64,000 nucleotides of DNA from Bacteroidia bacterium (GTDB lineage Bacteria; Bacteroidota; Bacteroidia; 2-12-FULL-35-15). The stretch spans positions 467,803 through 531,802 of the forward strand of contig JBJMLR010000011.1 in assembly GCA_045805205.1 (NCBI GenBank), given 5' to 3'. The notes under the pieces were generated by a model. The model saw only the letters and a program-made list of their open reading frames with translations. It was not told the DNA's origin and did not search any database. The position numbers were made by a program, and so were the translations under genes. This document shows positions 1 through 64,000 of the stretch, piece by piece. Numbering within the stretch: position 1 is the first letter of the stretch; the number at the start of each line of letters is the position of its first letter.

Positions 1-287
1 TTCCTGAAAACGTCACTTCATTTTATAAGCCTGTAATTGAATGGCTTGATCAGTTTTCGGGGTCGCCTACAAAAAAGCTCACATTTGAAGTGAAGCTGGA
101 ATATTTTAACACTGCGTCGTCGAAAATTATCCTGGATATCCTGATGAAGCTCGAAGAGATCCACCAGGTTGGACTTAGCGCAGTGGGCGTAAGCTGGTTC
201 TACGATAAGCGGGACGATGACATGCTTGAAGCCGGCGAAGAATATAAAGATCTCGTTGAATTGCCATTTGAATTAATCGGATTTTAA
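1..287 (+). CDS. DUF1987 (SiaC-like) domain protein, 3' fragment; the reading frame is open to the window edge
   Basis: The frame from nt 3 has no stop and reads ...KLTFEVKLEYFNTASSKIILDILMKLEEIHQVGLSAVGVSWFYDKRDDDMLEAGEEYKDLVELPFELIGF. This parallels the C-terminus of the next gene (ITVNIRLDYFNTTSSKCILDLLF...DLEEAGVNYSEIVKLPFSLIAYS). Confidence 0.55.
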   Translation, partial: PENVTSFYKPVIEWLDQFSGSPTKKLTFEVKLEYFNTASSKIILDILMKLEEIHQVGLSAVGVSWFYDKRDDDMLEAGEEYKDLVELPFELIGF

Positions 288-291
288 AAAT

Positions 292-1389
292 ATGAAATCG
301 AACCTACTATATGAATTGTCAACCGTTTATTCCTATTTCCTGAGGATAAATGAGATCGAATCTGTCGACCTGAGATACCTTGGGTTCTTTTACAAAGATT
401 ATGAAAAGCAGGGGAAGCTCGGAAAGCTGCTGAACTTCAGACGGCCGGGTTCGCAAGAAGCCAATGCGGAGCTGATGGTATCGGAGTGGAGGAATGTATC
501 AAAAGAAGAGTTCAGCTTTTGTCTTTCGCGTCTTTCGAAATATCTGAGCCATAAAGAAAAGGTCAGCTTTTTTCTCGTGCTGTTTGATTCATGTCACTAC
601 AACAGCTGGGTTGTAAAAGAACGGCTGGAATTTGTTCAGCAGATCGCCGAGAAATTATCGATCGACCTGGCATGGTTGCCACGGATCAAAAAACTGTCGA
701 CGCTTCAAAAGGACGTGCCGGATGCAGATGTAACAGATGGCAAGATCCTGTTCGTAAAGGAAAGTGAATTCTACCCCTGGAGAGATGAGCGGAACTCAAA
801 TGAAAAGGAAGCTACACAGACGCTGTTCACTTATATCTATTTCCAGGAGTCGATGCTTGCGTTTGTAAAGCCGCTTAACACGGCAAAAATGAATGGCTTC
901 GTTATCGAACCGGGAAAGCTTTATCCAATGACGGAGGGCGACGTGCTCTCCTGCAATGATAAGGTCATCTCATTCAATGGTGTTTTCAGGCACTACTTCA
1001 GTTCGGAGCAATTCCGGCCTTTGGTTATCGAAGCTACTGAAACAACTCCTTTTGTTCAATTCGACGGTTCGGAGAATAAGCTCGAGATCAGCGGCTGCTG
1101 TGTTCCGGAAAATGGAATGGAATTTTACGCGCGTCTCTACAAGTGGCTCGACAGCTATCTTATAACCAGGCCGAGGAAGATCACGGTGAACATTCGTCTC
1201 GACTATTTCAACACGACTTCCTCAAAGTGCATTCTGGATCTTCTTTTCCGGTTGCAACGATATAAAACTGACGAAGTGGACCTCCGGATCAACTGGTTTT
1301 TCCAGGATGGTGACGGCGACCTCGAAGAAGCGGGAGTTAATTACTCTGAAATTGTAAAGCTGCCTTTTTCACTGATCGCATATAGCTGA
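292..1389 (+). CDS. Protein with an N-terminal domain of unknown function and a C-terminal DUF1987 (SiaC-like partner-switch) domain
   Basis: 365-aa ORF starting 4 bp after the upstream paralog. Residues about 230-365 carry the DUF1987-like LDYFNTTSS...DLEEAG...LPF pattern, from reading the translation. Confidence 0.6.
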   Translation: MKSNLLYELSTVYSYFLRINEIESVDLRYLGFFYKDYEKQGKLGKLLNFRRPGSQEANAELMVSEWRNVSKEEFSFCLSRLSKYLSHKEKVSFFLVLFDSCHYNSWVVKERLEFVQQIAEKLSIDLAWLPRIKKLSTLQKDVPDADVTDGKILFVKESEFYPWRDERNSNEKEATQTLFTYIYFQESMLAFVKPLNTAKMNGFVIEPGKLYPMTEGDVLSCNDKVISFNGVFRHYFSSEQFRPLVIEATETTPFVQFDGSENKLEISGCCVPENGMEFYARLYKWLDSYLITRPRKITVNIRLDYFNTTSSKCILDLLFRLQRYKTDEVDLRINWFFQDGDGDLEEAGVNYSEIVKLPFSLIAYS

Positions 1390-1418
1390 ATAAACAACCC
1401 CTATAACTTACAAACGCT

Positions 1419-4400
1419 ATGAGTGAGGAAATTTTGAAAGCTTTAATGCAGCTGTTTGCGATCATCGCAAAACAGAATGACGGAAGTTCAGCCGGACAAA
1501 GGGAATTTATTGACCTTTTTTTACGGGCTCAGCTGAACGCTGCGAAGTGCGAAGAATATTTGAACCTGTATGATCAATTCCTGCATGGAAGCGATCAGGC
1601 AAGTCCGGAAAAAGAATCCGAGCGGAAGCTTACTTCGATGAAAGATTCCGTGAGAACGCTTTCGATCTGTAAAAAGATAAACAAAACCCTTACCCAAAAG
1701 CAAAAGGTCGTTGTACTGATCAGGCTATACGAATTTATTTGTGTCGCGTCTGGTCATTCGGAGCAGGGCTTCCAGATCATTTCGACAGTGTCTGAGGTAT
1801 TCCGGATCGAACCGGGAGACCGAGCGCTTATTGAATATCTTATTTTCGATAAGCACAGCGCGGAAGCGGATCTCGCCGAAAGCATGCTTATTGCGGAGAA
1901 GGAAGATCAGGACCGATCCGGCAAATTTATCCAGGCCGACGGTCTGGACGGTCGTATTTCGATCATTCGTATCGGTGCAGTGGGCCTTTATTTTTTCAAA
2001 TACAACGGCAATTCGGATATTTTCCTCAACGGATTCAGCGCGAGGAACAATATAATTTATTTGCTGCCACAGGGAGCGACATTGCGCTTGCCAAGAGGAG
2101 CGGTCTATTATGCTGATATTGTTTCCCGTTTCATGGACGAGGGGGTTAAGGAGAAATTTCATTTTACTGCCAGCGACGTTTCTTTTCGTTTTAAAACAGG
2201 TGACCCGGCGCTGAGAAACATCTCTATCGAAGAAGAAGGAGGTAAGCTGATCGGGATCATGGGTGGAAGCGGTGCAGGGAAAACAACCTTGCTGAATGTG
2301 CTGTCGGGAATAGAAACTCCTTCCGGTGGGACCGTTCGTGTCAATGGTATGGATCTTCATGCTAACCGGGCGCAGATGGATGGAGCGATAGGATATATTT
2401 CACAGGACGATCTGCTCTTTGAAGATCTTACTGTTTATCAAAATCTTTTTTATAACGCTGAACTATGTCACGGCGATCAGAAAAGCAGGATCATCGTTAA
2501 CAAAACGCTGTCCACGTTGGCAGGACTTGGTCTCCAGGAAGCAAAGGATATTAAAGTAGGCTCGCCGCTTAATAAGATGATCAGCGGCGGACAACGAAAG
2601 CGGCTCAATATTTCTCTGGAGCTGATCCGGGAACCGCCTATTCTTTTTGTGGATGAGCCGACCTCCGGGTTATCATCCAGGGATTCTGAGAATGTAATGG
2701 ACCTGCTGAAGGAATTATCACTCCGGGGGAAACTGATATTTGTTGTGATCCACCAGCCCTCATCCGACATTTATAAAATGTTCGACAAGGTCATCATCCT
2801 CGATAAAGGAGGATACCAGATCTATTATGGTAACCCGATCGAGGCGGTTATGTATTTCAAGGAAATGACAAACCAGCTGAACAGTGATATCGGCGAATGT
2901 GAGTCATGCGGAAATGTGAACCCCGAAACTATTTTTAATATTATCGAATCGAAAGAAGTAGATGAATACGGTAATTCGACCGCAAACAGAAAAATATCAC
3001 CTGAACAATGGTCAGGATACTATCAGAAAAGGCTGCCTGAAAATCATACAGCGAATGTAAAAACGACTGAAAAAAGCAAATCGTCTTTTTCCCGTCCTGC
3101 AAAGTTTCGCCAATTTAAGATCTTTTTAAAGCGCGATCTCGTTTCCAAGATCAGCAATCTGCAATATATCGCTATCAATCTATTGGAAGCTCCTTTGCTG
3201 GCGATGATCCTTGCCGGATTCATACGTTATTACAGCGGGAGCGAATCTGAATACGTTTTCCGCGAAAACGAAAATATTCCCGCTTATATATTTATCAGCG
3301 TGATCGTCATGCTGTTTTTTGGATTAACGGTTAGTGCGGAAGAGATCTTCAAAGATCAAAAGATCCTGAAGCGGGAGCAATTTCTGAATCTCAGCAAATT
3401 CAGTTACCTGTGCTCTAAGATCTTTTTGTTATTCAGCATTTCAGCCATCCAGTCGCTGTTATTTGCACTTGTCGGAAACTGGATAATCGGGATCCACGGA
3501 ATGTTCCTGGATTATTTCCTTGTATTGTTTTCTGTTTCAGCTTTTGCAAACGTGATCGGTCTGAATATTTCCTCGGCGTTTAATTCAGCCGTTACAATTT
3601 ATATTCTTATTCCATTGTTGATCATCCCGCAGATGATCCTCGGAGGAGCGATGATCAGTTATGATAAGATCAACAGATACCTCGGAGGCGGGGAAAAAGT
3701 GCCGGTTCTTGCAGAGTTTATGATCTCCAGATGGGGCTATGAAGCGCTGATGGTGGACCAGTTCGTATATAACAAATATGAAAAGGAATTCTATCCGATC
3801 GATAAAAAGATCAGCGAGGCGAATTACATTCTTGCATATTATATCCCTGAGCTTCGAAAGATCATCTCCGAAAGCAAATCCGCATTGGAGGAAAATAAGG
3901 CTGGCAAGTCATCCGCAGTTTCTGAAAACCTGGAGACACTCAACGCAGAGTTGAAGAAATTTCCGGGAGAATGTTCGGCGGTGGGATTAAATTTATCCGG
4001 AACACTTTTGAAAAATCCTGACTACCTCGTGAAAGCGGGGAAAGCGCTGGATCTATTGAACGATGAGCAAAGCGATGTTTTTAACTATTGGGACCGGAAG
4101 AACGAGGAGCTGCTTAAGAATTTTAACCGTGCAAACGGACAGGAGAAAGTTACCCGCATCAGGGATGATTATTCAAATGATTACCTGAAGGATATATTGT
4201 GCCGGACATTTGCAAAGAAGAAAGTACTTCGTGACAATGGAGTATTGGTGCAAGTCATCGATCCGATATTCAGATCTGTTGACGGGTCTGCCTTTATATC
4301 GGTCCATGAACCGCTTTTTATACCTGAAAAGAAGCTTTTCGGAAAAACGATCGGTGTTCTTGCTTTTAATGTGCTTGTGATCTGGGTATTCTCGCTGGTT

Positions 4401-4487
4401 GGCTTTGTGGCACTGTATTTCGGCTGGTTAAAAAAGATGCTGAGCTTCAATCCGGGAAAGCTGTTCCGTAGAAAAGCTCAGTTATAA
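1419..4487 (+). CDS. ABC transporter, fused ATPase-permease (ABC-2/ABCG-like), with an N-terminal TerB-like helical domain and an extra middle domain
   Basis: Walker A GGSGAGKTTLLNVLSG, ABC signature LSGGQRKRLNISLEL and Walker B ILFVDEPTSGLSS are present. The C-terminal about 480 aa is hydrophobic with multiple TM helices. The N-terminal 130 aa are helical with two D/E-G repeats reminiscent of TerB/DjlA-N. Confidence 0.8.
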   Translation: MSEEILKALMQLFAIIAKQNDGSSAGQREFIDLFLRAQLNAAKCEEYLNLYDQFLHGSDQASPEKESERKLTSMKDSVRTLSICKKINKTLTQKQKVVVLIRLYEFICVASGHSEQGFQIISTVSEVFRIEPGDRALIEYLIFDKHSAEADLAESMLIAEKEDQDRSGKFIQADGLDGRISIIRIGAVGLYFFKYNGNSDIFLNGFSARNNIIYLLPQGATLRLPRGAVYYADIVSRFMDEGVKEKFHFTASDVSFRFKTGDPALRNISIEEEGGKLIGIMGGSGAGKTTLLNVLSGIETPSGGTVRVNGMDLHANRAQMDGAIGYISQDDLLFEDLTVYQNLFYNAELCHGDQKSRIIVNKTLSTLAGLGLQEAKDIKVGSPLNKMISGGQRKRLNISLELIREPPILFVDEPTSGLSSRDSENVMDLLKELSLRGKLIFVVIHQPSSDIYKMFDKVIILDKGGYQIYYGNPIEAVMYFKEMTNQLNSDIGECESCGNVNPETIFNIIESKEVDEYGNSTANRKISPEQWSGYYQKRLPENHTANVKTTEKSKSSFSRPAKFRQFKIFLKRDLVSKISNLQYIAINLLEAPLLAMILAGFIRYYSGSESEYVFRENENIPAYIFISVIVMLFFGLTVSAEEIFKDQKILKREQFLNLSKFSYLCSKIFLLFSISAIQSLLFALVGNWIIGIHGMFLDYFLVLFSVSAFANVIGLNISSAFNSAVTIYILIPLLIIPQMILGGAMISYDKINRYLGGGEKVPVLAEFMISRWGYEALMVDQFVYNKYEKEFYPIDKKISEANYILAYYIPELRKIISESKSALEENKAGKSSAVSENLETLNAELKKFPGECSAVGLNLSGTLLKNPDYLVKAGKALDLLNDEQSDVFNYWDRKNEELLKNFNRANGQEKVTRIRDDYSNDYLKDILCRTFAKKKVLRDNGVLVQVIDPIFRSVDGSAFISVHEPLFIPEKKLFGKTIGVLAFNVLVIWVFSLVGFVALYFGWLKKMLSFNPGKLFRRKAQL

Positions 4488-4782
4488 TACGTAAGTAAAC
4501 CAGTTTTTTATCCGATTGTATCCGGGGTGTAACGAAGGTACTTTTGTATCGCAAACAAATAGGGAGAATTAGTTTGTTTAGTTAGTGTTAGAGTTAGAGT
4601 AGCGGGGGCTCCGGTGCATATTGCCGGGGCTCTCGCTTTTTCCGGAAATACAGCGTCAGCACATTTATAGGCCTGTCCGGAAAAACTCAGCGATACTACG
4701 TATTTAAACACGAGTTTCTCTGTATTGCCGAGCCCTCTGGCCGGGTTATACATTTGTTTCGTTAAATAAAGGACCATCAGAC

Positions 4783-7700
4783 ATGAACACTTTTTTATAT
4801 ATCATTCATAAGTTAACGCAGCAGCGGCGAGCGGGATCGCTTTTCATAAGAATCTTTTTCCTCGCGTTTCTGCTTGTTCAGCACGGAGAATCTAAGGCAC
4901 AGTGTACAGCCGAAATTGGAAATTATTCTCCACTCATCGGATGCGAAATACTTACGGTTCAGTTTCATGATTCCACGTCCGGCCCGGAGCTTTCAAGAAC
5001 CTGGGATTTTGGTGACGGATCAGCTACTTCCAGCTCTTCAGGTCCGCTGCATAATTTCTCGGCGGGATTTCTCGGCGATACGTCATATGTCATAACGCTT
5101 AGTACTGTTTGTATCAGCGGCCCTGCCAGCACCGCTTATGACACAGTGAAAGTGTATAAAAAACCAAAGGTCAATTTTGCTTCGAATAAATTCACTCTTT
5201 GTGCGCTTACGGATTCTGCATGTTTTACCAATCTTTCAACGTCCGGTCCGGGTTACACTTATCTGTGGAACTTCGGGGATTTCACAACGAGCAGCGCGTA
5301 TCAGCCATGTCACATCTATAGCACCGGTGGTGTTTACCCGGTTCAGCTCACCGTCACAAATTCTCACGGCTGCGCCAATTCCGTGACTTATTCAAGTTAT
5401 ATTACGGTGATCCCGGCACCAACCCTTGATTTCAATCTTAGCTCATTTTTGGGTTGCTCGCCAATGGGGGTCAGCTTTTCGAATATTACAGATACAGTCG
5501 CCACGTCGTTCACTTCATGGCAATGGAACTTCGGCGACGGATCTCCGGTTATCAATGCATTTAATCCTCCGTCCCACACATTCCTGCTGCCGGGAACTTA
5601 TTTTATCACGATGAGTGCTACTAATTCACTGGGCTGCTCGAACAGTACAACAAAAGCAATTGTTGTCCGGACCACGCCTACTTCAACGTTCACTGCAATT
5701 TCGCCGGTTTGCGCCGGAAGCAATTCTTTACTGACCTATACGGGAAATGCGGGTGCTGGCGCTTTATATGCCTGGAACTTTGCAGGAGGGGTTGCAAGTC
5801 CGGGCTCGGGTGCCGGACCGCATAACGTATCGTGGAACAGCGCAGGAACAATGAATGTGCAGCTGACCGTTACCGATAGTGGCTGCACATCCAGCTTTTC
5901 GCTGCCGGTAACCGTAAATCCGCTGCCGGTAGTTACGCTGAATGTTTTTCCGAATGATACCATTTGCCAGGGACAAACAGTAACGTTCACAGCGAGTCCG
6001 TCAACTCTGGTGAACTATCAATTTTATGTGAATTCGGTGATGGTGCAGGATTCTTCCAGCAGCTCATTCACTTCGTCGTCACTTTCTGACGGAGATTCAA
6101 TATATGTTACGGGTTCAAATGCTTTCAATTGTGCAAGCTTAGGAAGCAATGCCGTTGTGATGAAAGTAAATCCGCTGCCGTCGGTTTCGCTTAGCAGCAG
6201 CGGTCTTTCGGCTTGCGCCGGTGACAGTCTTGTGTTTACCGCATCGCCTTCCGGCTACGATAGTTATTCTTTTTTCCAGGGATTTTTAGTGCTTCAGAAT
6301 TCAGCATCGTCTGTTTATTCTACTACTGGATGGGTGAACGGCAATTCGATCTACGTTACTGCAACCGAGAATGGCTGCACCGGACCGCCAAGCAATATTC
6401 TGACTCCGCTGGTTACCCAGCCGCTGCCGACTCCCCAGGTAAATTGTGGAACCTCAACCGATTCTACTATCCAGTTTACATGGCTGCCGGTCTCCGGCGC
6501 CAGTGGCTACCTTGTGAGTGTTAACGGCGGACCGTATGTGTCGCCGAGTTCGGGTGTTCTCGGAACAACTCAGTTTGTCGGTGGCCTCACTACAGGCATG
6601 AGCGCAACGATACAGGTGATCGCGCTGGGTCCCGCACCTTGCGGAAACAGCGACACTTCAGCTGTTCACACCTGCTTTGCGATGAACTGTACCGGCATTT
6701 CTTTTTCCATCAATCCATATCAAACCATTTGTAATGGGGATGCTGTCACACTCGATCTTTCGGGCTTTAGCATAGCAAGTCCATTCGCTTCCTGGAATGG
6801 AGGCGCTTCAACTCCTTATAGCGATTTTACTTTTACGCCGCTGTCGGATGTTACCATTCCTGTAGTCGTGAGCAATCCGGCGCAACCGGGATGTCCGTCT
6901 GCAAGCAACTATTTCGTGATCACCGTTAATCCGCTTCCGGCCGTCGGTATTACCGTAAGTCCTGCAGCGGATAGTATTTGTCAGGGGACGCCGGTAACGT
7001 TCACTGCTTCACCGGCAGGCTATACCGACTATTCATTTTATAATGGGGCCACTCTTATGCAAAGCTCAAATAATCCGAATTTTACTGTACCGGATGTTGC
7101 GGGGAACTATTATATAAGTGTGCAGTCGACCTACCTCGGATGCCAGTATTCAACACCGGCGCTTCCCCTGACAATCCTTCCTGCACCTTTGGTAGCGTTG
7201 ACCTCAGCGCCCGGCGGCGGAACTGTTTGTTACGGTGATACCGTTTTATTCACAGCATTTCCTCCCGGTTATACAACGTACTCTTTTTATAACGGGTCCA
7301 CGCTGCTGCAGAGCTCGGCTTCGAATGTGATGAGCTACGGCGGAATGTTCGTTGGAAGCGGTAATAATATTTCCGTGATCGCTGTCAATTCCGATGGCTG
7401 TAACAGCACATCCAGCAACGTGATCAATTTCACTATTACGCCGCCGCCATCTATTTCGCTTGCCTGTTCTGACCTGGATCTCCAGATCTGTGAAGGTGAT
7501 CCGGTAACATTTACCGCTTCTCCTTCGGGAATGCTTTTATATGAATTTTTTAACGGTACAACGTTACTTCAGAGCTCGGCTTCGCCTTCCTTTGTGACAA
7601 GTTCTCTTCTTGCAGGCAATACAATTACGGTAGTCGGCACAAATGCAACGGGTTGCAAAACCATGATGAGCAATGCATTCTCACTGATGGTGAAGCCAAG

Positions 7701-8442
7701 ACCGGTAGCATATATATCCGCTTCGGACACGACATTATGTGCCGGAACCGTTGCTACGCTTACCGCAAATCAATCGCCGGTTGTTGCCGGTACAACTTAT
7801 ATCTGGAGCACCGGCGCTACTTCTTTAACGACAACAGTCGTTCCGCCGGTGAATACCAGTTATGTGCTTTATTCCAGTCTGAACGGATGCCAGGGAATTC
7901 CCGACACGCTTACAGTATTGGTGGACAATGCTCCGCTGCCGGTGACTACAGCAAGCGGAAGTACAACGCTTTGCATCGGCGACAGCGCCATGCTTTCAGG
8001 GTCCGGCGGATTTACCATGATCTGGACGCCATCGTCTGGATTGAATGATCCTACGATTCCGGATCCGAAAGCGGCACCAACCGTTAGCACAACTTATACG
8101 CTTACCACCAGCAACCTCTATTGCACTTCTTCCGCATCGGTAACTGTTAATGTGGATCTGTGTCTTTCGGATATTACCGGGCCAATCCCAACGGGGATCA
8201 CTCCGAATGGAGATGGGACCAATGACTTTTTTGTGATCCCGGATGTCGGCTACTTCAAAAAGAATTCACTGACAATATATAACCGGTGGGGAAGCGTAAT
8301 TTTTAAAGCTGCACCTTATGCTAATGACTGGAATGGCAGATCCTTAAACGGACAGGATCTTCCGGACGCGATCTACTATTATGTGCTTGATCTGGGAAAT
8401 GACACCGATCCGCATGCAGGTTATGTTGTAATTCAAAGATAA
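4783..8442 (+). CDS. Large PKD/Ig-repeat surface protein with a T9SS type B C-terminal sorting domain (gliding-motility-associated C-terminal domain)
   Basis: The C-terminus ITPNGDGTNDFFVIPDVGYF...LTIYNRWGSVIFKA...DWNGRSLNGQDLPDAIYYYVLDL matches the CHU_C / type B CTD consensus. The body has repeated about 85-aa PKD-like units (VTFTASPSGY..SFYNG). A signal peptide is present. Confidence 0.8.
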   Translation: MNTFLYIIHKLTQQRRAGSLFIRIFFLAFLLVQHGESKAQCTAEIGNYSPLIGCEILTVQFHDSTSGPELSRTWDFGDGSATSSSSGPLHNFSAGFLGDTSYVITLSTVCISGPASTAYDTVKVYKKPKVNFASNKFTLCALTDSACFTNLSTSGPGYTYLWNFGDFTTSSAYQPCHIYSTGGVYPVQLTVTNSHGCANSVTYSSYITVIPAPTLDFNLSSFLGCSPMGVSFSNITDTVATSFTSWQWNFGDGSPVINAFNPPSHTFLLPGTYFITMSATNSLGCSNSTTKAIVVRTTPTSTFTAISPVCAGSNSLLTYTGNAGAGALYAWNFAGGVASPGSGAGPHNVSWNSAGTMNVQLTVTDSGCTSSFSLPVTVNPLPVVTLNVFPNDTICQGQTVTFTASPSTLVNYQFYVNSVMVQDSSSSSFTSSSLSDGDSIYVTGSNAFNCASLGSNAVVMKVNPLPSVSLSSSGLSACAGDSLVFTASPSGYDSYSFFQGFLVLQNSASSVYSTTGWVNGNSIYVTATENGCTGPPSNILTPLVTQPLPTPQVNCGTSTDSTIQFTWLPVSGASGYLVSVNGGPYVSPSSGVLGTTQFVGGLTTGMSATIQVIALGPAPCGNSDTSAVHTCFAMNCTGISFSINPYQTICNGDAVTLDLSGFSIASPFASWNGGASTPYSDFTFTPLSDVTIPVVVSNPAQPGCPSASNYFVITVNPLPAVGITVSPAADSICQGTPVTFTASPAGYTDYSFYNGATLMQSSNNPNFTVPDVAGNYYISVQSTYLGCQYSTPALPLTILPAPLVALTSAPGGGTVCYGDTVLFTAFPPGYTTYSFYNGSTLLQSSASNVMSYGGMFVGSGNNISVIAVNSDGCNSTSSNVINFTITPPPSISLACSDLDLQICEGDPVTFTASPSGMLLYEFFNGTTLLQSSASPSFVTSSLLAGNTITVVGTNATGCKTMMSNAFSLMVKPRPVAYISASDTTLCAGTVATLTANQSPVVAGTTYIWSTGATSLTTTVVPPVNTSYVLYSSLNGCQGIPDTLTVLVDNAPLPVTTASGSTTLCIGDSAMLSGSGGFTMIWTPSSGLNDPTIPDPKAAPTVSTTYTLTTSNLYCTSSASVTVNVDLCLSDITGPIPTGITPNGDGTNDFFVIPDVGYFKKNSLTIYNRWGSVIFKAAPYANDWNGRSLNGQDLPDAIYYYVLDLGNDTDPHAGYVVIQR

Positions 8443-8450
8443 AAACACAG

Positions 8451-9386
8451 ATGAAAATCACGAAGATAATTACCGTACTTGGTTTGCTGCTCTTTCCGGC
8501 AGTCAGGATCTCCGCTCAGCAGGATCCGATGTATACCATGTATATGTTTGATAAGATGCTGATCAACCCGGGTTATACCGGCAGCTCCAACTGGGCGGTC
8601 GGCACATTGAAATACCGCGAGCAATTTGTCGGATTCGACGGTCGCCCTGTGACAGGCACTTTTAATTTCCATGCTCCTGTCCCGAAAAAGCATATCGGGC
8701 TCGGCTTTAAAGTGATCTCCGATAAAGCTGCTGTGATGAGCAATTTAAACGCGTCATTTTATTATGCCTATCATTTGAATTTCGCCGGCGGTAAGCTATC
8801 GCTGGGGCTGGAAGCGGGAGTTTATGACCGACGCATGGATTTTGCAAAATTGATCCTCTCTACTCCGGGGGATCATTCTGTTCCGATCGAAGCTGTCAGC
8901 TCTACGGTTCCCGATGCATCGCTCGGTTTGTATTATCAGAAAAAGCAATTTTATCTGGGCCTTTCGGATTGTCATCTGCTGAAGAGAAATTTCAACTATC
9001 ATACGTTGAATGAATCCGAATCGCACTTATACAACCACTATTATCTCCTTGGAGGAACTGTTTTAGATCTTTCCGATAAGATTGCATTCGAACCCAGCTT
9101 CCTTGTGAAGTATCAGCCTGCCGCACCGGTTCAGCTGGATGTGAACGGACTCCTGAGCTTTTATGACCGCATAGCCGTGGGTGTTCATTATCGCACCGGA
9201 GATGCGGCTGCCGCCATGATCAAGATCAACATCCTTGAAAATTTAAGGGTGGCATACAGCTATGATATGACCATTTCCGGCTTGTCCGGGTATTCACACG
9301 GTGCGCATGAGATCATCATCTCCTACGGCATCCGGATCCCGCCGCCACCGGCCGAAAAGGAAGTTCACCCAAGATATTATTACTAA
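8451..9386 (+). CDS. PorP/SprF family type IX secretion system membrane protein
   Basis: After the signal peptide comes QQDPMYTMYMFDKMLINPGYTGS, the hallmark N-terminal motif of PorP/SprF. It starts 8 bp after the type B CTD gene, which is the canonical pairing. Confidence 0.85.
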   Translation: MKITKIITVLGLLLFPAVRISAQQDPMYTMYMFDKMLINPGYTGSSNWAVGTLKYREQFVGFDGRPVTGTFNFHAPVPKKHIGLGFKVISDKAAVMSNLNASFYYAYHLNFAGGKLSLGLEAGVYDRRMDFAKLILSTPGDHSVPIEAVSSTVPDASLGLYYQKKQFYLGLSDCHLLKRNFNYHTLNESESHLYNHYYLLGGTVLDLSDKIAFEPSFLVKYQPAAPVQLDVNGLLSFYDRIAVGVHYRTGDAAAAMIKINILENLRVAYSYDMTISGLSGYSHGAHEIIISYGIRIPPPPAEKEVHPRYYY

Positions 9387-9407
9387 ACTTTTTTATGACC
9401 GCTACTC

Positions 9408-12086
9408 ATGAAATTTTTTTTCACCAAAAGAACCACGATTTTTTTTCTCATCGGCTTTTTCACAAGCACCACCACATCGGCGCAGAAAAACCTCGAAAAG
9501 GGAGATAAGCTTTTTGATATGAACCAGTTCACGGAAGCGATCCGCTACTATGATCTGGAGGTAAAAGCGAGGAACAGCAAAACGCTGGATCAGGCAATGC
9601 TCAAGCTCGCAAACTGTTACCGGATCACCGGTGAGTTCGAAAAGGCAGAAGCAACGTACAAAACATTGCTGAAAAAGAAAAAGAAAGATCCCAAAGCGAT
9701 CTTGAATTATGCGATCTCGCTGAAAAGCAGCGCAAAATACGCTGAGGCTGCCGCACAATTCAAGGAGTATCTTAAGGCAAATCCCCTGGATCCGATGGGT
9801 GAGATGTATTTGCAGTCATGCGATCTCGCACAGGTATGGCTGGATGAAACCATCGGTAAGGAAGTAAGAAATGTTGAGAAGCTGAACAGTGAGCTGGGAG
9901 ATTTTGCACCTGTACTCACCTCGCAGGGGCAGCTGGTTTATACTTCATCAAAACCCGGAGGCACACAGGCACTGATCAGCTTTGACGGGGGAAATGAGAT
10001 CCATCGTCTAGACCTATACAGCCTGGATGTAAATGATATTGACGAGAAGCCGAAAACCGACATCCGGAACATGAAGGAGTTTAACTCTCCGCTTCATGAA
10101 GGGCCTGCAACGTTTTCAAAAGATGGAACGGAACTGTATTTCACGCGTACGATCAATGGGAAAAAAGACAAGCATACAAACAAGGTGTTGAATACGCTCC
10201 AGGTATTTTATTGTAAAAAGGACTCCACGGGACATTGGTCAAAACCGCAGAGCGCATTTTCCTTCAATAGTAAAGACTATTCGGTAGGGCAGCCCAGCTT
10301 GTCACCCGATGGAAAAACAATTTACTATATGAGTGATATGCCTGGTGGAAAAGGCGGAACCGATATTTATTACAGCACCCGGGAAAAAGATAAATCCTGG
10401 TCAGCGCCAAAGAAGATCGAAGGAGATGTGAATACGTTCGGACATGAATTGTTTCCGTACATATCCGATGACGGAGTATTGTATTTTTCATCAGATGCGC
10501 ATCCCGGAATGGGGCAGCTCGATATTTTTTCCTCTGAATATGATAACGGGAAGTGGGTCAATGTAACTAACCTGAAGCCTCCGATCAATTCGATCGCAAA
10601 TGATTTTGGCCTGGCACTGGACGGAAAAAACAAAAGAGGTTTTTTCAGCTCCGACCGTTTCAACGGAAAAGGTGCGGAAGATATTTACAGCTTCTCTGAT
10701 CCAATTCCTCTTAAGCTATCGATCGACTCCGATACCATCCGGTTCGCTGATAAAAGTATTTATGATGGGATCAAATACAAGCTGGTGAATGAAGCAGACA
10801 AAAGCGAACAGGTGCTCGAGCCGTTCAATGGCGTGTATTCGGTAAAGCTCGCTGAACTGCAGAAATACACTTTAGTCGCAAAGAAAAACGGTTTTCCATA
10901 CAATAAGATCTCATTGAGCTTATCGAGAGATACACTAGGAAATTATCTTGAGGCAAGAGTTAAGCCGGGTCTTCATTCCATCCAGGTAGATGGCCATTTG
11001 CGCTCTTCGCTTATTCCGGATAGTCTCCGCATAAAATACGGTGAAATGCCCGTACAGGATGTCGCTGTGTCGCTGATCGATTCTTCAACCACCGTTGAAA
11101 AAGAGCTGGCAGCAAAGAGAACGGGCGCTTTTGGATTTGAAGAAGTGTTGAATGCAAACGAGTCATACACGGTGATCGCGAAAATAGAAGTACCGAAAGA
11201 TCCGCCGGATCCGATTGTTAAATGTAAAGGAATCGTGATGTATAACGGTGCGCCGCTTGCAAATGCTTCCGTACAGCTCCTTGAAGATGGAAAGTTAACT
11301 GAGCGTTTTCAAACGGGTGAAAAAGGGAATTTTGATTTTGAACTCGATTTGAATAAGAACTATACGATCGCCGGAAATAAGCTTGGCTTCGATACTGCAT
11401 CGGTGTCATTCATTACGGATGCGAATGATGCAAAGAACGGAATGTTCCGGACGATCCGGCTGGACTCATTGGGAAGCATCCGGCTGAACGGAACTGTACG
11501 TAATGCGATTGCAGGATTGGGAAATGTTCAGCTGACGATCCGGGAAGGCAGTAAGGTCGTAGCGGAGCTAAGGTCGGCTTCCGATGGGAAGTTCAACGGT
11601 TCCCTGCTTCCAGGGCATGAGTATACAATTACAGCAACAGCAGGTGGTTATTTTCAGAAAGAAGTTGCGCTTTCAACAAAAACCCTGAATAAAGGTGAAA
11701 CACTAACGACAGATATTCTTCTCGATTCAATTAAAGTGAATGCCGTGGTTGAGCTCCGGAACCTGTATTACGACTATGACAAACCCGATGTTCAGTTCAA
11801 ATCACTGCCTGCATTGGATAAGCTTGTGGAGTTTATGAGGACCAATCCGACCGTGAAGATCGAGTTGGCAGCAAATACTGATTCCCGCGGAAACCCGGAT
11901 TATAACCTCCGGCTGTCGCAAGCCCGCGCGCAATATGCAAAGGATTATCTGACACTTGAAGACATTTCGCCGGATCGGGTAGTACCGGTAGGTTATGGTA
12001 AAACAAAACCGCTCATTGCAAATGCAAAAAGCGAGCAGGAGCATCAGATCAACCGGCGCACTGAAATTCGAATCCTTCAAAACTAA
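9408..12086 (+). CDS. OmpA-family protein with N-terminal TPR repeats and a TolB-like beta-propeller region
   Basis: The C-terminal OmpA_C motif NTDSRGNPDYNLRLSQARA...VGYGKTKP...NRRTEIRIL is present. The middle part has PD40-like SLSPDGKTIYYMSD. The N-terminus has a signal peptide and TPR-like helices. Confidence 0.8.
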   Translation: MKFFFTKRTTIFFLIGFFTSTTTSAQKNLEKGDKLFDMNQFTEAIRYYDLEVKARNSKTLDQAMLKLANCYRITGEFEKAEATYKTLLKKKKKDPKAILNYAISLKSSAKYAEAAAQFKEYLKANPLDPMGEMYLQSCDLAQVWLDETIGKEVRNVEKLNSELGDFAPVLTSQGQLVYTSSKPGGTQALISFDGGNEIHRLDLYSLDVNDIDEKPKTDIRNMKEFNSPLHEGPATFSKDGTELYFTRTINGKKDKHTNKVLNTLQVFYCKKDSTGHWSKPQSAFSFNSKDYSVGQPSLSPDGKTIYYMSDMPGGKGGTDIYYSTREKDKSWSAPKKIEGDVNTFGHELFPYISDDGVLYFSSDAHPGMGQLDIFSSEYDNGKWVNVTNLKPPINSIANDFGLALDGKNKRGFFSSDRFNGKGAEDIYSFSDPIPLKLSIDSDTIRFADKSIYDGIKYKLVNEADKSEQVLEPFNGVYSVKLAELQKYTLVAKKNGFPYNKISLSLSRDTLGNYLEARVKPGLHSIQVDGHLRSSLIPDSLRIKYGEMPVQDVAVSLIDSSTTVEKELAAKRTGAFGFEEVLNANESYTVIAKIEVPKDPPDPIVKCKGIVMYNGAPLANASVQLLEDGKLTERFQTGEKGNFDFELDLNKNYTIAGNKLGFDTASVSFITDANDAKNGMFRTIRLDSLGSIRLNGTVRNAIAGLGNVQLTIREGSKVVAELRSASDGKFNGSLLPGHEYTITATAGGYFQKEVALSTKTLNKGETLTTDILLDSIKVNAVVELRNLYYDYDKPDVQFKSLPALDKLVEFMRTNPTVKIELAANTDSRGNPDYNLRLSQARAQYAKDYLTLEDISPDRVVPVGYGKTKPLIANAKSEQEHQINRRTEIRILQN

Positions 12087-12097
12087 AAATCAAAAAC

Positions 12098-12538
12098 ATG
12101 GTTAAAATGAAAATTATACGCGGCCTGGTTGGCCTTATGACTGTCGGGATCCTTTTCGGTTTCGTTGCAGGTGTTCCAGAATGCGGATCAGATGAATATC
12201 TCGAAAAATTTGCTCCTGCACTGGCGGATTATACCTTTATCAAATCATTCAATGTGCAGCTCAGCAAGCAGGATGACAAAAGCGAATTCTCCTACGTGTT
12301 CAGCAAAGGCTCTACTTACCGGATCGTGATCGGCGATATGAATCCGGAAGGGAATCGAATGATCGTAAGTCTTTATGACCGTAACAGGAAACTGATCGCT
12401 TCAAATTATGTCAAGAGCAGCAGGAAATTTTTTCCGAGCATCAATTATGCATGTTCCGCTACCGGCGTTTATTATGTAGAAGCAGCTTTTGAGAATGGCA
12501 AGACCGGCTGCGGGATCAACATCCTGGGGTTCAAATAA
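12098..12538 (+). CDS. Hypothetical small secreted protein
   Basis: 146-aa ORF with a signal peptide, starting 11 bp after the OmpA-family gene. No recognisable motif. Confidence 0.4.
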   Translation: MVKMKIIRGLVGLMTVGILFGFVAGVPECGSDEYLEKFAPALADYTFIKSFNVQLSKQDDKSEFSYVFSKGSTYRIVIGDMNPEGNRMIVSLYDRNRKLIASNYVKSSRKFFPSINYACSATGVYYVEAAFENGKTGCGINILGFK

Positions 12539-12658
12539 AGCACTGTGATTTTCATATTGCCGCGGACATCTTTACTGTTTTTGAAGGCCCGGGGCGCAAG
12601 TATCAATTATATATGATAAATTTGGCTTTCGCCGAAGCAGAAGCTCCGGAAACACAGA

Positions 12659-13660
12659 ATGTCCCGGTACGACAATAAACAGAAAGACTCCCAGAAAACC
12701 TGGCTCTTCCTCGGAGGAGCATTGCTGCTGCTATTGTCGCTTGCGATCATTAAGCTCCTCATGTCCGACGATGAGGAAAAGCCGCTGATGTCTGCTGTAC
12801 AAGCCACCACTCCTGCCAAAACCACCAACCTGAATGATGCTTCCGGCGCAATGGAATACATCTACAATGCTCCCGAGTCGGAAAATGATATCCGCTATGG
12901 TTATCAATGGGAAATTTTAAGAACGGCACTCGAGCGGACCATTCCTTCTTATGGTCCTTACAGCATGAAGAAATCGGCATTTATGCCGGAGAAGCGCCAG
13001 CTTTTCGAGTTGGAAAATAATACACAGGCACTCACCGTCATGTATCTCAGCACCACGCGTGATATGGAAAAAAAGCTGCTGCCGGTGCGGATCCCCGTCG
13101 ACAAAAACCTGGGTGGCTATTGCATCATGCTGATCCGGAAAGAGGACCAGGATCGGTTTTCGAAGATCCGGACACTGGAACAGCTGGAAAAAACCCCGAT
13201 CGGGTTGGGAAACGGCTGGATCGATGTCGATATCCTTCGTTTCAATCATTTCAATATTGTTACCGGTTCCGATTATGAAGGCTTATTCAGGATGCTCGCG
13301 AATAAACGCTTCGATGCTTTTTCGAGATCCGCCGTCGAGATCCTTGATGAATACTCGAGCAGGCAAAAACAGCTCCCGGATCTGAAGATCGAAGACAGCT
13401 TATTATTGTATTATCCGCTCCCGATGTATTTTTGGTTCGCTAAAACGGAACAGGGGAAAAGGCTCGCGGAAAGAGCACGGGAAGGCATGGAAGGAATGCT
13501 GCGAGACGGAACCTATGACAGCATTTTCAACTATTACCAGGGTTACAAAACCGAAAAGCTTCATCTGAAAAAGCGAAGGCTGCTGAAGGTGGAAAATCCA
13601 TTTCTTAGTGAAGAAACGCCATTTGACGATAAACGCCTTTGGTATGATCCGATCAATTAA
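12659..13660 (+). CDS. Membrane-anchored periplasmic solute-binding-like (PBPb-like) protein
   Basis: N-terminal TM anchor. The rest resembles family-3 substrate-binding folds (GLGNGWIDVDIL...NKRFDAFSRSAVEI). The call rests on weak similarity by eye. Confidence 0.45.
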   Translation: MSRYDNKQKDSQKTWLFLGGALLLLLSLAIIKLLMSDDEEKPLMSAVQATTPAKTTNLNDASGAMEYIYNAPESENDIRYGYQWEILRTALERTIPSYGPYSMKKSAFMPEKRQLFELENNTQALTVMYLSTTRDMEKKLLPVRIPVDKNLGGYCIMLIRKEDQDRFSKIRTLEQLEKTPIGLGNGWIDVDILRFNHFNIVTGSDYEGLFRMLANKRFDAFSRSAVEILDEYSSRQKQLPDLKIEDSLLLYYPLPMYFWFAKTEQGKRLAERAREGMEGMLRDGTYDSIFNYYQGYKTEKLHLKKRRLLKVENPFLSEETPFDDKRLWYDPIN

Positions 13661-13669
13661 TTCCGCTGT

Positions 13670-15463
13670 ATGAAAAGAGTAAACACATCGATCAGTACCA
13701 TCACCATTATTTCATCGCTTGCGTTGACATCGTTAGTGTTTTGCTTTTTCGGATGGATGTATTACGGCCGGCAAAAGACACAGCATTTTACGGAGCTTAA
13801 TTCCAGCCTGGACCGGACAAGCCATCAGCTTTCGAAAGGACTCTCGATAGCGGTGTGGAATTTCAACGAAAACCAGGTGGAAGGAATTCTTGAAAGCGGA
13901 ATGCTCGACAAGGACATCGATGGGATCTCAATTGAATATAATGATCAGGACAAAACGATCATCTCGATACTCCGGGATGGCGGTGCGCAAACGAAAACCG
14001 TAAATAAGAAAATTTCTCCCCTCAAAGATGCGCTCGTTATTCAAAATGACATCAGGTACGACGACGATATAGTTGGAAAGCTTACGATCTATGGCACAAC
14101 CCGGTTTGTATACCGTAAGCTTGAAAAAGAACTTACGCTGATCGCACTATTTATTTTGCTGCTGATCGGGATCATGATGCTTGGGATTTACTGGATACTT
14201 TATCTTATTGTTATCAAGCCCGCCCAGGCGCTCGAAAAATTTTCACTCTCGATCACCGCCGAAAATCTAACCCATGCAGAGATCGATAGCAGTAAATATT
14301 ATCGTGAATTTGAGAACCTCGGCAATTCGCTTCAAAAAATGATCTCGTCGCTGAACCTGAGCTACAAAAATCTGGAGGAAAGTGAAAAGCGGTTTAAAGA
14401 TATTGCCAACCTGCTTCCGATGAGTGTCTTTGAACTTAATCTCGAAGGGCATTTCACATTTATGAATGACACCGGGTTCAGGCAATTTGATCTTACCCGG
14501 GAAGAGGTAGAAGGCGGGAAGCGTTTTTCAAGTACCATCCATCATGATTATCTGAAAACCGCTTTCGAAGCGAGGAATCTTCTTGCAGCTGACGCTAAGC
14601 GTACGTCGGTAGAATACAAGATCCTGCAAAAGAACGGAACCTACCTCACCATGCTTTTCAATGCCGCACCTCTTTTTAAAAATGGAGTATTGGCTGGTTT
14701 TATCGGCGCAGGTCTGGATGTAACCGAGCAGCGCGCAACCGAAGCAGCGATCAATGAATTGCTTCGTCTTGATTTTAAAAAGGAGCAGGAAGCGGAAAAG
14801 CAAAAAGCGCTTGCGCTGATCGAAGGACAGGAAAAGGAGAGATTGAGGATCTCCCGCGAAGTTCACGATGGAGTGGGACAAATGATGACGGCAATTAAAT
14901 TAGCCAGTGAAAGCATCGATCCTTCATCGATCCAGTCAAAACAAAACGCGGAAAAATTCGAATACACGAAAAAGCTTATTACAGAGGTCATTACCGAGTT
15001 GCGGCAGATTTCGAGGGACCTTTCTCCGACATTCTTATACGATTATGGTCTTTTTTCAGCGGTAAACCAGCTTGTAAATAACCTGTCGAGTTTCAGCGAT
15101 GTAACGATCAGGCTGAATTCGAATATTCAAAAAGAACGATTTACCCTGCAAGTGGAGATCACGTTATACCGGATCGTCCAGGAGGTATTGAACAATGCGA
15201 TGAAATATTCAGAGGCAAAGAATATCAAGATCAATCTTCTTCTTGATGCGGAGTTCCTGGAGCTGACGGTTGATGATGACGGCATGGGCTGTGATCTCCA
15301 GATCCTCCGGCAGTTGAGCCCTCCAAAGGGAAACGGCTTGAAAAATATAATTTCACGTGCTAATCTCATTGGCGCAAATGCTACAATCGATTCTGCACCG
15401 TTCCGGGGATTTCATATCAGTGTACAGGTGCCATTGGATCGGGAAGAAGAGCCGGAATTATAG
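13670..15463 (+). CDS. Sensor histidine kinase (HisKA_3 / NarL-partner type) with a PAS domain
   Basis: Two TM segments flank a periplasmic domain. A PAS-like region is present. The H-box EKERLRISREVHDGVGQMMTAIKL is HisKA_3 type. A C-terminal HATPase_c is present (NAMKYS...LELTVDDDGMG). Confidence 0.8.
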   Translation: MKRVNTSISTITIISSLALTSLVFCFFGWMYYGRQKTQHFTELNSSLDRTSHQLSKGLSIAVWNFNENQVEGILESGMLDKDIDGISIEYNDQDKTIISILRDGGAQTKTVNKKISPLKDALVIQNDIRYDDDIVGKLTIYGTTRFVYRKLEKELTLIALFILLLIGIMMLGIYWILYLIVIKPAQALEKFSLSITAENLTHAEIDSSKYYREFENLGNSLQKMISSLNLSYKNLEESEKRFKDIANLLPMSVFELNLEGHFTFMNDTGFRQFDLTREEVEGGKRFSSTIHHDYLKTAFEARNLLAADAKRTSVEYKILQKNGTYLTMLFNAAPLFKNGVLAGFIGAGLDVTEQRATEAAINELLRLDFKKEQEAEKQKALALIEGQEKERLRISREVHDGVGQMMTAIKLASESIDPSSIQSKQNAEKFEYTKKLITEVITELRQISRDLSPTFLYDYGLFSAVNQLVNNLSSFSDVTIRLNSNIQKERFTLQVEITLYRIVQEVLNNAMKYSEAKNIKINLLLDAEFLELTVDDDGMGCDLQILRQLSPPKGNGLKNIISRANLIGANATIDSAPFRGFHISVQVPLDREEEPEL

Positions 15464-15494
15464 TTCACACGCCAAGACTTGGTCTAAAGCTTTT

Positions 15495-15532
15495 TATTTC
15501 CCCGAAATCTTCACAAGAACTTCGGGGAAATA
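15495..15532 (+). repeat. Hairpin element copy 1: 12-bp perfect stem tatttccccgaa / ttcggggaaata
   Basis: Seen directly. The partner copy is at 18373-18421. Confidence 0.7.
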
Positions 15533-15542
15533 TAATCAGATA

Positions 15543-15567
15543 GTGTCAATTAATTGACACTTTTTAA
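15543..15567 (+). terminator. Perfect 20-bp palindrome agtgtcaattaattgacact followed by TTTTT, at a convergent gene junction
   Basis: Seen directly. It overlaps the last codons and stop of the minus-strand barrel gene, about 80 bp after the kinase stop. Confidence 0.6.
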
Positions 15568-18000
15568 CCTTCCGCTTTCCTCGGCATTACTTCTCTTCAC
15601 AGTTGGATTAATTTTCATTTTACCGAACTTCCATATTATGTAGATACGAAATCTTCGGGTATCATTTCTTTCAACATAATAAGAATATTGCCCGCCTACC
15701 TGATTGGTGTTTGGCTCGTAATCAGTTCTAAATACATCAAATAAACTTAACGATATATCCAATTTTTTATCGATTATAGTTTTAGAAACAGTAATACTTG
15801 CATCACCAACCGGATAATAATATTGCACACCCTCTTTAAAACCGGAGCTATAAAAACCCTGCAGTTGTAGTTTAAATTTTTTCGGGAGAGCAAATTCAAA
15901 CGTAAAATTGGTCATGAACTGAAAAGTTTCTGAGTTAGCCGTGGTTCCATTTACACTTCCTTTAAAATTTCGATACATGCCAACGTTATACAAATTAAAG
16001 CTGAACCATTTAATTTGTTTTTGTAAAAAAAGACTTAATGATGCATTGTTGCGTTGCGGATAATTAAATACAGTGTCTATCGTTACATTTGTTCTCGGAT
16101 TTCCATAAGAATAATAATATATCATATTATTTGTTTGCTGGTAAGCTGCGCTCACTGTAATAAAATTGTCAAAAGTATAATCTAAGTTCAGGTAGTGGCT
16201 GTATTGTGGCTTTAGGATTGGATTTCCTGTGCCTTTGCTAAAAGGATCATTAAACACAGTTGCCGGATTCATCTGATCGTAACTAGGTCTGTCAATCCGA
16301 TAGCTGTAATTTGCCAGAAGGCTGTTTTTTTTATTCAGTTCATAATTGATAGAACCGCTGGGAAAAAAATTTATGTAATCCCGATGTAACCTATAAGGTT
16401 TCGGCAGATTATTTGCATCAATTAGCGTATACTCGGATCGCAGGCCGGCTTTTGCTTCCCAACTTTTAATTTTTTTTCCTAATGTAAAATATCCTGCTAA
16501 TATCCGCTCATGATAGCGATAGTGATTAGAATAACTGGTATCCGAATAAAGCTGTCCGCTGGAAGGATCAGTAAGCTGAACATTTGCATTGCTTCCATTG
16601 TCTACGAAACTTGATTTTAAACCTGCGTCTAAGTTTGAAGATTTTTTGAACTCTTTTGTGAAATCAAGATTTTGAGTGTAAATATTAAAGTTGTTATTTA
16701 TAGTTGAACCAAACCGATTGATGGGCAACACCTCAAGGTTTGTATTATTGTAATAGTGGTTTGTGGTAAATCGTGAAAATTGCTCATTATAGTTAGTATA
16801 ATCAGTCGAGAATTGAACTTGTGTGAGAGAGTCGAGTTTATGTGTGGCACTTAAAATTACTGAGGGATTAAAAATAGTTTGCTGGGTACCAATATTGAAC
16901 TTAATGTAATTATATGCATACGGATTTCCGCCTATAATATCTTCCTGCGCGTTTTCCTGATTTGTTATCGTACCTGAACTGCCATTTACATTGAGCTCTA
17001 TACTCGTTTTTTCGTTTACATCATATTCTATGCCTCCATTCAAAAATAAATTATTATGCAAGGGTGTTTGTTTCCCCTGAGACAATAACTGGAAAGTACT
17101 TGTTGAATCTTTTATACTTCTTAAAAAGTAATTTTTTGTTTCAAAATGCAAATAAGAATAGGTAAGATTTGCAAATACGGTTAGCTTGTTTGATTTATAG
17201 TTAAGCGAAACAAAAGTCCCGGCCCGGGCATAATCCCCTTGGCTTGCACTTTGTGCAAGGCTTCCGCTAAATCCTTTTAATTTTGCTTTTTTCAGCACAA
17301 TATTTATTAATCCTCCGGATCCGCTTGCATCGTATTTTGCAGGTGGATTTTTTATTAATTCAATATAAGAAACCGATTCGGCAGACATACCCATAAGCAG
17401 ATTTATCATTTGACTGGTTGGTATTTGTTGCAACTTTCCGTTCAGCAAAAAGCGTACACCACCGCGACCATTTACAGTGATATTGTTTTGTGCATCAATA
17501 CTAACACCAGGTACCCGCTTTAATATTTCGAAAACTGTATTGCCACCGGAAAGAATATTGTTTTCAATATTCATGATGACACTACCATTTTTTAATTCTA
17601 TGATGGGCTTCATGGTCGATACAGATATTTCCCGAAGATTTACTCCTTCTGCTTTTAAATTATAAGGATTTAAGGATATTTGTGACAGGGAATCAACGGT
17701 AATAATTTGAGACCATCCTGTTTTAAAACCTGCAGTATTGAATTTGATCAAGTAATTTCCTGGTAAAATCTTTTCTTAGATAAACTGTCCGCTATCGTCA
17801 GTAATATTTCCTTTTACAAGACTACTGTCTTTTGCATTCAGAAGCCCCATTGCGCAATAAGGTATCGGTACACTTGCCGAATCAATAACACTTCCTTTAA
17901 TAAAATTTTGAGCAGGAGAGTATAAAAAAGTGCAAAGAATCAGCGCTAGGACTAAATTTTTTTTCATAATAACGAATGTAGCGCTTTTACCGATAGACAA
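15550..18000 (-). pseudogene. SusC/TonB-dependent-receptor-like outer-membrane beta-barrel protein (CarbopepD_reg-like N-terminus plus plug plus barrel) interrupted by an in-frame TAA
   Basis: The 74-aa ORF 17776..18000 (signal peptide, ...ITDDSGQFI) and the 733-aa ORF 15550..17751 share one frame (18000-17751=249). Reading through the TAA at 17776-17778 gives ...GQFI*EKILPGNYLIKFNTAGFKTGW, a continuous CarbopepD_reg-like motif. The plug region is ILKRVPGVSIDAQNNITVNGRGG. GC content is clearly lower than the flanks. Confidence 0.7.
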
Positions 18001-18054
18001 GTAGATTATTAGTCACAGCAAAACCGGAGAGTTGGATTCATTAGGTCTAAGAAT

Positions 18055-18157
18055 GTGGACCTTGTCCACCGAAGCCCGAACGGATGACTCTTGAAAATAA
18101 AAAGCCCTTCTTCGCTCTGTTCACCTTTCAGGTGTTCAGAGCTTCGAAGGGCGAAGG
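18055..18157 (+). repeat. Structured repeat copy A: gtggaccttgtccac hairpin plus gcccttc...gaagggc stem, ending gggcgaagg
   Basis: Seen directly. It is a tandem partner of copy B at 18191-18291. Confidence 0.65.
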
Positions 18158-18190
18158 AAAATTCAGTGACAAAATTTCGAACTCAAAAAA

Positions 18191-18291
18191 GTGGACCTTG
18201 TCCACCGAAGCCTGAACGAATGACTGTTAAAGAGAAAGCCCTCCGTCGCATTTCTAACCTTGTCAGGTTCGAAAAGCTATGGAGGGCGAAG
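18191..18291 (+). repeat. Structured repeat copy B: the same hairpin plus gccctcc...ggagggc stem with a compensatory t>c / a>g change, ending gggcgaagg
   Basis: Seen directly. Confidence 0.65.
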
Positions 18292-18308
18292 GTGGAGAAT
18301 ACCGGATT
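18292..18308 (-). repeat. 17-nt exact duplicate of the tRNA-Ala 3' end (gtggagaataccggatt), an att-like footprint
   Basis: Identical to 18464-18480, which is the 3' acceptor/T-arm part of tRNA-Ala, and in the same orientation. Confidence 0.7.
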
Positions 18309-18372
18309 ATTTCATGATCCGGTAATTCCAGATCTGAAAATAGAGTATCCCAAGGCAAAGCCTTGGGCTTTT

Positions 18373-18421
18373 TATTTCCAGGAAATCTTCACAAACAAGC
18401 TTGCAAGACTTCCTGGAAATA
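18373..18421 (+). repeat. Hairpin element copy 2: 12-bp perfect stem tatttccaggaa / ttcctggaaata with a 25-nt loop
   Basis: Same flanks as copy 1 (gctttttatttcc...atcttcacaa). The stem differs from copy 1 by compensatory double substitutions: cc>ag paired with gg>ct. Confidence 0.7.
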
Positions 18422-18448
18422 AAAATAGCCCACGTAAAAACGTGGGCT
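18421..18448 (-). terminator. Intrinsic terminator downstream of tRNA-Ala (agcccacg-ttttta-cgtgggct plus T-run on the minus strand)
   Basis: Hairpin plus U-tract read on the minus strand. Confidence 0.6.
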
Positions 18449-18464
18449 ATACTCTGAGTTAACG

Positions 18465-18538
18465 TGGAGAATACCGGATTCGAACCGGTCGCCTCTTCAC
18501 TGCCAGCGAAGCGCTCTAGCCAAATGAGCTAATTCCCC
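18465..18538 (-). tRNA. tRNA-Ala (anticodon GGC)
   Basis: Manual cloverleaf of GGGGAAT-TA-GCTC-ATTTGGCTA-GAGC-G-CTTCG-CTGGCAG-TGAAG-AGGCG-ACCGG-TTCGAAT-CCGGT-ATTCTCC-A. The G3:U70 Ala identity pair is present, T-loop is TTCGAAT, 74 nt, and CCA is not encoded. Confidence 0.9.
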
Positions 18539-18620
18539 TTTTCAACCGCCGAAGCTATGCAAAGGCGGTGAGGACTGCAAAAGTAAGAGAATTTTCGGAA
18601 TGCTGTACAGGCCTTAATAT

Positions 18621-19901
18621 TTAATCCTCATCACTGTTCTTCCCGAAATGAACAACAAAACCGATATAAGGAATTCCTACGAAATATTCATGCTCCCAAA
18701 GTGCAGGAGTATTAATGAAGCCGATATCGAAGCTGCCTTTTTCATTCAGGATCCTGGCACCATAGGAAATGAATGTTTCATAATGATATTCATCCCGGAA
18801 GCCGCGGCTGAACGGATCGCCTTTCACCGATACCATCCAGTTCTCAGAAACCAGCGCAAGCTTTTTTGAAACGCGGATCTGTCCGCTCAATTGAACCAGG
18901 GGCTGTGTGATCCAATCGGTTTGATGATTGCTGTTTTCAACTCCATAACAAACAGAAGCGGTCAGGTTCCGGTCGATGTTCCCAACCGTAAAAGAGCAGA
19001 ACCCAAGCCCGATCCCGAAGTTTGAACCGTTCACCAGCGGGAACAACGAGTTTCCGACCATCAATCCTCCGGCTACATATGCATAATTATTCACTGAAGT
19101 CGATACTTTCGGCCTCAGGTAAACTCCGAAAGGTCCGGCCAGGCCGCCGCCGATCGAAAAATGATCCGTGATGCCGTAATCAAATTCATTGCCCAGACCA
19201 TAATAATTATGGTAATATCCTTCTCCTTTTTTAACGGACATTGCACTCGGACTGAGCAGGTATAAAGTAGAAACCGGGTTGCGGAACCATACCTTTCCTA
19301 CCTTGTCAACCGTACCATCCAGCGGTTTGGTAGATTTCACTTTTCCATTGTCGATCTTCAGCACGCCGAGGTTCTGCGTCTGAACAATAAATCCATTTTC
19401 ATCTTTGCTCAGGATCTTGCCGGAGATGATCGTTCCGTCGCGCAGCGTGATCACCCAGTTTTCCGAGCCATATTCTTTTTCAAGCGTGGCGATGTTCTTA
19501 CGATCGATCGTTCGTTCCCCGATATTATCGTCGAGGAATATGACCTCCCGCGGACTTTCCTTTACAACAACTCCTTTCAGCTTTGTCCCGTCGGTGAGCG
19601 TCATCACATATCTTGTTTTGACCTCTTTACTCACGGTGGCTGCAGCTTTTATGCTTTCCGGTGTGTTCTGGAAATTTTCGGTCATGCCGTTGGAATACTT
19701 CACAGACTTGATCTCGCTTCGCTTTTCGGTATAAACAGGTCCGTCCGCCAGATCGGCTCGCTTGTATTTGATCTCATTCTGAGAGATCTCGATCACGCGT
19801 CCAACAATAACCGAATTGTCTTTACGGAAAATGCTGTCCTGGGCGAGAGAAGGTACTATTCCTGCAAACAGGAACAGCAAGGGAAGGAGTCTTTTCATCA
19901 T
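18621..19901 (-). CDS. Hypothetical secreted / outer-membrane-associated protein
   Basis: 426-aa ORF with a signal peptide (MMKRLLPLLFLFAGIVPSLAQ) and a Gly/aromatic-rich C-terminal half. Confidence 0.5.
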   Translation of the reverse strand: MMKRLLPLLFLFAGIVPSLAQDSIFRKDNSVIVGRVIEISQNEIKYKRADLADGPVYTEKRSEIKSVKYSNGMTENFQNTPESIKAAATVSKEVKTRYVMTLTDGTKLKGVVVKESPREVIFLDDNIGERTIDRKNIATLEKEYGSENWVITLRDGTIISGKILSKDENGFIVQTQNLGVLKIDNGKVKSTKPLDGTVDKVGKVWFRNPVSTLYLLSPSAMSVKKGEGYYHNYYGLGNEFDYGITDHFSIGGGLAGPFGVYLRPKVSTSVNNYAYVAGGLMVGNSLFPLVNGSNFGIGLGFCSFTVGNIDRNLTASVCYGVENSNHQTDWITQPLVQLSGQIRVSKKLALVSENWMVSVKGDPFSRGFRDEYHYETFISYGARILNEKGSFDIGFINTPALWEHEYFVGIPYIGFVVHFGKNSDED

Positions 19902-20055
19902 TGCTGAAAGCGCTTGATATAAACAAATATAACAAAATTCAGCTTGAATTCGCTGCTTTGCTTATCTGCGCTGAGAATCTTATATTTGCTGTCCTTTTGG
20001 AGGCAGGCTTATCACCTGTCTGAATAAAAAGCAGGACGCTTAAGGCGCTAAAATT

Positions 20056-20472
20056 ATGGCAGAAGACAGGATCAATTCAAGCAAAGCACCCGAGCCGGTC
20101 GGAGCATATCCGCATGCACGCCGTGTGGGGAATCTCCTGTTTCTTTCGGGAGTAGGGCCACGTGAGCGCGGCACTAAAAAGATCCCGGGCGTGGAGCTCG
20201 ATGAAAAAGGAAATATTGTTTCCTATGATATTGAAACGCAATGTAAAAGTGTGTTCCAGAATATCAAATGGATCCTGGAAGATGCCGGCAGCAGCTGGGA
20301 TAAGATTGTGGATGTGCAGGTGTTCCTCACAAATATGAAAGATGATTTTGCGACCTATAACCGAGTGTATGCGGAATGGTTCAAAGACAATCAGCCATGC
20401 CGTACAACCATTGAGATCAACTGTCTCCCGACGCCGATCGCGATCGAGCTGAAAGTGATCGCAACGATTTAA
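20056..20472 (+). CDS. ridA: RidA family (YjgF/TdcF) reactive-intermediate deaminase
   Basis: 138 aa with APEPVGAYPHARRVGNLLFLSG...VQVFLTNM...R, typical of YjgF/RidA. Confidence 0.8.
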   Translation: MAEDRINSSKAPEPVGAYPHARRVGNLLFLSGVGPRERGTKKIPGVELDEKGNIVSYDIETQCKSVFQNIKWILEDAGSSWDKIVDVQVFLTNMKDDFATYNRVYAEWFKDNQPCRTTIEINCLPTPIAIELKVIATI

Positions 20473-20503
20473 TTTTTTCAGATCCCCGATTTCAAATTCA
20501 ATA

Positions 20504-23500
20504 ATGAAGCATTATAAGACATATAACAACCTTGATCTTTCACAAGCTGCGAAAGACGTACAGAAGAAGTGGGAAGCAGAGAATACATTCGAGCAATCGA
20601 TTAAATTGCGCGAAGGCAGCAATCCTTTTGTGTTTTATGAAGGTCCGCCAAGCGCGAACGGCTTGCCCGGCATTCACCATGTGATGGCCCGTTCCATCAA
20701 AGATATTTTCTGCCGCTATAAAACGCAGAAGGGCTTCCAGGTAAAGCGGAAAGCGGGTTGGGATACGCATGGACTTCCGATCGAGCTGAGCGTTGAGAAA
20801 GCACTTGGAATTACAAAAGAAGATATCGGTCACAAAATTTCGGTGGAGCAATACAATGTGGAATGCCGGAAGGATGTAATGAAATATACCGATGTATGGG
20901 CGGATGTAACTGCAAAAATGGGTTACTGGGTGGACATGGATCATCCGTACATCACGTATGATAACAAGTATATCGAGAGCGTTTGGTGGCTGCTGAATAA
21001 TTTGTACCGCAAGCAGATGTTGTACAAAGGATTTACCATCCAGCCTTATTCACCGGCTGCCGGAACGGGTTTATCTTCCCACGAGCTGAATCAGCCGGGA
21101 TGTTACAGAGATGTGAAGGACAGGACCGCTGTGGCACAATTCAGGATCATCGAAGATTCAAATTTTAAAATGGAGAATGTGGAAGGGGATGTATTTTTCC
21201 TCGCCTGGACAACCACGCCATGGACATTACCTTCGAATACTGCACTAGCAGTCGGAAAAAATATTGATTACATTTTGGTAAAAACCTTCAATCCGTTTAC
21301 GCATAAGCCGCAGCATGTTATTCTTGCAAAAGAGCTTGCCGGAAAGTATTTCAGCGAAAAGAACAAGGATTTGAAATTCGAAGATTACAAGCCCGGTGAT
21401 AAAGCAATTCCTTTCCAGATCGATGCTGAGTTCAAAGGTTCGGATCTGGCCGGTGTTCGTTATGAGCAGCTTCTTCCATTCACACAGCCAACCGACGGTG
21501 AAGCCTTCCGCGTGATCCTCGGCGATTTCGTTACCACTGAAGACGGAACCGGGATCGTTCACATTGCGCCGAGCTTCGGTGCGGACGATTTTCGTGTTGC
21601 AAAACAAAACGGGATCGGTTCGCTGACATTGGTCGATAAACGCGGAAAGTTCCTCGAAGTAGTGAAGGATGGAATTTTCCTTTACGGAGAAGAGTATGTG
21701 AAAGAAGCTTATCTCAGCGAGGAAGAAAAAGCGCATGAGTACCAGTTCCAGAAAAAGATCCTGGAGGATAACGGAAAGATCAAGGACCTGAAAGCTTACC
21801 TCAGCGTGGACGAACGCATCGTTCTTAAGCTGCAGGAAGAAGGAAAGCTCTTCAAAAAAGAAACGTATGAGCATAGTTATCCTCATTGCTGGAGGACAGA
21901 TAAGCCGGTGCTTTATTATCCGCTGGACTCCTGGTTCATCAAAACAACCGCTTACAAAGATCGCCTGATCGAGCTCAATAAAACCATCAACTGGAAGCCG
22001 GAATCGACCGGAACAGGAAGATTCGGGAACTGGCTGGAGAACCTGAACGATTGGAACCTTTCGCGCTCCCGCTTCTGGGGAATTCCGATTCCGATCTGGA
22101 CGAGCGAAGATAAAACCGAGCAGATCTGCATTCAGTCGGTAGAGCAGCTGAAAAAGGAAATTGAAAATGCCCTTGCAAAAGGTGCAATGAAAGAAAATCC
22201 CCTGGCGAAATTCCATGCCGGTGATATGAGTGATGCGAATTACAACACGTTCGATCTTCACAAGCCTTACGCAGATAATATAATTCTTGAAAAGAACGGA
22301 AAGAAGCTCTTCCGTGAACCTGATCTTATCGACGTTTGGTTCGATTCGGGAGCAATGCCTTATGCACAATTGCATTACCCGTTTGAGAACAAAGAGCTGA
22401 TCGATCAGAAAAAATACTATCCTGCGGATTTTATTGCGGAAGGTGTTGATCAGACACGCGGCTGGTTCTTTACGCTGCACGCGATCGCAACCATGTGCTT
22501 TGATTCGGTTGCATTTAAAAACGTTGTCTCCAACGGACTTGTGCTGGATAAGAACGGTCAGAAAATGAGCAAGCGCCTGGGGAACGCAGTGGATCCTTTT
22601 GCAACAATCGAGAAATACGGTCCGGATGCTACCCGCTGGTACATGATCACCAATGCAGCACCCTGGGACAATTTGAAATTCGATATTGACGGAATTGCGG
22701 AGGTACAGAGAAAATTCTTTGGAACGCTTCACAATACCTATTCATTTTTTGCGCTGTACGCGAATGTGGATGGATTCAGCTATAAAGAGGAAAATATTCC
22801 GGTGAATGAACGTCCGGAGATCGACCGCTGGATCCTGTCCGAATTGAATACGCTTATAAAAAATGTGAACGAAGCCTATGCTGAATATGAACCGCATCGC
22901 GCGGGTCGCTTCATTGAAACATTCCTGGATGAGCACCTGAGTAACTGGTATGTCCGTCTTTGCAGAAGGCGTTTCTGGAAAGGAGAATATACTGCAGATA
23001 AGATGGCAGCGTATCAAACACTGTATACCTGTCTCGAAACAATTGCAATGATCGCGGCGCCGATTGCTCCGTTCTATATGGATCGTCTGTTCAATGACCT
23101 CAATGCAATCACCAAACGCGTGAATGCGGCTTCTGTTCACCTGAGTAATTTCCCGGAGGCGGATAATTCGCTTATCGATAAATCACTTGAAGAAAGAATG
23201 GAGCTTGCGCAGAAGATCTCCTCTATGGTCCTTTCGATCCGTAAAAAGGAAAATATCCGTGTACGTCAGCCCCTCAATAAGATTCAGATCCCGGTTTTGG
23301 ACGCCTCTTACCGGAATAAGATCGAAGCAGTGAAGGACCTGATCCTTTCTGAAGTGAATGTGAAGCAGCTGGAGCTGGTGGATGAGTCCCAAACCCAGAT
23401 CGTGAAGAATATGAAGCTGAATTTCAAGACTTTAGGAAAGAAATGCGGCAAGCACATGAAAGCGGTTCAGGCTTTTGCTGCTGAAAACGCCCAGGCGATC

Positions 23501-23938
23501 ATTTCGGGAATCGAGAAAGAAGGAAAATTCGAAATGAAATTTGATGGGGACAGCATTATTCTGGATCCGGAAGATGTTGAAATTATCCCGGTCGATATTC
23601 CGGGCTGGAAAGTGACCAACTCAGGACAACTGACTGTAGCACTGGATGTTACGATAACGGGAGTGCTCCGGGAAGAAGGCCTCGCACGGGAGCTGGTGAA
23701 CCGGATCCAAAACCTCAGAAAAGACAGCAACCTCGACGTTACAGACCGCATAGATGTTAAGATCCAGCGAAATAATGCGATAAATTCCGCTATCAACAAT
23801 AATTTAGACTATATTTGCGCGGAAATTTTGGCCTCATCTCTCGAATTGGTTGATAATGTGGAAGCTACAAAAGGCTCTGAAATAGAATTGGACGAAGAGA
23901 TCAGAACCAGGATTACGATTACAAAACTACTTAACTAA
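20504..23938 (+). CDS. ileS: Isoleucine--tRNA ligase (type 2, long form)
   Basis: HIGH-type motif PPSANGLPGIHHVMARS, KMSKS motif KMSKRLGN, 1144 aa. Confidence 0.95.
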   Translation: MKHYKTYNNLDLSQAAKDVQKKWEAENTFEQSIKLREGSNPFVFYEGPPSANGLPGIHHVMARSIKDIFCRYKTQKGFQVKRKAGWDTHGLPIELSVEKALGITKEDIGHKISVEQYNVECRKDVMKYTDVWADVTAKMGYWVDMDHPYITYDNKYIESVWWLLNNLYRKQMLYKGFTIQPYSPAAGTGLSSHELNQPGCYRDVKDRTAVAQFRIIEDSNFKMENVEGDVFFLAWTTTPWTLPSNTALAVGKNIDYILVKTFNPFTHKPQHVILAKELAGKYFSEKNKDLKFEDYKPGDKAIPFQIDAEFKGSDLAGVRYEQLLPFTQPTDGEAFRVILGDFVTTEDGTGIVHIAPSFGADDFRVAKQNGIGSLTLVDKRGKFLEVVKDGIFLYGEEYVKEAYLSEEEKAHEYQFQKKILEDNGKIKDLKAYLSVDERIVLKLQEEGKLFKKETYEHSYPHCWRTDKPVLYYPLDSWFIKTTAYKDRLIELNKTINWKPESTGTGRFGNWLENLNDWNLSRSRFWGIPIPIWTSEDKTEQICIQSVEQLKKEIENALAKGAMKENPLAKFHAGDMSDANYNTFDLHKPYADNIILEKNGKKLFREPDLIDVWFDSGAMPYAQLHYPFENKELIDQKKYYPADFIAEGVDQTRGWFFTLHAIATMCFDSVAFKNVVSNGLVLDKNGQKMSKRLGNAVDPFATIEKYGPDATRWYMITNAAPWDNLKFDIDGIAEVQRKFFGTLHNTYSFFALYANVDGFSYKEENIPVNERPEIDRWILSELNTLIKNVNEAYAEYEPHRAGRFIETFLDEHLSNWYVRLCRRRFWKGEYTADKMAAYQTLYTCLETIAMIAAPIAPFYMDRLFNDLNAITKRVNAASVHLSNFPEADNSLIDKSLEERMELAQKISSMVLSIRKKENIRVRQPLNKIQIPVLDASYRNKIEAVKDLILSEVNVKQLELVDESQTQIVKNMKLNFKTLGKKCGKHMKAVQAFAAENAQAIISGIEKEGKFEMKFDGDSIILDPEDVEIIPVDIPGWKVTNSGQLTVALDVTITGVLREEGLARELVNRIQNLRKDSNLDVTDRIDVKIQRNNAINSAINNNLDYICAEILASSLELVDNVEATKGSEIELDEEIRTRITITKLLN

Positions 23939-23950
23939 TACCTCGATCAC

Positions 23951-24883
23951 ATGGCTAAAAAAGCGCAAAAAGGTAAGGCAGCGAAAAAACCGGCAGCAAA
24001 GAAAACTGTAAAAAAGGCAGCACCTAAAAAGGCATCTAAGCCTGCTAAAAAAGCCGCACCTAAAAAAGCAGCAAAGAAAGCAGCTCCTAAAAAGGCTTCA
24101 AAACCAACGAAGAAAGTGGTAAAGAAGGCTGCAAAACCTGTAAAAAAAGCAGTAGCGAAAAAGCCGTTAAAAAAAGCCGCTCCTAAAAAAGCCGCTAAAA
24201 AGGTGGTTGCAAAAAAGGCAGCTAAGCCGGTAAAAAAGCCGGTTGCTAAAAAGGCGATAAAGCCAGCTCCGGCTGTGAAGCCAGCTGCTAAAAAGCCTGA
24301 AGCGAAGGCTCCTGCAAAACCGATCGCAGCCGTTGCAAAACCGGCGCCGGTTGCAAAAAAGGCCGAGCCAGTCGCAAAAAAGAAGAAATACGATTCTCTG
24401 ATGGATGACGAGTATAGCTCGGATGAAGCGCCGATGGTAGTGGAATACAAAACACCATCGATCCGCAAGCCAATGGGCCCTGCTCCTAAACCGCATATCA
24501 ATACCGATACACGCACCCGTTACTCGGATTCTGAGTTAAAGGAATTCAAAGAGCTTATCCTGAAGAAGCTTGCAGAAGCGCAGAAAGATTATGAGCTGCT
24601 GAAAAGTACTTTATCGCACAAGGATGACCACGGTACCGATGATACTTCTCCTACTTTCAAATTGCTGGAAGATGGATCCGATGTATTGTCAAAAGAAGAA
24701 ACAGCTCATCTTGCAAGCCGCCAGGAGAAGTTCATTCAGAACCTCCAGAATGCACTGATCCGTATTGAGAATAAAACTTATGGCATCTGTCGTGCAACCG
24801 GTAAGCTGATCTCCAAGGAACGTTTAAGAAGTGTTCCCCACGCAACACTCGCTATCGAAGCGAAGCTTGAGCAGAATACATAG
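23951..24883 (+). CDS. DksA/TraR-family regulator with a histone-H1-like Lys/Ala/Pro-rich N-terminal extension
   Basis: The C-terminal about 130 aa (...ENKTYGICRATGKLISKERLRSVPHATLAIEAKLEQN) resembles DksA/TraR proteins. The N-terminal about 150 aa consist of KKAAPKK/AKKPV repeats. It sits between ileS and lspA. Confidence 0.7.
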   Translation: MAKKAQKGKAAKKPAAKKTVKKAAPKKASKPAKKAAPKKAAKKAAPKKASKPTKKVVKKAAKPVKKAVAKKPLKKAAPKKAAKKVVAKKAAKPVKKPVAKKAIKPAPAVKPAAKKPEAKAPAKPIAAVAKPAPVAKKAEPVAKKKKYDSLMDDEYSSDEAPMVVEYKTPSIRKPMGPAPKPHINTDTRTRYSDSELKEFKELILKKLAEAQKDYELLKSTLSHKDDHGTDDTSPTFKLLEDGSDVLSKEETAHLASRQEKFIQNLQNALIRIENKTYGICRATGKLISKERLRSVPHATLAIEAKLEQNT

Positions 24884-24912
24884 TTTATAAAATACCTGAT
24901 TTTCAGAAGAAA

Positions 24913-24940
24913 GCTGTTCCCTGTTGGAACGGCTTTTTTT
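24913..24940 (+). terminator. Intrinsic terminator after the DksA-like gene
   Basis: gctgttcc-ctgtt-ggaacggc followed by TTTTTTT. Confidence 0.6.
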
Positions 24941-25059
24941 ATAGTCAGACTTATCCCGGCCGGAGGGAAGGGATCTTATTTCAGGCAGCAGTTTTTTGAT
25001 GACTTGGCGAAGTTTGGTCACACTAAAAAACTTACCTTTGTAACCCAAATTATTCGTTT

Positions 25060-25761
25060 GTGAAGAAGCCCTTACTCATTGTTTTCCTCGTTCTGCTGAT
25101 CGATCAGTTCATCAAGATCTACATCAAAACGCACTTTTTTCTTGGAGAAGAGATCCACATGGCCGGCGATTGGGCAATTATCCATTTTACCGAGAATAAC
25201 GGAATGGCCTACGGAATGGAGTTCGGTGGTAATTTCGGAAAGCTCTTTTTGAGTGTCTTCCGCATCGTTGCCGTGGGTGGGATCGGTTATTACCTGTGGA
25301 CGCTTACCAGAAAGAAGGAAGACGGACTTTATATTTTCTGTATTGCATTGATCTTCGCCGGCGCGATCGGAAATATCCTTGACAGTGCGTTCTATGGAAT
25401 GATGTTCAGCGACAGCAATTATGAGGTGGCCCGCTTTATGCCTGAAGAAGGCGGATACGCTTCTTTCCTGCATGGGAAGGTCGTCGATATGTTCTATTTT
25501 CCGGTGATCACCGGTCATTACCCTTCCTGGTTTCCGGCTTTATCCAATACCAGTTTACCCGACTGGTTCCCGCGGTCCGGAGAGGATTTTGTTTTCTTCC
25601 GTCCCGTTTTCAACTTCGCCGATTTTTCCATCAGCGTTGGTGTCGCCATGATCATTCTTTACCAGCGTCGCTTTTTTGGAAAAAAGAAGACAACCGCTCA
25701 GGTTGAAGAAACGGAGAACAGTGAACCAACTCCGCCCCCTGCGGATACGGTCACCGGGTAG
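25060..25761 (+). CDS. lspA: Lipoprotein signal peptidase (signal peptidase II)
   Basis: Multiple TM helices and the conserved FNFADFSISVG segment, at the canonical position after ileS and the DksA-like gene. Confidence 0.9.
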   Translation: MKKPLLIVFLVLLIDQFIKIYIKTHFFLGEEIHMAGDWAIIHFTENNGMAYGMEFGGNFGKLFLSVFRIVAVGGIGYYLWTLTRKKEDGLYIFCIALIFAGAIGNILDSAFYGMMFSDSNYEVARFMPEEGGYASFLHGKVVDMFYFPVITGHYPSWFPALSNTSLPDWFPRSGEDFVFFRPVFNFADFSISVGVAMIILYQRRFFGKKKTTAQVEETENSEPTPPPADTVTG

Positions 25762-25770
25762 ATCCTCATC

Positions 25771-25808
25771 CTGCATCGCTGTCACCCGATGGAGCGAAGT
25801 CGAAATGC
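25771..25808 (+). repeat. Dispersed hairpin-repeat family copy (gtcaccc...gagcgaagtcgaa)
   Basis: Seen directly; see findings. Confidence 0.6.
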
Positions 25809-25834
25809 ACGATAATTTTCCACAAAGAAAGCTG

Positions 25835-25903
25835 GTTAGAACGTCACCCTGCATCGCCGTCGGTAAGCCTTTGGCGGCTAATGGACCGGAGTCGAGACAT
25901 TGT
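25835..25903 (+). repeat. Dispersed repeat copy (ggttagaacgtcaccctgcatcgcc...ggagtcgag)
   Basis: Seen directly. Confidence 0.6.
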
Positions 25904-25928
25904 GATAATCATTGCAAAAAGAAAACCC

Positions 25929-25964
25929 GGTTAGAACGTCACCCTGAGCGAAGTCGAAGGGTAG
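25929..25964 (+). repeat. Dispersed repeat copy (ggttagaacgtcaccctgagcgaagtcgaagggtag) abutting the GIY-YIG stop codon
   Basis: Seen directly. Confidence 0.65.
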
Positions 25965-25965
25965 A

Positions 25966-26285
25966 TCATTTGAGGTCGTGATGTGTCTCGTTTTTGCAGA
26001 TTGATAACTCTTTAATTCGTGACCAATTCGCTTCGATCAAAGCCTGCTTTTTTGCTCTGCTCCATTCTTTTACCTTCTTTTCAAATGCAATTGCTGAGGT
26101 GGGATCAGGAAACGTTTCATAATACATCAGCTCCACCGGCCTCCGTTCGTAAGTGTACGATCTTTATGGTATCCGCAATGATGTTGTGTCAGCCGGACTT
26201 CAAGATTACTCGTAACGCCCGTGTAATATGATTTATCGGAACAAAGTAAAATATAAACAAACATGTTTGAAATTTTTCTTTTCAT
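25966..26285 (-). pseudogene. GIY-YIG nuclease family protein (YhbQ/UPF0213-like, about 105 aa) with an apparent -1 frameshift
   Basis: Minus-strand frame 1: MKRKISNMFVYILLCSDKSYYTGVTSNLEVRLTQHHCGYHKDRTLTNGGRWS*, which carries the GIY-YIG hallmark. The C-terminal half continues in another frame (RPVELMYYETFPDPTSAIAFEKKVKEWSRAKKQALIEANW...DLK*). The shift is near 26135-26145. It is absent from the ORF track because both pieces are under 60 aa. Confidence 0.6.
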
Positions 26286-26291
26286 TTTTTT

Positions 26292-26355
26292 AACCGGCCG
26301 CCCTTCGACTCCGCTCCTCCGCTCGCTGAAGCTCAGCGAAGGCGATGCAGGGTGA
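26292..26355 (-). repeat. Dispersed repeat copy in inverse orientation (aaccggccgcccttcgactccgc...cagggtgac) directly upstream of the GIY-YIG start
   Basis: Reverse complement reads gtcaccctgcatcgcc...ggagtcgaagggcggccggtt, then aaaaaa, then ATG. Confidence 0.65.
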
Positions 26356-26406
26356 CTTATAATTGTAATGTGAGTTGTAAAAACAACCTCTTAATTTCTT
26401 AGTGTG

Positions 26407-26435
26407 CTGAGTGCCTTAGTGGTGAAATAAGTCAT
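26407..26435 (+). repeat. 29-bp cttagtg...cttagtggtgaa element in the asd 3' UTR
   Basis: Near-identical to 33347-33375 (3 mismatches). A related inverted copy is at 33187-33225. Confidence 0.55.
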
Positions 26436-26440
26436 GAAGA

Positions 26441-27427
26441 TTAAATCATCTTCTTTCCCATCAAATACTCCGCAATCTGGATCGCATTGGTAGCGGCACC
26501 TTTTCGCAAATTATCCGATACAACCCACATGTTCAGCGTTTTTTCCTGTGTCTCATCACGGCGAAGTCTTCCCACAAACACCTCATCCTTATCGTGTGCA
26601 TCCATTGGCATCGGATATTTCAGGTTCTTCACATCATCTACCAAAATAACACCCGGCGCGTGATGCAGCAATGAACGAACTTCATTCATATCGAATTCCT
26701 TTTCAAACTCAACGTTCATGCTTTCGCTGTGTCCGCCCATCACCGGAATGCGAACGGTTGTTGCAGTTACCCGGATATTCTTATCGAGGATCTTCTTCGT
26801 TTCATTCACCATTTTCATCTCCTCTTTTGTATAATCGTTTTCGGTAAAAACATCGATATGAGGAATCACATTCAGATCGATCGGATAAGCATAAGCCATG
26901 TTCCCCTTCACACCTTTTCGTTCATTCATCAGCTGCTCAACCGCTTTCACCCCTGTTCCGGTTACCGATTGGTAAGTAGAAACAACAACACGCAGTACAT
27001 TGTATTTTTTGTGAAGCGGTGCAAGTGCCACAACCATTTGTATAGTGGAACAGTTTGGATTTGCGATGATCTTATCTGCTGCTGTAAGTTCATCTGCATT
27101 GATCTCCGGTACAACCAGCTTTTTCGCGGGGTCCATTCTCCAGGCAGAAGAGTTATCGATCACCGTGATCCCCGCTTCCGCGAATTTCGGTGCCCATTCC
27201 AGCGAAGTGCTTCCGCCCGCCGAGAACAATGCCACATTCGGTTTCATGTCGATAGCCGTCTGCATCCCCACCACCTTGAACTTTTTACCCTTATAGGAAA
27301 CTTCCTTCCCGATCGATTTTTCAGATGCGACAGGAATTAACTCCGTTACGGGGAAATTACGTTCTTCCAGTACCTGGATCATTTTGGTGCCTACCAGCCC
27401 GGTGGCTCCGACTACTGCTACTTTCAT
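26441..27427 (-). CDS. asd: Aspartate-semialdehyde dehydrogenase
   Basis: MKVAVVGATGLVG... NAD-binding N-terminus; 328 aa overall; the active-site region (..SGAG..C..) has the Asd pattern. Confidence 0.9.
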   Translation of the reverse strand: MKVAVVGATGLVGTKMIQVLEERNFPVTELIPVASEKSIGKEVSYKGKKFKVVGMQTAIDMKPNVALFSAGGSTSLEWAPKFAEAGITVIDNSSAWRMDPAKKLVVPEINADELTAADKIIANPNCSTIQMVVALAPLHKKYNVLRVVVSTYQSVTGTGVKAVEQLMNERKGVKGNMAYAYPIDLNVIPHIDVFTENDYTKEEMKMVNETKKILDKNIRVTATTVRIPVMGGHSESMNVEFEKEFDMNEVRSLLHHAPGVILVDDVKNLKYPMPMDAHDKDEVFVGRLRRDETQEKTLNMWVVSDNLRKGAATNAIQIAEYLMGKKMI

Positions 27428-27521
27428 GTTGTGTTGTTGTTTATGTTAAATTATCGCTGTTGTCTATATAAATCCTCATATTTCATTTTTGGATAAGCGG
27501 AACGATCACGTTCCCTGCTAA

Positions 27522-27550
27522 ATAAAAAAGGCCTCTCCATCCGGAAAGGC
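27522..27550 (-). terminator. Intrinsic terminator (9-bp stem ggcctttcc/ggagaggcc plus T6) in the asd leader, 95 bp upstream of the asd start
   Basis: Hairpin plus U-tract read on the minus strand. Confidence 0.6.
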
Positions 27551-27582
27551 CCTTGTGCTATACAATATCATATAAAACACTA

Positions 27583-27633
27583 CTGAACCTTTCCATTATG
27601 GAAACGTTTCTTGCCGTGCTTTTTATTTTTCAT
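27583..27633 (-). promoter_or_regulatory. Lys-rich 17-codon mini-ORF (MKNKKHGKKRFHNGKVQ) in the asd leader; candidate leader peptide
   Basis: An ATG with TAGATTTG (a TAnnTTTG -7-like box) about 20 nt upstream; 6 Lys codons; its 3' end contains ggaaagg, which is complementary to the terminator 5' arm. Confidence 0.35.
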
Positions 27634-27753
27634 AGTTAAATTCACTGCTGCAAATCTATAACGTTTTTCCCAATTGCCAACCATCGGTCGATAAATATTT
27701 AAACGTTTCTTAACTCCTGCCTGTCGGGTTTTTGCTATTTTTACGGGAGATAG

Positions 27754-30700
27754 ATGAAACGCATTCTCACCATACTTTTTTCCTTCTTTTCGCTGCTGGC
27801 GGGAGCCCAGGTCACTGATAATTTCAGCGACGGCGACTTTACCGCTTCGCCAGCCTGGAGCGGGGACGGGACGGAATTCATCATTAATGCCTCCCAGCAG
27901 CTGCAGCTCAATAATTCCGTTGCCGGAGCCAGCTACCTTTCTACAGCCAGCCCGGGCTCCTCGATCGATAACTTTCAGTGGAGCTTTTATATCAAGCAGA
28001 GCTTTGCGCCTTCCGGAAGCAACTACGGCAGGGTTTATCTTGTATCCGATCAGGCGAACCTGGAAGGATCGCTCAACGGTTATTACCTGCAATTCGGTGA
28101 AGCCGGAAGCCTGGATGCTGTTGAGCTCTTTCGCCAAACCGGCCTGGCCAGCACTTCGGTCTGCAGAGGCACGAACGGTGAAATTGCCGCTTCATTTGCT
28201 CTCGGAGTGAAAGTGACCCGCGACGCATCCGGGAACTGGAGCCTCTATGTGGATCCTGCCGGGGGAACAACGTATTCACTGGAAGCATCGGGAACTGATC
28301 TGACCTATTCCGCCAGCAGCTTTTTCGGTGTGGCATGTGTGTATACCGTCAGTTCTGCGACAAAATTCTATTTCGATGATTTTTATAACGGAGCCATCAT
28401 TGTAGACACAACTCCTCCGTCAATTACTTCCTCAACCGTAATTTCTGTCACCCAGCTTGATGTTTTGTTCAGCGAGAATGTGGACCTAACCACCTCGCAG
28501 GTACTCACAAATTACAGCGCGGATAATGGTCTTGGAAATCCGACAGCCGCTGCACGCGACGCATCAAACCTCAGTCTCGTTCATCTCACCTGGGGAACAG
28601 CATTTACCGGAAGCCTGCTGAACACGCTTACCGTTACAAATGTGCAGGACCTTAGCGGAAATGCGATCACTTCCGCAACTACAACGTTCACCTACATCGC
28701 GCCTGTAACACCCGCATACAAAGACATTATCCTCAATGAGATCTTTGCAGATCCGAGCCCGGTGATCGGACTTCCGGGCTTTGAATTTGTGGAGCTTTAT
28801 AACCGCAGCCCGAACACATACGACGTTAACGGATGGAAATTCTCCGACGGAACTACGACATCGACGATCGGGAGCTTCATCCTGGCTCCCGGCCAATACC
28901 TGATCCTGTGTCCGATCGCGGACACTGCCTCTTTCACACCTTATGGAAATACGAAAGGACTCAGCAGCTTTCCTTCGCTTAACAATACCGGCGATAACCT
29001 GAAGCTGCTGGATAATACGCTTGCCGCGATCGACTCCGTGGATTATTCAGACACCTGGTACCAGGATGCAGTCAAGAAAAATGGAGGCTGGACGCTCGAA
29101 TTGATCAACCCGAATCTTTCCGCGTCCTGTCCTGCTGTCAGCAACTGGATCGCCTCCGTTGATCCATCGGGCGGAACCCCCGGAACTGTGAACAGCGTTT
29201 TTTCTTCAACACCCGATGTCACCTCTCCAACGATCGCAAGCGTTACCGTTGTGGATTCCACGCACCTCACCGTATGTTTCAGCGAAGCGCTCAATCCTTC
29301 CCAGATAGGGATCGCAGCAAATTATTCCATCAGCGCAGGGATCGGAATGCCGGTATCAGCAACTGCGAATGCGGCACTTACCTGCGTGGATCTTGTATTG
29401 TCCACCGCACTGAGCACATCCGCAACGTATACGCTATCGATCACTTCCACGGGCGATTGCTCCGGAAATCCGCTGACACCGGCAAGTACGAGCTTCTCAT
29501 TCTATAATGTCCAGCCGTACGACATTGTGATCAATGAAATTATGGCCGATCCGGATCCGGTAGTAACAATATTGCCCGACTATGAATATGTCGAACTATA
29601 TAACCGAACTGCATTTCCCGTCAACCTTAATAACTGGACCTTCGCTGCTGGTACAAATGTCAAGGTATTGCCTTCGCTGATCGTTCCGGCGGATAGCTTT
29701 ATCGTGCTCACTTCTTTGTCCGGCCTTGCAGGAATGCCCTCAGGCATCAACGCTTATGCGCTGGCAAGCTTTCCTGCGCTGACCAATACCGGCCAGATAC
29801 TTACATTGAGAAGTCCGCAGGGAAATGTGATCTCAACCGTTTCCTATACGGATGACTGGTACCAGGATGCCGCGAAAAAAGATGGTGGCTGGAGTCTTGA
29901 GCAGATCGATCCCGCCAATCCCTGTGCAGGAATGAGTAATTGGCATGCATCAAACAGTTCCAACGGAGGGACGCCGGGTTTCCGGAACTCTGTTTATGCA
30001 GCGAATCCTGATCACACTCCGCCGCAAGTAGTGCGTGTCAGCGTAGTTGCCAATGACACGATCCAGGTGTATTTTAATGAACCGCTCGATAGTGCTTCAA
30101 TGCTAGCCGCAGCAATTTATACCATCGATAATGGAATTGGGAATCCCACGTTTGTCAACGTGATCGGGCCGGATTTTAAAAGTGTGAGACTGGCACTGGG
30201 AAGCAGTCTTGCGGTCGGAACGATTTATACGATCACTGTAAATAATGCAATTACAGATTGTGTTGGAAATGCTTTGGGGACGGATAATTCTGCAAAGTTC
30301 GCAATTCCTGAACAGGCGATGCCCGGCGACATTGTGATCAATGAGATCCTTTTTGATCCCAGAACACCGGGTGTTGATTTTGTGGAGATCTATAATCGCT
30401 CCGGCAAAGTGATCGATCTTAAAACGATGACGCTTTCACAATACGATACGGTCACAAATACGATCATTAGTCCCGAAACGATCTCAGCCGATGGATATCT
30501 CATTTTTCCCGGCGACTACATCGTGTTAAGCGAGAACGGAGCTGTTGTCAGAAGCCAGTACAGCACACCAAATCCAGAAGGTTTTATTGACATGGACAAT
30601 CTGCCGTCGATGAATATCGATAAAGGAACGGTATGTCTTTCTACTTCGACTGATATCATTGACAATTTCAAATATTACGCAGATATGCAATTCGGATTAT

Positions 30701-31164
30701 TGACCGACACAAAAGGCATTTCGCTTGAACGGATCGATTTTGATCGTCCGACGCAGGATCGCACGAACTGGCATTCTGCTGCGGAAGCGGTTGGTTTTGC
30801 GACGCCGGCGTATAAGAATTCGCAGTACAACGATGCAGGCGAAACCGAAAGCGCAATTGAAATAACCCCCGAGGTTTTTTCGCCGGATGAAGATGGGATG
30901 AATGATGTGGTGAACATTAATTATCATTTTGATACACCCGGCTTCACCGGAAACCTCACCATCTATGACAGCAAAGGGCGTGTTGTGAAGCTGCTTGTCA
31001 GGAATGAATTGCTGGGTATTAAAGGAACATTCTCCTGGGACGGGATCGATGATAACCGGGAAAAGGCCCGCATCGGTATTTACGTTATCTACTTCGAAGT
31101 ATTTGATCTCAATGGAAATGTAAAGCGCTACAAAAAAACCTGTGTGCTTGGCGGAAAGCTTTAA
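27754..31164 (+). CDS. Secreted protein with three lamin-tail (LTD) domains and a T9SS type B C-terminal sorting domain
   Basis: Repeated ILNEIFADPSP...EFVELYNRS...VNGWKFSDG motifs (LTD) and a C-terminus ...FSPDEDGMNDVVNINYHFDTPGFTGNLTIYDSKGRVVKLL...GIYVIYFEV (CHU_C-like). Confidence 0.75.
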   Translation: MKRILTILFSFFSLLAGAQVTDNFSDGDFTASPAWSGDGTEFIINASQQLQLNNSVAGASYLSTASPGSSIDNFQWSFYIKQSFAPSGSNYGRVYLVSDQANLEGSLNGYYLQFGEAGSLDAVELFRQTGLASTSVCRGTNGEIAASFALGVKVTRDASGNWSLYVDPAGGTTYSLEASGTDLTYSASSFFGVACVYTVSSATKFYFDDFYNGAIIVDTTPPSITSSTVISVTQLDVLFSENVDLTTSQVLTNYSADNGLGNPTAAARDASNLSLVHLTWGTAFTGSLLNTLTVTNVQDLSGNAITSATTTFTYIAPVTPAYKDIILNEIFADPSPVIGLPGFEFVELYNRSPNTYDVNGWKFSDGTTTSTIGSFILAPGQYLILCPIADTASFTPYGNTKGLSSFPSLNNTGDNLKLLDNTLAAIDSVDYSDTWYQDAVKKNGGWTLELINPNLSASCPAVSNWIASVDPSGGTPGTVNSVFSSTPDVTSPTIASVTVVDSTHLTVCFSEALNPSQIGIAANYSISAGIGMPVSATANAALTCVDLVLSTALSTSATYTLSITSTGDCSGNPLTPASTSFSFYNVQPYDIVINEIMADPDPVVTILPDYEYVELYNRTAFPVNLNNWTFAAGTNVKVLPSLIVPADSFIVLTSLSGLAGMPSGINAYALASFPALTNTGQILTLRSPQGNVISTVSYTDDWYQDAAKKDGGWSLEQIDPANPCAGMSNWHASNSSNGGTPGFRNSVYAANPDHTPPQVVRVSVVANDTIQVYFNEPLDSASMLAAAIYTIDNGIGNPTFVNVIGPDFKSVRLALGSSLAVGTIYTITVNNAITDCVGNALGTDNSAKFAIPEQAMPGDIVINEILFDPRTPGVDFVEIYNRSGKVIDLKTMTLSQYDTVTNTIISPETISADGYLIFPGDYIVLSENGAVVRSQYSTPNPEGFIDMDNLPSMNIDKGTVCLSTSTDIIDNFKYYADMQFGLLTDTKGISLERIDFDRPTQDRTNWHSAAEAVGFATPAYKNSQYNDAGETESAIEITPEVFSPDEDGMNDVVNINYHFDTPGFTGNLTIYDSKGRVVKLLVRNELLGIKGTFSWDGIDDNREKARIGIYVIYFEVFDLNGNVKRYKKTCVLGGKL

Positions 31165-31703
31165 TCCATGAAGGTTAGCGCATCCACCCGCTGATCCGGG
31201 TTTTCTTTCAGTAATTCCTTCTCCATTCTGTAATCTGCCGGTAGCTTCCAGGCAAGGAAAAACGCGATCCCGGCTGCAGTGATCGTAATGAAAAGAAAGC
31301 CAATAAAAACAGCTTTTGAATCCGGATTAAAGTAAAAGATATTCCTTACGAATGATATCGCCATAAATCCGCCGGTGATCAAATGTCCGTCCGGCCGGTA
31401 TTTCAAGCAGAGATAGACGAGAAAGACACAGAGAGGAACTGCGGTAATTGGAAAAATTTCAAAGCCTGCGCCGATAAGGCTTCCGGCGTTGATAGAAAAG
31501 GTGCAGACGAGCAGAAATAGCAATAGGTAATTCAGCAAGCTGTATTTCTTTCGTTTCGCCGGTGTAACAATCTTACGGATATGATCTGCTATCTGATGGA
31601 TCGGATGCTCGGTATGATAAGCGATCTCATTATATATTTCCTGGTGTGTTCTTCCCTTCAGGATTTCTTCTTCCGCCTTCTGTACTATATTTTTTGCCAT
31701 CAC
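31161..31703 (-). CDS. Hypothetical integral membrane protein
   Basis: 180 aa with 4 predicted TM helices. Its end overlaps the converging lamin-tail gene end by 4 bp. Confidence 0.5.
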   Translation of the reverse strand: MMAKNIVQKAEEEILKGRTHQEIYNEIAYHTEHPIHQIADHIRKIVTPAKRKKYSLLNYLLLFLLVCTFSINAGSLIGAGFEIFPITAVPLCVFLVYLCLKYRPDGHLITGGFMAISFVRNIFYFNPDSKAVFIGFLFITITAAGIAFFLAWKLPADYRMEKELLKENPDQRVDALTFMD

Positions 31704-31718
31704 CCGAGCACTTTAACA

Positions 31719-33164
31719 CTATTTCAATTTAATACAAACGTTCTTCGGTTCCGTGAAAAAATCAAGCGCTTCAAATCCGCCTTCACGGCCCACACCCGAG
31801 CTCTTCACACCTCCGAAAGGTGTTCTCAGATCGCGAAGCAGCCAGCAATTGATCCAAACAATTCCAGCATGTAAATTACTTGCAACACGATGCGCTTTTG
31901 TGAGATGCTCCGTCCACACGATGGAAGCAAGTCCGTATTGGGTTGCATTTGCATAACCAAGCACTTCTTCTTCGGTATCAAAAGGCATGATCGTTACTAC
32001 CGGTCCGAAGATCTCTTCCATATTTGTCCTGCAATTATGCGGCAGCCCTTCGATGATCGTTGGGGCGATATAATATCCGCCGGCTAGTTCTCCATCCAAT
32101 TTTACCTGGTGACCACCGGCAATCACTTTTCCGCCTTCCTGTTGTGCAAGCTCAATATACGAAAGCACTTTTTCCATGTGTGGCTTTGAAACAACGGCTC
32201 CCAGCTTAGTATCTTCTGCCGTCGGATCTCCGACCTTCAGTTTTTTAACTCGTTCCACGAACTCATTTTTGAATTTCTCATAAATCGGCCGTTCAATGAA
32301 AATGCGGGAACCGCAAAGACAGATCTGTCCCTGGTTTGCAAATGAGGATTGCAGAGTCATCCGGACTGCTTTTTCAAAATCGCAATCTGCGAAAATGATA
32401 TTCGGGTTTTTTCCACCGAGTTCTAACGACAGTTTTTTGAACATCGGAGCAGCGACTTTGGCAATTTCGGCGCCTGTTTTTGTCCCGCCGGTAAAGGAGA
32501 TCAGCGGGATCTTTGGGTGAGCGGTGATCGCGGCACCTACTTTATGTCCATATCCGTGAACGATATTCAAAACCCCTTTCGGTAATCCGGCTTCAATACA
32601 TAATTCAGAAAGCAGGTAAGCGGTCATTGGAGTGATCTCCGAAGGCTTTGCCACCACACAATTTCCCGAAGCAATAGCCGGAGCGATCTTCCATGTAAAT
32701 AAATAGAGCGGGAGGTTCCAGGGAGAAATGCAGCCCGCAACGCCAACAGGAGTGCGGAGTGTGTAGTTGATCGCCGTATCTTCCATTGCATGGCTTGCAG
32801 CTGCATAATGAAGAATGCCGGTTGCATAAAAATGAAAATTCGCGGCTGCACGGGGAATGTCGACTGCTTTTGCAAGAGAAACCGGCTTGCCGTTATCAGT
32901 TGATTCAGCAATGGAGAGACGGTCCAGGTTCTTTTCGATCAATGCTGAGATCTTCAACATGATGCGGGAGCGTTCGTCTTTTGGAGTATTGCTCCAACCC
33001 GGGAATGCCGCAGCAGCGGCTTTTACCGCAAGCTCAACATCCTCTGCGCCGGAATCCGGGATCAGCGAGTATACTTTCCCTGTTGCAGGGTTGTAGTTAT
33101 CGATGTATTGTTTTCCAACCGGTTCGATGAGCTCACCGTTGATGTAGTTTTTTATCTTTTGCAT
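31719..33164 (-). CDS. NAD(P)-dependent aldehyde dehydrogenase family protein
   Basis: 481 aa with GGKNPNIIFADCD, the catalytic Cys region (QGQICLCGSR) and ELGGK, the ALDH hallmarks. Confidence 0.9.
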   Translation of the reverse strand: MQKIKNYINGELIEPVGKQYIDNYNPATGKVYSLIPDSGAEDVELAVKAAAAAFPGWSNTPKDERSRIMLKISALIEKNLDRLSIAESTDNGKPVSLAKAVDIPRAAANFHFYATGILHYAAASHAMEDTAINYTLRTPVGVAGCISPWNLPLYLFTWKIAPAIASGNCVVAKPSEITPMTAYLLSELCIEAGLPKGVLNIVHGYGHKVGAAITAHPKIPLISFTGGTKTGAEIAKVAAPMFKKLSLELGGKNPNIIFADCDFEKAVRMTLQSSFANQGQICLCGSRIFIERPIYEKFKNEFVERVKKLKVGDPTAEDTKLGAVVSKPHMEKVLSYIELAQQEGGKVIAGGHQVKLDGELAGGYYIAPTIIEGLPHNCRTNMEEIFGPVVTIMPFDTEEEVLGYANATQYGLASIVWTEHLTKAHRVASNLHAGIVWINCWLLRDLRTPFGGVKSSGVGREGGFEALDFFTEPKNVCIKLK

Positions 33165-33186
33165 GTTTCTTTACCACTAAGACACT

Positions 33187-33225
33187 GAGTCCACTTAGGT
33201 TCACTAAGTCCGGTGTTTTTTATAT
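33187..33225 (-). repeat. Inverted copy of the cttagtg...cttagtggtaa element
   Basis: Reverse complement is cttagtgaacctaagtggactcagtgtcttagtggtaa. Confidence 0.5.
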
Positions 33226-33261
33226 TCCACTGCTCTCGTGTTCTATTTCGATCAAATTTAC

Positions 33262-33298
33262 AGAAAATAAAATAAAAAGAGGCCCTCCCGAGCCTCTT
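33262..33298 (-). terminator. Intrinsic terminator for the minus-strand T9SS-CTD gene (agaggc-tcgggagg-gcctct plus TTTTATTTTATTTT)
   Basis: Hairpin plus U-tract on the minus strand. Confidence 0.55.
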
Positions 33299-33346
33299 TC
33301 AGATACTTCTTAACCACGACAACGCTATGTCCACCGTTAGCCACGG

Positions 33347-33375
33347 CTTAGTGTTCTTAGTGCCTTAGTGGTGAA
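33347..33375 (+). repeat. 29-bp cttagtgttcttagtgccttagtggtgaa element in the 3' UTR
   Basis: Matches 26407-26435. Confidence 0.55.
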
Positions 33376-33407
33376 TTTTTTCTTCGGATATACGATCTGC
33401 ATTTTAG

Positions 33408-34130
33408 TTAATCAACCACGATCTTCTCACTCGTCGATTTTTTATCCTGGATCAGGTTCAGGAAATAAGTTCCTTTCTTACCCAGTGGGATCTCCTTGCT
33501 GTATTTGCTTCCATCTTTTTGAGTATCATAGAAGACCTGCTTACCGTTTTCATCAAGAACACTGATGTTCAGCGGCGATTTGCTGCCGGTTTCAATTTCA
33601 ATTTTGGCAGTCGTATTCTTCACGTTGATATTGAGGTTCATGTGTTCCTTCTCTTCTTTCCCGTCAGTAACCCGGATCGTTTTTGTGATCACCTTCTTCT
33701 CTCCCTTATCCCCTTTATCACCCTTTTCCCCCTTATCCCTTTTATCACCCTTGTCATCCTTTTTTTTGATGATGATCTTTGTTTCACCTCCATGCTCATC
33801 GGTATTCACCTCGATATCCTGATCATCACCATCCCCGGTACTATAAGCATACGCCATTGCTTTTGCATCATCTGCATTTTCTCCCCTGATAACGATCTTC
33901 TTTACGATCTTTTTTGTTGAATCTCCGTCTGCGCTGATCGTAACATTGATGTCTTTCATCATTTTGTTGATCTCTTTTCCGTCCGGGCCATCACTTTCAC
34001 TGATGGTGGTATCACCGTTAATGATCGTGATAGTTTTAGTTTTCATTTTCGAATCCTGTGCGCAGGAAACAATGCTGAGACTGAGCAACGCAGCCATTCC
34101 CAGGAAACCGGTAATGTAGTTTGTTTTCAT
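33408..34130 (-). CDS. Lipoprotein with a Lys/Asp/Gly-rich repeat region and a T9SS type A C-terminal sorting domain
   Basis: Lipobox ...SIVSC after the signal peptide (start assumed at MKTNY). A KGDKGEKGDKGDKGEK stretch. The C-terminus ...SPLNISVLDENGKQVFYDTQ...GTYFLNLIQDK... is Por_Secre_tail-like. Confidence 0.6.
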   Translation of the reverse strand: MKTNYITGFLGMAALLSLSIVSCAQDSKMKTKTITIINGDTTISESDGPDGKEINKMMKDINVTISADGDSTKKIVKKIVIRGENADDAKAMAYAYSTGDGDDQDIEVNTDEHGGETKIIIKKKDDKGDKRDKGEKGDKGDKGEKKVITKTIRVTDGKEEKEHMNLNINVKNTTAKIEIETGSKSPLNISVLDENGKQVFYDTQKDGSKYSKEIPLGKKGTYFLNLIQDKKSTSEKIVVD

Positions 34131-34321
34131 TTCTTTTTGTTTTTTCCACTGAAGCTTAAGCATCGGCGGGTTAGGTGAATACTATTGAGATGATCGTCGG
34201 AGCATTTGTGTGACAAACATATGCCAGGCGGCAGCAACCCCGTGTTAAAGCCCTGTTAATCGCTGTTAAATAATGTTAAGGTACGGTCCGAAGGCTGCCG
34301 ATCCCTTATTTTTGCTGGTAT

Positions 34322-35932
34322 ATGAACCAGAGGAATGTCCGCAGCATCACCATTATCGCCAGTCTGGCAATGATCGGATTGATCATCAGCCAGGTATACT
34401 GGGTGAAGAATGCTGTGGCATTAAGTGAAGAACGTTTCGAGCAGAGCGTTAATGAAGCGCTGAATAATGTGGTGAAGCGCATGGAAAAACATCAGGCTGC
34501 TGTTAAGGTCACCCGGAAGTTCAATTTCCGGAAACAGGGAATGCGGTTCTTCGGACCATCAAAAACAACAGCCAGCCTCATCAAGGATACGATCTGTGAC
34601 GATAAGCAATGCTACAACCTTAAGAAGAATAATGTCAACGTTAAGATCATCGAGGATTTTGCTTCCGATTCAAACGGTGTGATCACCCGGCGTACCCGGC
34701 AGAAAGATTATTCCAGCGATACGATGTCGACCGCATTGGAGCAAAAGATCGGACACGACGGGCCGACATTCTTTCAGCAGCTGGAAAACGGGCAGGACTG
34801 GCTTTCCAACAAAAGTGACATGATGAATGATATTTTCGATGAGCTGGTAAGCATTAATGTCTACAATGGATACGATGGTAGCGTTGATACTGTTCTGCTG
34901 GACTCGATTTTGAATGCAGAGCTGCTTGAGAAAGGCGTTTCGACACGATATATATTTGGTGTCACGAGGTCAAAATATGTGCCCGTGGATTCTGTAAATG
35001 TATCAGAGCGGGGAAAGGATATTTATAATTCTCCTTACAAGATCAACCTTTCACCGGATAACATTTTTATTAAGCCTCAGTATCTTTCCGTGTATTTCCC
35101 TAACCAGAGACGTTATCTGCTCAGCTCCATGTGGGGACAGCTGGTGATCTCGCTGGTCTTTTTACTGGCCCTGATCTTTTCTTTCTATTATACGATCTCT
35201 ACCATCTTCAGGCAAAAAAAATTATCGGAGATTAAGAATGATTTTATCAGCAACATGACGCACGAATTTAAAACTCCGATATCGACGATCTCGCTGGCTG
35301 TCGAAGTCTTAAACGACAAATCGGTGGAAAAGTCTCCCGATCGTGTTACCAACTATGTAAAAATGATCGGTGACGAGAACAAGCGCCTCAGCTTGCTGGT
35401 GGAGAATATTCTTCAGACGGCAATCCTCGATAAGGGCCAGTTCAAGCTGAAGATCCAAAGTATCGATATTCACAACCTGCTGGAACAAACGTTTACAAAT
35501 ATCAAATTGCAGGTGGAGAACAAAGAAGGTCAGATCACCGCAGAACTCAATGCCGAGCAGCCCGTTGTTAATGCGGATCGGGTACATGTGACCAATATCT
35601 TGTTCAACCTGATCGACAATGCGCTGAAATACTCCAACGAAAGACCGGAGATAAAAGTGACAACGGAGAATGATGAAAAAGGAGTTTATATTTCTGTTCA
35701 GGATAACGGGATCGGGATCAGCAAGGAGAATCAAAAGCGTATTTTTGATACGATGTATCGTGTGCCTACTGGCAACATCCATAACGTAAAAGGATTTGGA
35801 TTGGGATTGAGTTATGTGAAGGCCGTAGTGGAGAAACACGGAGGATCGGTAAAAGTAGAAAGCGAGCCGGGAAAAGGAAGTATGTTTACGATCTTCTTAC
35901 CTTTTGAACCAATAGTTGAAAATAAAAAATAA
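34322..35932 (+). CDS. Two-component sensor histidine kinase (HisKA plus HATPase_c)
   Basis: The H-box FISNMTHEFKTPISTI is present. The G-box GFGLGLSYVKAVVEKHGG is present. The N-terminus has TM helices. Confidence 0.85.
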   Translation: MNQRNVRSITIIASLAMIGLIISQVYWVKNAVALSEERFEQSVNEALNNVVKRMEKHQAAVKVTRKFNFRKQGMRFFGPSKTTASLIKDTICDDKQCYNLKKNNVNVKIIEDFASDSNGVITRRTRQKDYSSDTMSTALEQKIGHDGPTFFQQLENGQDWLSNKSDMMNDIFDELVSINVYNGYDGSVDTVLLDSILNAELLEKGVSTRYIFGVTRSKYVPVDSVNVSERGKDIYNSPYKINLSPDNIFIKPQYLSVYFPNQRRYLLSSMWGQLVISLVFLLALIFSFYYTISTIFRQKKLSEIKNDFISNMTHEFKTPISTISLAVEVLNDKSVEKSPDRVTNYVKMIGDENKRLSLLVENILQTAILDKGQFKLKIQSIDIHNLLEQTFTNIKLQVENKEGQITAELNAEQPVVNADRVHVTNILFNLIDNALKYSNERPEIKVTTENDEKGVYISVQDNGIGISKENQKRIFDTMYRVPTGNIHNVKGFGLGLSYVKAVVEKHGGSVKVESEPGKGSMFTIFLPFEPIVENKK

Positions 35933-35950
35933 AATCATTATTTTGGTAAT

Positions 35951-36646
35951 ATGGAAAAGACAAAAATCCTGCTGGTAGAAGATGATCCCAACCTGGGAAG
36001 CCTTCTGAGAGAGTACCTCGAAGCGAAAGGGTATTCGACCGTTCTTGCAACGAACGGAAAAGAAGGCTATGATGCGTATTCGAAAGACAAGTACGCGCTT
36101 TGCATTCTTGATGTGATGATGCCGGTGAAGGACGGTTTTACACTTGCAAAAGAGATCCGTGCGATCGATGCCGCCATCCCGATCGTTTTCCTCACCGCGA
36201 AATCAATGAAGGAAGACGCCATCGAGGGCTTTTCAGCAGGTGCCGACGATTATATTACAAAACCCTTCAGCATGGAAGAGCTGCTGCTGCGGATCAAAGC
36301 TATTTTGAGAAGAACGGAAAACAAAGGAGTAAAGAATTCGGATCAGACGGAATTCAAGGTCGGCAAATACAAATTTGATTATACGCATCAGATCCTCGAT
36401 CTTAAAGGAGTGCAGCATAAGCTTACGACCAAGGAAGCGGAATTGCTGAAGCTGTTGTGTTTGCATGCGAATGAAGTGCTCGACCGCAATTTTGCGCTGA
36501 AATCGATCTGGAACGATGATAACTATTTCAACGGTCGAAGCATGGATGTTTACATCGCGAAGCTGAGGAAATATTTAAAGGAAGATCCCGGTGTTGAGCT
36601 GATCAACGTTCACGGGAAGGGGTTTAAATTGCTGACAGGCAAATGA
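35951..36646 (+). CDS. OmpR-family DNA-binding response regulator
   Basis: Receiver domain (LLVEDDPNLG...D54 region ILDVMMP) and a winged-helix C-terminus (ELLKLL...VYIAKLRKYL). Confidence 0.9.
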   Translation: MEKTKILLVEDDPNLGSLLREYLEAKGYSTVLATNGKEGYDAYSKDKYALCILDVMMPVKDGFTLAKEIRAIDAAIPIVFLTAKSMKEDAIEGFSAGADDYITKPFSMEELLLRIKAILRRTENKGVKNSDQTEFKVGKYKFDYTHQILDLKGVQHKLTTKEAELLKLLCLHANEVLDRNFALKSIWNDDNYFNGRSMDVYIAKLRKYLKEDPGVELINVHGKGFKLLTGK

Positions 36647-36673
36647 CCAGGATGTAATATTTGGTATCTGATA

Positions 36674-36703
36674 GGTAATATTCCGGAGCATCTGAATATT
36701 ACC
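36674..36703 (+). terminator. Hairpin (10-bp stem ggtaatattc/gaatattacc) between convergent genes
   Basis: Seen directly. Confidence 0.45.
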
Positions 36704-36712
36704 TGTTAAATA

Positions 36713-37225
36713 TTACTTAAAATACGTATCCTCCAGCTTCTTATCGCTCACCACAATCACCATGTTGTCTTTCAGCTTGTAAACGTAATAGTAGCTATTG
36801 TCTTTGCTGAATTTCGTCACCTCTGTTTCCTTGTTATCGAACTTTTTGGTTTTAAAAGAAGTCTGATTATTGAAAAAGGACACCATCTGGTTGTATACTT
36901 CTGTGAAATTTTTCGACCAGTCGTTTTTCGGACCGTTGATAAAGTACACTTCCATTATTTTTTGCTTATCGGTGATCAGCGATAAAACCTTGATCTCCCC
37001 GTTGGCCGTATTCTGTTCATTGGAATAAGAGCTGGCACCTTTCAACAGGGCATTTTGCGGATTTTCTACTGAATTCTCCACTTTAAAAAAGTGCTTTTTG
37101 AAAAGCTCGTTTTCAAATGCCGTCCGGTTGTAGCTCATGGAATTTTTAATGAATCCCAGCGACATGAGCTGTGCTGAAGCAGAGATTGAAATAATGCTGA
37201 AGGCGATGAACAAGATCTTTTTCAT
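36713..37225 (-). CDS. Hypothetical secreted protein
   Basis: 170 aa with a signal peptide. Confidence 0.5.
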   Translation of the reverse strand: MKKILFIAFSIISISASAQLMSLGFIKNSMSYNRTAFENELFKKHFFKVENSVENPQNALLKGASSYSNEQNTANGEIKVLSLITDKQKIMEVYFINGPKNDWSKNFTEVYNQMVSFFNNQTSFKTKKFDNKETEVTKFSKDNSYYYVYKLKDNMVIVVSDKKLEDTYFK

Positions 37226-37258
37226 ACTATTTATTTTGTAGTTAAGGGGTTCATTAAT

Positions 37259-38377
37259 TTATTGTACTATTAATTTTCCCTGCTGTATTTTATTATTATT
37301 ATCTATAATACTGTAAAAATAAATTCCTTTGGCTTTTCCGGAAATGTCAACCGTGCAGGAGTTGTTTTGTGTTCTCGTTGTGCTGATCACTCTGCCTGTG
37401 ATATCCATGATCTCGATACTGCAATCATTTTGAATATTGCTGAAAACAAAATGTCCGTTACCCGGATTTGGAGAAACGCTGATCTTTTCCGGCTGTGAGT
37501 AATTATCAATTCCTGTTGCGCTCACATAAAAATTCCAGGGCAATGAATATCCGCTGATATGTCCGCCGTTATTTGTATTGACGCGCCAGAAATATTTTCC
37601 GGGCGTCATCGCATTTACGGTATACTGGTTGGTCCCCACGTCCACCGACCGGTAGGTCGTTGCAAAAGTAGAATCCTGGCTCACCTGCACATGATAGATG
37701 ATTCCATCGGGTACGGCGTTCCATTTCAGAACACGTGCAGTTGCAGCGCTTACCGACCCTGTCGCAGGAAGTGTATGTACAGGAGCATTCGGAATGGAGT
37801 CGTTGGATCCGATGTAAGTGATGAACATTTCGATCTTATCGAAAGGATCATCTGCGGTGTCACGCGGAGCGCTCACGATCGTATCCACGTAATTCATTCC
37901 TGCAACCACTCTTCCATAAATGGAATAATTTCCATCCAGCCAGGGCGCAGCAGCAACACAAATAAAAAATTGTGAATTAGCACTGTTGGGGTCTGTATCA
38001 CGTGCCGCCGACAAAATTCCCCGCTTGTGTTTGGCTGCGGTGAACTCCGCTGGTACGGTCGGCTGTGAGGGATCGCCATACCCCCAGGTGGAACGCGGAC
38101 CGTGCCGGGAATTAGGATCTCCGCCCTGGATCATAAATCCGGGGATCACGCGGTGAAAAGCAGTGGTATCATAAAAGGAGTAGCTTACCAGGCTGTCAAA
38201 ATTACTGGTTGCCAACGGCGCGATGGCCGGAAAAAGCTCTACATTGATAATACCTAACGTATCACCCAGTCGTTTGGTCAGGATCTGGTATTGCGGTTTG
38301 CCGGTGAAAGCCCGGGACTGGGAGAACGCCGCGGAGGAAAATGCAAATAATAATAAGATGAGGAAATGTCTTTTCAT
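37259..38377 (-). CDS. Cyclophilin-type peptidyl-prolyl cis-trans isomerase with a T9SS type A C-terminal sorting domain
   Basis: FHRVIPGFMIQGGDP is the cyclophilin core. The C-terminus ...GIYFYSIIDNNNKIQQGKLIVQ is Por_Secre_tail-like. Confidence 0.85.
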   Translation of the reverse strand: MKRHFLILLLFAFSSAAFSQSRAFTGKPQYQILTKRLGDTLGIINVELFPAIAPLATSNFDSLVSYSFYDTTAFHRVIPGFMIQGGDPNSRHGPRSTWGYGDPSQPTVPAEFTAAKHKRGILSAARDTDPNSANSQFFICVAAAPWLDGNYSIYGRVVAGMNYVDTIVSAPRDTADDPFDKIEMFITYIGSNDSIPNAPVHTLPATGSVSAATARVLKWNAVPDGIIYHVQVSQDSTFATTYRSVDVGTNQYTVNAMTPGKYFWRVNTNNGGHISGYSLPWNFYVSATGIDNYSQPEKISVSPNPGNGHFVFSNIQNDCSIEIMDITGRVISTTRTQNNSCTVDISGKAKGIYFYSIIDNNNKIQQGKLIVQ

Positions 38378-38570
38378 TTAGTAAATATAATTAAAGTGGC
38401 AGATTTATACAAGCGTCTCGCAGAGTAGAGACGGATTGTCTTAAAAGATCGGATTGCATGATGTTGTCGGTTCGGGTAAAATGAAGAGGCGTTTTTTGAT
38501 CTTTTTCACGAAAAATATCTTCCTGGTCTTCAAAATGGACTAAATTAGCCCCGGAAAAAAACAAAAACTC

Positions 38571-39623
38571 ATGAAAAAAAATCTACTTTTTACATTCGCT
38601 GCAATCTGCCTCAGTCTTTGCGTGAAAGCACAGGTCCCTACGCTTAATCTCGAGGCGGAATACCGCTTTTCAACGAATGCAGATGACACAGGGCCAAACA
38701 ACTACGATGGAATGAATGTGGGAGCAACGCTCACGGCGGACCGGTTCGGAAATATGAACGCTGCTTACGATTTTTCTTCTGCGGGCTATATCGACTGTAA
38801 TGATGTGCTTGACGGCGTGCTGGCCGGATCCGGGAAGAAATTCACGATCTCCTTCTGGGTCAAGCCTGCCGGAACAAATGCAAATAATTTTGTGCTGTCA
38901 AAGCATGCGGATGCCGGTTGCGGGTTAAATGAAAGACAGTTCTTTATTCGTATCCTCAGCGATAAGGTGAATGTTGAGTATTATGGCGATAATGCCGGAA
39001 CAATGGGACGATTTATATGCGGCACCACAACACTTACGAACACCTCACACTGGTACAATGTTGTCGTGACCTATGACGGAACGATCAATACAAATAATGG
39101 TCTCGATCGGGTTCGGATCTATGTTGACAATGTCGCGGAAACAACATCCTTGTCATGCAGAACACAGTCCGGAACATTTCCTTTTGACATTCCTGTCGGG
39201 CCTGCCCGGTTTGGAATTGGGAATTATCTTACCAGCGGAGGCAGCGCATGTCTGTCGTCCACCAGATACAACGGTATTATCGACGACATCAGAATTTACA
39301 GCCGCTTGCTGACCTCGTCTGAAATAACGCAATTATATGGTGAAACAACAGCCGGGATCGGCGATCATCCATCCGGTCTCATGCTTGATGTTTTTCCGAA
39401 TCCTGCTTCGACCCAATTCACCGTGACCCTGAAGCCGCTGCATGAAAGTTCAGTGTTAGCGATAACGAATGTTCTGGGAGAAGAAATAGCCAGATATAAA
39501 CTGAACCCGGATCAGAAGAGCGCTATCGTCGAGACGGATGATCTTAAAGACGGAGTTTATTTTGTATGCATTCTGTCTGACGGCAGAAAGCTCGCTTCAA
39601 AAAAAGTGATTGTTGTGAAATAA
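38571..39623 (+). CDS. LamG/concanavalin-A-like lectin domain protein with a T9SS type A C-terminal sorting domain
   Basis: A signal peptide, then a LamG-like body (...VRIYVDNVAE...DDIRIYSRLLTSSEI), then a C-terminus LDVFPNPAS...GVYFVCILSDG...KKVIVVK. Confidence 0.7.
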   Translation: MKKNLLFTFAAICLSLCVKAQVPTLNLEAEYRFSTNADDTGPNNYDGMNVGATLTADRFGNMNAAYDFSSAGYIDCNDVLDGVLAGSGKKFTISFWVKPAGTNANNFVLSKHADAGCGLNERQFFIRILSDKVNVEYYGDNAGTMGRFICGTTTLTNTSHWYNVVVTYDGTINTNNGLDRVRIYVDNVAETTSLSCRTQSGTFPFDIPVGPARFGIGNYLTSGGSACLSSTRYNGIIDDIRIYSRLLTSSEITQLYGETTAGIGDHPSGLMLDVFPNPASTQFTVTLKPLHESSVLAITNVLGEEIARYKLNPDQKSAIVETDDLKDGVYFVCILSDGRKLASKKVIVVK

Positions 39624-39640
39624 GAATCAAACAGAAAAAT

Positions 39641-39667
39641 GAAAAGCCCCGGTAAGGGGCTTTTTTA
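39641..39667 (+). terminator. Intrinsic terminator (gcccc-ggtaa-ggggc plus T6)
   Basis: Seen directly. Confidence 0.7.
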
Positions 39668-39845
39668 TTGCCACATCTTTTCCGGAAAGCTGGGGAATCC
39701 GGTTCCGCTCCGATTACGTTAATTTGTTTTTGCAATCTCAATGCTTTTTGTAAATTTGATTTCCTCCCATTGAATTTTATTGGTTTTATTGCGCTGCGCA
39801 TGAAAGTTCTGCCCCAAGCTCATGCCATGTACTTAATTGTAAAAA

Positions 39846-40502
39846 ATGAGTATGAAGACAATCAAGCTTATGCTGGCAGACGATCATTGCTTGTTCCGCA
39901 AGGGACTCCGCTTGCTGATCGAAGATTTTAAGAATGTCGAGATCATCGGCGAAGCACCGAACGGAAAAGTTCTCATCGAGCAGGTCGCTCAAAAAAAGCC
40001 GGACATCGTTTTGATGGACCTGAGCATGCCGGTAATGGATGGGGTAGCGGCAACCAGGTACCTGAAATCGCATTATCCTGATATCCGGATCATCGTGCTT
40101 ACCATATACGAGGAAGAAAGAATGATCCTCGACCTTATCGGGCTGGGAGTAAATTCTTATCTTTTTAAGAACGCAGACCCCGACGAGCTGGAAAAGGCGA
40201 TCGGCAGTGTAATGGAGACGGGGCTCTTCTTCAACGAATATGTTGCAAAAGTGCTCCACAAGGAGATCTCGTCAAAACATTCGAACCCAAAGGAAGTAAG
40301 CGCTCATTCCGGATTCTCCGAGCAGGAGTTGTATGTGCTGAAGCTGATCTGTGAAGAGCTGACGGTCCAGCAGATCTCTGAAAAAGTATTTCTGAGTCCG
40401 CGAACGGTCGAAGGATATCGCCGTCGGCTCCTTAAAAAAACGAATGCAAGGAATACAGCAGGCATCGTAAAATTTGCTATGAGAAACGGGCTCATCCATT
40501 GA
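39846..40502 (+). CDS. NarL/FixJ-family response regulator (LuxR-type HTH)
   Basis: Receiver domain (LADDHCLFRKGL...VLMDLSMP) and a C-terminal LuxR HTH (LSEQELYVLKLICEELTVQQISEKVFLSPRTVEGYRRRLLKKT). Confidence 0.85.
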   Translation: MSMKTIKLMLADDHCLFRKGLRLLIEDFKNVEIIGEAPNGKVLIEQVAQKKPDIVLMDLSMPVMDGVAATRYLKSHYPDIRIIVLTIYEEERMILDLIGLGVNSYLFKNADPDELEKAIGSVMETGLFFNEYVAKVLHKEISSKHSNPKEVSAHSGFSEQELYVLKLICEELTVQQISEKVFLSPRTVEGYRRRLLKKTNARNTAGIVKFAMRNGLIH

Positions 40503-40641
40503 TCCGTAGAACTACGGTTCCGATTGCGTACAACTACGCAAAATCAACAGTAAGGTTGGTTCGAAGACAAGTTGAATTACTTTTACATCTCACACCCAGG
40601 TATTTTAATTCAATTTAATTATTAATTAAAAACCAAAAATC

Positions 40642-40977
40642 ATGAAAAAATTATTGAGAAGTTTTGCTGTCGTGGTAGCAGTTATCGCGTCAGCAGCAGC
40701 ATCGTATGCGCAGCCAACGAATCCAAAAGCATTGGAAGGCAGGGCGCGCGGTGCGGCAGAAGAATGTCTTCAGCCTTACCGCGGAAGCTTGTACGAGATC
40801 AGTGCAAGCACCGATGTGACAGGGATCTGTTTTGTTGAAGGCTTTACTTACCGTGTTTCTTTTTACGCCGGACCGAACTGTAATGGACCTGGACCATGTC
40901 CGGCTTTCCCAACCGTTCTGGTTGCCACAGTCGATTTCGGCTGCGAAGGCGAAATACTGAATGTAACTTGCCATTAA
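40642..40977 (+). CDS. Small secreted Cys-rich protein (paralog 1)
   Basis: A signal peptide and 6 Cys. The C-terminal motif CPAFPTVLVATVDFGCEGEIL is shared with the next ORF. Confidence 0.5.
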   Translation: MKKLLRSFAVVVAVIASAAASYAQPTNPKALEGRARGAAEECLQPYRGSLYEISASTDVTGICFVEGFTYRVSFYAGPNCNGPGPCPAFPTVLVATVDFGCEGEILNVTCH

Positions 40978-41021
40978 AGAATTTCAAACTATTAAGTCTA
41001 ACTACAAAAAACTAAAAAGCT

Positions 41022-41360
41022 ATGAAAACAGTAAAAGCACTTTTCTTATCGGGAGTATTTGCATTGTTGTTAACAACAGGAGCAAGAGCTGCGGAGCCAA
41101 CCAGTGACGGACATTATGTGGGACAGGCGACAGCACAGCTGCATGATTGTCTCTCGGCTGCTCATTCATCCGGAGTGGATGTTCAGTCTTCCGTGAGCCA
41201 TGATGCAGCATCCTGCACAACTACGGTTACATTTACCGGAACGCCTCATTGTCCCGGAAACCAGCCTTGTCCGTTCTTTGCGATCCTGATCGGGTCGGTA
41301 ACATTTGATTGCGATGGGAACATCATCGCGTCTTCCTGTGCATCAGGTGGAACGATGTAA
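41022..41360 (+). CDS. Small secreted Cys-rich protein (paralog 2)
   Basis: A signal peptide and CPFFAILIGSVTFDCDGNII, paralogous to the preceding ORF. Confidence 0.5.
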   Translation: MKTVKALFLSGVFALLLTTGARAAEPTSDGHYVGQATAQLHDCLSAAHSSGVDVQSSVSHDAASCTTTVTFTGTPHCPGNQPCPFFAILIGSVTFDCDGNIIASSCASGGTM

Positions 41361-41380
41361 GCCTTGTGTAAAAAACAGTA

Positions 41381-41410
41381 AAAGGGAAGGAGCAATTCTT
41401 CCCTTTTTTT
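41381..41410 (+). terminator. Intrinsic terminator (gggaag...cttccc plus T7)
   Basis: Seen directly. Confidence 0.65.
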
Positions 41411-41448
41411 GTTTGATTTTTGACGGAAGAGTTGTATTGAAAATAAAA

Positions 41449-41485
41449 AGCCCTTAAAAGCATTGTGTTTTAAGGGGCTTTTGTT
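41449..41485 (+). terminator. Second hairpin plus T-run (agcccttaaaa...ttttaaggggct ttt)
   Basis: Seen directly. Confidence 0.5.
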
Positions 41486-41530
41486 GTCCGACCCGAACTC
41501 CCTTCGACTTCTTTCAGGACAAGCTTCCCG
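41483..41530 (-). repeat. 11-nt duplicate of the tRNA-Gln 3' end (gttgtccgacc) fused to a dispersed-repeat copy (cccttcgacttc...)
   Basis: gttgtccgacc at 41483-41493 equals 41583-41593. It is followed by cgaac and the reverse-oriented gagtcgaaggg motif. Confidence 0.55.
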
Positions 41531-41544
41531 CGAAAGTATTCAAA

Positions 41545-41578
41545 TAAAAAAGCCTCTGATTTTCAGAGGCTTTTTTTC
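41545..41578 (-). terminator. Bidirectional hairpin terminator (gcctctga-tttt-tcagaggc) flanked by an A-run and a T-run, directly downstream of tRNA-Gln
   Basis: Seen directly. Confidence 0.7.
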
Positions 41579-41583
41579 TTAAG

Positions 41584-41656
41584 TTGTCCGACCAGGGCTC
41601 GAACCTGGACTCTTCTGAACCAAAATCAGACGTGTTGCCAGTTACACCATCGGACA
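41584..41656 (-). tRNA. tRNA-Gln (anticodon UUG)
   Basis: Manual cloverleaf of TGTCCGA-TG-GTGT-AACTGGCA-ACAC-G-TCTGA-TTTTGGT-TCAGA-AGAGT-CCAGG-TTCGAGC-CCTGG-TCGGACA-A. The U1:A72 pair is typical of bacterial tRNA-Gln; 73 nt. Confidence 0.9.
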
Positions 41657-41699
41657 GTGTACGCCGTAGCTTTAGCGAAGGCGTGCTGTAATTTACCGG

Positions 41700-41743
41700 C
41701 TCCCGGGTCACCTCCGCGGAGGCTTCGGCGACCGAAGGGCTGC
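41700..41743 (+). repeat. Dispersed repeat copy (gtcacctccgcggaggcttcggcgaccgaagggctgc) upstream of tRNA-Gln
   Basis: Seen directly. Confidence 0.55.
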
Positions 41744-41889
41744 AAAAATAATAAATATATTCTGAAACCTGCAAATTAATGTAAAAATCGGGCCACCATG
41801 CCGGTAGATACCTTAACATTTTTTGGGTTGCAAAAGGCCCCGGCCTTCAGATTATTAATTATCTTCGCAAGCGTTTCAATTCAAAAAAT

Positions 41890-44800
41890 ATGAATAATAC
41901 CTCTAATTATCAGCGTCTTAATAATATCATCGGCTGGCTCGTTTTCCTTGTCGCCGCTTTTACATACTTAAGCACGATCGAATCCACCGCCTCCTTCTGG
42001 GATTGCGGGGAATACATCGCCTGTGCCTATAAATTAGAGGTCGGACACCCTCCCGGTGCTCCATTGTTCCTTCTCATCGGACGCTTTTTCAGCCTTTTTG
42101 CATTCGGCGACACGTCAAAAGTAGGCGCCATGATCAACTCCATGTCCGCACTTTGCAGCGCCTTCACCATTCTTTTCCTTTTCTGGACCATTACCGCATT
42201 TGCAAGAAAGATCATCGATCGCGGACAGGAACTCAGCACCGGTGGCATGTATGCGATCTTCGGAGCAGGAGCTGTCGGTGCGCTTGCCTATACATTCAGT
42301 GATTCGTTCTGGTTCTCCGCTGTAGAAGGCGAAGTGTATGCGATGTCTTCTTTCTTCACTGCCATCGTATTCTGGGCCATCCTGAAATGGGAGCGGGAAG
42401 TAGATGATAATCCGCATGCTGACCGCTGGATCATTTTCATTGCATACATGGTTGGGCTTTCCATTGGTGTTCACCTCTTGAACTTACTTACGATCCCCGC
42501 CATCGTATTCATCTATTATTTCAAAAGAAACCAGAAAGTTACCCGGAACGGACTGATCCTTACCGGGATCATCGCTATCGTGATCCTCGGCGGGATCCAG
42601 GGAGGTGTAATTCCCCTTATCGTAAAGCTGGCTGCCAAATTTGAGCTGATCGCCGTGAATAACCTCGGAATGCCGTTCAATAGCGGCACTATCATCTACG
42701 GAATCCTTGTGGTTGCTGCCATTGTCTGGGGACTTCGCTTTACCGCAAAACGTGTAAAGCCGGTTATGAATACCATTATTCTTTGCTTCACAGTACTCCT
42801 GATCGGGTATTCCACCTTTATTATTCTCGTGATCCGCTCCCAGGCTAATCCGCCGATGGATGAAAATAATCCTGAAAATGCCGTTAATTTATTGTCGTAC
42901 CTCAACCGCGAGCAGTACGGAACCTGGCCGATCCTTTACGGACAGTATTTCTCCGCTCCGGTGATCAGCTATGAAGATGGTAACCCCGTTTACATTCAGG
43001 ACAGCAAAACGGGAAAATACATCGTCAGCGACCCGAGAAAAGATGCGATCCGTGTATATGATCCTGATTTCTGCACAGTGTTCCCGCGTATGTGGAGCGA
43101 TCAGTCGCAGCACATAGCCGGTTACCACAAGTGGACAAATCCGCGGAACTACCGGCATAAGAATATCAGGGATCCTCAGACCAGGGAAACCGTCTCCGCC
43201 GAGATTCCGACATTCGGCGAGAACCTGAAGTTCTTTTTCGTTTACCAGATCGGGCAGATGTACTCCCGCTATTTCCTCTGGAATTTTGTCGGAAGGCAAA
43301 ACGACATCCAGGGTCATGGAAATGCTACTGATGGCAACTGGATGAGCGGTATCGGTCTGCCGCTGCTTGATAATCCACGCATCGGGAAACAAGAGCATAT
43401 GCCGGATATGGGCGATAATAACAAAGCAAGGAACACGCTTTACGGACTGCCTCTGTTGCTTGGCCTCATCGGATTGTATTATCATATCCGGAAAAGTAAG
43501 CGGGATGCCGCAGTTGTCGGTTTGTTATTCTTCTTCACCGGCGTTGCAATCGTGATCTACCTGAACCAGAAACCATTTGAGCCCCGCGAACGTGATTATG
43601 CTTATGCCGCTTCTTTTTATGCATTTGCGATCTGGATCGGACTGGGAGTGCTTTCAATTTATGAAGGCATTATCAAATACATGAATCAAACCACTGCTTC
43701 CATTGCTGCTACGGTTGCGTGTCTGCTAGCAGTGCCAACCATCATGGCAAAAGAAGAATGGGATGATCATGATCGTTCGGATCGTTACATTGCCCGCGAT
43801 TTTGCAGCGAACTACCTGAACTCCTGTGCCCCGAATGCGATCCTCTTTACCAACGGTGATAATGATACTTTCCCGCTCTGGTATGCTCAGGAAGTGGAAG
43901 GCATCCGTACCGACGTTCGTGTCATCTGCCTCGAGCTCCTGAATACGGATTGGTATATTGACCAGATGGTACACAAAGCCTACGATTCGGATCCGGTTCC
44001 GTTCTCATTCACACAGTGGCAATACCGCCAGGGAACACGCGAAGCCGTGCTGTTCAGTAACTATAAGAACAAAAAAGTAGACGGATATATCGATGTGAAA
44101 GAGCTGATCGACTTTGTGAAGCACGACGATCTTGATCATAAAGTGCAGGTTTCGGAAAGCACCTGGTATAATTTCTTCCCGACAAAGAACATGCGTGTTA
44201 CTGTCGACAGCGCAACGGTTGTGAATAATGGAACTGTTCCGAAGGAGCTTGCAGGGCGCGTTCTTAAGAACATCGACTGGTCGCCAACCGGTCAGTATAT
44301 TCAGAAGAATGACCTGATGGTGATCGACCTGCTGGCACAGAACAACTGGAAGCGCCCGATCTATTTTGCTGCCACAGCGCCGCCGGAATCCTATCTCAAC
44401 CTCGCACCGTACATGCAGCTGGAAGGATTTGCATACCGTCTCGTTCCTATCGAGCAGAACGAAAAGGAGGCAGCACAAGGCGAAACCCGTGTTGCAACCG
44501 ACATCATGTACGATAATTTCATGAACAAGTTCAAGTTCGGTAACATGGACAAGCCTGGAATCTACCTGGATGATGTGTTCCTGAGGTCTTGTGCACTGAA
44601 CGTCCGTCAGCGTGCCGGACAGCTTGCATCTGCTTTGGCTGATGAAGGTAAGAAAGATAAGGCGATCAAAGTGCTCGACAAAGCAATGGCTGTGACGCCG
44701 TTTGAAAATGTTCCGATCGATGCATCGCTTTATTCCATTGTGCTTGGCTACTACCAAGCCGGAGCTAACGACAAGGCAATTGCATTGTCAAAAAAGCTGT

Positions 44801-45018
44801 TCGATAACTTCGAAGGAAATGTGAACTACTATTATTCACTCGATCGTTCGGATCTTGCATCATACGGACCGGAAATGAAACAGGCGCAAAGCATCATGGA
44901 ACAGCTGATCTCATTTGCGAATTATTTCAAGCAGCCGGCATTGAGCAAAGAGTTCGAGACAAGATATACGACCTTGTTGACTAAATATCATTTAAAACCT
45001 CGCAGAGGAGGAGAATAA
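41890..45018 (+). CDS. DUF2723-like (PMT/GT39-like) large membrane protein with a C-terminal TPR-like region
   Basis: N-terminus ...STASFWDCGEYIACAYKLEVGHPPGAPLF, about 11 TM helices, and a long soluble C-terminus. Family assignment is from memory of the DUF2723 N-terminal motif. Confidence 0.7.
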   Translation: MNNTSNYQRLNNIIGWLVFLVAAFTYLSTIESTASFWDCGEYIACAYKLEVGHPPGAPLFLLIGRFFSLFAFGDTSKVGAMINSMSALCSAFTILFLFWTITAFARKIIDRGQELSTGGMYAIFGAGAVGALAYTFSDSFWFSAVEGEVYAMSSFFTAIVFWAILKWEREVDDNPHADRWIIFIAYMVGLSIGVHLLNLLTIPAIVFIYYFKRNQKVTRNGLILTGIIAIVILGGIQGGVIPLIVKLAAKFELIAVNNLGMPFNSGTIIYGILVVAAIVWGLRFTAKRVKPVMNTIILCFTVLLIGYSTFIILVIRSQANPPMDENNPENAVNLLSYLNREQYGTWPILYGQYFSAPVISYEDGNPVYIQDSKTGKYIVSDPRKDAIRVYDPDFCTVFPRMWSDQSQHIAGYHKWTNPRNYRHKNIRDPQTRETVSAEIPTFGENLKFFFVYQIGQMYSRYFLWNFVGRQNDIQGHGNATDGNWMSGIGLPLLDNPRIGKQEHMPDMGDNNKARNTLYGLPLLLGLIGLYYHIRKSKRDAAVVGLLFFFTGVAIVIYLNQKPFEPRERDYAYAASFYAFAIWIGLGVLSIYEGIIKYMNQTTASIAATVACLLAVPTIMAKEEWDDHDRSDRYIARDFAANYLNSCAPNAILFTNGDNDTFPLWYAQEVEGIRTDVRVICLELLNTDWYIDQMVHKAYDSDPVPFSFTQWQYRQGTREAVLFSNYKNKKVDGYIDVKELIDFVKHDDLDHKVQVSESTWYNFFPTKNMRVTVDSATVVNNGTVPKELAGRVLKNIDWSPTGQYIQKNDLMVIDLLAQNNWKRPIYFAATAPPESYLNLAPYMQLEGFAYRLVPIEQNEKEAAQGETRVATDIMYDNFMNKFKFGNMDKPGIYLDDVFLRSCALNVRQRAGQLASALADEGKKDKAIKVLDKAMAVTPFENVPIDASLYSIVLGYYQAGANDKAIALSKKLFDNFEGNVNYYYSLDRSDLASYGPEMKQAQSIMEQLISFANYFKQPALSKEFETRYTTLLTKYHLKPRRGGE

Positions 45019-45024
45019 TTCAAA

Positions 45025-45056
45025 AGCCCCGTATCAATCATGCGGGGCTTTTTTAT
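45025..45056 (+). terminator. Intrinsic terminator (agccccg...cggggct plus T6)
   Basis: Seen directly. Confidence 0.7.
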
Positions 45057-45066
45057 GACCTGAGCC

Positions 45067-45678
45067 TTGTATATTGTTCGTCCGACATATCTTCTGAGAC
45101 AGATCTATCCCGGTGCATTGTGGCGCATGCCCGCCGGTGAAAAAAAGATCTACCTGACGTTCGATGATGGCCCCGTTCCGGAGATCACTCCCGGTGTCCT
45201 GGATGTTCTGAAAGCCGAAAATGTAAAAGCGACTTTTTTCTGCGTTGGCGAAAATGTAGAAAAACATACAGAGATCTATCATCGCCTTATTTCTGAAGGA
45301 CATGCTGTTGGAAATCATACCTACAACCACCTGAACGGGTGGAAAACCCACGGGCACCAGTACGTACGCAACGTGTTGAAATGCGCCGGGCTGGTTGATT
45401 CAAAGTTGTTCCGCCCGCCCTACGGAAGAGCTAAAAAATCGCAGATGGCGGTGCTTTCTTCTCAGTACAAGATCGTGATGTGGGATGTGCTCACCTACGA
45501 TTATGACAAAAATACCACGCCGGAGCAATGTCTGAAAAATGCGAATGAGCATGTGCGCAACGGCTCCGTGATTGTTTTTCACGACAGCCTGAAAGCCCGT
45601 CGGAACATGGAGTACGCGCTGCCGCGATTTATTTCTTTCGCCAGGGAGAAAGGATTTGAATTCGGGCTGCTGGAATAA
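45067..45678 (+). CDS. Polysaccharide deacetylase (NodB homology domain) family protein
   Basis: YLTFDDGP, HAVGNHTYNH, LFRPPYG are NodB motifs. Confidence 0.85.
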   Translation: MYIVRPTYLLRQIYPGALWRMPAGEKKIYLTFDDGPVPEITPGVLDVLKAENVKATFFCVGENVEKHTEIYHRLISEGHAVGNHTYNHLNGWKTHGHQYVRNVLKCAGLVDSKLFRPPYGRAKKSQMAVLSSQYKIVMWDVLTYDYDKNTTPEQCLKNANEHVRNGSVIVFHDSLKARRNMEYALPRFISFAREKGFEFGLLE

Positions 45679-45693
45679 AAAATTGTTGAGCAG

Positions 45694-46482
45694 TTAAAAG
45701 TCGGCTGAAGAATTTTTTTCAATGTATCGGATAGCTTCTTCCTGCGTTTTCACCGCAAAATCCCTGTACCGGTCATGCACATCGATGATCTCTTCCAGTG
45801 CATCTTTTACCAGCTCCCGGTTCTTCCACGTTCTCAGCTCTTTTACAACGGTTTCCAAACATCCTTTTTTGTAGGCGATCTGTCCGAGAACATGAATGAG
45901 TGTACTCCGGACCCGTTCTGTTTTGTCATCCTGGAGCTCTTTCAGCAAGGGTAAAATATCCTCCGGATGTGTCCGTCCGCGAAGCTCTATCCCATGACAT
46001 ATTTCACGGCGGATCTCTTTATCTTCATGATGAAGAAAGCGTTTCGCGAAAGCGAGCACCGGCTTTGGATTCTTTTCTCCCATTTTTTTGATCGATCCGA
46101 TCACGGCATTACGAACAGAATGATGTTCATCAAAAAGTCCGGCCTCCATAAGCGGCTCAATAATATCGAAACAGTATTTTCCAATCTCTCCCCCGGCGTT
46201 GACAGCCGTTTGCCTTACCTTTTCATCCCCGTGAATGGAAAGCTTTCGCAGAACAGCAAGCAGCTCCTTTTCTGATTCCGGGTTCGAAATGTATATTTTG
46301 CCGATCGCGAGGTACGCATTCTTTCGGATGTACGTGTCCTCATCTGAAAAGTAAAGTAAAAGCGATGTTGTATTTCCGGAACGGATCCCGCTCAGGATCT
46401 CCCGGTGGATTCGCAATGCCAGTGCGGTTCTTTCTTCCTTTGGTAAATCATAAAATGCCATTATCTTCGTATGAGTATTCAA
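45694..46482 (-). CDS. HEAT/ARM-repeat protein, DNA-alkylation-repair (AlkD-like) family candidate
   Basis: 262 aa, all-helical, with repeats and a basic surface. The family call is tentative. Confidence 0.5.
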   Translation of the reverse strand: MNTHTKIMAFYDLPKEERTALALRIHREILSGIRSGNTTSLLLYFSDEDTYIRKNAYLAIGKIYISNPESEKELLAVLRKLSIHGDEKVRQTAVNAGGEIGKYCFDIIEPLMEAGLFDEHHSVRNAVIGSIKKMGEKNPKPVLAFAKRFLHHEDKEIRREICHGIELRGRTHPEDILPLLKELQDDKTERVRSTLIHVLGQIAYKKGCLETVVKELRTWKNRELVKDALEEIIDVHDRYRDFAVKTQEEAIRYIEKNSSADF

Positions 46483-46493
46483 AGATAGAGATT

Positions 46494-49325
46494 ATGCAAA
46501 GAAGAATTGTTGTATTCGGCCTGTTGCTGATGACGGTGAATGGGTTCTGTCAGATTGATCTGAAAGGATCGTTGAACCGTGTGAAACAGGATGCGCTGCA
46601 AAAAGCAAAGGAGGCCGGTGAGAACAAAATGGATGAATCCCGCAAGGAATTTGACGAATCCAATTTCAACTACGCAATTTCTTTTAGTGATAATGCCGGA
46701 CTGTTTGAAACGAAGGAGAAATCGGACCGCCTGAAGAACACCATGATCGAAGGATACAAGATCGGCTCGAATAAGGAGGAATCGGATCTGACCGTCGATC
46801 GGGCAAAGAATTTCAATAACTCCGGTGAGGTAGCCTTTGCGGCGAATAAGTTTCGGTCCGCAGAGTTTTCTTTTAAGCAGGCCCTGTTCATCTACGAAAA
46901 GAACGGAGAACAGGCCTCTGCGGATTATGCGCTCGCGGAAAGCAACCTGGCTTTGCTTTATCAGACGACCGGCCGCTATACAAAAGCCGAAAAGTACACC
47001 GATCTGGCAACCGAATTGCGGAGAAGCATTGATGAGCGATCAGCTGCATTTGCGGCCTCTGAAAATAACAAAGCGGTGCTGCTCAAAGACGAAGGCAGAT
47101 ACAATGAAGCGGAGGAGCTGATCAATAAAGCAATTGACGACAATGTTGCAGCGCTTGGAAAAAGTTCGGTGCCCTATGCAATTGCGCTGAATAATAAAGC
47201 AATGCTTTTGCAATTGCTTGGCAGAAACGCGGATGCTGAACAGCTGATGAATGAAGCGCTTGCGGTCACGAAAGAGAAGTTGAAAGAGAGCTCCGGCAAC
47301 TATATCCGTTTAACGATCAATCTCGCTTTGCTTTACCAGGACATGGGAAAGTTCAGCGAAGCAGAAGCGATCTACCTGAATGCACTGAAGCTGAAAGAAA
47401 AGAAGCTGGGAAAGAATCATCCGGATTACGCCTATCTCAAGCGCGGACTTGCCTCACTCTACCTGCAAATGGGAAAGAACACCGAGGTAGAAGCCTTGCT
47501 GAAAGAAGCGGCGGAGATCTATCGCAAGAAACTGGGTGAAAAGCATCCTGCCACAGTCGCAGCAAATGCGGATCTCGGGAATTTCTACCGGATTAACGGC
47601 AGGCTTGCAGAAGCAGAACCATTATTGACCAACGCCGAAAAAATGCGCCTGGAGCTTCTCGGCGATTCGCATCCCGATTATATCCGCTCGCTTGAAGACC
47701 TGGCTCTGTTGCAGTGGCAGCAAGGGAAGATAAATGATGCCAGCCTCAATTATACGAAAGTAATGGACCAGACAATGAAGTATATCGACACGTACTTCGC
47801 GCCAATGAGTGAAAGTGAAAAGGCAAAATTCTGGGATAAGCTTTTTCCCCGTCTTCAGCGGTTTAACTCCTTTGCAGCGGAAGCATCTGCTTCCCGGCCG
47901 GAGCTGGTAAAACAGATGTTCGATTACCAGCTGAAGACAAAAGCACTGCTCCTCAATGCAACGAACAAAGTGAAAAATGCGATCCTGAGCGGAAGCAATG
48001 AAGAGCTGAAAGCACGCTACAGCCAGTGGCTGGATCAGAAGGATCAGCTCGCGCGATTGTACACGCTTTCAAAAGACGAGCTGGCCGAAGAAAAGATCAA
48101 CCTGGATTCGCTGGAAAGAGAAACAAATAACCTCGAAAAAGAACTGTCGTCCCTTTCCAACGCCTTTGCGGAAGAATACTCGAATTCTCCGGTCACCATT
48201 GATGCGATTGCGAAATCGCTCACAAATGACGAAGCCATTGTCGACATCATTCAGTTCAGCAAATTCAGCACGGTTTTTACGAAAGAGATTTACTATGCAT
48301 CGATCCTGCTCACCAATTCAGGACAACCGGTTCTGCTGTTGAACAAGAACGGGGCAGCGCTGGAGTCGGACGATATAAAATATTACCGGGCAACTATCAA
48401 GAACCTGAAAAGTGATGAGCTGTCTTACGGAAAATTCTGGGCGGATATCGATAAAGCGCTCGGCACGAAGAAGACAGTTTACGTGTCATTGGACGGAGCA
48501 TACAACCAGGTTAATCTCAACACGCTTAAGGATCCGTCCGGAAAATATGGCATCGACACCAGGAACATTGTCCCGGTGATGAATTCCCGCGATGTGATCG
48601 TATTGAAAAAGACAGCCGGGACAGCACAGCTGAAAACGGCAACACTTGTCGGATTTCCCAACTATGGCTCCGAAGATATCATTCCACCGCTGCCGGGGAC
48701 AAAAAAGGAGATCGGCAACATCGATCCCATTTTGAAAAGCAACGGTTATAAAACAACCGTCTATGAAGGAAACGAGGCGACCGAAACAAATGTAAAAAAG
48801 GTACAAACGGGTGTGCTTCACATTGCGACGCACGGATTCTTCCTTGCAAACGCCAATGCAATTGAAGATGATAAAGTACTGGGGATCGAGATCTCAAAAG
48901 CGAAGAATAACCCGCTGCACCGCTCAGGAATACTGCTTGCGAATTGCGAGAAAGTATTTGACGGGACCAGCGATCTTACTGATAAAGACAATGGGATCCT
49001 GACCGCTTATGAAACAATGAATATGTCGCTCGACAACACACAGCTTGTTGTGCTCAGCGCCTGTGAAACCGGCCTGGGCGATATAAAAGCAGGAGAAGGT
49101 GTTTATGGATTGCAGCGTGCATTCCAGGTCGCAGGAGCAAAAGCCATCATCATGAGCTTATGGCAGGTGAGTGATGATGCAACCATGGAGCTGATGACAA
49201 GCTTCTACAAAAATTACATGGTTTCCGGGAATAAGCAGGATGCATTCGTTAAAGCGCAGAAACAGATCAAGCTCAAATACAAAGAGCCATTCTATTGGGG
49301 CGCATTTGTGCTGATCGGGAATTAA
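46494..49325 (+). CDS. Secreted TPR-repeat plus CHAT-domain (caspase-like) protein
   Basis: Signal peptide MQRRIVVFGLLLMTVNGFCQ. Multiple TPRs (...NLALLYQ..G.Y..AE..). C-terminal CHAT motifs VLHIATHGFF and LVVLSACETG. The start is taken at the ATG at 46494, because the upstream part of the ORF overlaps the convergent gene. Confidence 0.8.
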   Translation: MQRRIVVFGLLLMTVNGFCQIDLKGSLNRVKQDALQKAKEAGENKMDESRKEFDESNFNYAISFSDNAGLFETKEKSDRLKNTMIEGYKIGSNKEESDLTVDRAKNFNNSGEVAFAANKFRSAEFSFKQALFIYEKNGEQASADYALAESNLALLYQTTGRYTKAEKYTDLATELRRSIDERSAAFAASENNKAVLLKDEGRYNEAEELINKAIDDNVAALGKSSVPYAIALNNKAMLLQLLGRNADAEQLMNEALAVTKEKLKESSGNYIRLTINLALLYQDMGKFSEAEAIYLNALKLKEKKLGKNHPDYAYLKRGLASLYLQMGKNTEVEALLKEAAEIYRKKLGEKHPATVAANADLGNFYRINGRLAEAEPLLTNAEKMRLELLGDSHPDYIRSLEDLALLQWQQGKINDASLNYTKVMDQTMKYIDTYFAPMSESEKAKFWDKLFPRLQRFNSFAAEASASRPELVKQMFDYQLKTKALLLNATNKVKNAILSGSNEELKARYSQWLDQKDQLARLYTLSKDELAEEKINLDSLERETNNLEKELSSLSNAFAEEYSNSPVTIDAIAKSLTNDEAIVDIIQFSKFSTVFTKEIYYASILLTNSGQPVLLLNKNGAALESDDIKYYRATIKNLKSDELSYGKFWADIDKALGTKKTVYVSLDGAYNQVNLNTLKDPSGKYGIDTRNIVPVMNSRDVIVLKKTAGTAQLKTATLVGFPNYGSEDIIPPLPGTKKEIGNIDPILKSNGYKTTVYEGNEATETNVKKVQTGVLHIATHGFFLANANAIEDDKVLGIEISKAKNNPLHRSGILLANCEKVFDGTSDLTDKDNGILTAYETMNMSLDNTQLVVLSACETGLGDIKAGEGVYGLQRAFQVAGAKAIIMSLWQVSDDATMELMTSFYKNYMVSGNKQDAFVKAQKQIKLKYKEPFYWGAFVLIGN

Positions 49326-49894
49326 TTCCTTCGCAGCGGGATGTAAGTCTTCCCGTTCTCGATCACAATATGCCCTTGCTCTTCCAGGCTTTTCACGATC
49401 TCATGAAAAAGTTCGTTGATCAGGGTGCTGTCTTTTTTCCAGAAATGAACCGTACAAGCCTTGATCGAATCGTCGATCCTTTCGATCTTGTGGAAGGCCA
49501 TCCTGCCAAGGTAAAACACAACCAGCTCCGATTTAAGCTGCAGCCTTTCCGCATCAATTGAGGACCGCTGTTCTTTTTTGGCATCTTCCTTTTTCAGGCC
49601 GTCCACCCGCCGTACGGCCCATCCGGTTCCGCCCGTAATGGCGCCGCAGCTAAAGCGCATTCCGTGCTTTTTCTCGATGTAACGGACCAATGTGCTGGGA
49701 CTTGCTTTTCGGTTCCAGTCCTTTTGCTCGATCAGCAGTGCTTCGCCTACTTTAAGATTGACGATTGAATTGAAAACATGCGAACTGCGTCCTTTTCCAC
49801 GGATCGGGAGCTGTTCATATTCATCTGAACTTAGTTTTTTCATGGGGGAGCCACTTTTCTGTTGAAAACCAATTAAAAGTACTTTTTTTGTCAA
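49322..49894 (-). CDS. Hypothetical protein
   Basis: 190-aa ORF, basic, with no motif recognised. It overlaps the CHAT gene end by 4 bp. Confidence 0.45.
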   Translation of the reverse strand: MTKKVLLIGFQQKSGSPMKKLSSDEYEQLPIRGKGRSSHVFNSIVNLKVGEALLIEQKDWNRKASPSTLVRYIEKKHGMRFSCGAITGGTGWAVRRVDGLKKEDAKKEQRSSIDAERLQLKSELVVFYLGRMAFHKIERIDDSIKACTVHFWKKDSTLINELFHEIVKSLEEQGHIVIENGKTYIPLRRN

Positions 49895-50080
49895 AAATGT
49901 TCAATCATCCGGATTTAAACTTATAAACACTTCGTTTTTAATAAGATATCAAGGCTATTAAATCGTCTTTAAATATTGTTTAACATAGCAATACAGCCTG
50001 AAATCGTTAAAATTATGCGATTTCTGAGAAGATGAACCATTTTTAAGGGAAGCCCGCCGAAAGGATCTCCGGGGCTGTTT

Positions 50081-50500
50081 TCAGGAATGCTTTTTTTGAA
50101 AAAGCATCGCTACATAGGTTTCGGGCACCGCAAGCGACGAACGGCAATAGGTCAGCTTATCCTGAATGGAAAGGGGAAAATCCTGCACGACTTTAAAGTC
50201 AAAAGGAAGAAAAAATTCGGGGATCACACATACCAGGTGAACATCACCAGGAGCCCGCCGGATCAGCTCCTGCACGATCGCCCGTCCGATCCCTTGGCGG
50301 CGGTGCGGTGTAACAACACCGAGTGAACAAAGCTCAACACAATCGGAATGGTTCCGTAAACGGCCAAAGCCGATCAGCTCATTTTGGCGGAAGGCAGCGC
50401 TGAACTCCTCTTTTTTCAATAAACGGTCATCCAGTTCAAAATCCCGGATATAATTCCCGATCTGCTGGAACTCATGATCATTTGGAGCCCGTAGTTCCAT
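50081..50500 (-). CDS. GNAT-family N-acetyltransferase
   Basis: RRQGIGRAIVQELIRRA is an acetyl-CoA binding motif A-like segment; 139 aa. Confidence 0.75.
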   Translation of the reverse strand: MELRAPNDHEFQQIGNYIRDFELDDRLLKKEEFSAAFRQNELIGFGRLRNHSDCVELCSLGVVTPHRRQGIGRAIVQELIRRAPGDVHLVCVIPEFFLPFDFKVVQDFPLSIQDKLTYCRSSLAVPETYVAMLFQKKHS

Positions 50501-50557
50501 GAAAGCAGTAAGCAGCTTAACAATTATTCAATTGAAAAGCTGCCTGCTGCAAATTAT

Positions 50558-51064
50558 TTAGTGGTGATGTCCGTGTTCACCGTGAACGTGACCATGGGAG
50601 ATTTCTTCAGCGGTCGCTTTGCGCACATCCAGAATCTCGCCCTTGAAATGAAGATCCGTTCCCGCAAGCGGATGATTGAAATCCATTTTTACATGTTCTG
50701 CAGTGATCTCCATCACTTTTCCATATAAACGGTTCCCGTCATTGTCAACCATTGGTAATGTTACTCCTGCTTTCACGTTCTCAGAATCAAATTTACCGTC
50801 TTCACCCTGGAAAGCTTCGCTTGGGATCATCACAACATGCTGTTCGTCACGTACACCGTATCCTCGTGAATGTTCGATAAAAAAATCAAATGAGTCACCC
50901 GCTTTTTTCCCGCGGAGATTAGATTCGAAATCTTCCAGCAGTCCTCCCGCACCAAAAAGGAATACAAATGGATGTTCTTTGCTGGTTTTTTCGATCTGTT
51001 CGCCCGTTTCTTTTGCTGTAAGATCATAATCCACAGAAACAACGGTGTTATTTTCAATTGTCAT
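50558..51064 (-). CDS. slyD: FKBP-type peptidyl-prolyl isomerase SlyD-like, with a His-rich tail
   Basis: FKBP fold motifs plus an IF-domain insertion. The C-terminus is HGHVHGEHGHHH. Confidence 0.8.
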   Translation of the reverse strand: MTIENNTVVSVDYDLTAKETGEQIEKTSKEHPFVFLFGAGGLLEDFESNLRGKKAGDSFDFFIEHSRGYGVRDEQHVVMIPSEAFQGEDGKFDSENVKAGVTLPMVDNDGNRLYGKVMEITAEHVKMDFNHPLAGTDLHFKGEILDVRKATAEEISHGHVHGEHGHHH

Positions 51065-51188
51065 GTAAATGGTTTTTAAAATTTAGGCCGCAAAGATATA
51101 CTTTTATAGCAATAAAACATTTTGCCAGCTGCTAAATAAGCCTAAAAATGAAGCGATTGCCATGTCCGGGGAACTTTTTAACTTTAGC

Positions 51189-51322
51189 ACACTTAGTCAC
51201 CTAATCACTTAGTCACCCAGTCACCTAATCACTTAGTCACCCAGTCACATAATCACTTAGTCACCCAGTCACCTAATCACTTAGTCACCCAGTCACCTAA
51301 CCACCCAGTCACCTAATCACTC
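51189..51322 (+). repeat. Tandem array of about 5.5 copies of a 24-bp unit (cacttagtcacccagtcacctaat) ending 3 nt before the start codon of the next gene
   Basis: Seen directly. Confidence 0.85.
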
Positions 51323-51325
51323 CAA

Positions 51326-52480
51326 ATGAACTACCCGAACCTGATCAACAGCAAGCTCCCCAATGCAGGGACCACCATTTTTACGGTTATGAGCAAGCTC
51401 GCGGCGGATCATAATGCGATCAATCTTTCACAGGGCTTCCCTGATTTCAGCTGCAGCGAGGAAATGATCTCGCTTGTAAATAAATACATGAAGACCGGAC
51501 ATAACCAGTATGCTCCTATGGCCGGAATATTTGCGCTTCGTGAAATGCTGGCTCAGAAAACCGAAGACCTTTACGGCGCTAAATACGATCCCGAAACAGA
51601 AATTACTATTACAGCCGGCGCTACACAGGCCATTTATACAGCTATCTCGGCGATCATCCGGGAAGATGATGAAGTGATCATCTTTGAACCGGCATATGAT
51701 TGTTACCAGCCGGCAATTGAAATGAACGGCGGCAAAACGATCTATATGCAGCTCCAGTCACCTGCTTATTCCATCGACTGGGAGAAGGTGAAAAAGATGA
51801 TCAATCACCGTACAAAAATGATCATTATCAATACCCCGCATAATCCAACCGGGAGCGTAATGTCCGCCGGCGATATGAGCAGCCTGGAGAAGCTGGTGAA
51901 AGGAACGGATATTGTGATCATCAGTGATGAAGTATATGAGCACATTATTTTTGACGGACAAAAGCATCAGAGTGTTGCCCGTTTTCCGGGTCTCGCGGAA
52001 CGAAGTTTTATTATTTCCTCCTTTGGGAAAACCTATCATACTACCGGCTGGAAGCTGGGCTATTGCGTGGCACCGAAAAACCTGATGGCGGAATTCCGGA
52101 AAGTACATCAGTTCCTGGTTTTTTCCTGCAATACACCCATTCAGATGGCCCTTTCGGAATTCCTGAAGCAAAAGGAAAATTACCTTGAGCTGGGAAATTT
52201 TTATCAGAAGAAACGCGATCATTTCATCAGCCTGATCAGGAATTCGAAATTTGAGTTTGTCAAATCGCCCGGGACCTATTTTCAGCTGCTGAGTTATAAA
52301 AATGTCAGTAAAGAAAAGGATACCGATTATGCGGTCCGCCTGACAAAAGAATCCGGACTGGCGTCTGTGCCCATTTCCGTATTCTATCATGAGCAGGAAG
52401 ACAATCACATGCTGCGCTTCTGCTTCGCGAAGAAGGATGAAACACTTGAAAAAGCAGCGGAAATATTAAATAAGATCTGA
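51326..52480 (+). CDS. ybdL: PLP-dependent aminotransferase, YbdL-like methionine/glutamine transaminase
   Basis: SKLPNAGTTIFTVMSKLAADHNAINLSQGFPDF matches the YbdL N-terminus; class I aminotransferase length. Confidence 0.8.
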   Translation: MNYPNLINSKLPNAGTTIFTVMSKLAADHNAINLSQGFPDFSCSEEMISLVNKYMKTGHNQYAPMAGIFALREMLAQKTEDLYGAKYDPETEITITAGATQAIYTAISAIIREDDEVIIFEPAYDCYQPAIEMNGGKTIYMQLQSPAYSIDWEKVKKMINHRTKMIIINTPHNPTGSVMSAGDMSSLEKLVKGTDIVIISDEVYEHIIFDGQKHQSVARFPGLAERSFIISSFGKTYHTTGWKLGYCVAPKNLMAEFRKVHQFLVFSCNTPIQMALSEFLKQKENYLELGNFYQKKRDHFISLIRNSKFEFVKSPGTYFQLLSYKNVSKEKDTDYAVRLTKESGLASVPISVFYHEQEDNHMLRFCFAKKDETLEKAAEILNKI

Positions 52481-52488
52481 TTTCAGCG

Positions 52489-52570
52489 CGTCATTGAGAC
52501 TGCGCGTCGCCATAGCTTTAGCGGTGGCACAGTGAGATATGAACGAAGCAGTCTTAATATGCAGATTGCC
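52489..52570 (+). repeat. Hairpin repeat element (gcgtcattgagactgcgc...gcagtcttaat) flanked by duplicated gene 3' ends
   Basis: 11-bp imperfect stem attgagactgc/gcagtcttaat. It shares gcc(a/g)tagctttagcg with 41663-41686. Confidence 0.5.
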
Positions 52571-52572
52571 AC

Positions 52573-52618
52573 GCTTCGCAAAAAGGATGAAAACTTGAAG
52601 AAGCAGCGGAAATTTAAA
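52573..52618 (+). repeat. About 46-bp imperfect duplicate (about 88%) of the ybdL 3' coding end (52423-52469)
   Basis: cttcgcaaaaaggatgaaaacttgaagaagcagcggaaatttaaat versus cttcgcgaagaaggatgaaacacttgaaaaagcagcggaaatattaaat. Confidence 0.7.
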
Positions 52619-52642
52619 TCGGATATAATATCAGCTTATTTT

Positions 52643-52678
52643 GGCGTCACCCCGCGCGGAGTCAAAGGGTGGCCGGTC
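52643..52678 (+). repeat. Dispersed repeat copy (ggcgtcaccccgcgcggagtcaaagggtggccggtc)
   Basis: Seen directly. Confidence 0.6.
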
Positions 52679-52694
52679 TTGAACTAATTCAACA

Positions 52695-53480
52695 ATGCAA
52701 AACCTCACCATCACCCTCATCCAGACCGATCTTCACTGGGAAGATAAAGTAAAGAACCTCGAAATGTTCGCGGCAAAGATCGCTTCCATCGCCGGTCATA
52801 CCGATCTCATTGTGCTTCCTGAAATGTTCACCACGGGGTTCAGCATGCGCCCCGGGCTGTTTGCAGAAAAAATGGACGGCGCAACAGTCAGCTGGATGCG
52901 TTATCGCGCGCGAGAGAAGAGCTGCGTCATCACCGGGAGCTTCATTTGTGAAGAGAACGGGAATTATTTTAATCGCCTTGTCTGGATGCGCGCCGATGGC
53001 TCATATGAGACCTATGATAAACGCCATCTTTTCAGAATGGGAGAGGAAGATAAACATTATGGCGCGGGACAAAAGCGGCTGATCGTTGAGCTGAACGGCT
53101 GGAAAGTTTGTCCGCTGGTTTGTTACGACCTTCGTTTCCCGGTATGGAGCCGGAATCAAAAGCAAGATCCATATGACCTGCTCATATACATAGCGAACTG
53201 GCCGGAGCGTCGTGCGCATCCATGGAAATCATTGCTTGTGGCCAGAGCGATCGAAAACCAATGTTTTGTGGCGGGTTTGAACCGGATCGGAAACGACGGC
53301 AATTCAATTTATCACGCCGGAGATTCCGCCGTTCTTAATTTCAAAGGCGAATCCATCAGCGCAATAGAAACCGGAAAGGAATGTGCAGATACGTATATAC
53401 TGAAGTATGATGAATTGATGGAATTCAGAAAAATATTTCCGGTAATGCTGGACGCAGATGATTTTGACGTCAAACTCTAG
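52695..53480 (+). CDS. yafV: Carbon-nitrogen hydrolase (nitrilase superfamily), YafV-like omega-amidase
   Basis: E-K-C triad context (VLPEMF, ...RKIHL/KRHLF, CYDLRFP); 261 aa. Adjacent to the ybdL-like gene. Confidence 0.8.
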   Translation: MQNLTITLIQTDLHWEDKVKNLEMFAAKIASIAGHTDLIVLPEMFTTGFSMRPGLFAEKMDGATVSWMRYRAREKSCVITGSFICEENGNYFNRLVWMRADGSYETYDKRHLFRMGEEDKHYGAGQKRLIVELNGWKVCPLVCYDLRFPVWSRNQKQDPYDLLIYIANWPERRAHPWKSLLVARAIENQCFVAGLNRIGNDGNSIYHAGDSAVLNFKGESISAIETGKECADTYILKYDELMEFRKIFPVMLDADDFDVKL

Positions 53481-53483
53481 TGG

Positions 53484-53530
53484 CGTCATTGCGAGAAAGG
53501 CTTTGCCTGACGCGGCAATCTCGAAAACGG
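53484..53530 (+). repeat. Hairpin repeat (ggcgtcattgcgagaaaggctttgcctgacgcggcaatctcg)
   Basis: Stem gcgtca/tgacgc plus attgc/gcaat. It shares the ggcgtcatt start with 52489. Confidence 0.5.
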
Positions 53531-53534
53531 AATA

Positions 53535-55268
53535 CTAGTCTGCCACTTTCCACTCCAGCTCCGCGTCCCAGTTTGAGCGAATGTTGATCGTCTCTGCATC
53601 AAAAACAACTTTTTCCGGCTGGATCTTCTGTAAATAATTTCCGCTGTCCCACTTCCCGTTATTGTTTCCGTCGTAAATGATCTTTAAGCGGTATTTTCCC
53701 GGAGGCAGATAATCATATTCAACCGCACCCGGTGCCCTTTCAATGCTTTCCCTGATCACTTTGCCGCTTTCATTCACGAGCTGTATGATATGTCTGAAAT
53801 CATCAGTGAGATTTGGCAGCGACACTTTTACCGTTCCGTAGTATTTTTCTTCGCGTGTTTTAAAATTGACCTTGATCGAATCATTTGTCAACCCGAAGAA
53901 ATCTTCAAATGTCCCCGGAGGAATAAAAAAATGATAATTTGTATTCTCTTTCCAATCGGTAAAAAGCATCGCGGTAGGCGCTTTTACATATTCGCCGGGA
54001 TGCTCCGGATCTTCAGCAAGCATGGTTGTATCGATCGTACATAATTTCAACTCATCACCCGGCACGAACCAGGAAACAAATTCAGGTTCACCTGCCGCTG
54101 TTTTTACCGGTACAGTATCTGCTTTTAGTCCGGCGTGGATCCATTTATCCAGCCGAACAGGATGGTTGAACCGCAAGCCAAGCGTGCTTCCCAGGTCAAA
54201 GCTTTGGTTGCCGTCCGGGCTGCTGATCGCTTTTAATTTAAATGGATTCTTTTTTGATTTCTTCGCTTCATCGAGCGTAACGAGTTTGATACGCAGCGTA
54301 TCCATTACTTTAGTGCCGTTTCTCAGTTCCAGGATCAGCGAATCTTTCTGGAAATTTTTAAACCAGTAAATGACGCTGTCTTTGTCTTTAGAATACTCAA
54401 CGTACTCCTGAACCCCTTTGTCGGTATTGTTCAGCGGATTCAAATGCAAGCTGTCCGATCCCTGGTTCAGATAAAGTGAAACCTTCCCATACGTATCATG
54501 CACATATTTTTTCAGGAATGTTTTTTTCGCCGGCTCCCGGAACAGGTCTACCATGATCTCTTTTTTCTCTGTAACATCTACCGGCGCATTTAAGAAGCCG
54601 ATCATCTCGCTTTCACCGTCATATTTATAATTCGAGTTCACATCTTTCACTGCAACCAGTCTGTACCTTCCGGCACGGAGATTTCTCAGGTTAAAAGAGC
54701 CGTCACTCAGTGTTTTTGCAAAATAATCGGGTTGTCCGGTGAACACAGTGCTATCGCTCATATCGCTGTACAGCATTACCACAACACCTTCCATGCTGCT
54801 GAGATCAAAGGCGTTTTCAACTCGTCCTTTCAGGCTCAGTGAATCGATGAAATTTCCCGTAGAAAAAATATAGCGGAAATCTTTCAGCGGGTTATTTTCA
54901 TTCAGATCCTGGATCGCATTCCCGAAGTTGATACTGTATGTGGTGTTCGGTTTTAGCTCTTCGCTTTTATCCAGTGAAATGCTGAGTGTTTTGTTCTTTA
55001 CGGAGATCTCGGGTGATTTTTTTAGCGGAGGAGAGATGATCAGCTGTGTATTCAGATCTTTCAGCTGGATGAATTCATTAAAGTCGATCAGGATGTTCTT
55101 TGAGTTGAAATTAAGCTGCGCACTGTCAGGATTGTACTTCAGCGGCTTCGGCGCGAACGTGTCTTTGGGACCGCCGCCCGGTGCTACGACTTGCGCGCAC
55201 GCTGTGAGCAGGAGCGTCAGAATCGGCAAACAGGTATATGTGACAGTGAGTGTTCTAATGGTGCGCAT
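53535..55268 (-). CDS. Hypothetical lipoprotein with Ig-like / beta-sandwich domains
   Basis: Lipobox LLLTAC after the signal peptide. 577 aa, beta-rich, no catalytic motif. Confidence 0.45.
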   Translation of the reverse strand: MRTIRTLTVTYTCLPILTLLLTACAQVVAPGGGPKDTFAPKPLKYNPDSAQLNFNSKNILIDFNEFIQLKDLNTQLIISPPLKKSPEISVKNKTLSISLDKSEELKPNTTYSINFGNAIQDLNENNPLKDFRYIFSTGNFIDSLSLKGRVENAFDLSSMEGVVVMLYSDMSDSTVFTGQPDYFAKTLSDGSFNLRNLRAGRYRLVAVKDVNSNYKYDGESEMIGFLNAPVDVTEKKEIMVDLFREPAKKTFLKKYVHDTYGKVSLYLNQGSDSLHLNPLNNTDKGVQEYVEYSKDKDSVIYWFKNFQKDSLILELRNGTKVMDTLRIKLVTLDEAKKSKKNPFKLKAISSPDGNQSFDLGSTLGLRFNHPVRLDKWIHAGLKADTVPVKTAAGEPEFVSWFVPGDELKLCTIDTTMLAEDPEHPGEYVKAPTAMLFTDWKENTNYHFFIPPGTFEDFFGLTNDSIKVNFKTREEKYYGTVKVSLPNLTDDFRHIIQLVNESGKVIRESIERAPGAVEYDYLPPGKYRLKIIYDGNNNGKWDSGNYLQKIQPEKVVFDAETINIRSNWDAELEWKVAD

Positions 55269-55293
55269 TTTCCTTTGATCGTATCTGCATCCC

Positions 55294-55330
55294 GAACGTC
55301 ACCCGGCGGAGTCAGGGGCGGCCGGTTGAC
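55294..55330 (+). repeat. Dispersed repeat copy (gaacgtcacccggcggagtcaggggcggccggttgac)
   Basis: Seen directly. Confidence 0.6.
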
Positions 55331-55338
55331 GGACAGAA

Positions 55339-55824
55339 TTAAGTATATATTTTTTCAATAATTTGCATCAGCTGCTCCAGGTATATCTTGTCGGTTTCAT
55401 CAAATGCCCCCAGCTGATCGCTGTCTGCATCCAGCACAAGCATCACTTCACCGCGTTCATCAAACGCAGGAAGTACAATCTCTGAGCGTGATGCACTGCT
55501 GCAGGCGATGTGCCCCGGAAACTGATCCACGTCTTCAACAATAACGGTTTTTTTCTCTTTCCAGGCTGTTCCGCAAACCCCTTTCCCCAGGGCAATCCGG
55601 GTACAGGCAACGGGTCCCTGGAAAGGTCCGAGCACTAACTGCCCTTCTTTTACAAAATAAACACCCACCCAAAAAAAGTCCATCCCGAATTTCAATGCCG
55701 ACATGATATTGGAAAGGTTTGCGATCCGGTCGTTTTCGCCTGCAATCAATGCCCTGATCTGCGGGAGAAGAGACTCATACTTTTCTTTTTTACTGGTTCC
55801 GGTTACGGAAAGCGATTCAGCCAT
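55339..55824 (-). CDS. GAF-domain free methionine-(R)-sulfoxide reductase-like protein
   Basis: 161 aa with ...GPVACTRIALGKGVCGTAW...HIACSSASRSEIV, the fRMsr (YebR-like) Cys pattern. Confidence 0.75.
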   Translation of the reverse strand: MAESLSVTGTSKKEKYESLLPQIRALIAGENDRIANLSNIMSALKFGMDFFWVGVYFVKEGQLVLGPFQGPVACTRIALGKGVCGTAWKEKKTVIVEDVDQFPGHIACSSASRSEIVLPAFDERGEVMLVLDADSDQLGAFDETDKIYLEQLMQIIEKIYT

Positions 55825-55899
55825 GAATGCAAAGATAACGAATAGATGTGCTATTGTGCCAATGTATTCAGGTACTGATTTTTCCGCCTGTTATACGGA

Positions 55900-56583
55900 T
55901 CAGTTTGCAGCGTATGCAATGGTGGCAATGCTGATCTTAACATCCGGGATCTTCTGCAGCGTTTGCGCGCAGGCTTCCAGTGTGGCGCCGGTAGTGATCA
56001 CATCGTCCACCAGGAGTATGTGCTTGCCCGAGTGGCTTTCTCTGTTCGCCAGCTCAAATATGCTTTCGACATTCTGCCAGCGGTGGAACCTGGATTTTTT
56101 AGTTTGGGTTGCGGATTCCCGGATCCGGTAAAGCGTTTTGAAATCAGGCTCAGCAGCCATGCTTTCCGCCAGTCCGCTGGCAAAAGCTTCACTTTGATTA
56201 TAACCCCGTTTTTTAACTTTTTTCGGGTGAAGCGGAACAGGAATAACTGTTTGGATCGTACAGAAGTCGCTGGATTTTTTAAGCTCCGGTCCATAAAGCT
56301 TTCCCAACACGTGCCCGATCTCTTTTTTTCCTTTGTACTTGAGCTGGTGGACAAGATGCTGGACCTTTCCGCCTTTATTGAAGCCATAGTAAGCACCGGC
56401 GGAATAAATATTTACCCTTCCCCAGAAAATTTTCGCTACAGGATTGTCGTTATACAAATGAAAATTTGTTTTTGGAAGGTGATAAACACACCAGGTGCAG
56501 ATCGTGTCCTCGCGTTTGTAGAGACTGTTCCCGCAGGAAGCACATACTTCCGGAAATATCAGTGAAATAAAGTCGTTCAGCAT
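55900..56583 (-). CDS. ComF-family protein (zinc ribbon plus phosphoribosyltransferase domain)
   Basis: N-terminal CxxC...CxxC (CASCGN...CTWC) and a PRTase motif LLVDDVITTGATL. Confidence 0.8.
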   Translation of the reverse strand: MLNDFISLIFPEVCASCGNSLYKREDTICTWCVYHLPKTNFHLYNDNPVAKIFWGRVNIYSAGAYYGFNKGGKVQHLVHQLKYKGKKEIGHVLGKLYGPELKKSSDFCTIQTVIPVPLHPKKVKKRGYNQSEAFASGLAESMAAEPDFKTLYRIRESATQTKKSRFHRWQNVESIFELANRESHSGKHILLVDDVITTGATLEACAQTLQKIPDVKISIATIAYAAN

Positions 56584-56649
56584 CCTGTTTTGTTAGGAGG
56601 CGAAAGGTAAAAAGTATTATTTTTGTAAGAGTTATAATAAACGTTTAAT

Positions 56650-57567
56650 ATGGAAACCCAACAGGAAGAAAAAAAGTCGAATAAATCAATAGTGTGGATA
56701 CTGATCCTTCTGCTGCTTGGCGGAAACGGAACATTCGGGTATCTGTGGTGGAAGGAAAAGAATCGTGCGAATACTGTGGTTGTTGAGAAAGAACAGGTAG
56801 TTGTGGAGCGCGACAATATCAAGAGCGATCTCCTGGAGCTTCAGCAGGAATATAATTCGCTGGAAACAAGTGATAAGGCGGTTCAGGCCGAACTGGATGA
56901 TAAAAAAGCTCAGATCGCTGAATTGCTCGAGCAGGCGGAAAAGCATAAGGGCGATGCCTATGAGATCTCTAAATTAAGAAAGGAAACAGAAACGCTTCGT
57001 AAGATCATGAAGCATTTTGTGGTGCAGATCGATTCTTTGAATACGATGAATAAAACGCTCATCGTTGAGAAGGATAAGGTAAATGCCGACCTGAATGCTG
57101 AAAAGGATAAAACAACGCAGCTGACCAAAGACAAGGAGCAATTACAGGGAACCGTAAACCTCGGTTCTGTTCTGAAAGCTGAAAATCCAACTGCAAAAGG
57201 AGTAAAGTTCAAATCAGGCGGTAAAAAGGAAGTTGAAACTACAAAAGCTTCCCGTGTTGAGCGGATCAAGGTTTCTTTTGTTCTGGGCGAAAACAAGATC
57301 GCAAAGAAGGGCGTAAAACCGGTATATGTCCGTGTGACGACGCCTGACGGAAAAGAGCTGTGTAAATCGCAGGATGAAAGCAACATGGTAAAATTCAATG
57401 GCTCCAAAGGATATTATGCGGCAAAGGACGAGGTGAATTATAGTAATGATGATGTGGCAATGGACATCCTTTGCCCGAGCCCGAATGGATTCATTCCCGG
57501 AAAATATCTTGTAGACATTATCTGCGACGATGTGGTGGTTGGTCAGACCAGCATTACACTTAAGTAA
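56650..57567 (+). CDS. Membrane-anchored coiled-coil protein (hypothetical)
   Basis: N-terminal TM segment and a long Glu/Lys-rich heptad region. Confidence 0.5.
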   Translation: METQQEEKKSNKSIVWILILLLLGGNGTFGYLWWKEKNRANTVVVEKEQVVVERDNIKSDLLELQQEYNSLETSDKAVQAELDDKKAQIAELLEQAEKHKGDAYEISKLRKETETLRKIMKHFVVQIDSLNTMNKTLIVEKDKVNADLNAEKDKTTQLTKDKEQLQGTVNLGSVLKAENPTAKGVKFKSGGKKEVETTKASRVERIKVSFVLGENKIAKKGVKPVYVRVTTPDGKELCKSQDESNMVKFNGSKGYYAAKDEVNYSNDDVAMDILCPSPNGFIPGKYLVDIICDDVVVGQTSITLK

Positions 57568-57629
57568 TCCGGTGCTTAAGAAAAGGAAAATTTGGCGAAG
57601 AGCCGCTAAGAATATTAGTAATTCAGAAG

Positions 57630-57656
57630 AAGCCCCGGTTCAAGGGGCTTTTTTAT
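57630..57656 (+). terminator. Intrinsic terminator (gcccc-ggttcaa-ggggc plus T6)
   Basis: Seen directly. Confidence 0.7.
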
Positions 57657-57687
57657 TAACTTTGTCTGAACAGAACAAGCTACTGAA

Positions 57688-58722
57688 ATGAACCCGAATA
57701 TCAACCCGGATGCAGAGAATCTGAGCCCCTCGGAAAAGGAGTTCGAAAAAGTATTGCGTCCGGCCGAATTTTCTGATTTCACCGGCCAGAAAGAAGTAGT
57801 TGAAAATCTGAAGATCTTCGTTAAAGCTGCCAAGCAGCGAAGCGAAGCCTTGGATCATGTTCTTCTGCACGGCCCTCCGGGCTTAGGTAAAACAACATTG
57901 GCCAATATTGTTGCGGCCGAGCTGGGAGTGAATATCAAGATTACTTCAGGTCCGGTCCTGGATAAGCCCGGCGATCTGGCAGGTTTGCTGACCAATCTGG
58001 AAGAGCACGATGTATTGTTTATTGATGAGATCCACCGGCTAAGTCCGATCGTTGAAGAATACCTGTATTCAGCGATGGAAGATTATAAGATCGATATTAT
58101 GATCGACAGCGGTCCGAATGCACGCAGTGTCCAGATCAAACTGAACCCGTTTACGCTGATCGGTGCAACAACACGAAGCGGTTTGCTGACAGCACCTCTT
58201 CGTGCCCGCTTTGGGATCAATTCCCGCCTGAATTATTACGATTCCGCTTTGTTGAAAAAGATCATCACCCGTGCATCCGGTATTCTTAACGTGCCGATCA
58301 ACGAGGACGCCGCTGCTGAGATCGCCAGAAGAAGCCGCGGAACACCGCGGATCGCGAATGCACTATTGCGCCGGATCCGAGACTTTGCACAAATCAAAGG
58401 CAACGGCTCCATTGACCTTGAAATTGCACACGTTGGACTTTCTGCACTTAACGTGGATAAGAACGGACTCGATGAAATGGATATCCGCATTCTTTCCGCG
58501 CTCATTGAAAAATTCAAGGGCGGGCCGGTTGGACTTACAACGATCTCAACTGCGGTCGGCGAAGAAGCAGGAACCATAGAAGAAGTGTATGAGCCCTTTC
58601 TGATCCAGGAGGGTTATCTTGTGCGCACACCGCGCGGCCGTGAAGCTACAGAGCAGGCATATCGTCATCTTGGAAAAATTCCGGGGTCCTCGAAAGGAAG
58701 CCTGTTCGAAGGAGGATTCTAA
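57688..58722 (+). CDS. ruvB: Holliday junction branch migration ATPase RuvB
   Basis: [21 protein letters not shown] (Walker A) and [11 protein letters not shown] (Walker B / sensor). Confidence 0.95.
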
Positions 58723-58735
58723 TTTCCGTCGTTTC

Positions 58736-60217
58736 ATGAAGAAGTTCTCTTGTATAATGCTGTTTTTTTTCGGCTTGATGCTTAATCGGGTCCAGGCCCA
58801 AAGAGATGAATATACTCTCCGCGATGTCAGCATGCATACGAAAAAGCTGACAAAAAAAGTTGCAGAGCTGAATAATCTCAATGAGGGGAACGGATTCGAA
58901 TATCACATAGCAGATGCGATTACGGTTTTTTGCAGAGATGCAAAAATAAGAGAGTGCCTGGTACTCGTGAATCACCCCAATCCAACGGTTCGATACGTAT
59001 CTTTCATTAAGCTATCCATCGAAAAGTACCCTTCGCTCGACAAGATCCTTGGAGAACATTCGAAGGATTCTGCACTGATACACTACAGCGAGTTTTGCCG
59101 CGGATATAGCATTTCTGTTTTCGAAATGATGACAAGAGCATGCGATGAAAACAAGGAGCTCAGCAAAGAGGAGCTCGAATATAAATACAGGATAAAAGAG
59201 CGTCCGCGTATTACGGCAGAAGACCATTTTAATTATGCGCTGGATATTATCGACGATATCCAGCAAATGGAGGATGATATGTCGCCCCTCTATAGGAAAG
59301 CGCTGAAAAAGGCCGGGCCGGAGTTGCTGAAAGCAATTGAGCTGGACAGTACAGTATCGGATTATTATCGCACGCTGGCTTATGTGAATGGAAGCGCCGG
59401 GAATTTTGACGAGGCAATAAAATATTACAACCTTGCCCTGAAAAGGGGAGCTTTTGTCTATCGGGATATTGCCTGGCTGAAAATGGATCAGAACAGACCG
59501 GCCGAAGCACTTGCTTATCTTGACCAGGGAATCCTTTTTGATTCACTTTGTGCTGCCTGTTATTCAGATCGCGCTGATGTAAGAAAGATACTGCATGACA
59601 CAATCGGATTCTTCAGCGATTCGGTTATCGCAGATGATCTCACGCTTGGGATTGACGGGTTATTTAGCAGGGGAGCCAGCCGGGTTGACAGGGAAGTGCC
59701 GGGTGCCATTGATGATCTCAATAAAGCGATCTCAAAAAATGATACTGTAAATTGGTTGCATTATTATTACAGGGCGAAGGCAAAAAATCTGACCGGCGAC
59801 TATAGCGGCGCATTAGCGGATTGCGATACCGTATTGAAATATGAAAAGCGATTCAATAATATCCGGCGGGTGATTGCAAAAGCAGATGCCGGCTTGGGTA
59901 AATATACTGATGCAATCGCCGTTTACAGCGCGGTAAAAGTGGATTATCCCGACGATAAGCTGATGGATGCTGATATCGGCGAAGTGTATTATCTGATGAA
60001 GGATTATGAGAAAGCCCTCGAATACTATGATTCTGCGCTGGAGCAGATAAAGAAAGAAGAACCCTCAAAAGCAAGATTTAAAAAAGATGATGATTGGTCA
60101 TACATCCGTGGAGATATCTATCTTAAGCTTGGCAAGATGGAAGAGGCTTGCAGTAACTGGAATTATTCACAAAGTCCCGAAGCGAAAAAAGCACTAAAGC
60201 AATATTGTGAGAAGTGA
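58736..60217 (+). CDS. Secreted TPR-repeat protein (hypothetical)
   Basis: Signal peptide [22 protein letters not shown] and TPR-like repeats (..YY.LA..NG....A..YY..AL..). The start is taken at the ATG at 58736; the ORF-track start overlaps ruvB. Confidence 0.6.
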
Positions 60218-61143
60218 ACGCCTCATCAAAACATACAGCACTCGTAAAATCCGAAGCAAAGCGTCTTGGTTTCGATTATGTAGGTATCTCGAAAGCAGAT
60301 TTCCTGGAAGAAGAAGCTCCGCGCCTGGAGAGCTGGCTCAATAATAAAATGCACGGTCAAATGAGCTATATGGAGAACTACTTCGATAAGCGCCTTGATC
60401 CAAGACTATTGGTCCCGGGAGCGAAGTCAGTTATTTCATTGCTGCTGAATTATTTTCCGTCGGAGGCACAGAAAGATCCGGAAGCTCCAAAGATCAGCAA
60501 ATATGCCTATGGTAAAGATTATCACCTGGTCATTAAAGAAAAGCTGAATCACCTTCTCGGATATATCAAGGAGAACATCGGCGAAGTAGATGGAAGAGTA
60601 TTCGTTGATTCCGCGCCAGTTTTGGATAAGGCCTGGGCAAAAAAAAGCGGCCTCGGCTGGATCGGAAAGAACAGCAATCTTATTAATAAAAATAATGGTT
60701 CCTTTTTTTTTATCGCGGAGCTTATCGTTGATCTTGAGCTGGAATATGATGGTGCCATTAAAGATTATTGCGGGACCTGTACCAAGTGCATCGATGCCTG
60801 CCCGACAGATGCCATCGTTGCGCCCTACGTAGTTGATGGAAGCAAATGCATCTCCTATTTTACCATCGAGCTGAAGGATCAGATCCCCAATGACGTCAAA
60901 GGAAAATTTGAGAGCTGGATGTTTGGCTGCGACATCTGTCAGGATGTTTGTCCATGGAACCGTTTCTCAAAACCGCATCACGAAAAGCATTTCATCGCAA
61001 ACCAGGAGCTGCTCGGCATGAATAAAACGGATTGGGAAGAGATCACCGAAGAAACATTCCGCCGAGTATTTAAGAATTCCGCTGTCAAACGTACCAAATT
61101 CGCCGGACTGAAACGAAACCTGAATTTTATTAAACCCGTTTGA
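60214..61143 (+). CDS. queG: Epoxyqueuosine reductase (tRNA queuosine biosynthesis)
   Basis: Two 4Fe-4S ferredoxin motifs [12 protein letters not shown] and [11 protein letters not shown], and the QueG N-terminus. GTG start overlapping the upstream stop. Confidence 0.85.
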
Positions 61144-61680
61144 TCACCTTTTGGGAATTTTAAAACCTACCTTTTTCCTCGGCTTTTTCTTTTGTTCGAC
61201 TAGTTTATCCAAACGTAAGTAGAGCCATTCGATGTTCTTATTATTTCGATCCAGCTCTTTTTTAATTTTTTCCACTTCCAATCGCACATCCGCTGTATCA
61301 AGCATTGATTGGCGGATCTGCGTGAAGATCCTGACAACCTCAATATTCGTGCGGATTGCCCGTTCACTGTTTAAAATGCTGGCAAGCATTACAGCGCCGT
61401 GTTCGGTGAACACATACGGCAAACCCGCGGAAAACCTGAGGGTCTGGAGGTGGTCGCAATTTGCGACCACCTCCTCCTTCTCTTTTTCGGAAATCTGGAA
61501 CATGAAATCAGATGGAAACCGTTTCAAATTTCTTTTCACCTGTTCATTCAAACGCTTTGTGCTGACGCCGTATAACTCGGCGAGGTCACGATCGATCATT
61601 ACTTTTTTGCCTCTCAGCTGAAGGATCTTGTTAATAATGACTGCGTCATTAATCCTGGTGATCTTGTCTTTCTTTGCCAT
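61144..61680 (-). CDS. ORF6N (KilA-N/Bro-N-related) domain DNA-binding protein
   Basis: INKILQLRGKKVMIDRDLAELYGVSTKRLNEQVKRNLKRFP...LPYVFTEHGAVMLASILNSERAI is the ORF6N domain. The C-terminus is coiled-coil. Confidence 0.7.
   Translation of the reverse strand: MAKKDKITRINDAVIINKILQLRGKKVMIDRDLAELYGVSTKRLNEQVKRNLKRFPSDFMFQISEKEKEEVVANCDHLQTLRFSAGLPYVFTEHGAVMLASILNSERAIRTNIEVVRIFTQIRQSMLDTADVRLEVEKIKKELDRNNKNIEWLYLRLDKLVEQKKKPRKKVGFKIPKR
61446..61474 (+). repeat. 29-bp perfect palindrome ggaggtggtcgcaatttgcgaccacctcc inside the ORF6N CDS (encodes EVVANCDHL)
   Basis: Seen directly. Confidence 0.8.
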
Positions 61681-61698
61681 ATTTTATAAGGGTTTTAG

Positions 61699-61723
61699 AG
61701 GTGGTCGCAAATTGCGACCACCT
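61699..61723 (+). promoter_or_regulatory. 25-bp perfect palindrome aggtggtcgcaaattgcgaccacct followed by T8, 19 bp upstream of the ORF6N start; candidate operator or terminator
   Basis: Seen directly. It is the same palindrome core as 61446-61474. Confidence 0.6.
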
Positions 61724-61869
61724 TTTTTTTCCAAAAATAGACAAGCGGAAAACCAGAAGCCGGTAGATAAACGTTTATAAACGTATAAATCGCAGAAGGC
61801 AAAAGGAGGTACTACCGGTGATGTACCGGAAATTCAAAAAGAATATAACAAGGAGGTTTAAGAAAACCT

Positions 61870-62070
61870 TTAGGATTTCACAACGCTTTTAAACACTTCG
61901 TTGATCACATCCTTGTATTGATGTCCGAATGTAGCAGCACACCAGATCATCAATAAGGTTTTTTCTTCAGGCTTCAGCCACTTCACAGCTTTCATCAGCT
62001 CTTTGCGGAAAAGTGCTTTATCAAAGCTCACTTTTTGCAAAATATTCTTACTTAATTCAAACATATTCAT
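61870..62070 (-). CDS. Hypothetical small protein
   Basis: 66-aa ORF with no motif. Confidence 0.3.
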   Translation of the reverse strand: MNMFELSKNILQKVSFDKALFRKELMKAVKWLKPEEKTLLMIWCAATFGHQYKDVINEVFKSVVKS

Positions 62071-62208
62071 GTTGTATTAAGGGTTCATCAATAGGAGTAG
62101 AACGCAAAATAAAATTACCTCTTTTAAAACGAAAAGTCAAGGACAAAGTTACTTTTTTGAGGAGGTATTTGAGATGAAAAGACTGTTAAAAAATGGTAAA
62201 GATTTGGC

Positions 62209-62781
62209 TTATTTTTCGCCCCACCGAAAACTCTGCTGCTTCAGTCCCGCGAGATCGATTACCCGGTCTATCACAGTCGCTGCAAGTGATTCAAAATCGG
62301 TTGGCTTGCTGTAAAAGGAGGGGCTTGCCGGACAGATGACCCCACCGGCTTCGGTAACCGTTTTCATATTGTTTATGTGGATCAGGCTAAGTGGTGTATC
62401 CCTGGTAACAAGAATGAGTTTCCGTCGTTCTTTCAGCGCGACATCTGCGGCACGGGTGGTCAGGTCATTGGAAACCCCGCTGGCAATACGGGCAAGCGTT
62501 CCCATCGAGCAGGGACAAATGATCATTATGTCATATCTTGCTGAGCCGGAAGCAAAAGGCGCGTAGAAGTCTCCTTTGTTGTAGACAGGAAAAGGCAGGT
62601 TTTCATAATCGGAGTTTCCCAGCTCGAATTTCCAAACATCCCTTGCGTTGTCACTCATTACAATACCTACGGCCTCGATCTGCTCAGAAAGCGCCCGTAG
62701 CTTTTTCAGCAATACGTTTGCATAAATGGCCCCGCTGGCCCCGGTTATCGCTACTACGATCTTATGTTTATTGCCCGTCAT
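62209..62781 (-). CDS. ubiX: Flavin prenyltransferase UbiX
   Basis: HKIVVAITGASGAIYA...ICPCSMGTLARIASG are UbiX/Pad1 motifs. The start is taken at MTGNKHK (ATG at 62781); the longer ORF overlaps the upstream gene. Confidence 0.85.
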   Translation of the reverse strand: MTGNKHKIVVAITGASGAIYANVLLKKLRALSEQIEAVGIVMSDNARDVWKFELGNSDYENLPFPVYNKGDFYAPFASGSARYDIMIICPCSMGTLARIASGVSNDLTTRAADVALKERRKLILVTRDTPLSLIHINNMKTVTEAGGVICPASPSFYSKPTDFESLAATVIDRVIDLAGLKQQSFRWGEK

Positions 62782-63397
62782 CCAGTTTACCGAATTGATA
62801 AGTAGCAGTGAGGGCGAGTACCACGTTGATCTGTCCAGGATTGAACCAGAAACTGGCTCCGGATTGATAATCCCGGATAGGTAAAATCGAATTGCTGTAG
62901 CGCCATGTAAAACCGAGCTTTTTGAAAAGCTGATAATGCACACCTGCAATGCAGGCCAGCTCATATCTTTTGAACGGAGTGAGGCCGGGAAATTCTCCGT
63001 ACGCATTTTCTTCCTTCGCGCTGATCAGAACCCCTCCACTGAGTCCGAGCTCAAATGTGAACTTTTTTTGCTTATAATTCAGCATGAACGGAACCTCCAG
63101 GTAATTCAGAGACATCCTGTAATAATTGTAGCTGCTGCCGGCTGCGGTAGAATCAATGCTGCTGTTCTGACTTCCTTTTTGGATAAAAAGCATCTCGAAC
63201 TGTGCGTCCCATTTATCGCTGATTTTCGCAGTAAGCGTAGGGCCGAATGCCAATCCGAACTTATGGAATCCGCGGTATCCGTCACCTTCCACCTGACTGG
63301 TGCTGATGCCCAGACGCAATCCGCCTTTGAAGCGATTTTGCGCCTGCAGTGAGAATCCCAGGCAGATAATGATCAATAAGGAAAGGCATCTTTTCAT
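62768..63397 (-). CDS. Outer-membrane beta-barrel protein (porin-family, OmpW/PorT-like)
   Basis: Signal peptide MKRCLSLLIIICLGFSLQAQ, alternating amphipathic beta strands, and a C-terminal ...YQF. It overlaps the ubiX start by 14 bp. Confidence 0.6.
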   Translation of the reverse strand: MKRCLSLLIIICLGFSLQAQNRFKGGLRLGISTSQVEGDGYRGFHKFGLAFGPTLTAKISDKWDAQFEMLFIQKGSQNSSIDSTAAGSSYNYYRMSLNYLEVPFMLNYKQKKFTFELGLSGGVLISAKEENAYGEFPGLTPFKRYELACIAGVHYQLFKKLGFTWRYSNSILPIRDYQSGASFWFNPGQINVVLALTATYQFGKLDDGQ

Positions 63398-63476
63398 TCC
63401 CCCAAAGTTAAACAAAAAACACCCTTCCGAATGTTTCCGGAAGGGTGTTTAACAAATGAGTTGGAAAACTAAATTG

Positions 63477-64000
63477 TCATTTTATTTTCTGCTCCTGAAC
63501 CTGGATCACTTCCTTGGTTACATCGTTATAAATGAAAGCGATCACATAACACTGATTTTCATTGCATGCGGTAGTGCCAGAACCTGAGCCGGGATAAGCG
63601 GCAGGTAACGTGTAGCTATAAGATTTTGTCGAGATGTTCCCCGCAACGATAGATCCGGCTGTACCGACGTTCTCGCCCCAGGTGCCATTCAGGTTATCAC
63701 GCAGTACGTGCTGATGTACATAAGGATTTGTATAAACGCCAAGTACCAGCTGATCCGCAATAATGGAATCCTGCATCATCATCACGACAAGATTATAGGG
63801 CCCCTGGCTAAGCGTATCATAAAGGAACACTGATTTTACCGTACAGTTAAGCACCCGTGTGGAGCTATTATAGCTGTTGATGATCTGGATGCCTGCTGTC
63901 GGTCTCTTTGCCAGCTCAGCAGCTACTTCAGCAGCCCAGCTGCCATAAGATTTAACATGGTTTGTGGTTGTTCCGTCATAGTCCTTCCGGTTTACCATTC
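63477..64000 (-). CDS. Hypothetical protein (Omp28-like?), 5' end beyond the window
   Basis: No signal peptide at the listed Met, so the N-terminus is probably outside the window. The Omp28-like call is tentative. Confidence 0.4.
   Translation of the reverse strand, partial: MVNRKDYDGTTTNHVKSYGSWAAEVAAELAKRPTAGIQIINSYNSSTRVLNCTVKSVFLYDTLSQGPYNLVVMMMQDSIIADQLVLGVYTNPYVHQHVLRDNLNGTWGENVGTAGSIVAGNISTKSYSYTLPAAYPGSGSGTTACNENQCYVIAFIYNDVTKEVIQVQEQKIK

Follow-up and report, generated by a model that had tools for sequence, protein, structure and literature searches.

The interval between lspA and asd in the window, by which we mean the whole 64-kb stretch of DNA analysed here, probably harbours an Ssn-type system, in which a small GIY-YIG nuclease gene lies within its own cognate hairpin repeats; at this locus the gene is frameshifted and the downstream repeats are decaying. 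Ssn enzymes are GIY-YIG proteins of ~94 aa whose genes are accompanied by flanking hairpin repeats, the SRM (Chenal et al., Nat Commun 2025, PMC11893778), and they bind these hairpins when the DNA is single-stranded, cutting immediately 5' to the hairpin (PMC11893778). The pairing of a tiny GIY-YIG nuclease with flanking hairpin repeats has thus been known since 2025 and the locus is not a new kind of system; its interest is that a large, mainly Bacteroidota subfamily uses a differently built repeat, which the published SRM pattern misses wholly. Given the Ssn work (PMC11893778), the statement of the initial annotation of this DNA that such genes lack an assigned role no longer holds. Of the two readings that it offered, a nuclease acting on the repeats is the best supported, having been shown for the homologous Ssn proteins (PMC11893778), while the mini-transposon is still hypothetical.

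A frameshifted GIY-YIG gene between lspA and asd

The gap between lspA (25060-25761, plus strand) and asd (26441-27427, minus strand), described initially as an ORF-free stretch of 680 bp, measures 679 bp and is free of long intact ORFs. The GIY-YIG protein of ~105 aa that had been read from its minus strand is indeed encoded there, by 25966-26285, which codes for about 100-106 aa. This Ssn-like single-domain gene, pseudogenised here, was recognised from its ORFs, its PF01541 match and its identity to homologues; on the same strand it has an alternative start at 26264 and ends with a TGA stop at 25968-25966. Its coding sequence is split over two overlapping minus-strand ORFs, 26127-26285 and 25966-26136. 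The frameshift had been placed near 26135-26145 and is real, but that position is merely the overlap of the two ORFs: three-frame translation locates the missing base in ...CATAAAGA^TCGTACACT..., at about 26158-26161 (minus strand), where the homology changes frame at AAAGA^TCGTAC and the gene is one base short compared with its homologues. Inserting one base restores ...GYHKDSYTYERRPVEL..., and the spacing then agrees with that of the homologues.

The repaired protein matches PF01541 with an E value of 2.9e-18 over residues 2-73 of 99, and searches of Pfam and NCBIfam detected no second domain in it, NCBIfam yielding no match of any kind. It is 56-64% identical to intact homologues of 95-118 aa and retains all 16 invariant and all 10 near-invariant positions of the subfamily alignment (23 sequences), the conserved set including the GIY Tyr4, the YIG Tyr14, Arg24, His28 and Glu62. 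By their numbering Tyr4, Tyr14 and Glu62 fall within about 1-3 residues of Y6, Y17 and E64, positions being taken as published; these three are the residues mutated in N. meningitidis SsnA (PMC11893778). The subfamily also carries a C-terminal tail, W..L..L..C.N.(T/S)H. The window contains a single GIY-YIG ORF and, the gene here being broken, the source organism could show activity only from a copy encoded elsewhere in its genome.

Comparison with a Sphingobium homologue gave 38% identity (E 3e-14) to the window protein, and inverted repeats fitting the published SRM pattern stand on either side of the Sphingobium gene. Ssn proteins are delimited by the cd10448 clade or by a tblastn E value below 1e-10 to N. 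meningitidis SsnA (PMC11893778), to which the Sphingobium protein offers an indirect link. A protein search from the Sphingobium homologue returned only Sphingomonadaceae and no named Neisseria SsnA. Similarity to UPF0213 is of the same order, with an E value of 3.8e-11 for BH0048 (PDB 1zg2) and 39% identity for YazA of B. subtilis, and the best matches among solved structures are 1zg2 and 1ywl (EF2693). Judged by sequence, UPF0213 proteins are about as similar to the window protein as the SRM-flanked Sphingobium protein is, so that similarity by itself leaves the subfamily unsettled. The UPF0213/Slx1-like proteins (YhbQ, YazA, BH0048, EF2693) share the minimal GIY-YIG domain and a similar length. 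Flanking hairpin repeats have, as far as we know, not been reported for them, and the Cupriavidus and Legionella homologues that were inspected had no recognisable repeats.

Hairpin repeats flank the gene in inverted orientation

A forward repeat had been reported before the ATG, and we find it as a long-form copy co-oriented with the gene, running from 26356 to 26292 on the minus strand and followed by six A's and by the first in-frame ATG at 26285. This upstream copy, defined by its sequence and by the inverted-repeat pairs I1 and I3, is composed of GTCACCCT, a 31-nt insert holding a palindrome of its own (CGCTGA/TCAGCG), GAGCGGAGTCGAAGGG and CGGCCGGTT, and its core GAGCGGAGTCGA at 26305-26316 was matched by the covariance model R1. 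The inverted copy said to follow the TGA directly is likewise present, as GTCACCCTGAGCGAAGTCGAAGGG at 25938-25961 (plus strand), 4 nt past the stop. It forms the canonical short version of the repeat, aCGTCA CCCT GAGCGAAGTCGA AGGG Ta, at 25936-25963 (plus strand), inverted with respect to the gene; it scores 39.4 bits with model R1 (E 1e-7) and was the sole match in a strict structural scan of the window, a loose first scan on TCGAAG-like words having proved too permissive for use.

The two additional copies noted further 3' were both recovered and both are degenerate. The second downstream copy, a degenerate long form at 25843-25897 (plus strand), was delimited by pair I1, by the direct repeats D2/D3 and by alignment of the three downstream units; its segment 25843-25868 forms with 26331-26356 of the upstream copy a 26-nt inverted repeat of 88% identity, which is the outermost pair and spans about 514 bp end to end. 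The third, decayed copy at about 25764-25806 (plus strand), assigned by a core match of 12.3 bits to R1 and by the same alignment, starts 3 nt past the lspA stop and keeps the GAGCGAAGTCGA core at 25792-25803.

Solo copies are fewer than the six or more that had been counted elsewhere in the window: scanning all of it with the covariance model, filters off, gave only two clear copies and one decayed fragment near 41495-41530. One solo copy, gCGTCACCCCGCGCGGAGTCAAAGGGTGGCCGGTC at 52644-52680 (plus strand; R1 match at 52644-52671, E 0.05), sits 15 bp upstream of an ORF starting at 52695. The other, aaCGTCACCCGGCGGAGTCAGGGGCGGCCGGTTGAC at 55296-55330 (plus strand; R1 match at 55296-55320, E 6), occupies a 70-bp gap between the minus-strand ORFs 53535-55268 and 55339-55824. 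It matches the cross-genome model weakly, yet has in common with the upstream copy the local tail GGAGTCRRRGG-YGGCCGGT (...GGAGTCRRRGGYGGCCGGT), and as single-stranded DNA it is predicted to form a hairpin of -10.6 kcal/mol. The head CGTCA is found in four of the five window copies.

The repeat accompanies the gene in other genomes

The motif [T/C]GTCA-N4-GAGC..GTCGA-N4' occurs within 300 bp of the gene in 75 of 83 loci of the same subfamily in other genomes. Across the 1.33 Mb that comprise these loci we counted 263 motif copies near the genes versus 103 farther out, and 11 in shuffled sequence; similarly, the 7-mer GTCGAAG has a density of 3.6 per kb over the 150 bp preceding the gene versus 0.05 per kb beyond 2 kb. 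The association of gene and repeat is beyond chance. Its orientation is biased, with a preference for forward copies upstream and for reverse copies downstream: copies are present on both sides of the gene in 47 of the 83 loci, and in 35 the arrangement is forward upstream and reverse downstream. The distance from the upstream repeat to the ATG has a median of 70 nt and is often 9-30 nt. About 55 solo copies in the related loci (1.33 Mb scanned) are separated from every GIY-YIG ORF by over 600 bp, and among these head-to-head doublets are common. The same repeat accompanies the subfamily outside Bacteroidota, in Myxococcales, Sphingomonas, a Pseudomonadales MAG and Vulcanimicrobiota.

The published SRM search sequence, HGTCWYN(0-2)YYVSBRHN(0-5)WNVSBRGN(0-2)RNCYNB (PMC11893778), had no match in the 64-kb window and none within 300 bp of the gene in any of the 83 loci, with the same script recovering both flanking SRMs at the Sphingobium locus. 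As the published pattern does not match it in either setting, the repeat is, by its sequence, not an SRM as currently defined and can be regarded as a variant cognate repeat. Keyword and string searches of the literature, for the repeat sequences and for GIY-YIG genes with Bacteroidetes repeats, returned nothing relevant.

A covarying stem around a conserved core

The 4-bp N4/N4' stem covaries around the conserved GAGC..GTCGA core. Among 222 motif instances gathered without a pairing requirement, 173 have Watson-Crick pairs at all four stem positions, for which the chance expectation is about 0.4%; every Watson-Crick pair type is represented at each of positions 1 and 2, with mainly two alternating at positions 3 and 4. 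Only 4-5 Watson-Crick pairs enclose the 11-12-nt core, and a longer stem would require G-A pairs and a bulged T. As the folding energy of the short hairpin in single-stranded DNA is unremarkable (-2.7 kcal/mol, z about 0) and hence neutral on the hairpin, the evidence for this structure rests on the covariation. Of 308 copies, 215 have T and 70 have C immediately 5' of GTCA; these copies were collected by GTCA-anchored scans, which fix the head by construction, so that its conservation is not measured by the count. The A of GTCA is able to pair with a T after the stem in 146 of the 308.

A covarying stem around so highly conserved a core, CUGAGC..GUCGAAG when written as RNA, could also belong to a structured RNA, co-transcribed with its neighbours and acting as a cis-regulatory element, processing site or small ribozyme, with the GIY-YIG gene merely nearby. 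The upstream copy does take the position of a 5' UTR element, at the median distance of 70 nt from the ATG, and the solo copy at 52644 lies just 15 bp before an ORF start. We nevertheless consider this explanation very unlikely. Rfam, searched with the whole window at gathering thresholds and with 25600-26500 to E 10, returned only two tRNAs and chance-level matches and thus no family for the repeat. The stem mismatches (12 G-T and T-G versus 6 A-C and C-A) show no clear strand-specific wobble bias, and a repeat that faces either way, whichever side of the gene it is on, and that also forms head-to-head doublets suits a DNA element better than an RNA read in one sense. In addition, the characterised Ssn homologue binds ssDNA and not RNA (PMC11893778).

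A hammerhead-like ribozyme reading of CUGAGC..GUCGAAG was rejected on inspection, the core having neither the GA after N7 nor the GAAA element, and no Rfam support.

Proposed action of the nuclease on its repeats

Returning to the Ssn-type reading, we propose by analogy that the repeat, once single-stranded, would fold into a hairpin with an unpaired 5' tag, (C/T)GTCA, and that the nuclease would bind this hairpin in one orientation only and cut the strand a few nucleotides 5' of it, duplex DNA and RNA presumably not being acted on. Some copies are inverted around the gene, and others occur singly or as head-to-head doublets across intergenic regions. From the published work (PMC11893778) we infer both the ssDNA-specific binding and cleavage and a possible role in limiting or shaping how incoming or exposed ssDNA recombines. 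A further activity of the nuclease, spreading of the repeats, is speculative.

Does the unit move?

The mini-transposon reading holds that the unit is, or recently was, autonomous, the GIY-YIG protein serving as a transposase on terminal inverted hairpins and the solo copies being MITE- or REPIN-like derivatives, by analogy with REP/RAYT. The same hypothesis was raised by the Ssn authors (PMC11893778), and several observations agree with it. The layout, with its outer 26-nt pair at 88% identity, is like that of terminal inverted repeats; the unit is missing from the asd-lspA interval in the closest retrievable relatives, whose Asd is 90-91% identical and which have a DUF218 gene there instead; and head-to-head doublets are frequent among solo copies. 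An Epilithonimonas genome (L015) has such doublets of ~80 bp with similar spacers in at least two intergenic regions, and two syntenic sister genomes lack them there.

Against this, different species share an orthologous location of the gene within each of six independent groups, five species of Flavobacterium being among them, as expected of vertical inheritance and not of frequent transposition. The 64 kb hold one GIY-YIG ORF, and the outer repeat ends, compared by eye (ATTATAA versus GTTCTAA), give no evident target-site duplication. The intergenic regions of L015 are too diverged from those of the Chryseobacterium loci L008 and L010 to show clean insertion boundaries. GIY-YIG enzymes are, to our knowledge, hydrolytic nucleases, and we know of no strand-transfer chemistry in the superfamily, which also counts against a transposase. 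Transposon-like movement of the gene unit is unproven, and we regard the mini-transposon as unlikely.

The absence of the gene from this locus in relatives, together with the lodging of the gene inside repeat clusters (motif within 300 bp in 75 of 83 loci) and a fold that is common to homing endonucleases, would also be compatible with a free-standing GIY-YIG homing endonuclease gene that was inserted into an existing repeat cluster, with the repeat as its homing site. We hold this to be extremely improbable. Homing endonucleases of this type have a linked DNA-binding domain and an intron or phage setting, whereas the gene here is chromosomal and lies in the lspA-asd intergenic region. Its protein lacks a DNA-binding extension, nothing else accompanying the Pfam domain at residues 2-73 of 99, and its best structural matches, 1zg2 and 1ywl, place it in the minimal Slx1-like group and not in the UvrC/homing-endonuclease supercluster. 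The synteny of the gene across species is a further point against homing.

Another version of mobility is conceivable, in which the mainly Bacteroidota GIY-YIG subfamily and the GTCA-N4-GAGC..GTCGA-N4' hairpins form a REPIN-RAYT-like replicating system, a hydrolytic ssDNA nuclease taking the place of the Y1 transposase and the enzyme both maintaining and spreading the intergenic doublets. We offer this as a tentative possibility, and a doubtful one.

Comparison with known systems

The Ssn/SRM systems are the nearest relatives of the Ssn-type locus described here. Common to both are a single-domain GIY-YIG protein of ~94-100 aa, a gene bracketed by inverted hairpin repeats, an unpaired 5' tag, (C/T)GTCA, that lies beside the stem and gives the repeat a direction, further repeat copies in intergenic DNA and a pairing of gene and repeat that extends across several phyla. 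In N. meningitidis the layout is NTS-ssnA-NTS and the head of the NTS is CGTCA (PMC11893778). The differences lie mostly in the repeat: NTS-type repeats are perfect palindromes of 7-9 bp with a loop of 3-5 nt, whereas here a covarying stem of 4-5 bp surrounds a GAGC-N2-4-GTCGA core, sometimes with an extra hairpin inserted. The subfamily here has, moreover, the C-terminal tail W..L..L..C.N.(T/S)H, and the gene copy in the window is a pseudogene. With a 4-bp stem that varies between genomes and a fixed core, the repeat is a distinct recognition element and offers candidates for new ssDNA-cutting specificities. Cognate repeats have been reported for 71% of Ssn homologues (PMC11893778); since the SRM pattern misses the variant repeat, this share is probably too low.

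The REP/REPIN-RAYT systems resemble the present one in having a nuclease gene between inverted tagged hairpins, with head-to-head doublets dispersed in the genome, and a gene that often keeps its locus through vertical inheritance. They use an IS200/IS605-type Y1 (HuH) tyrosine transposase and GTAG-tagged palindromes, whereas here the enzyme is a GIY-YIG hydrolytic nuclease, the tag is (T/C)GTCA and mobilisation of the repeats by the enzyme is only hypothetical.

Finally, the repeats can be set beside the CGTC/TGTC-tagged REPs, which have an 8-9-bp stem that starts from A-T, a 4-5-nt loop and a CCA tail (Di Nocera et al., BMC Genomics 2013, PMC3733652). These REPs were reported to be without a dedicated transposase, and no association with a GIY-YIG gene was noted (PMC3733652). 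In both kinds of repeat the terminal tag is CGTC or TGTC, with an A next and the hairpin after it, head-to-head dimers predominate in both, and both are found in Bacteroidetes among other phyla; the repeat here differs in its Watson-Crick stem of 4-5 bp around a conserved core of 11-12 nt. Our data connect the present repeats with this older family of REPs, for which no partner enzyme had been known, and the REPIN-like reading, if true, would supply the 'missing enzyme' for them.

A frameshifted GIY-YIG gene between lspA and asd

The best explanation of the locus between lspA (25060-25761, plus strand) and asd (26441-27427, minus strand) is, on our analysis, that it holds the pseudogenised gene of a putative Ssn-like ssDNA nuclease together with variant hairpin repeats that would be cognate to it. 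The 679 bp separating the left and right neighbours contain no long intact ORF; as the initial annotation had recognized, a split GIY-YIG gene lies here on the minus strand, with one half of the protein encoded by each of two overlapping ORFs (26127-26285 and 25966-26136). Three-frame translation located the frame change in the homology at ...CATAAAGA^TCGTACACT..., near 26158-26161; the interval 26135-26145, where the frameshift had been placed, is the overlap of the two ORFs. Inserting one base at 26158-26161 yields the repaired protein MFVYILLCSDKSYYTGVTSNLEVRLTQHHCGYHKDSYTYERRPVELMYYETFPDPTSAIAFEKKVKEWSRAKKQALIEANWSRIKELSICKNETHHDLK; a start at the in-frame ATG further upstream, at 26285, would extend it by MKRKISN. 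Once repaired, the protein matches the Pfam GIY-YIG family (PF01541; E 2.9e-18, residues 2-73) and no other family of Pfam or NCBIfam, and it is 56-64% identical to intact homologues of 95-118 aa. As all invariant and near-invariant columns of a 23-sequence alignment are kept upon repair, the frameshift is the sole visible lesion, and since the remaining long ORFs of the window are intact, it is more likely a genuine mutation than a systematic assembly error. No second GIY-YIG ORF is present in the 64 kb of the window.

Hairpin repeats bracket the gene

Inverted repeat copies bracketing the gene, as originally described, are indeed present. In gene sense, the upstream copy (26356->26292, minus strand) reads GTCACCCT, a 31-nt insert, GAGCGGAGTCGAAGGG and CGGCCGGTT, and is followed by six A's and the ATG at 26285, while the canonical inverted copy GTCACCCTGAGCGAAGTCGAAGGG (25938-25961, plus strand) lies four nt past the stop. 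Two degenerate plus-strand copies are found further downstream, one at 25843-25897, whose 5' 26 nt and the start of the upstream copy are inverted repeats of each other (88% identity), and one at about 25764-25806; the three downstream units can be aligned as direct repeats of ~80-95 nt each. All three (25756-26000, read on the minus strand) open with a T(C/T)TG(C/T)(A/G)A.. segment weakly similar to the final GIY-YIG codons (..ATCTGCAAAAAC..), and they could be 3' gene-end remnants from several rounds of partial duplication or replacement.

A covariance model trained on copies from other genomes, with which the whole window was scanned with filters off, detected 25936-25963 (E 1e-7), 52644-52671 (E 0.05) and 55296-55320 (E 6), and matched bare cores at 26305-26316 and 25792-25803. 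The upstream copy and both distant copies (52644, 55296) have in common a local 3' extension, GGAGTCRRRGG-YGGCCGGT. Together with a decayed fragment near 41495-41530, these two are the only solo copies confirmed by the whole-window scan, fewer than the "at least 6" initially counted.

The consensus of the repeat is (T/C)GTCA-N4-GAGC-N2-4-GTCGA-N4', and a long form, GAGTG-hairpin-GTATCGA, is also seen. Among 222 instances gathered without a pairing requirement, four Watson-Crick stem pairs are formed in 173 and three in 37. All four types of Watson-Crick pair are seen at stem positions 1-2, and mainly two, in alternation, at the inner positions; the alignment behind these pair types was pre-selected for pairing, which makes its percentage paired circular, but not its pair-type diversity. 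Such a stem might also belong to an RNA element, but three observations speak against this and for a DNA hairpin: a wobble bias specific to one strand is not clear among the stem mismatches (12 against 6), copies are found in either orientation as well as in head-to-head doublets, and no Rfam family matches the repeat in the window. Single-copy folding energies are unremarkable.

The repeat accompanies the gene across genomes

We examined 83 loci, 80 encoding the same protein subfamily in species-representative genomes and 3 from homologue look-ups. In gene sense, GTCGAAG occurs at 3.6 per kb within 150 bp upstream compared to 0.05 per kb beyond 2 kb, and its complement CTTCGAC at 2.7 per kb over the 150 bp directly downstream compared to 0.04 per kb. 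A scan of 1.33 Mb for the structure GTCA, 4-nt stem, GA.. core ..T(C/A)GA and stem complement yielded 263 copies near genes and 103 farther out, versus 11 in shuffled sequence, and 75 of the 83 loci have at least one copy no more than 300 bp from the gene, indicating that the repeat beside the gene is a real, non-random feature. By the same scan, copies are found on both sides of the gene in 47/83 loci, and 35/83 have a forward copy upstream and a reverse copy downstream. The median distance from the end of the closest upstream forward copy to the ATG is 70 nt, and the distance is often 9-30 nt; the closest downstream reverse copy starts a median of about 20 nt past the stop, sometimes overlapping the ORF end. 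The same repeat accompanies the subfamily outside Bacteroidota, in Myxococcales, a Pseudomonadales MAG, Vulcanimicrobiota, Parasphingorhabdus and Sphingomonas; therefore, gene and repeat travel or co-evolve together. At L001, one of the loci from other genomes, copies of a ~170-bp block, each with three repeat copies (one forward, two reverse), flank the GIY-YIG gene (about 2740-3000 and 3340-3620) in direct as well as inverted orientation.

Evidence on mobility is mixed

The initial annotation came near the right idea in proposing a nuclease that acts on the repeats, whereas its less probable reading of the unit as a transposon has no direct support. Relatives with 90-91% identical Asd have the order asd-DUF218-lspA and lack the GIY-YIG gene, which counts for gain or loss; one of them has repeats of the CGTCATTGCGAGGAACGAAGCAATC type following asd, with a canonical copy at the lspA 3' end as well. 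On the other hand, frequent movement is disfavoured by synteny on both flanks in six groups whose loci come from different species, among them five Flavobacterium species, three Chryseobacterium/Epilithonimonas-type genomes and an Elizabethkingia/Epilithonimonas pair. Overall, the evidence is mixed. For the repeats themselves, a locus of Epilithonimonas mollis (L015) bears head-to-head doublets of about 80 bp (6927-7005 and 990-1070) with similar ~33-nt spacers (ctaatactaa..), which look like REPINs; the orthologous intergenic regions in L008 and L010, two syntenic sister genomes, lack them, which counts for repeat dispersal, with boundaries diverged too far for insertions to be called.

In a relative of the window organism (L090), two CCTC/CGTC-ATTGCGAGGAACGAAGCAATC repeats lie inverted to each other downstream of asd (about 3490-3600) with no GIY-YIG gene nearby; their ATTGC/GCAAT stem encloses a GAG..CGA core, and they look intermediate between the palindrome of the NTS type and the window repeat.

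Other repeated sequences in the window

A tandem array at 51195-51320 (5.2 copies of the 24-nt unit AGTCACCTAATCACTTAGTCACCC, 93% matches), directly upstream of an ORF starting at 51326, contains GTCACC words and yet is distinct from the hairpin repeat. Downstream of a minus-strand tRNA gene (18465-18538) are two copies of a ~135-bp unit (18049-18101 and 18185-18237; also 18128-18157 / 18263-18292), each with one GTCATYCGTTCRGGCTTCGGTGGACAAGGTCCAC hairpin in minus-strand sense, a family separate from the GIY-YIG repeat. The tRNA 3' end (18461-18480) is copied 172 bp downstream at 18289-18308 (20 nt, 95% identical), a possible scar of an old integration event targeted to the tRNA. A 310-aa ORF (23951-24883, plus strand) combines a C-terminal part with a long N-terminal half that resembles histone H1, is rich in Lys, Ala and Pro and contains internal tandem repeats (24045-24264); its L090 counterpart has a weak DksA/TraR zinc-finger match.

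Relation to the Ssn system

CGTC/TGTC-tagged REPs are known from five phyla, including Bacteroidetes, and were reported to lack a dedicated transposase (Di Nocera et al. 2013, PMC3733652). SsnA of N. meningitidis is a 94-aa single-domain GIY-YIG protein (CDD family cd10448) that binds its NTS repeat, CGTCATTCCCGCGMAVGCGGGAATCYRG, as ssDNA only and in one orientation only, cutting a few nt 5' of NTS; it is inactive on dsDNA and RNA, and no longer cuts when Y6, Y17 or E64 is mutated (Chenal et al. 2025, PMC11893778). Homologues of other genera cut their own repeats, Ssn-related motifs (SRM) occur at 71% of homologue loci, on both gene sides in 42%, and DNA that carries NTS transforms Neisseria less well when the system is present; the authors regard the NTS-ssnA-NTS layout as IS-like, parallel to REP/RAYT (PMC11893778).

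The window locus shares with this system its architecture, tag and orientation logic, and its protein has the size and domain content of SsnA. The published SRM pattern, however, has no copy in the window and, across the 83 loci, no match in the 300 bp on either side of the gene. The same pattern scan recovered both SRMs (CGTCACCCCGGGCTTGACCCGGGGTCCCG) that flank a homologue on a Sphingobium plasmid, the forward one 34 nt ahead of the ORF and the reverse one directly after the stop, and since this protein is 38% identical to that of the window (E 3e-14), the two repeat types are linked. The window protein also resembles UPF0213 proteins (1zg2, E 3.8e-11; YazA). Accordingly, we would class the locus not as a demonstrated member but as a variant of the Ssn/SRM kind.

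Follow-up and report, generated by a model that had tools for sequence, protein, structure and literature searches.

What are the short repeats beginning with GTCACCC that lie between genes of this bacterium, and what maintains them? In the window (the whole 64-kb stretch of DNA analysed) the original prediction counted at least 10 dispersed copies. Our data show that the family exists at the places indicated, with copies of very uneven quality; fewer than ten are good and the count was overstated. We find about 6–8: one canonical copy, a second canonical one carrying an insert of 32 nt, four degenerate ones and two doubtful relics. The main point had been overlooked, namely that the cluster at 25.8–26.4 kb surrounds a GIY-YIG nuclease pseudogene. 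We think it probable that the repeats belong to a REP/REPIN-like system in which a GIY-YIG nuclease takes the place of RAYT as partner enzyme.

Copies A–D, listed before as dispersed, form one cluster around this gene. The best of them, copy C (25938–25961, + strand), is a canonical hairpin, GTCA-CCCT-GAGCGAAGTCGA-AGGG (full sequence GTCACCCTGAGCGAAGTCGAAGGG), which matches our regular expression and scores 36.4 bits (E = 2e-8) with R1, a covariance model trained on copies of other genomes. It lies 4 nt past the nuclease stop codon on the opposite strand, its head facing away from the gene. Copy D (26301–26356, − strand) is located 5′ of the gene on the same strand, with its end 15–36 nt from the candidate start codons, and has canonical ends and a 32-nt internal insert. 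It reads GTCA-CCCT, the insert with its own hairpin TCGCTGA/TCAGCGA, GAGCGGAGTCGA-AGGG and a local tail CGGCCGG; it was found by the regular expression GTCA-N4...CGA-rc(N4), and R1 matches its loop part. The other two are decayed. Copy B (25843–25899, +) has lost its 3′ stem arm (GACA) and retains the internal GGAGTCGA and the head GTCACCCTGCATCGCC that is common to copy D, to which it gives an inverted match of 26 nt at 88%. Copy A (25781–25807, +) keeps the GTCACCC head and an exact GAGCGAAGTCGA loop, its stem arms are unpaired, and R1 aligns with nothing beyond the loop (10.7 bits). Near copies B and C a leader of 35 nt occurs twice (25817–25851 and 25912–25946). Copies A–C stand in direct orientation, and no inverted doublets or alternating arrays were seen inside the window.

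The members outside the cluster are poorer. Degenerate solo copies lie between the aminotransferase and amidohydrolase genes (copy G, 52646–52669 with its tail to 52676, +; GTCACCCCGCGCGGAGTCAAAGGG plus TGGCCGG; 13.4 bits and E = 0.14 with R1) and between the Big_5 and GAF genes (copy H, 55298–55325, +; GTCACCCGGCGGAGTCAGGGGCGGCCGG; predicted fold CGTCA.CCGGC...GCCGG.TGACG). The repeats had also been placed beside both tRNAs. At tRNA-Ala there is no family copy, the nearby hairpin at 18545–18569 being a member of a different small family, and tRNA-Gln is flanked by doubtful relics. Downstream of it, copy E (41500–41520, −), a probable relic GTC--CTGAAAGAAGTCGAAGGG, gives no R1 match and holds one of the window's three exact AGTCGAAGGG 10-mers; upstream, copy F (41707–41739, +; GTCACCT...CGAAGGG) is a doubtful member with just 3 complementary stem positions, missed by both the regular expression and R1. 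Those three 10-mers, over both strands, compare with about 0.1 calculated by chance for 128 kb. GTCACCC occurs 14 times in the window versus 3.4 expected, with 4 of the 14 inside genes and 4 from an unrelated tandem repeat (51190–51320), and the whole end pattern GAGTCRARGGGYGGCCGG has just 2 matches. The GTCATTG-type hairpins, earlier called related, have the family's architecture of GTCA, an arm of 4–5 nt, GAG... and the complementary arm. One at 53485–53520 (+; GTCA-TTGC-GAG...-GCAA-TC) is alike in tag and stem layout and different in its loop; the other, a long hairpin at 52490–52558 (+), reads CGTC-ATTGAGACTGC ... GAACGAA-GCAGTCTTAAT and contains a nested small hairpin (52508–52528).

The gene amid copies A–D (25966–26285, −) encodes a UPF0213/Slx1-like GIY-YIG nuclease of 100 aa. 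A frameshift between ~26136 and ~26163 splits it into ORFs 26127–26285 and 25966–26136, and tblastn pieces fall in two frames. The joined protein matches Pfam PF01541 (E = 7e-18), and its homologs are 47–66% identical. Against PDB, the family profile finds 1zg2 (2e-20) and 1ywl (5e-16), uncharacterised UPF0213 proteins that are the nearest solved structures, and SLX1 weakly. The GIY-YIG catalytic residues Y4, Y14, R24, H28 and E63 are conserved across the family alignment. The protein is a stand-alone single domain of ~100 aa and belongs to the UPF0213/Slx1-like GIY-YIG family, which comprises 7,844 clusters at 50% identity. Within the window only this cluster adjoins the gene, and the order copy D, gene, copy C fits the bracketed layout of homologous loci. 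The window is best explained as a decaying instance, with a broken gene, one good hairpin per side, two eroded extras and degenerate solos elsewhere. Relatives carry a DUF218 gene at the position of the cluster.

In homologous loci the general motif is GTCA-N4-GAG...CGA-N4′. Its core unit of 24 nt consists of a (T/C)GTCA tag, a stem of 4 bp whose sequence is free and a conserved loop of 11–12 nt, in this genome GAGCGNAGTCGA; what had been described as a variable insert of 3–50 nt is actually this loop, sometimes with an insertion. GTCA itself is fixed by the search pattern; the base preceding it was left free and proved to be T in 140 of the 163 copies, and C in 4 copies of the window. The structural covariation that the original prediction proposed as a check is strong in copies from other genomes. 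Among 86 copies chosen without a pairing requirement, the four stem pairs are 94–99% paired, with 11–48 double changes each, versus 27–49% in a control where the partner was slid by 1–3 columns. Stem variants with full complementarity number 20 or more, and the stem is perfect in 130 of 149 metagenome matches.

The association with the nuclease is not peculiar to this locus. We analysed 80 loci with GIY-YIG homologs (1.26 Mb, Bacteroidota and some Proteobacteria), where the density of the strict motif is 3.6/kb at <100 nt from the gene, 2.0/kb at 100–250 nt and 0.004–0.03/kb beyond 1 kb; shuffled sequence gave 4 matches in total. Most of the 245 covariance-model matches, as read from the table, are within ~1 kb of the gene. 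The nearest copies have median gaps of 53 and 34 nt. Upstream, the nearest copy shares the strand of the gene in 40 loci and lies opposite to it in 11; downstream, it is opposite in 36 loci and on the same strand as the gene in 16. Heads point mostly outward on either side, and 26 of 72 loci are fully bracketed. Equivalent layouts with altered heads were found in Alpha- and Betaproteobacteria and Myxococcota. These data demonstrate that the motif is tightly linked to the GIY-YIG gene family across phyla. The C-terminal tail class of the nuclease predicts the loop type of the hairpin: a CxNx[ST] tail goes with the GAGCGNAGTCGA loop in 24/24 loci and an LPxLAKK tail with the GAGTG...TATCGA loop in 17/17 (both uncorrected for phylogeny), and both pairs are found inside the genus Flavobacterium. 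Gene contexts differ among genera. In Sphingomonadales its position is conserved, in the order nrdR – gene – RNA methyltransferase, and there it resembles a vertically inherited gene more than a mobile one. No RAYT was seen among the loci examined.

Among 120 metagenome loci selected by the motif, no more than 2 carry the nuclease gene, so that most copies there are remote from it; 112 of 149 metagenome copies are outside long ORFs, though these make up 87% of the sequence. Scattered copies pair predominantly as tail-to-tail doublets with gaps of 17–43 nt, often about 24 nt, the gene-free doublet with ~24-nt spacing being the commonest paired form. Units of tandem arrays (128–161 nt) consist of two inverted copies with differing stems that alternate as in BIMEs; inverted doublets or alternating arrays occur in loci L059, L075 and L006 and, as doublets, in metagenomes. 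Copies vary between relatives at orthologous sites, a polymorphism for which a check had been suggested. Copies A–D, G and H are missing from such sites (for G and H, in L086 and L087). L086 lacks the whole 214-nt spacer with the 52490–52558 hairpin, and its two flanking genes overlap; the 53485–53520 spacer holds other GTCA-tagged hairpins in relatives. L039 contains two paralogous units alignable from hairpin to hairpin alone (383 nt), the second of which is missing from L047, a 94%-identical genome; the two genomes also differ there by additional non-homologous bases to either side of the site. We found no clean empty-versus-filled junction, no evident target-site duplication around the doublets or the L039 insertion, and no parent IS with a known transposase.

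The REP/MITE-like reading of the original prediction holds, as the element is a mostly intergenic tagged hairpin with compensatory stem changes that forms doublets and arrays elsewhere and differs between relatives. Like REPs, it is a 20–40 bp imperfect palindrome with a terminal tag and occurs in inverted doublets and alternating arrays. The closest parallel is the REP/BIME element with its RAYT (TnpA-REP), the 'REPtron', and REPIN doublets (PMC2817692, PMC3116915). Both are short tagged imperfect palindromes, arranged in inverted doublets and in arrays alternating two variants, and in both an enzyme gene is flanked by inverted copies. REPs are extragenic and their non-coding copies far outnumber the genes, which agrees with most of the metagenome copies of our motif. 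However, the tag here is (T/C)GTCA rather than GTAG, the stem has merely 4–5 bp with a long conserved loop, and the flanked gene encodes a hydrolytic GIY-YIG nuclease instead of an HUH/Y1 transposase. On the last ground we keep it apart from classical REPs, the gene being no IS200/IS605-like Y1 RAYT. Families CGTC-1 to CGTC-4 of Di Nocera et al. (2013), known from Alphaproteobacteria, Bacteroidetes and Chlorobi, also have a terminal CGTC/TGTC tag by the hairpin, form inverted dimers and, according to that study, 'lack a dedicated transposase' (PMC3733652). By their published description they have 8–9 bp stems starting with A-T pairs, 4–5 nt loops and a CCA tail (PMC3733652), whereas our element has a 4-bp stem, a conserved loop of 11–12 nt and no CCA tail, so that it falls outside these four families. 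MITEs are likewise short non-coding elements with inverted ends common to a gene-carrying version, but here each end is a hairpin in its own right instead of a plain terminal inverted repeat, and we found no target-site duplication or parent insertion sequence. We found no description of a hairpin/nuclease system in Rfam or the searchable literature.

From the hairpin–gene link we infer the following mechanism. The repeat would be a DNA-level REP/BIME-like hairpin element and its partner the ~100-aa UPF0213/Slx1-like nuclease, whose gene sits between two hairpins with tags outward as RAYT does between REPs. The nuclease may recognise the extruded or single-stranded hairpin via tag and loop, in which case the stem need merely pair, and may nick next to it; host replication or recombinational repair could then copy hairpin-bounded units into new intergenic sites, and arrays would grow or shrink. 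GIY-YIG enzymes cut DNA by hydrolysis and none is known to religate it, therefore the nuclease cannot be a self-sufficient transposase like RAYT. Other points that weigh against this reading are the weak 4-bp stem, the failure to find a target-site duplication or a clean junction, the conserved gene order in Sphingomonadales and, in the window, a gene that is broken and adjoined by copies A–D alone. Put more generally, and here we are more tentative, small UPF0213 GIY-YIG proteins could be dedicated partners of a multi-phylum family of tagged hairpins, independent of HUH transposases.

An unlikely alternative is a homing-type parasite: doublets spread by themselves, the GIY-YIG gene encodes a free-standing homing endonuclease that cuts the spacer of an empty doublet, and repair copies the gene in from a filled one. 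Homing endonucleases of the GIY-YIG type form a recognised class (PMC1564403). The gene sits exactly where the array unit has its tail-to-tail spacer, empty doublets with ~24-nt spacers are common, paralogous units are homologous between hairpins only, and copying through repair suits a hydrolytic nuclease. I-TevI/Seg homing enzymes and SLX1 also have the same catalytic fold, the former being selfish and the latter structure-specific. However, our protein consists of nothing but a catalytic domain of 100 aa and lacks the NUMOD or zinc-finger DNA-binding module of homing enzymes. It is encoded in a chromosomal, intergenic context, not in an intron or phage, and a PHROG search gave no match; by these properties it is not assigned to the homing endonuclease class. 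A parasite of this kind leaves unexplained what spreads the doublets, and just ~1–2% of motif sites are filled. Loop type tracks protein subfamily, as either model predicts.

Less likely still, the repeats could be host-serving, BIME-like elements (protein-binding, supercoiling or transcript-end), with the UPF0213 protein a loosely linked repair nuclease trimming hairpins or cruciforms. Earlier work regarded these proteins as putative repair nucleases and noted an SOS box at one copy in Caulobacter (PMC1839093); the conserved synteny in Sphingomonadales and the structure-specific activity of SLX1 agree with such a role. It does not explain, however, the >100-fold concentration of hairpins at both gene ends with outward orientation or the hairpin-to-hairpin paralogy, and it is at odds with the unrelated gene contexts among genera and with the pseudogene in the window.

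We regard a structured RNA, the other option originally offered, as highly improbable, be it a cis-regulatory 5′ UTR element, a 3′ stabiliser of nuclease mRNA or a small RNA. Stem covariation would suit it, as would the upstream copy in sense orientation 15–90 nt ahead of the start codon, but the downstream copy is antisense and arrays alternate orientation. Rfam yields nothing at gathering threshold in the window or 16 loci, and nothing even at E<=10 over 25700–26450; no curated covariance model matches. There is no U-tract at the motif, the strand of solo copies is unbiased with respect to adjacent genes (14 same, 19 opposite), and single copies, with their weak 4-bp stem, fold no better than shuffled sequence (z-scores near zero). 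Chance similarity or a compositional artefact, suggested by these z-scores and by the weakness of copies E, F, G and H, can be practically dismissed given the E-value of copy C (2e-8) with a model from other phyla, the over-represented exact 10-mers and the massive covariation and gene linkage elsewhere; it is refuted for copies A–D and still possible for copy F.

REP-type repeats are among the most abundant bacterial non-coding elements. To our knowledge, an enzyme has been identified for the GTAG class alone, namely the RAYT. For CGTC/TGTC-tagged repeats it was stated explicitly that none had been assigned (PMC3733652). If our preferred reading, a hairpin family partnered by a GIY-YIG nuclease, is true, it would be a second system doing what REP/RAYT does without an HUH transposase and would offer a candidate enzyme for CGTC-tagged REPs, which Di Nocera et al. 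could not find. The orientation- and subfamily-specific link would make this candidate testable, and a 100-aa enzyme recognising a defined hairpin could serve as a reagent. The link would also account for many of the junk ORFs and spurious C-terminal extensions annotated in Bacteroidota; the repeats may be the source of the familiar junk-ORF peptides '...SLSKG' and 'PFDKLR...'. Finally, it would give a function to a large and uncharacterised family of proteins and suggests that, unlike in HUH transposition, a nuclease capable of hydrolysis alone can maintain a family of repeats via host repair.

Our data show that the repeat is a covarying, GTCA-tagged hairpin with an extreme and oriented linkage to genes for a small GIY-YIG nuclease. 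All sequences listed in the original prediction are present in the window (45% G+C, Bacteroidota-like), but the copies are unequal in quality; the observation is partly confirmed. Copy C (25938–25961, + strand) reads GTCA-CCCT-GAGCGAAGTCGA-AGGG, and copy D (26301–26356, – strand) shares these ends, its loop being separated from the 5′ stem arm by a 32-nt insert. In copies A (25781–25807) and B (25843–25899) the head and some of the loop survive, and stem complementarity is lost; G (52646–52676) and H (55298–55325) are degenerate and solo, E (41500–41520, – strand) keeps the exact AGTCGAAGGG, and F (41707–41739) is doubtful. A local tail, GGG(C/T)GGCCGG, is common to copies D, G and H. R1, a covariance model of the motif made with copies from other genomes, gives copy C 36.4 bits (E=2e-8) and copy G 13.4 bits, and matches D and A in their loops only. 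The exact AGTCGAAGGG occurs three times in the window versus a calculated chance expectation of ∼0.1, and GTCACCC occurs 14 times versus 3.4 expected. Four of these 14 lie within genes and four come from a tandem repeat at 51190–51320 (24-nt unit AGTCACCTAATCACTTAGTCACCC, 5.2 copies, 93% matches; 8- and 16-nt periods can also be read), which inflates the count and is unrelated to the hairpin family. The tandem repeat ends 5 nt ahead of an aminotransferase start codon and is missing from the orthologous spacer in two relatives, L086 and L087.

Copies A–D lie around the nuclease gene, which the original prediction missed and which occupies the 680-bp gap between lspA (25060–25761, +) and asd (26441–27427, –). 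Two overlapping minus-strand ORFs (26127–26285 and 25966–26136) code between them for a GIY-YIG domain (Pfam PF01541, E=7e-18), with a frameshift located between about 26136 and 26163. Homologs are 97–129 aa long and 47–66% identical, the family alignment has conserved Tyr, Tyr, Arg, His and Glu at the catalytic positions, and the homolog profile matches two uncharacterised UPF0213 structures, 1zg2 (2e-20) and 1ywl (5e-16), and, weakly, SLX1. The protein family comprises 7,844 clusters at 50% identity (E<=1e-3); an NCBIfam search with the nuclease returned no named family. A phage origin was considered and rejected, as no PHROG family matched; the phage relatives are distant matches only, in Rhizobium and Staphylococcus phages. 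Copy D lies on the strand of the gene and ends 15–36 nt upstream of possible start codons, and copy C lies on the opposite strand and begins 4 nt past the stop codon. The two GTCA heads, separated by 419 bp, therefore face outward, and past C come two more eroded copies, B and A. The window holds a decaying instance of the partnership.

Several other repeats were seen in the window. Another small family of hairpins, (C)CGCC-(G/A)TAGCTTTAGCG..-GGCG(G), has copies at 41662–41683, 18545–18569 and 52508–52528; it adjoins the 5′ side of the tRNA-Gln and tRNA-Ala genes (fold z = –1.8 and –2.2 for the two tRNA-adjacent copies), and its third copy is nested within a long hairpin at 52490–52558. A perfect 26-nt palindrome, (G)AGGTGGTCGCAA(A/T)TTGCGACCACCT(C), is found at 61448–61473 and 61698–61723, 224 nt apart, once within an ORF (61144–61680, –) and once just upstream of the ORF start, followed by a T-run; it could serve as operator or as terminator. 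Two direct repeat pairs lie at 15472–15516/18350–18394 (45 nt, 78% identity, with hairpin-like TTTCC..GGAAAT near gene ends) and 18049–18101/18185–18237 (53 nt, 85% identity). ORF 23951–24883 consists largely of Lys/Ala/Pro-rich repeats (AKKAAPKK-type; DNA periods of 15, 27 and 36 nt), and its product looks like a histone H1-like protein, while a 9-nt periodic repeat (CCCTTATCC-type) at 33696–33763, within ORF 33408–34163 (–), would encode a Gly-Asp/Glu-Lys tripeptide repeat.

The hairpin itself was defined on 163 copies gathered by a pattern that fixed only GTCA, GAG[CT] and [GC][TC]CGA and did not demand N4 pairing. Four Watson-Crick stem pairs form in 127 of these copies and three in 29, with at least 20 fully complementary stem variants, and the base before GTCA is T in 140. 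The covariation test proposed in the original prediction, made with copies from other genomes, revealed a strongly covarying stem: in an 86-sequence alignment each of the four stem pairs is 94–99% paired with 11–48 double-sided changes, shuffles never reach the observed values, and sliding the partner by 1–3 columns reduces pairing to 27–49%. To judge by its conserved letters, the loop GAGC-N2-3-G(T/C)CGA would form tandem sheared G.A pairs, with a C-GNA-G mini-loop to close the helix. Single copies folded as DNA have z-scores from –2.2 to +0.9, energies that say little because the stem is so short.

That the motif goes with the gene elsewhere was first hinted at by the C-terminal tails of several homologs ('...SPSTTLRVT' or '...SLRLRSD'), which are its translated reverse complement. 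Scanning a single genome for each species, we found relatives of the nuclease gene, at least 581 of them, and analysed the best 80 loci (1.26 Mb; mostly Bacteroidota, with a few Alpha-/Betaproteobacteria, Myxococcota and Ignavibacteriota). Almost everywhere, the 140 nt that follow the gene share a common architecture. The pattern GTCA-N4-(8–16 nt ending in CGA)-revcomp(N4) reaches 3.6/kb within 100 nt of the gene and 2.0/kb at 100–250 nt, falling to 0.004–0.03/kb beyond 1 kb, and shuffled loci gave four matches; R1 has 245 matches across these 80 loci, the majority of which, by reading of the table, fall within ∼1 kb of the gene. The nearest upstream copy shares the strand of the gene in 40 loci versus 11 where it lies on the other, the nearest downstream copy on the opposite strand in 36 versus 16, and 26 of 72 loci are bracketed in full on both sides, with median gaps of 53 nt (upstream) and 34 nt (downstream). 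Neighbour genes are common only to loci of one genus (two or more neighbour families in 16 of 3,160 locus pairs). The original prediction had also placed copies beside both tRNAs; we reject a link to tRNA genes: only four tRNAs occur across 52 loci, none next to the focal gene. Proteobacterial loci, two of which sit on large plasmids or chromids, keep this layout, with GTTCA, GTTA or (G/C)CTCA as heads. In Sphingomonadales (L209 1495–2543; L068, L077) the GIY-YIG gene lies between nrdR and an RNA methyltransferase gene, which it overlaps by 4 nt in L209; an Slx1-type GIY-YIG domain and a SPOUT methyltransferase have been reported as fused in one protein (PMC1564403).

Around many genes we found tandem arrays of a 128–161-nt composite unit, each with two inverted copies with different stems; the gene lies in a tail-to-tail spacer (L059, L075). 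The arrays share this organisation with E. coli BIMEs (PMC2817692). A motif-first metagenome scan with TGTCANNNTGAGCGNAGTCGAA gave at least 120 loci, with 149 matches among those listed, 130 of them with perfect stems. The nuclease is encoded in 2 of the 120 loci listed, and 112 of the 149 listed copies lie outside ORFs of at least 120 aa, though such ORFs cover 87% of the sequence. For half of the listed copies another one lies less than or at most 300 nt away, the prevailing pairing is tail-to-tail with a gap of 17–43 nt (mode 22–25 nt), and most doublets listed have the same variable loop base in both arms and different stems. Given this geometry, the pair that brackets the gene looks like a doublet carrying the gene in its spacer. 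Gene-less copies are far more numerous than nuclease genes, just as REPINs outnumber RAYTs.

Copies also differ between relatives. Five relatives with ∼90% identical asd (L081–L085) have the order asd–DUF218–lspA, with an additional 199-aa ORF between asd and lspA in L081; in the window the nuclease and repeat cluster (25762–26440) stands in place of DUF218, of which tblastn found no remnant. Relatives retain the order aminotransferase–amidohydrolase–Big_5–GAF (the first two genes overlap in L086) and have neither copy G or H nor either of the GTCATTG hairpins at the orthologous sites, and their spacers contain other GTCA-tagged hairpins. In L082 (4872–4903), L083 (2855–2886) and L084/L085 (4888–4919) the lspA ORF as annotated contains a canonical copy at its 3′ end, scoring 30–40 bits with R1 and translated as ...DTSTPLNVT...; the copy is thus intragenic, in a C-terminal tail that varies, and neither the window nor L081 has it. 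A decayed orthologous copy was suspected in the lspA tail of the window, and alignment A5 gives it no support. In two 94% identical genomes, L039 and L047, a second nuclease unit is present in L039 only, and the two paralogous L039 units can be aligned solely from hairpin to hairpin (383 nt). A clean empty-versus-filled junction was looked for at this site and not found: additional bases of unrelated sequence stand at the junctions, and a target duplication is not seen.

Protein and loop are paired by subfamily. Proteins with a CxNx[ST] tail go with the 12-nt loop GAGCGNAGTCGA in 24/24 loci with the motif, LPxLAKK-tailed proteins with GAGTG-(hairpin)-TATCGA in 17/17, and KKEALF-tailed proteins mostly with the 11-nt loop GAGCYTGTCGA (chi-square P = 8e-20, not corrected for phylogeny). 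Flavobacterium has both the CxNx[ST] and LPxLAKK classes, each with its own loop type, and the window combines a CKNET tail with 12-nt loops. Since tail class tracks loop type, the C-terminal tail would be a recognition determinant.

The nuclease would recognise and nick the hairpin, and host replication or repair would then propagate hairpin units. No GIY-YIG enzyme is known to rejoin DNA. Enzymes of the superfamily hydrolyse it (reviewed in PMC1564403). For both reasons, RAYT-like cut-and-paste of single strands is unlikely. The main rival is a model of homing type, with empty doublets invaded by the gene; it fits the same data. A host function of hairpins and nuclease fits less well, given the gene-proximal density, the hairpin-to-hairpin paralogy and the orientation of the copies. 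An RNA role, the structured-RNA alternative of the original prediction, is likewise a poorer fit and is not supported, since between co-directional genes solo copies favour neither strand (14 versus 19) and Rfam, at gathering and permissive thresholds, returned nothing relevant to the motif. The sole Rfam match in 16 related loci, a Flavo-1 RNA in Pedobacter miscanthi (L030 9024–9093, 45 bits), lies ∼9 kb from the nuclease gene and is unrelated to the motif.

The REP/MITE-like reading is partly supported, by the hairpin, the BIME-/REPIN-like layout, the scattered intergenic copies and the turnover; the partner is not a RAYT. Nearest to the motif among described systems are REP/BIME with RAYT and the CGTC-tagged REPs, which Di Nocera et al. 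report from Alphaproteobacteria, Bacteroidetes and Chlorobi, concluding that they 'apparently lack a dedicated transposase'. The latter have the tag in common with our motif, but their four families are defined by other dimensions of stem and loop, and the former share its layout but not its partner; the motif is therefore a member of neither, and works like them in layout. In the literature outside subscription-only journals we found neither the motif strings nor any link of GIY-YIG/UPF0213 proteins to REP, RAYT, REPIN, BIME or MITE. The partnership between nuclease and repeat is apparently both undescribed so far and widespread.
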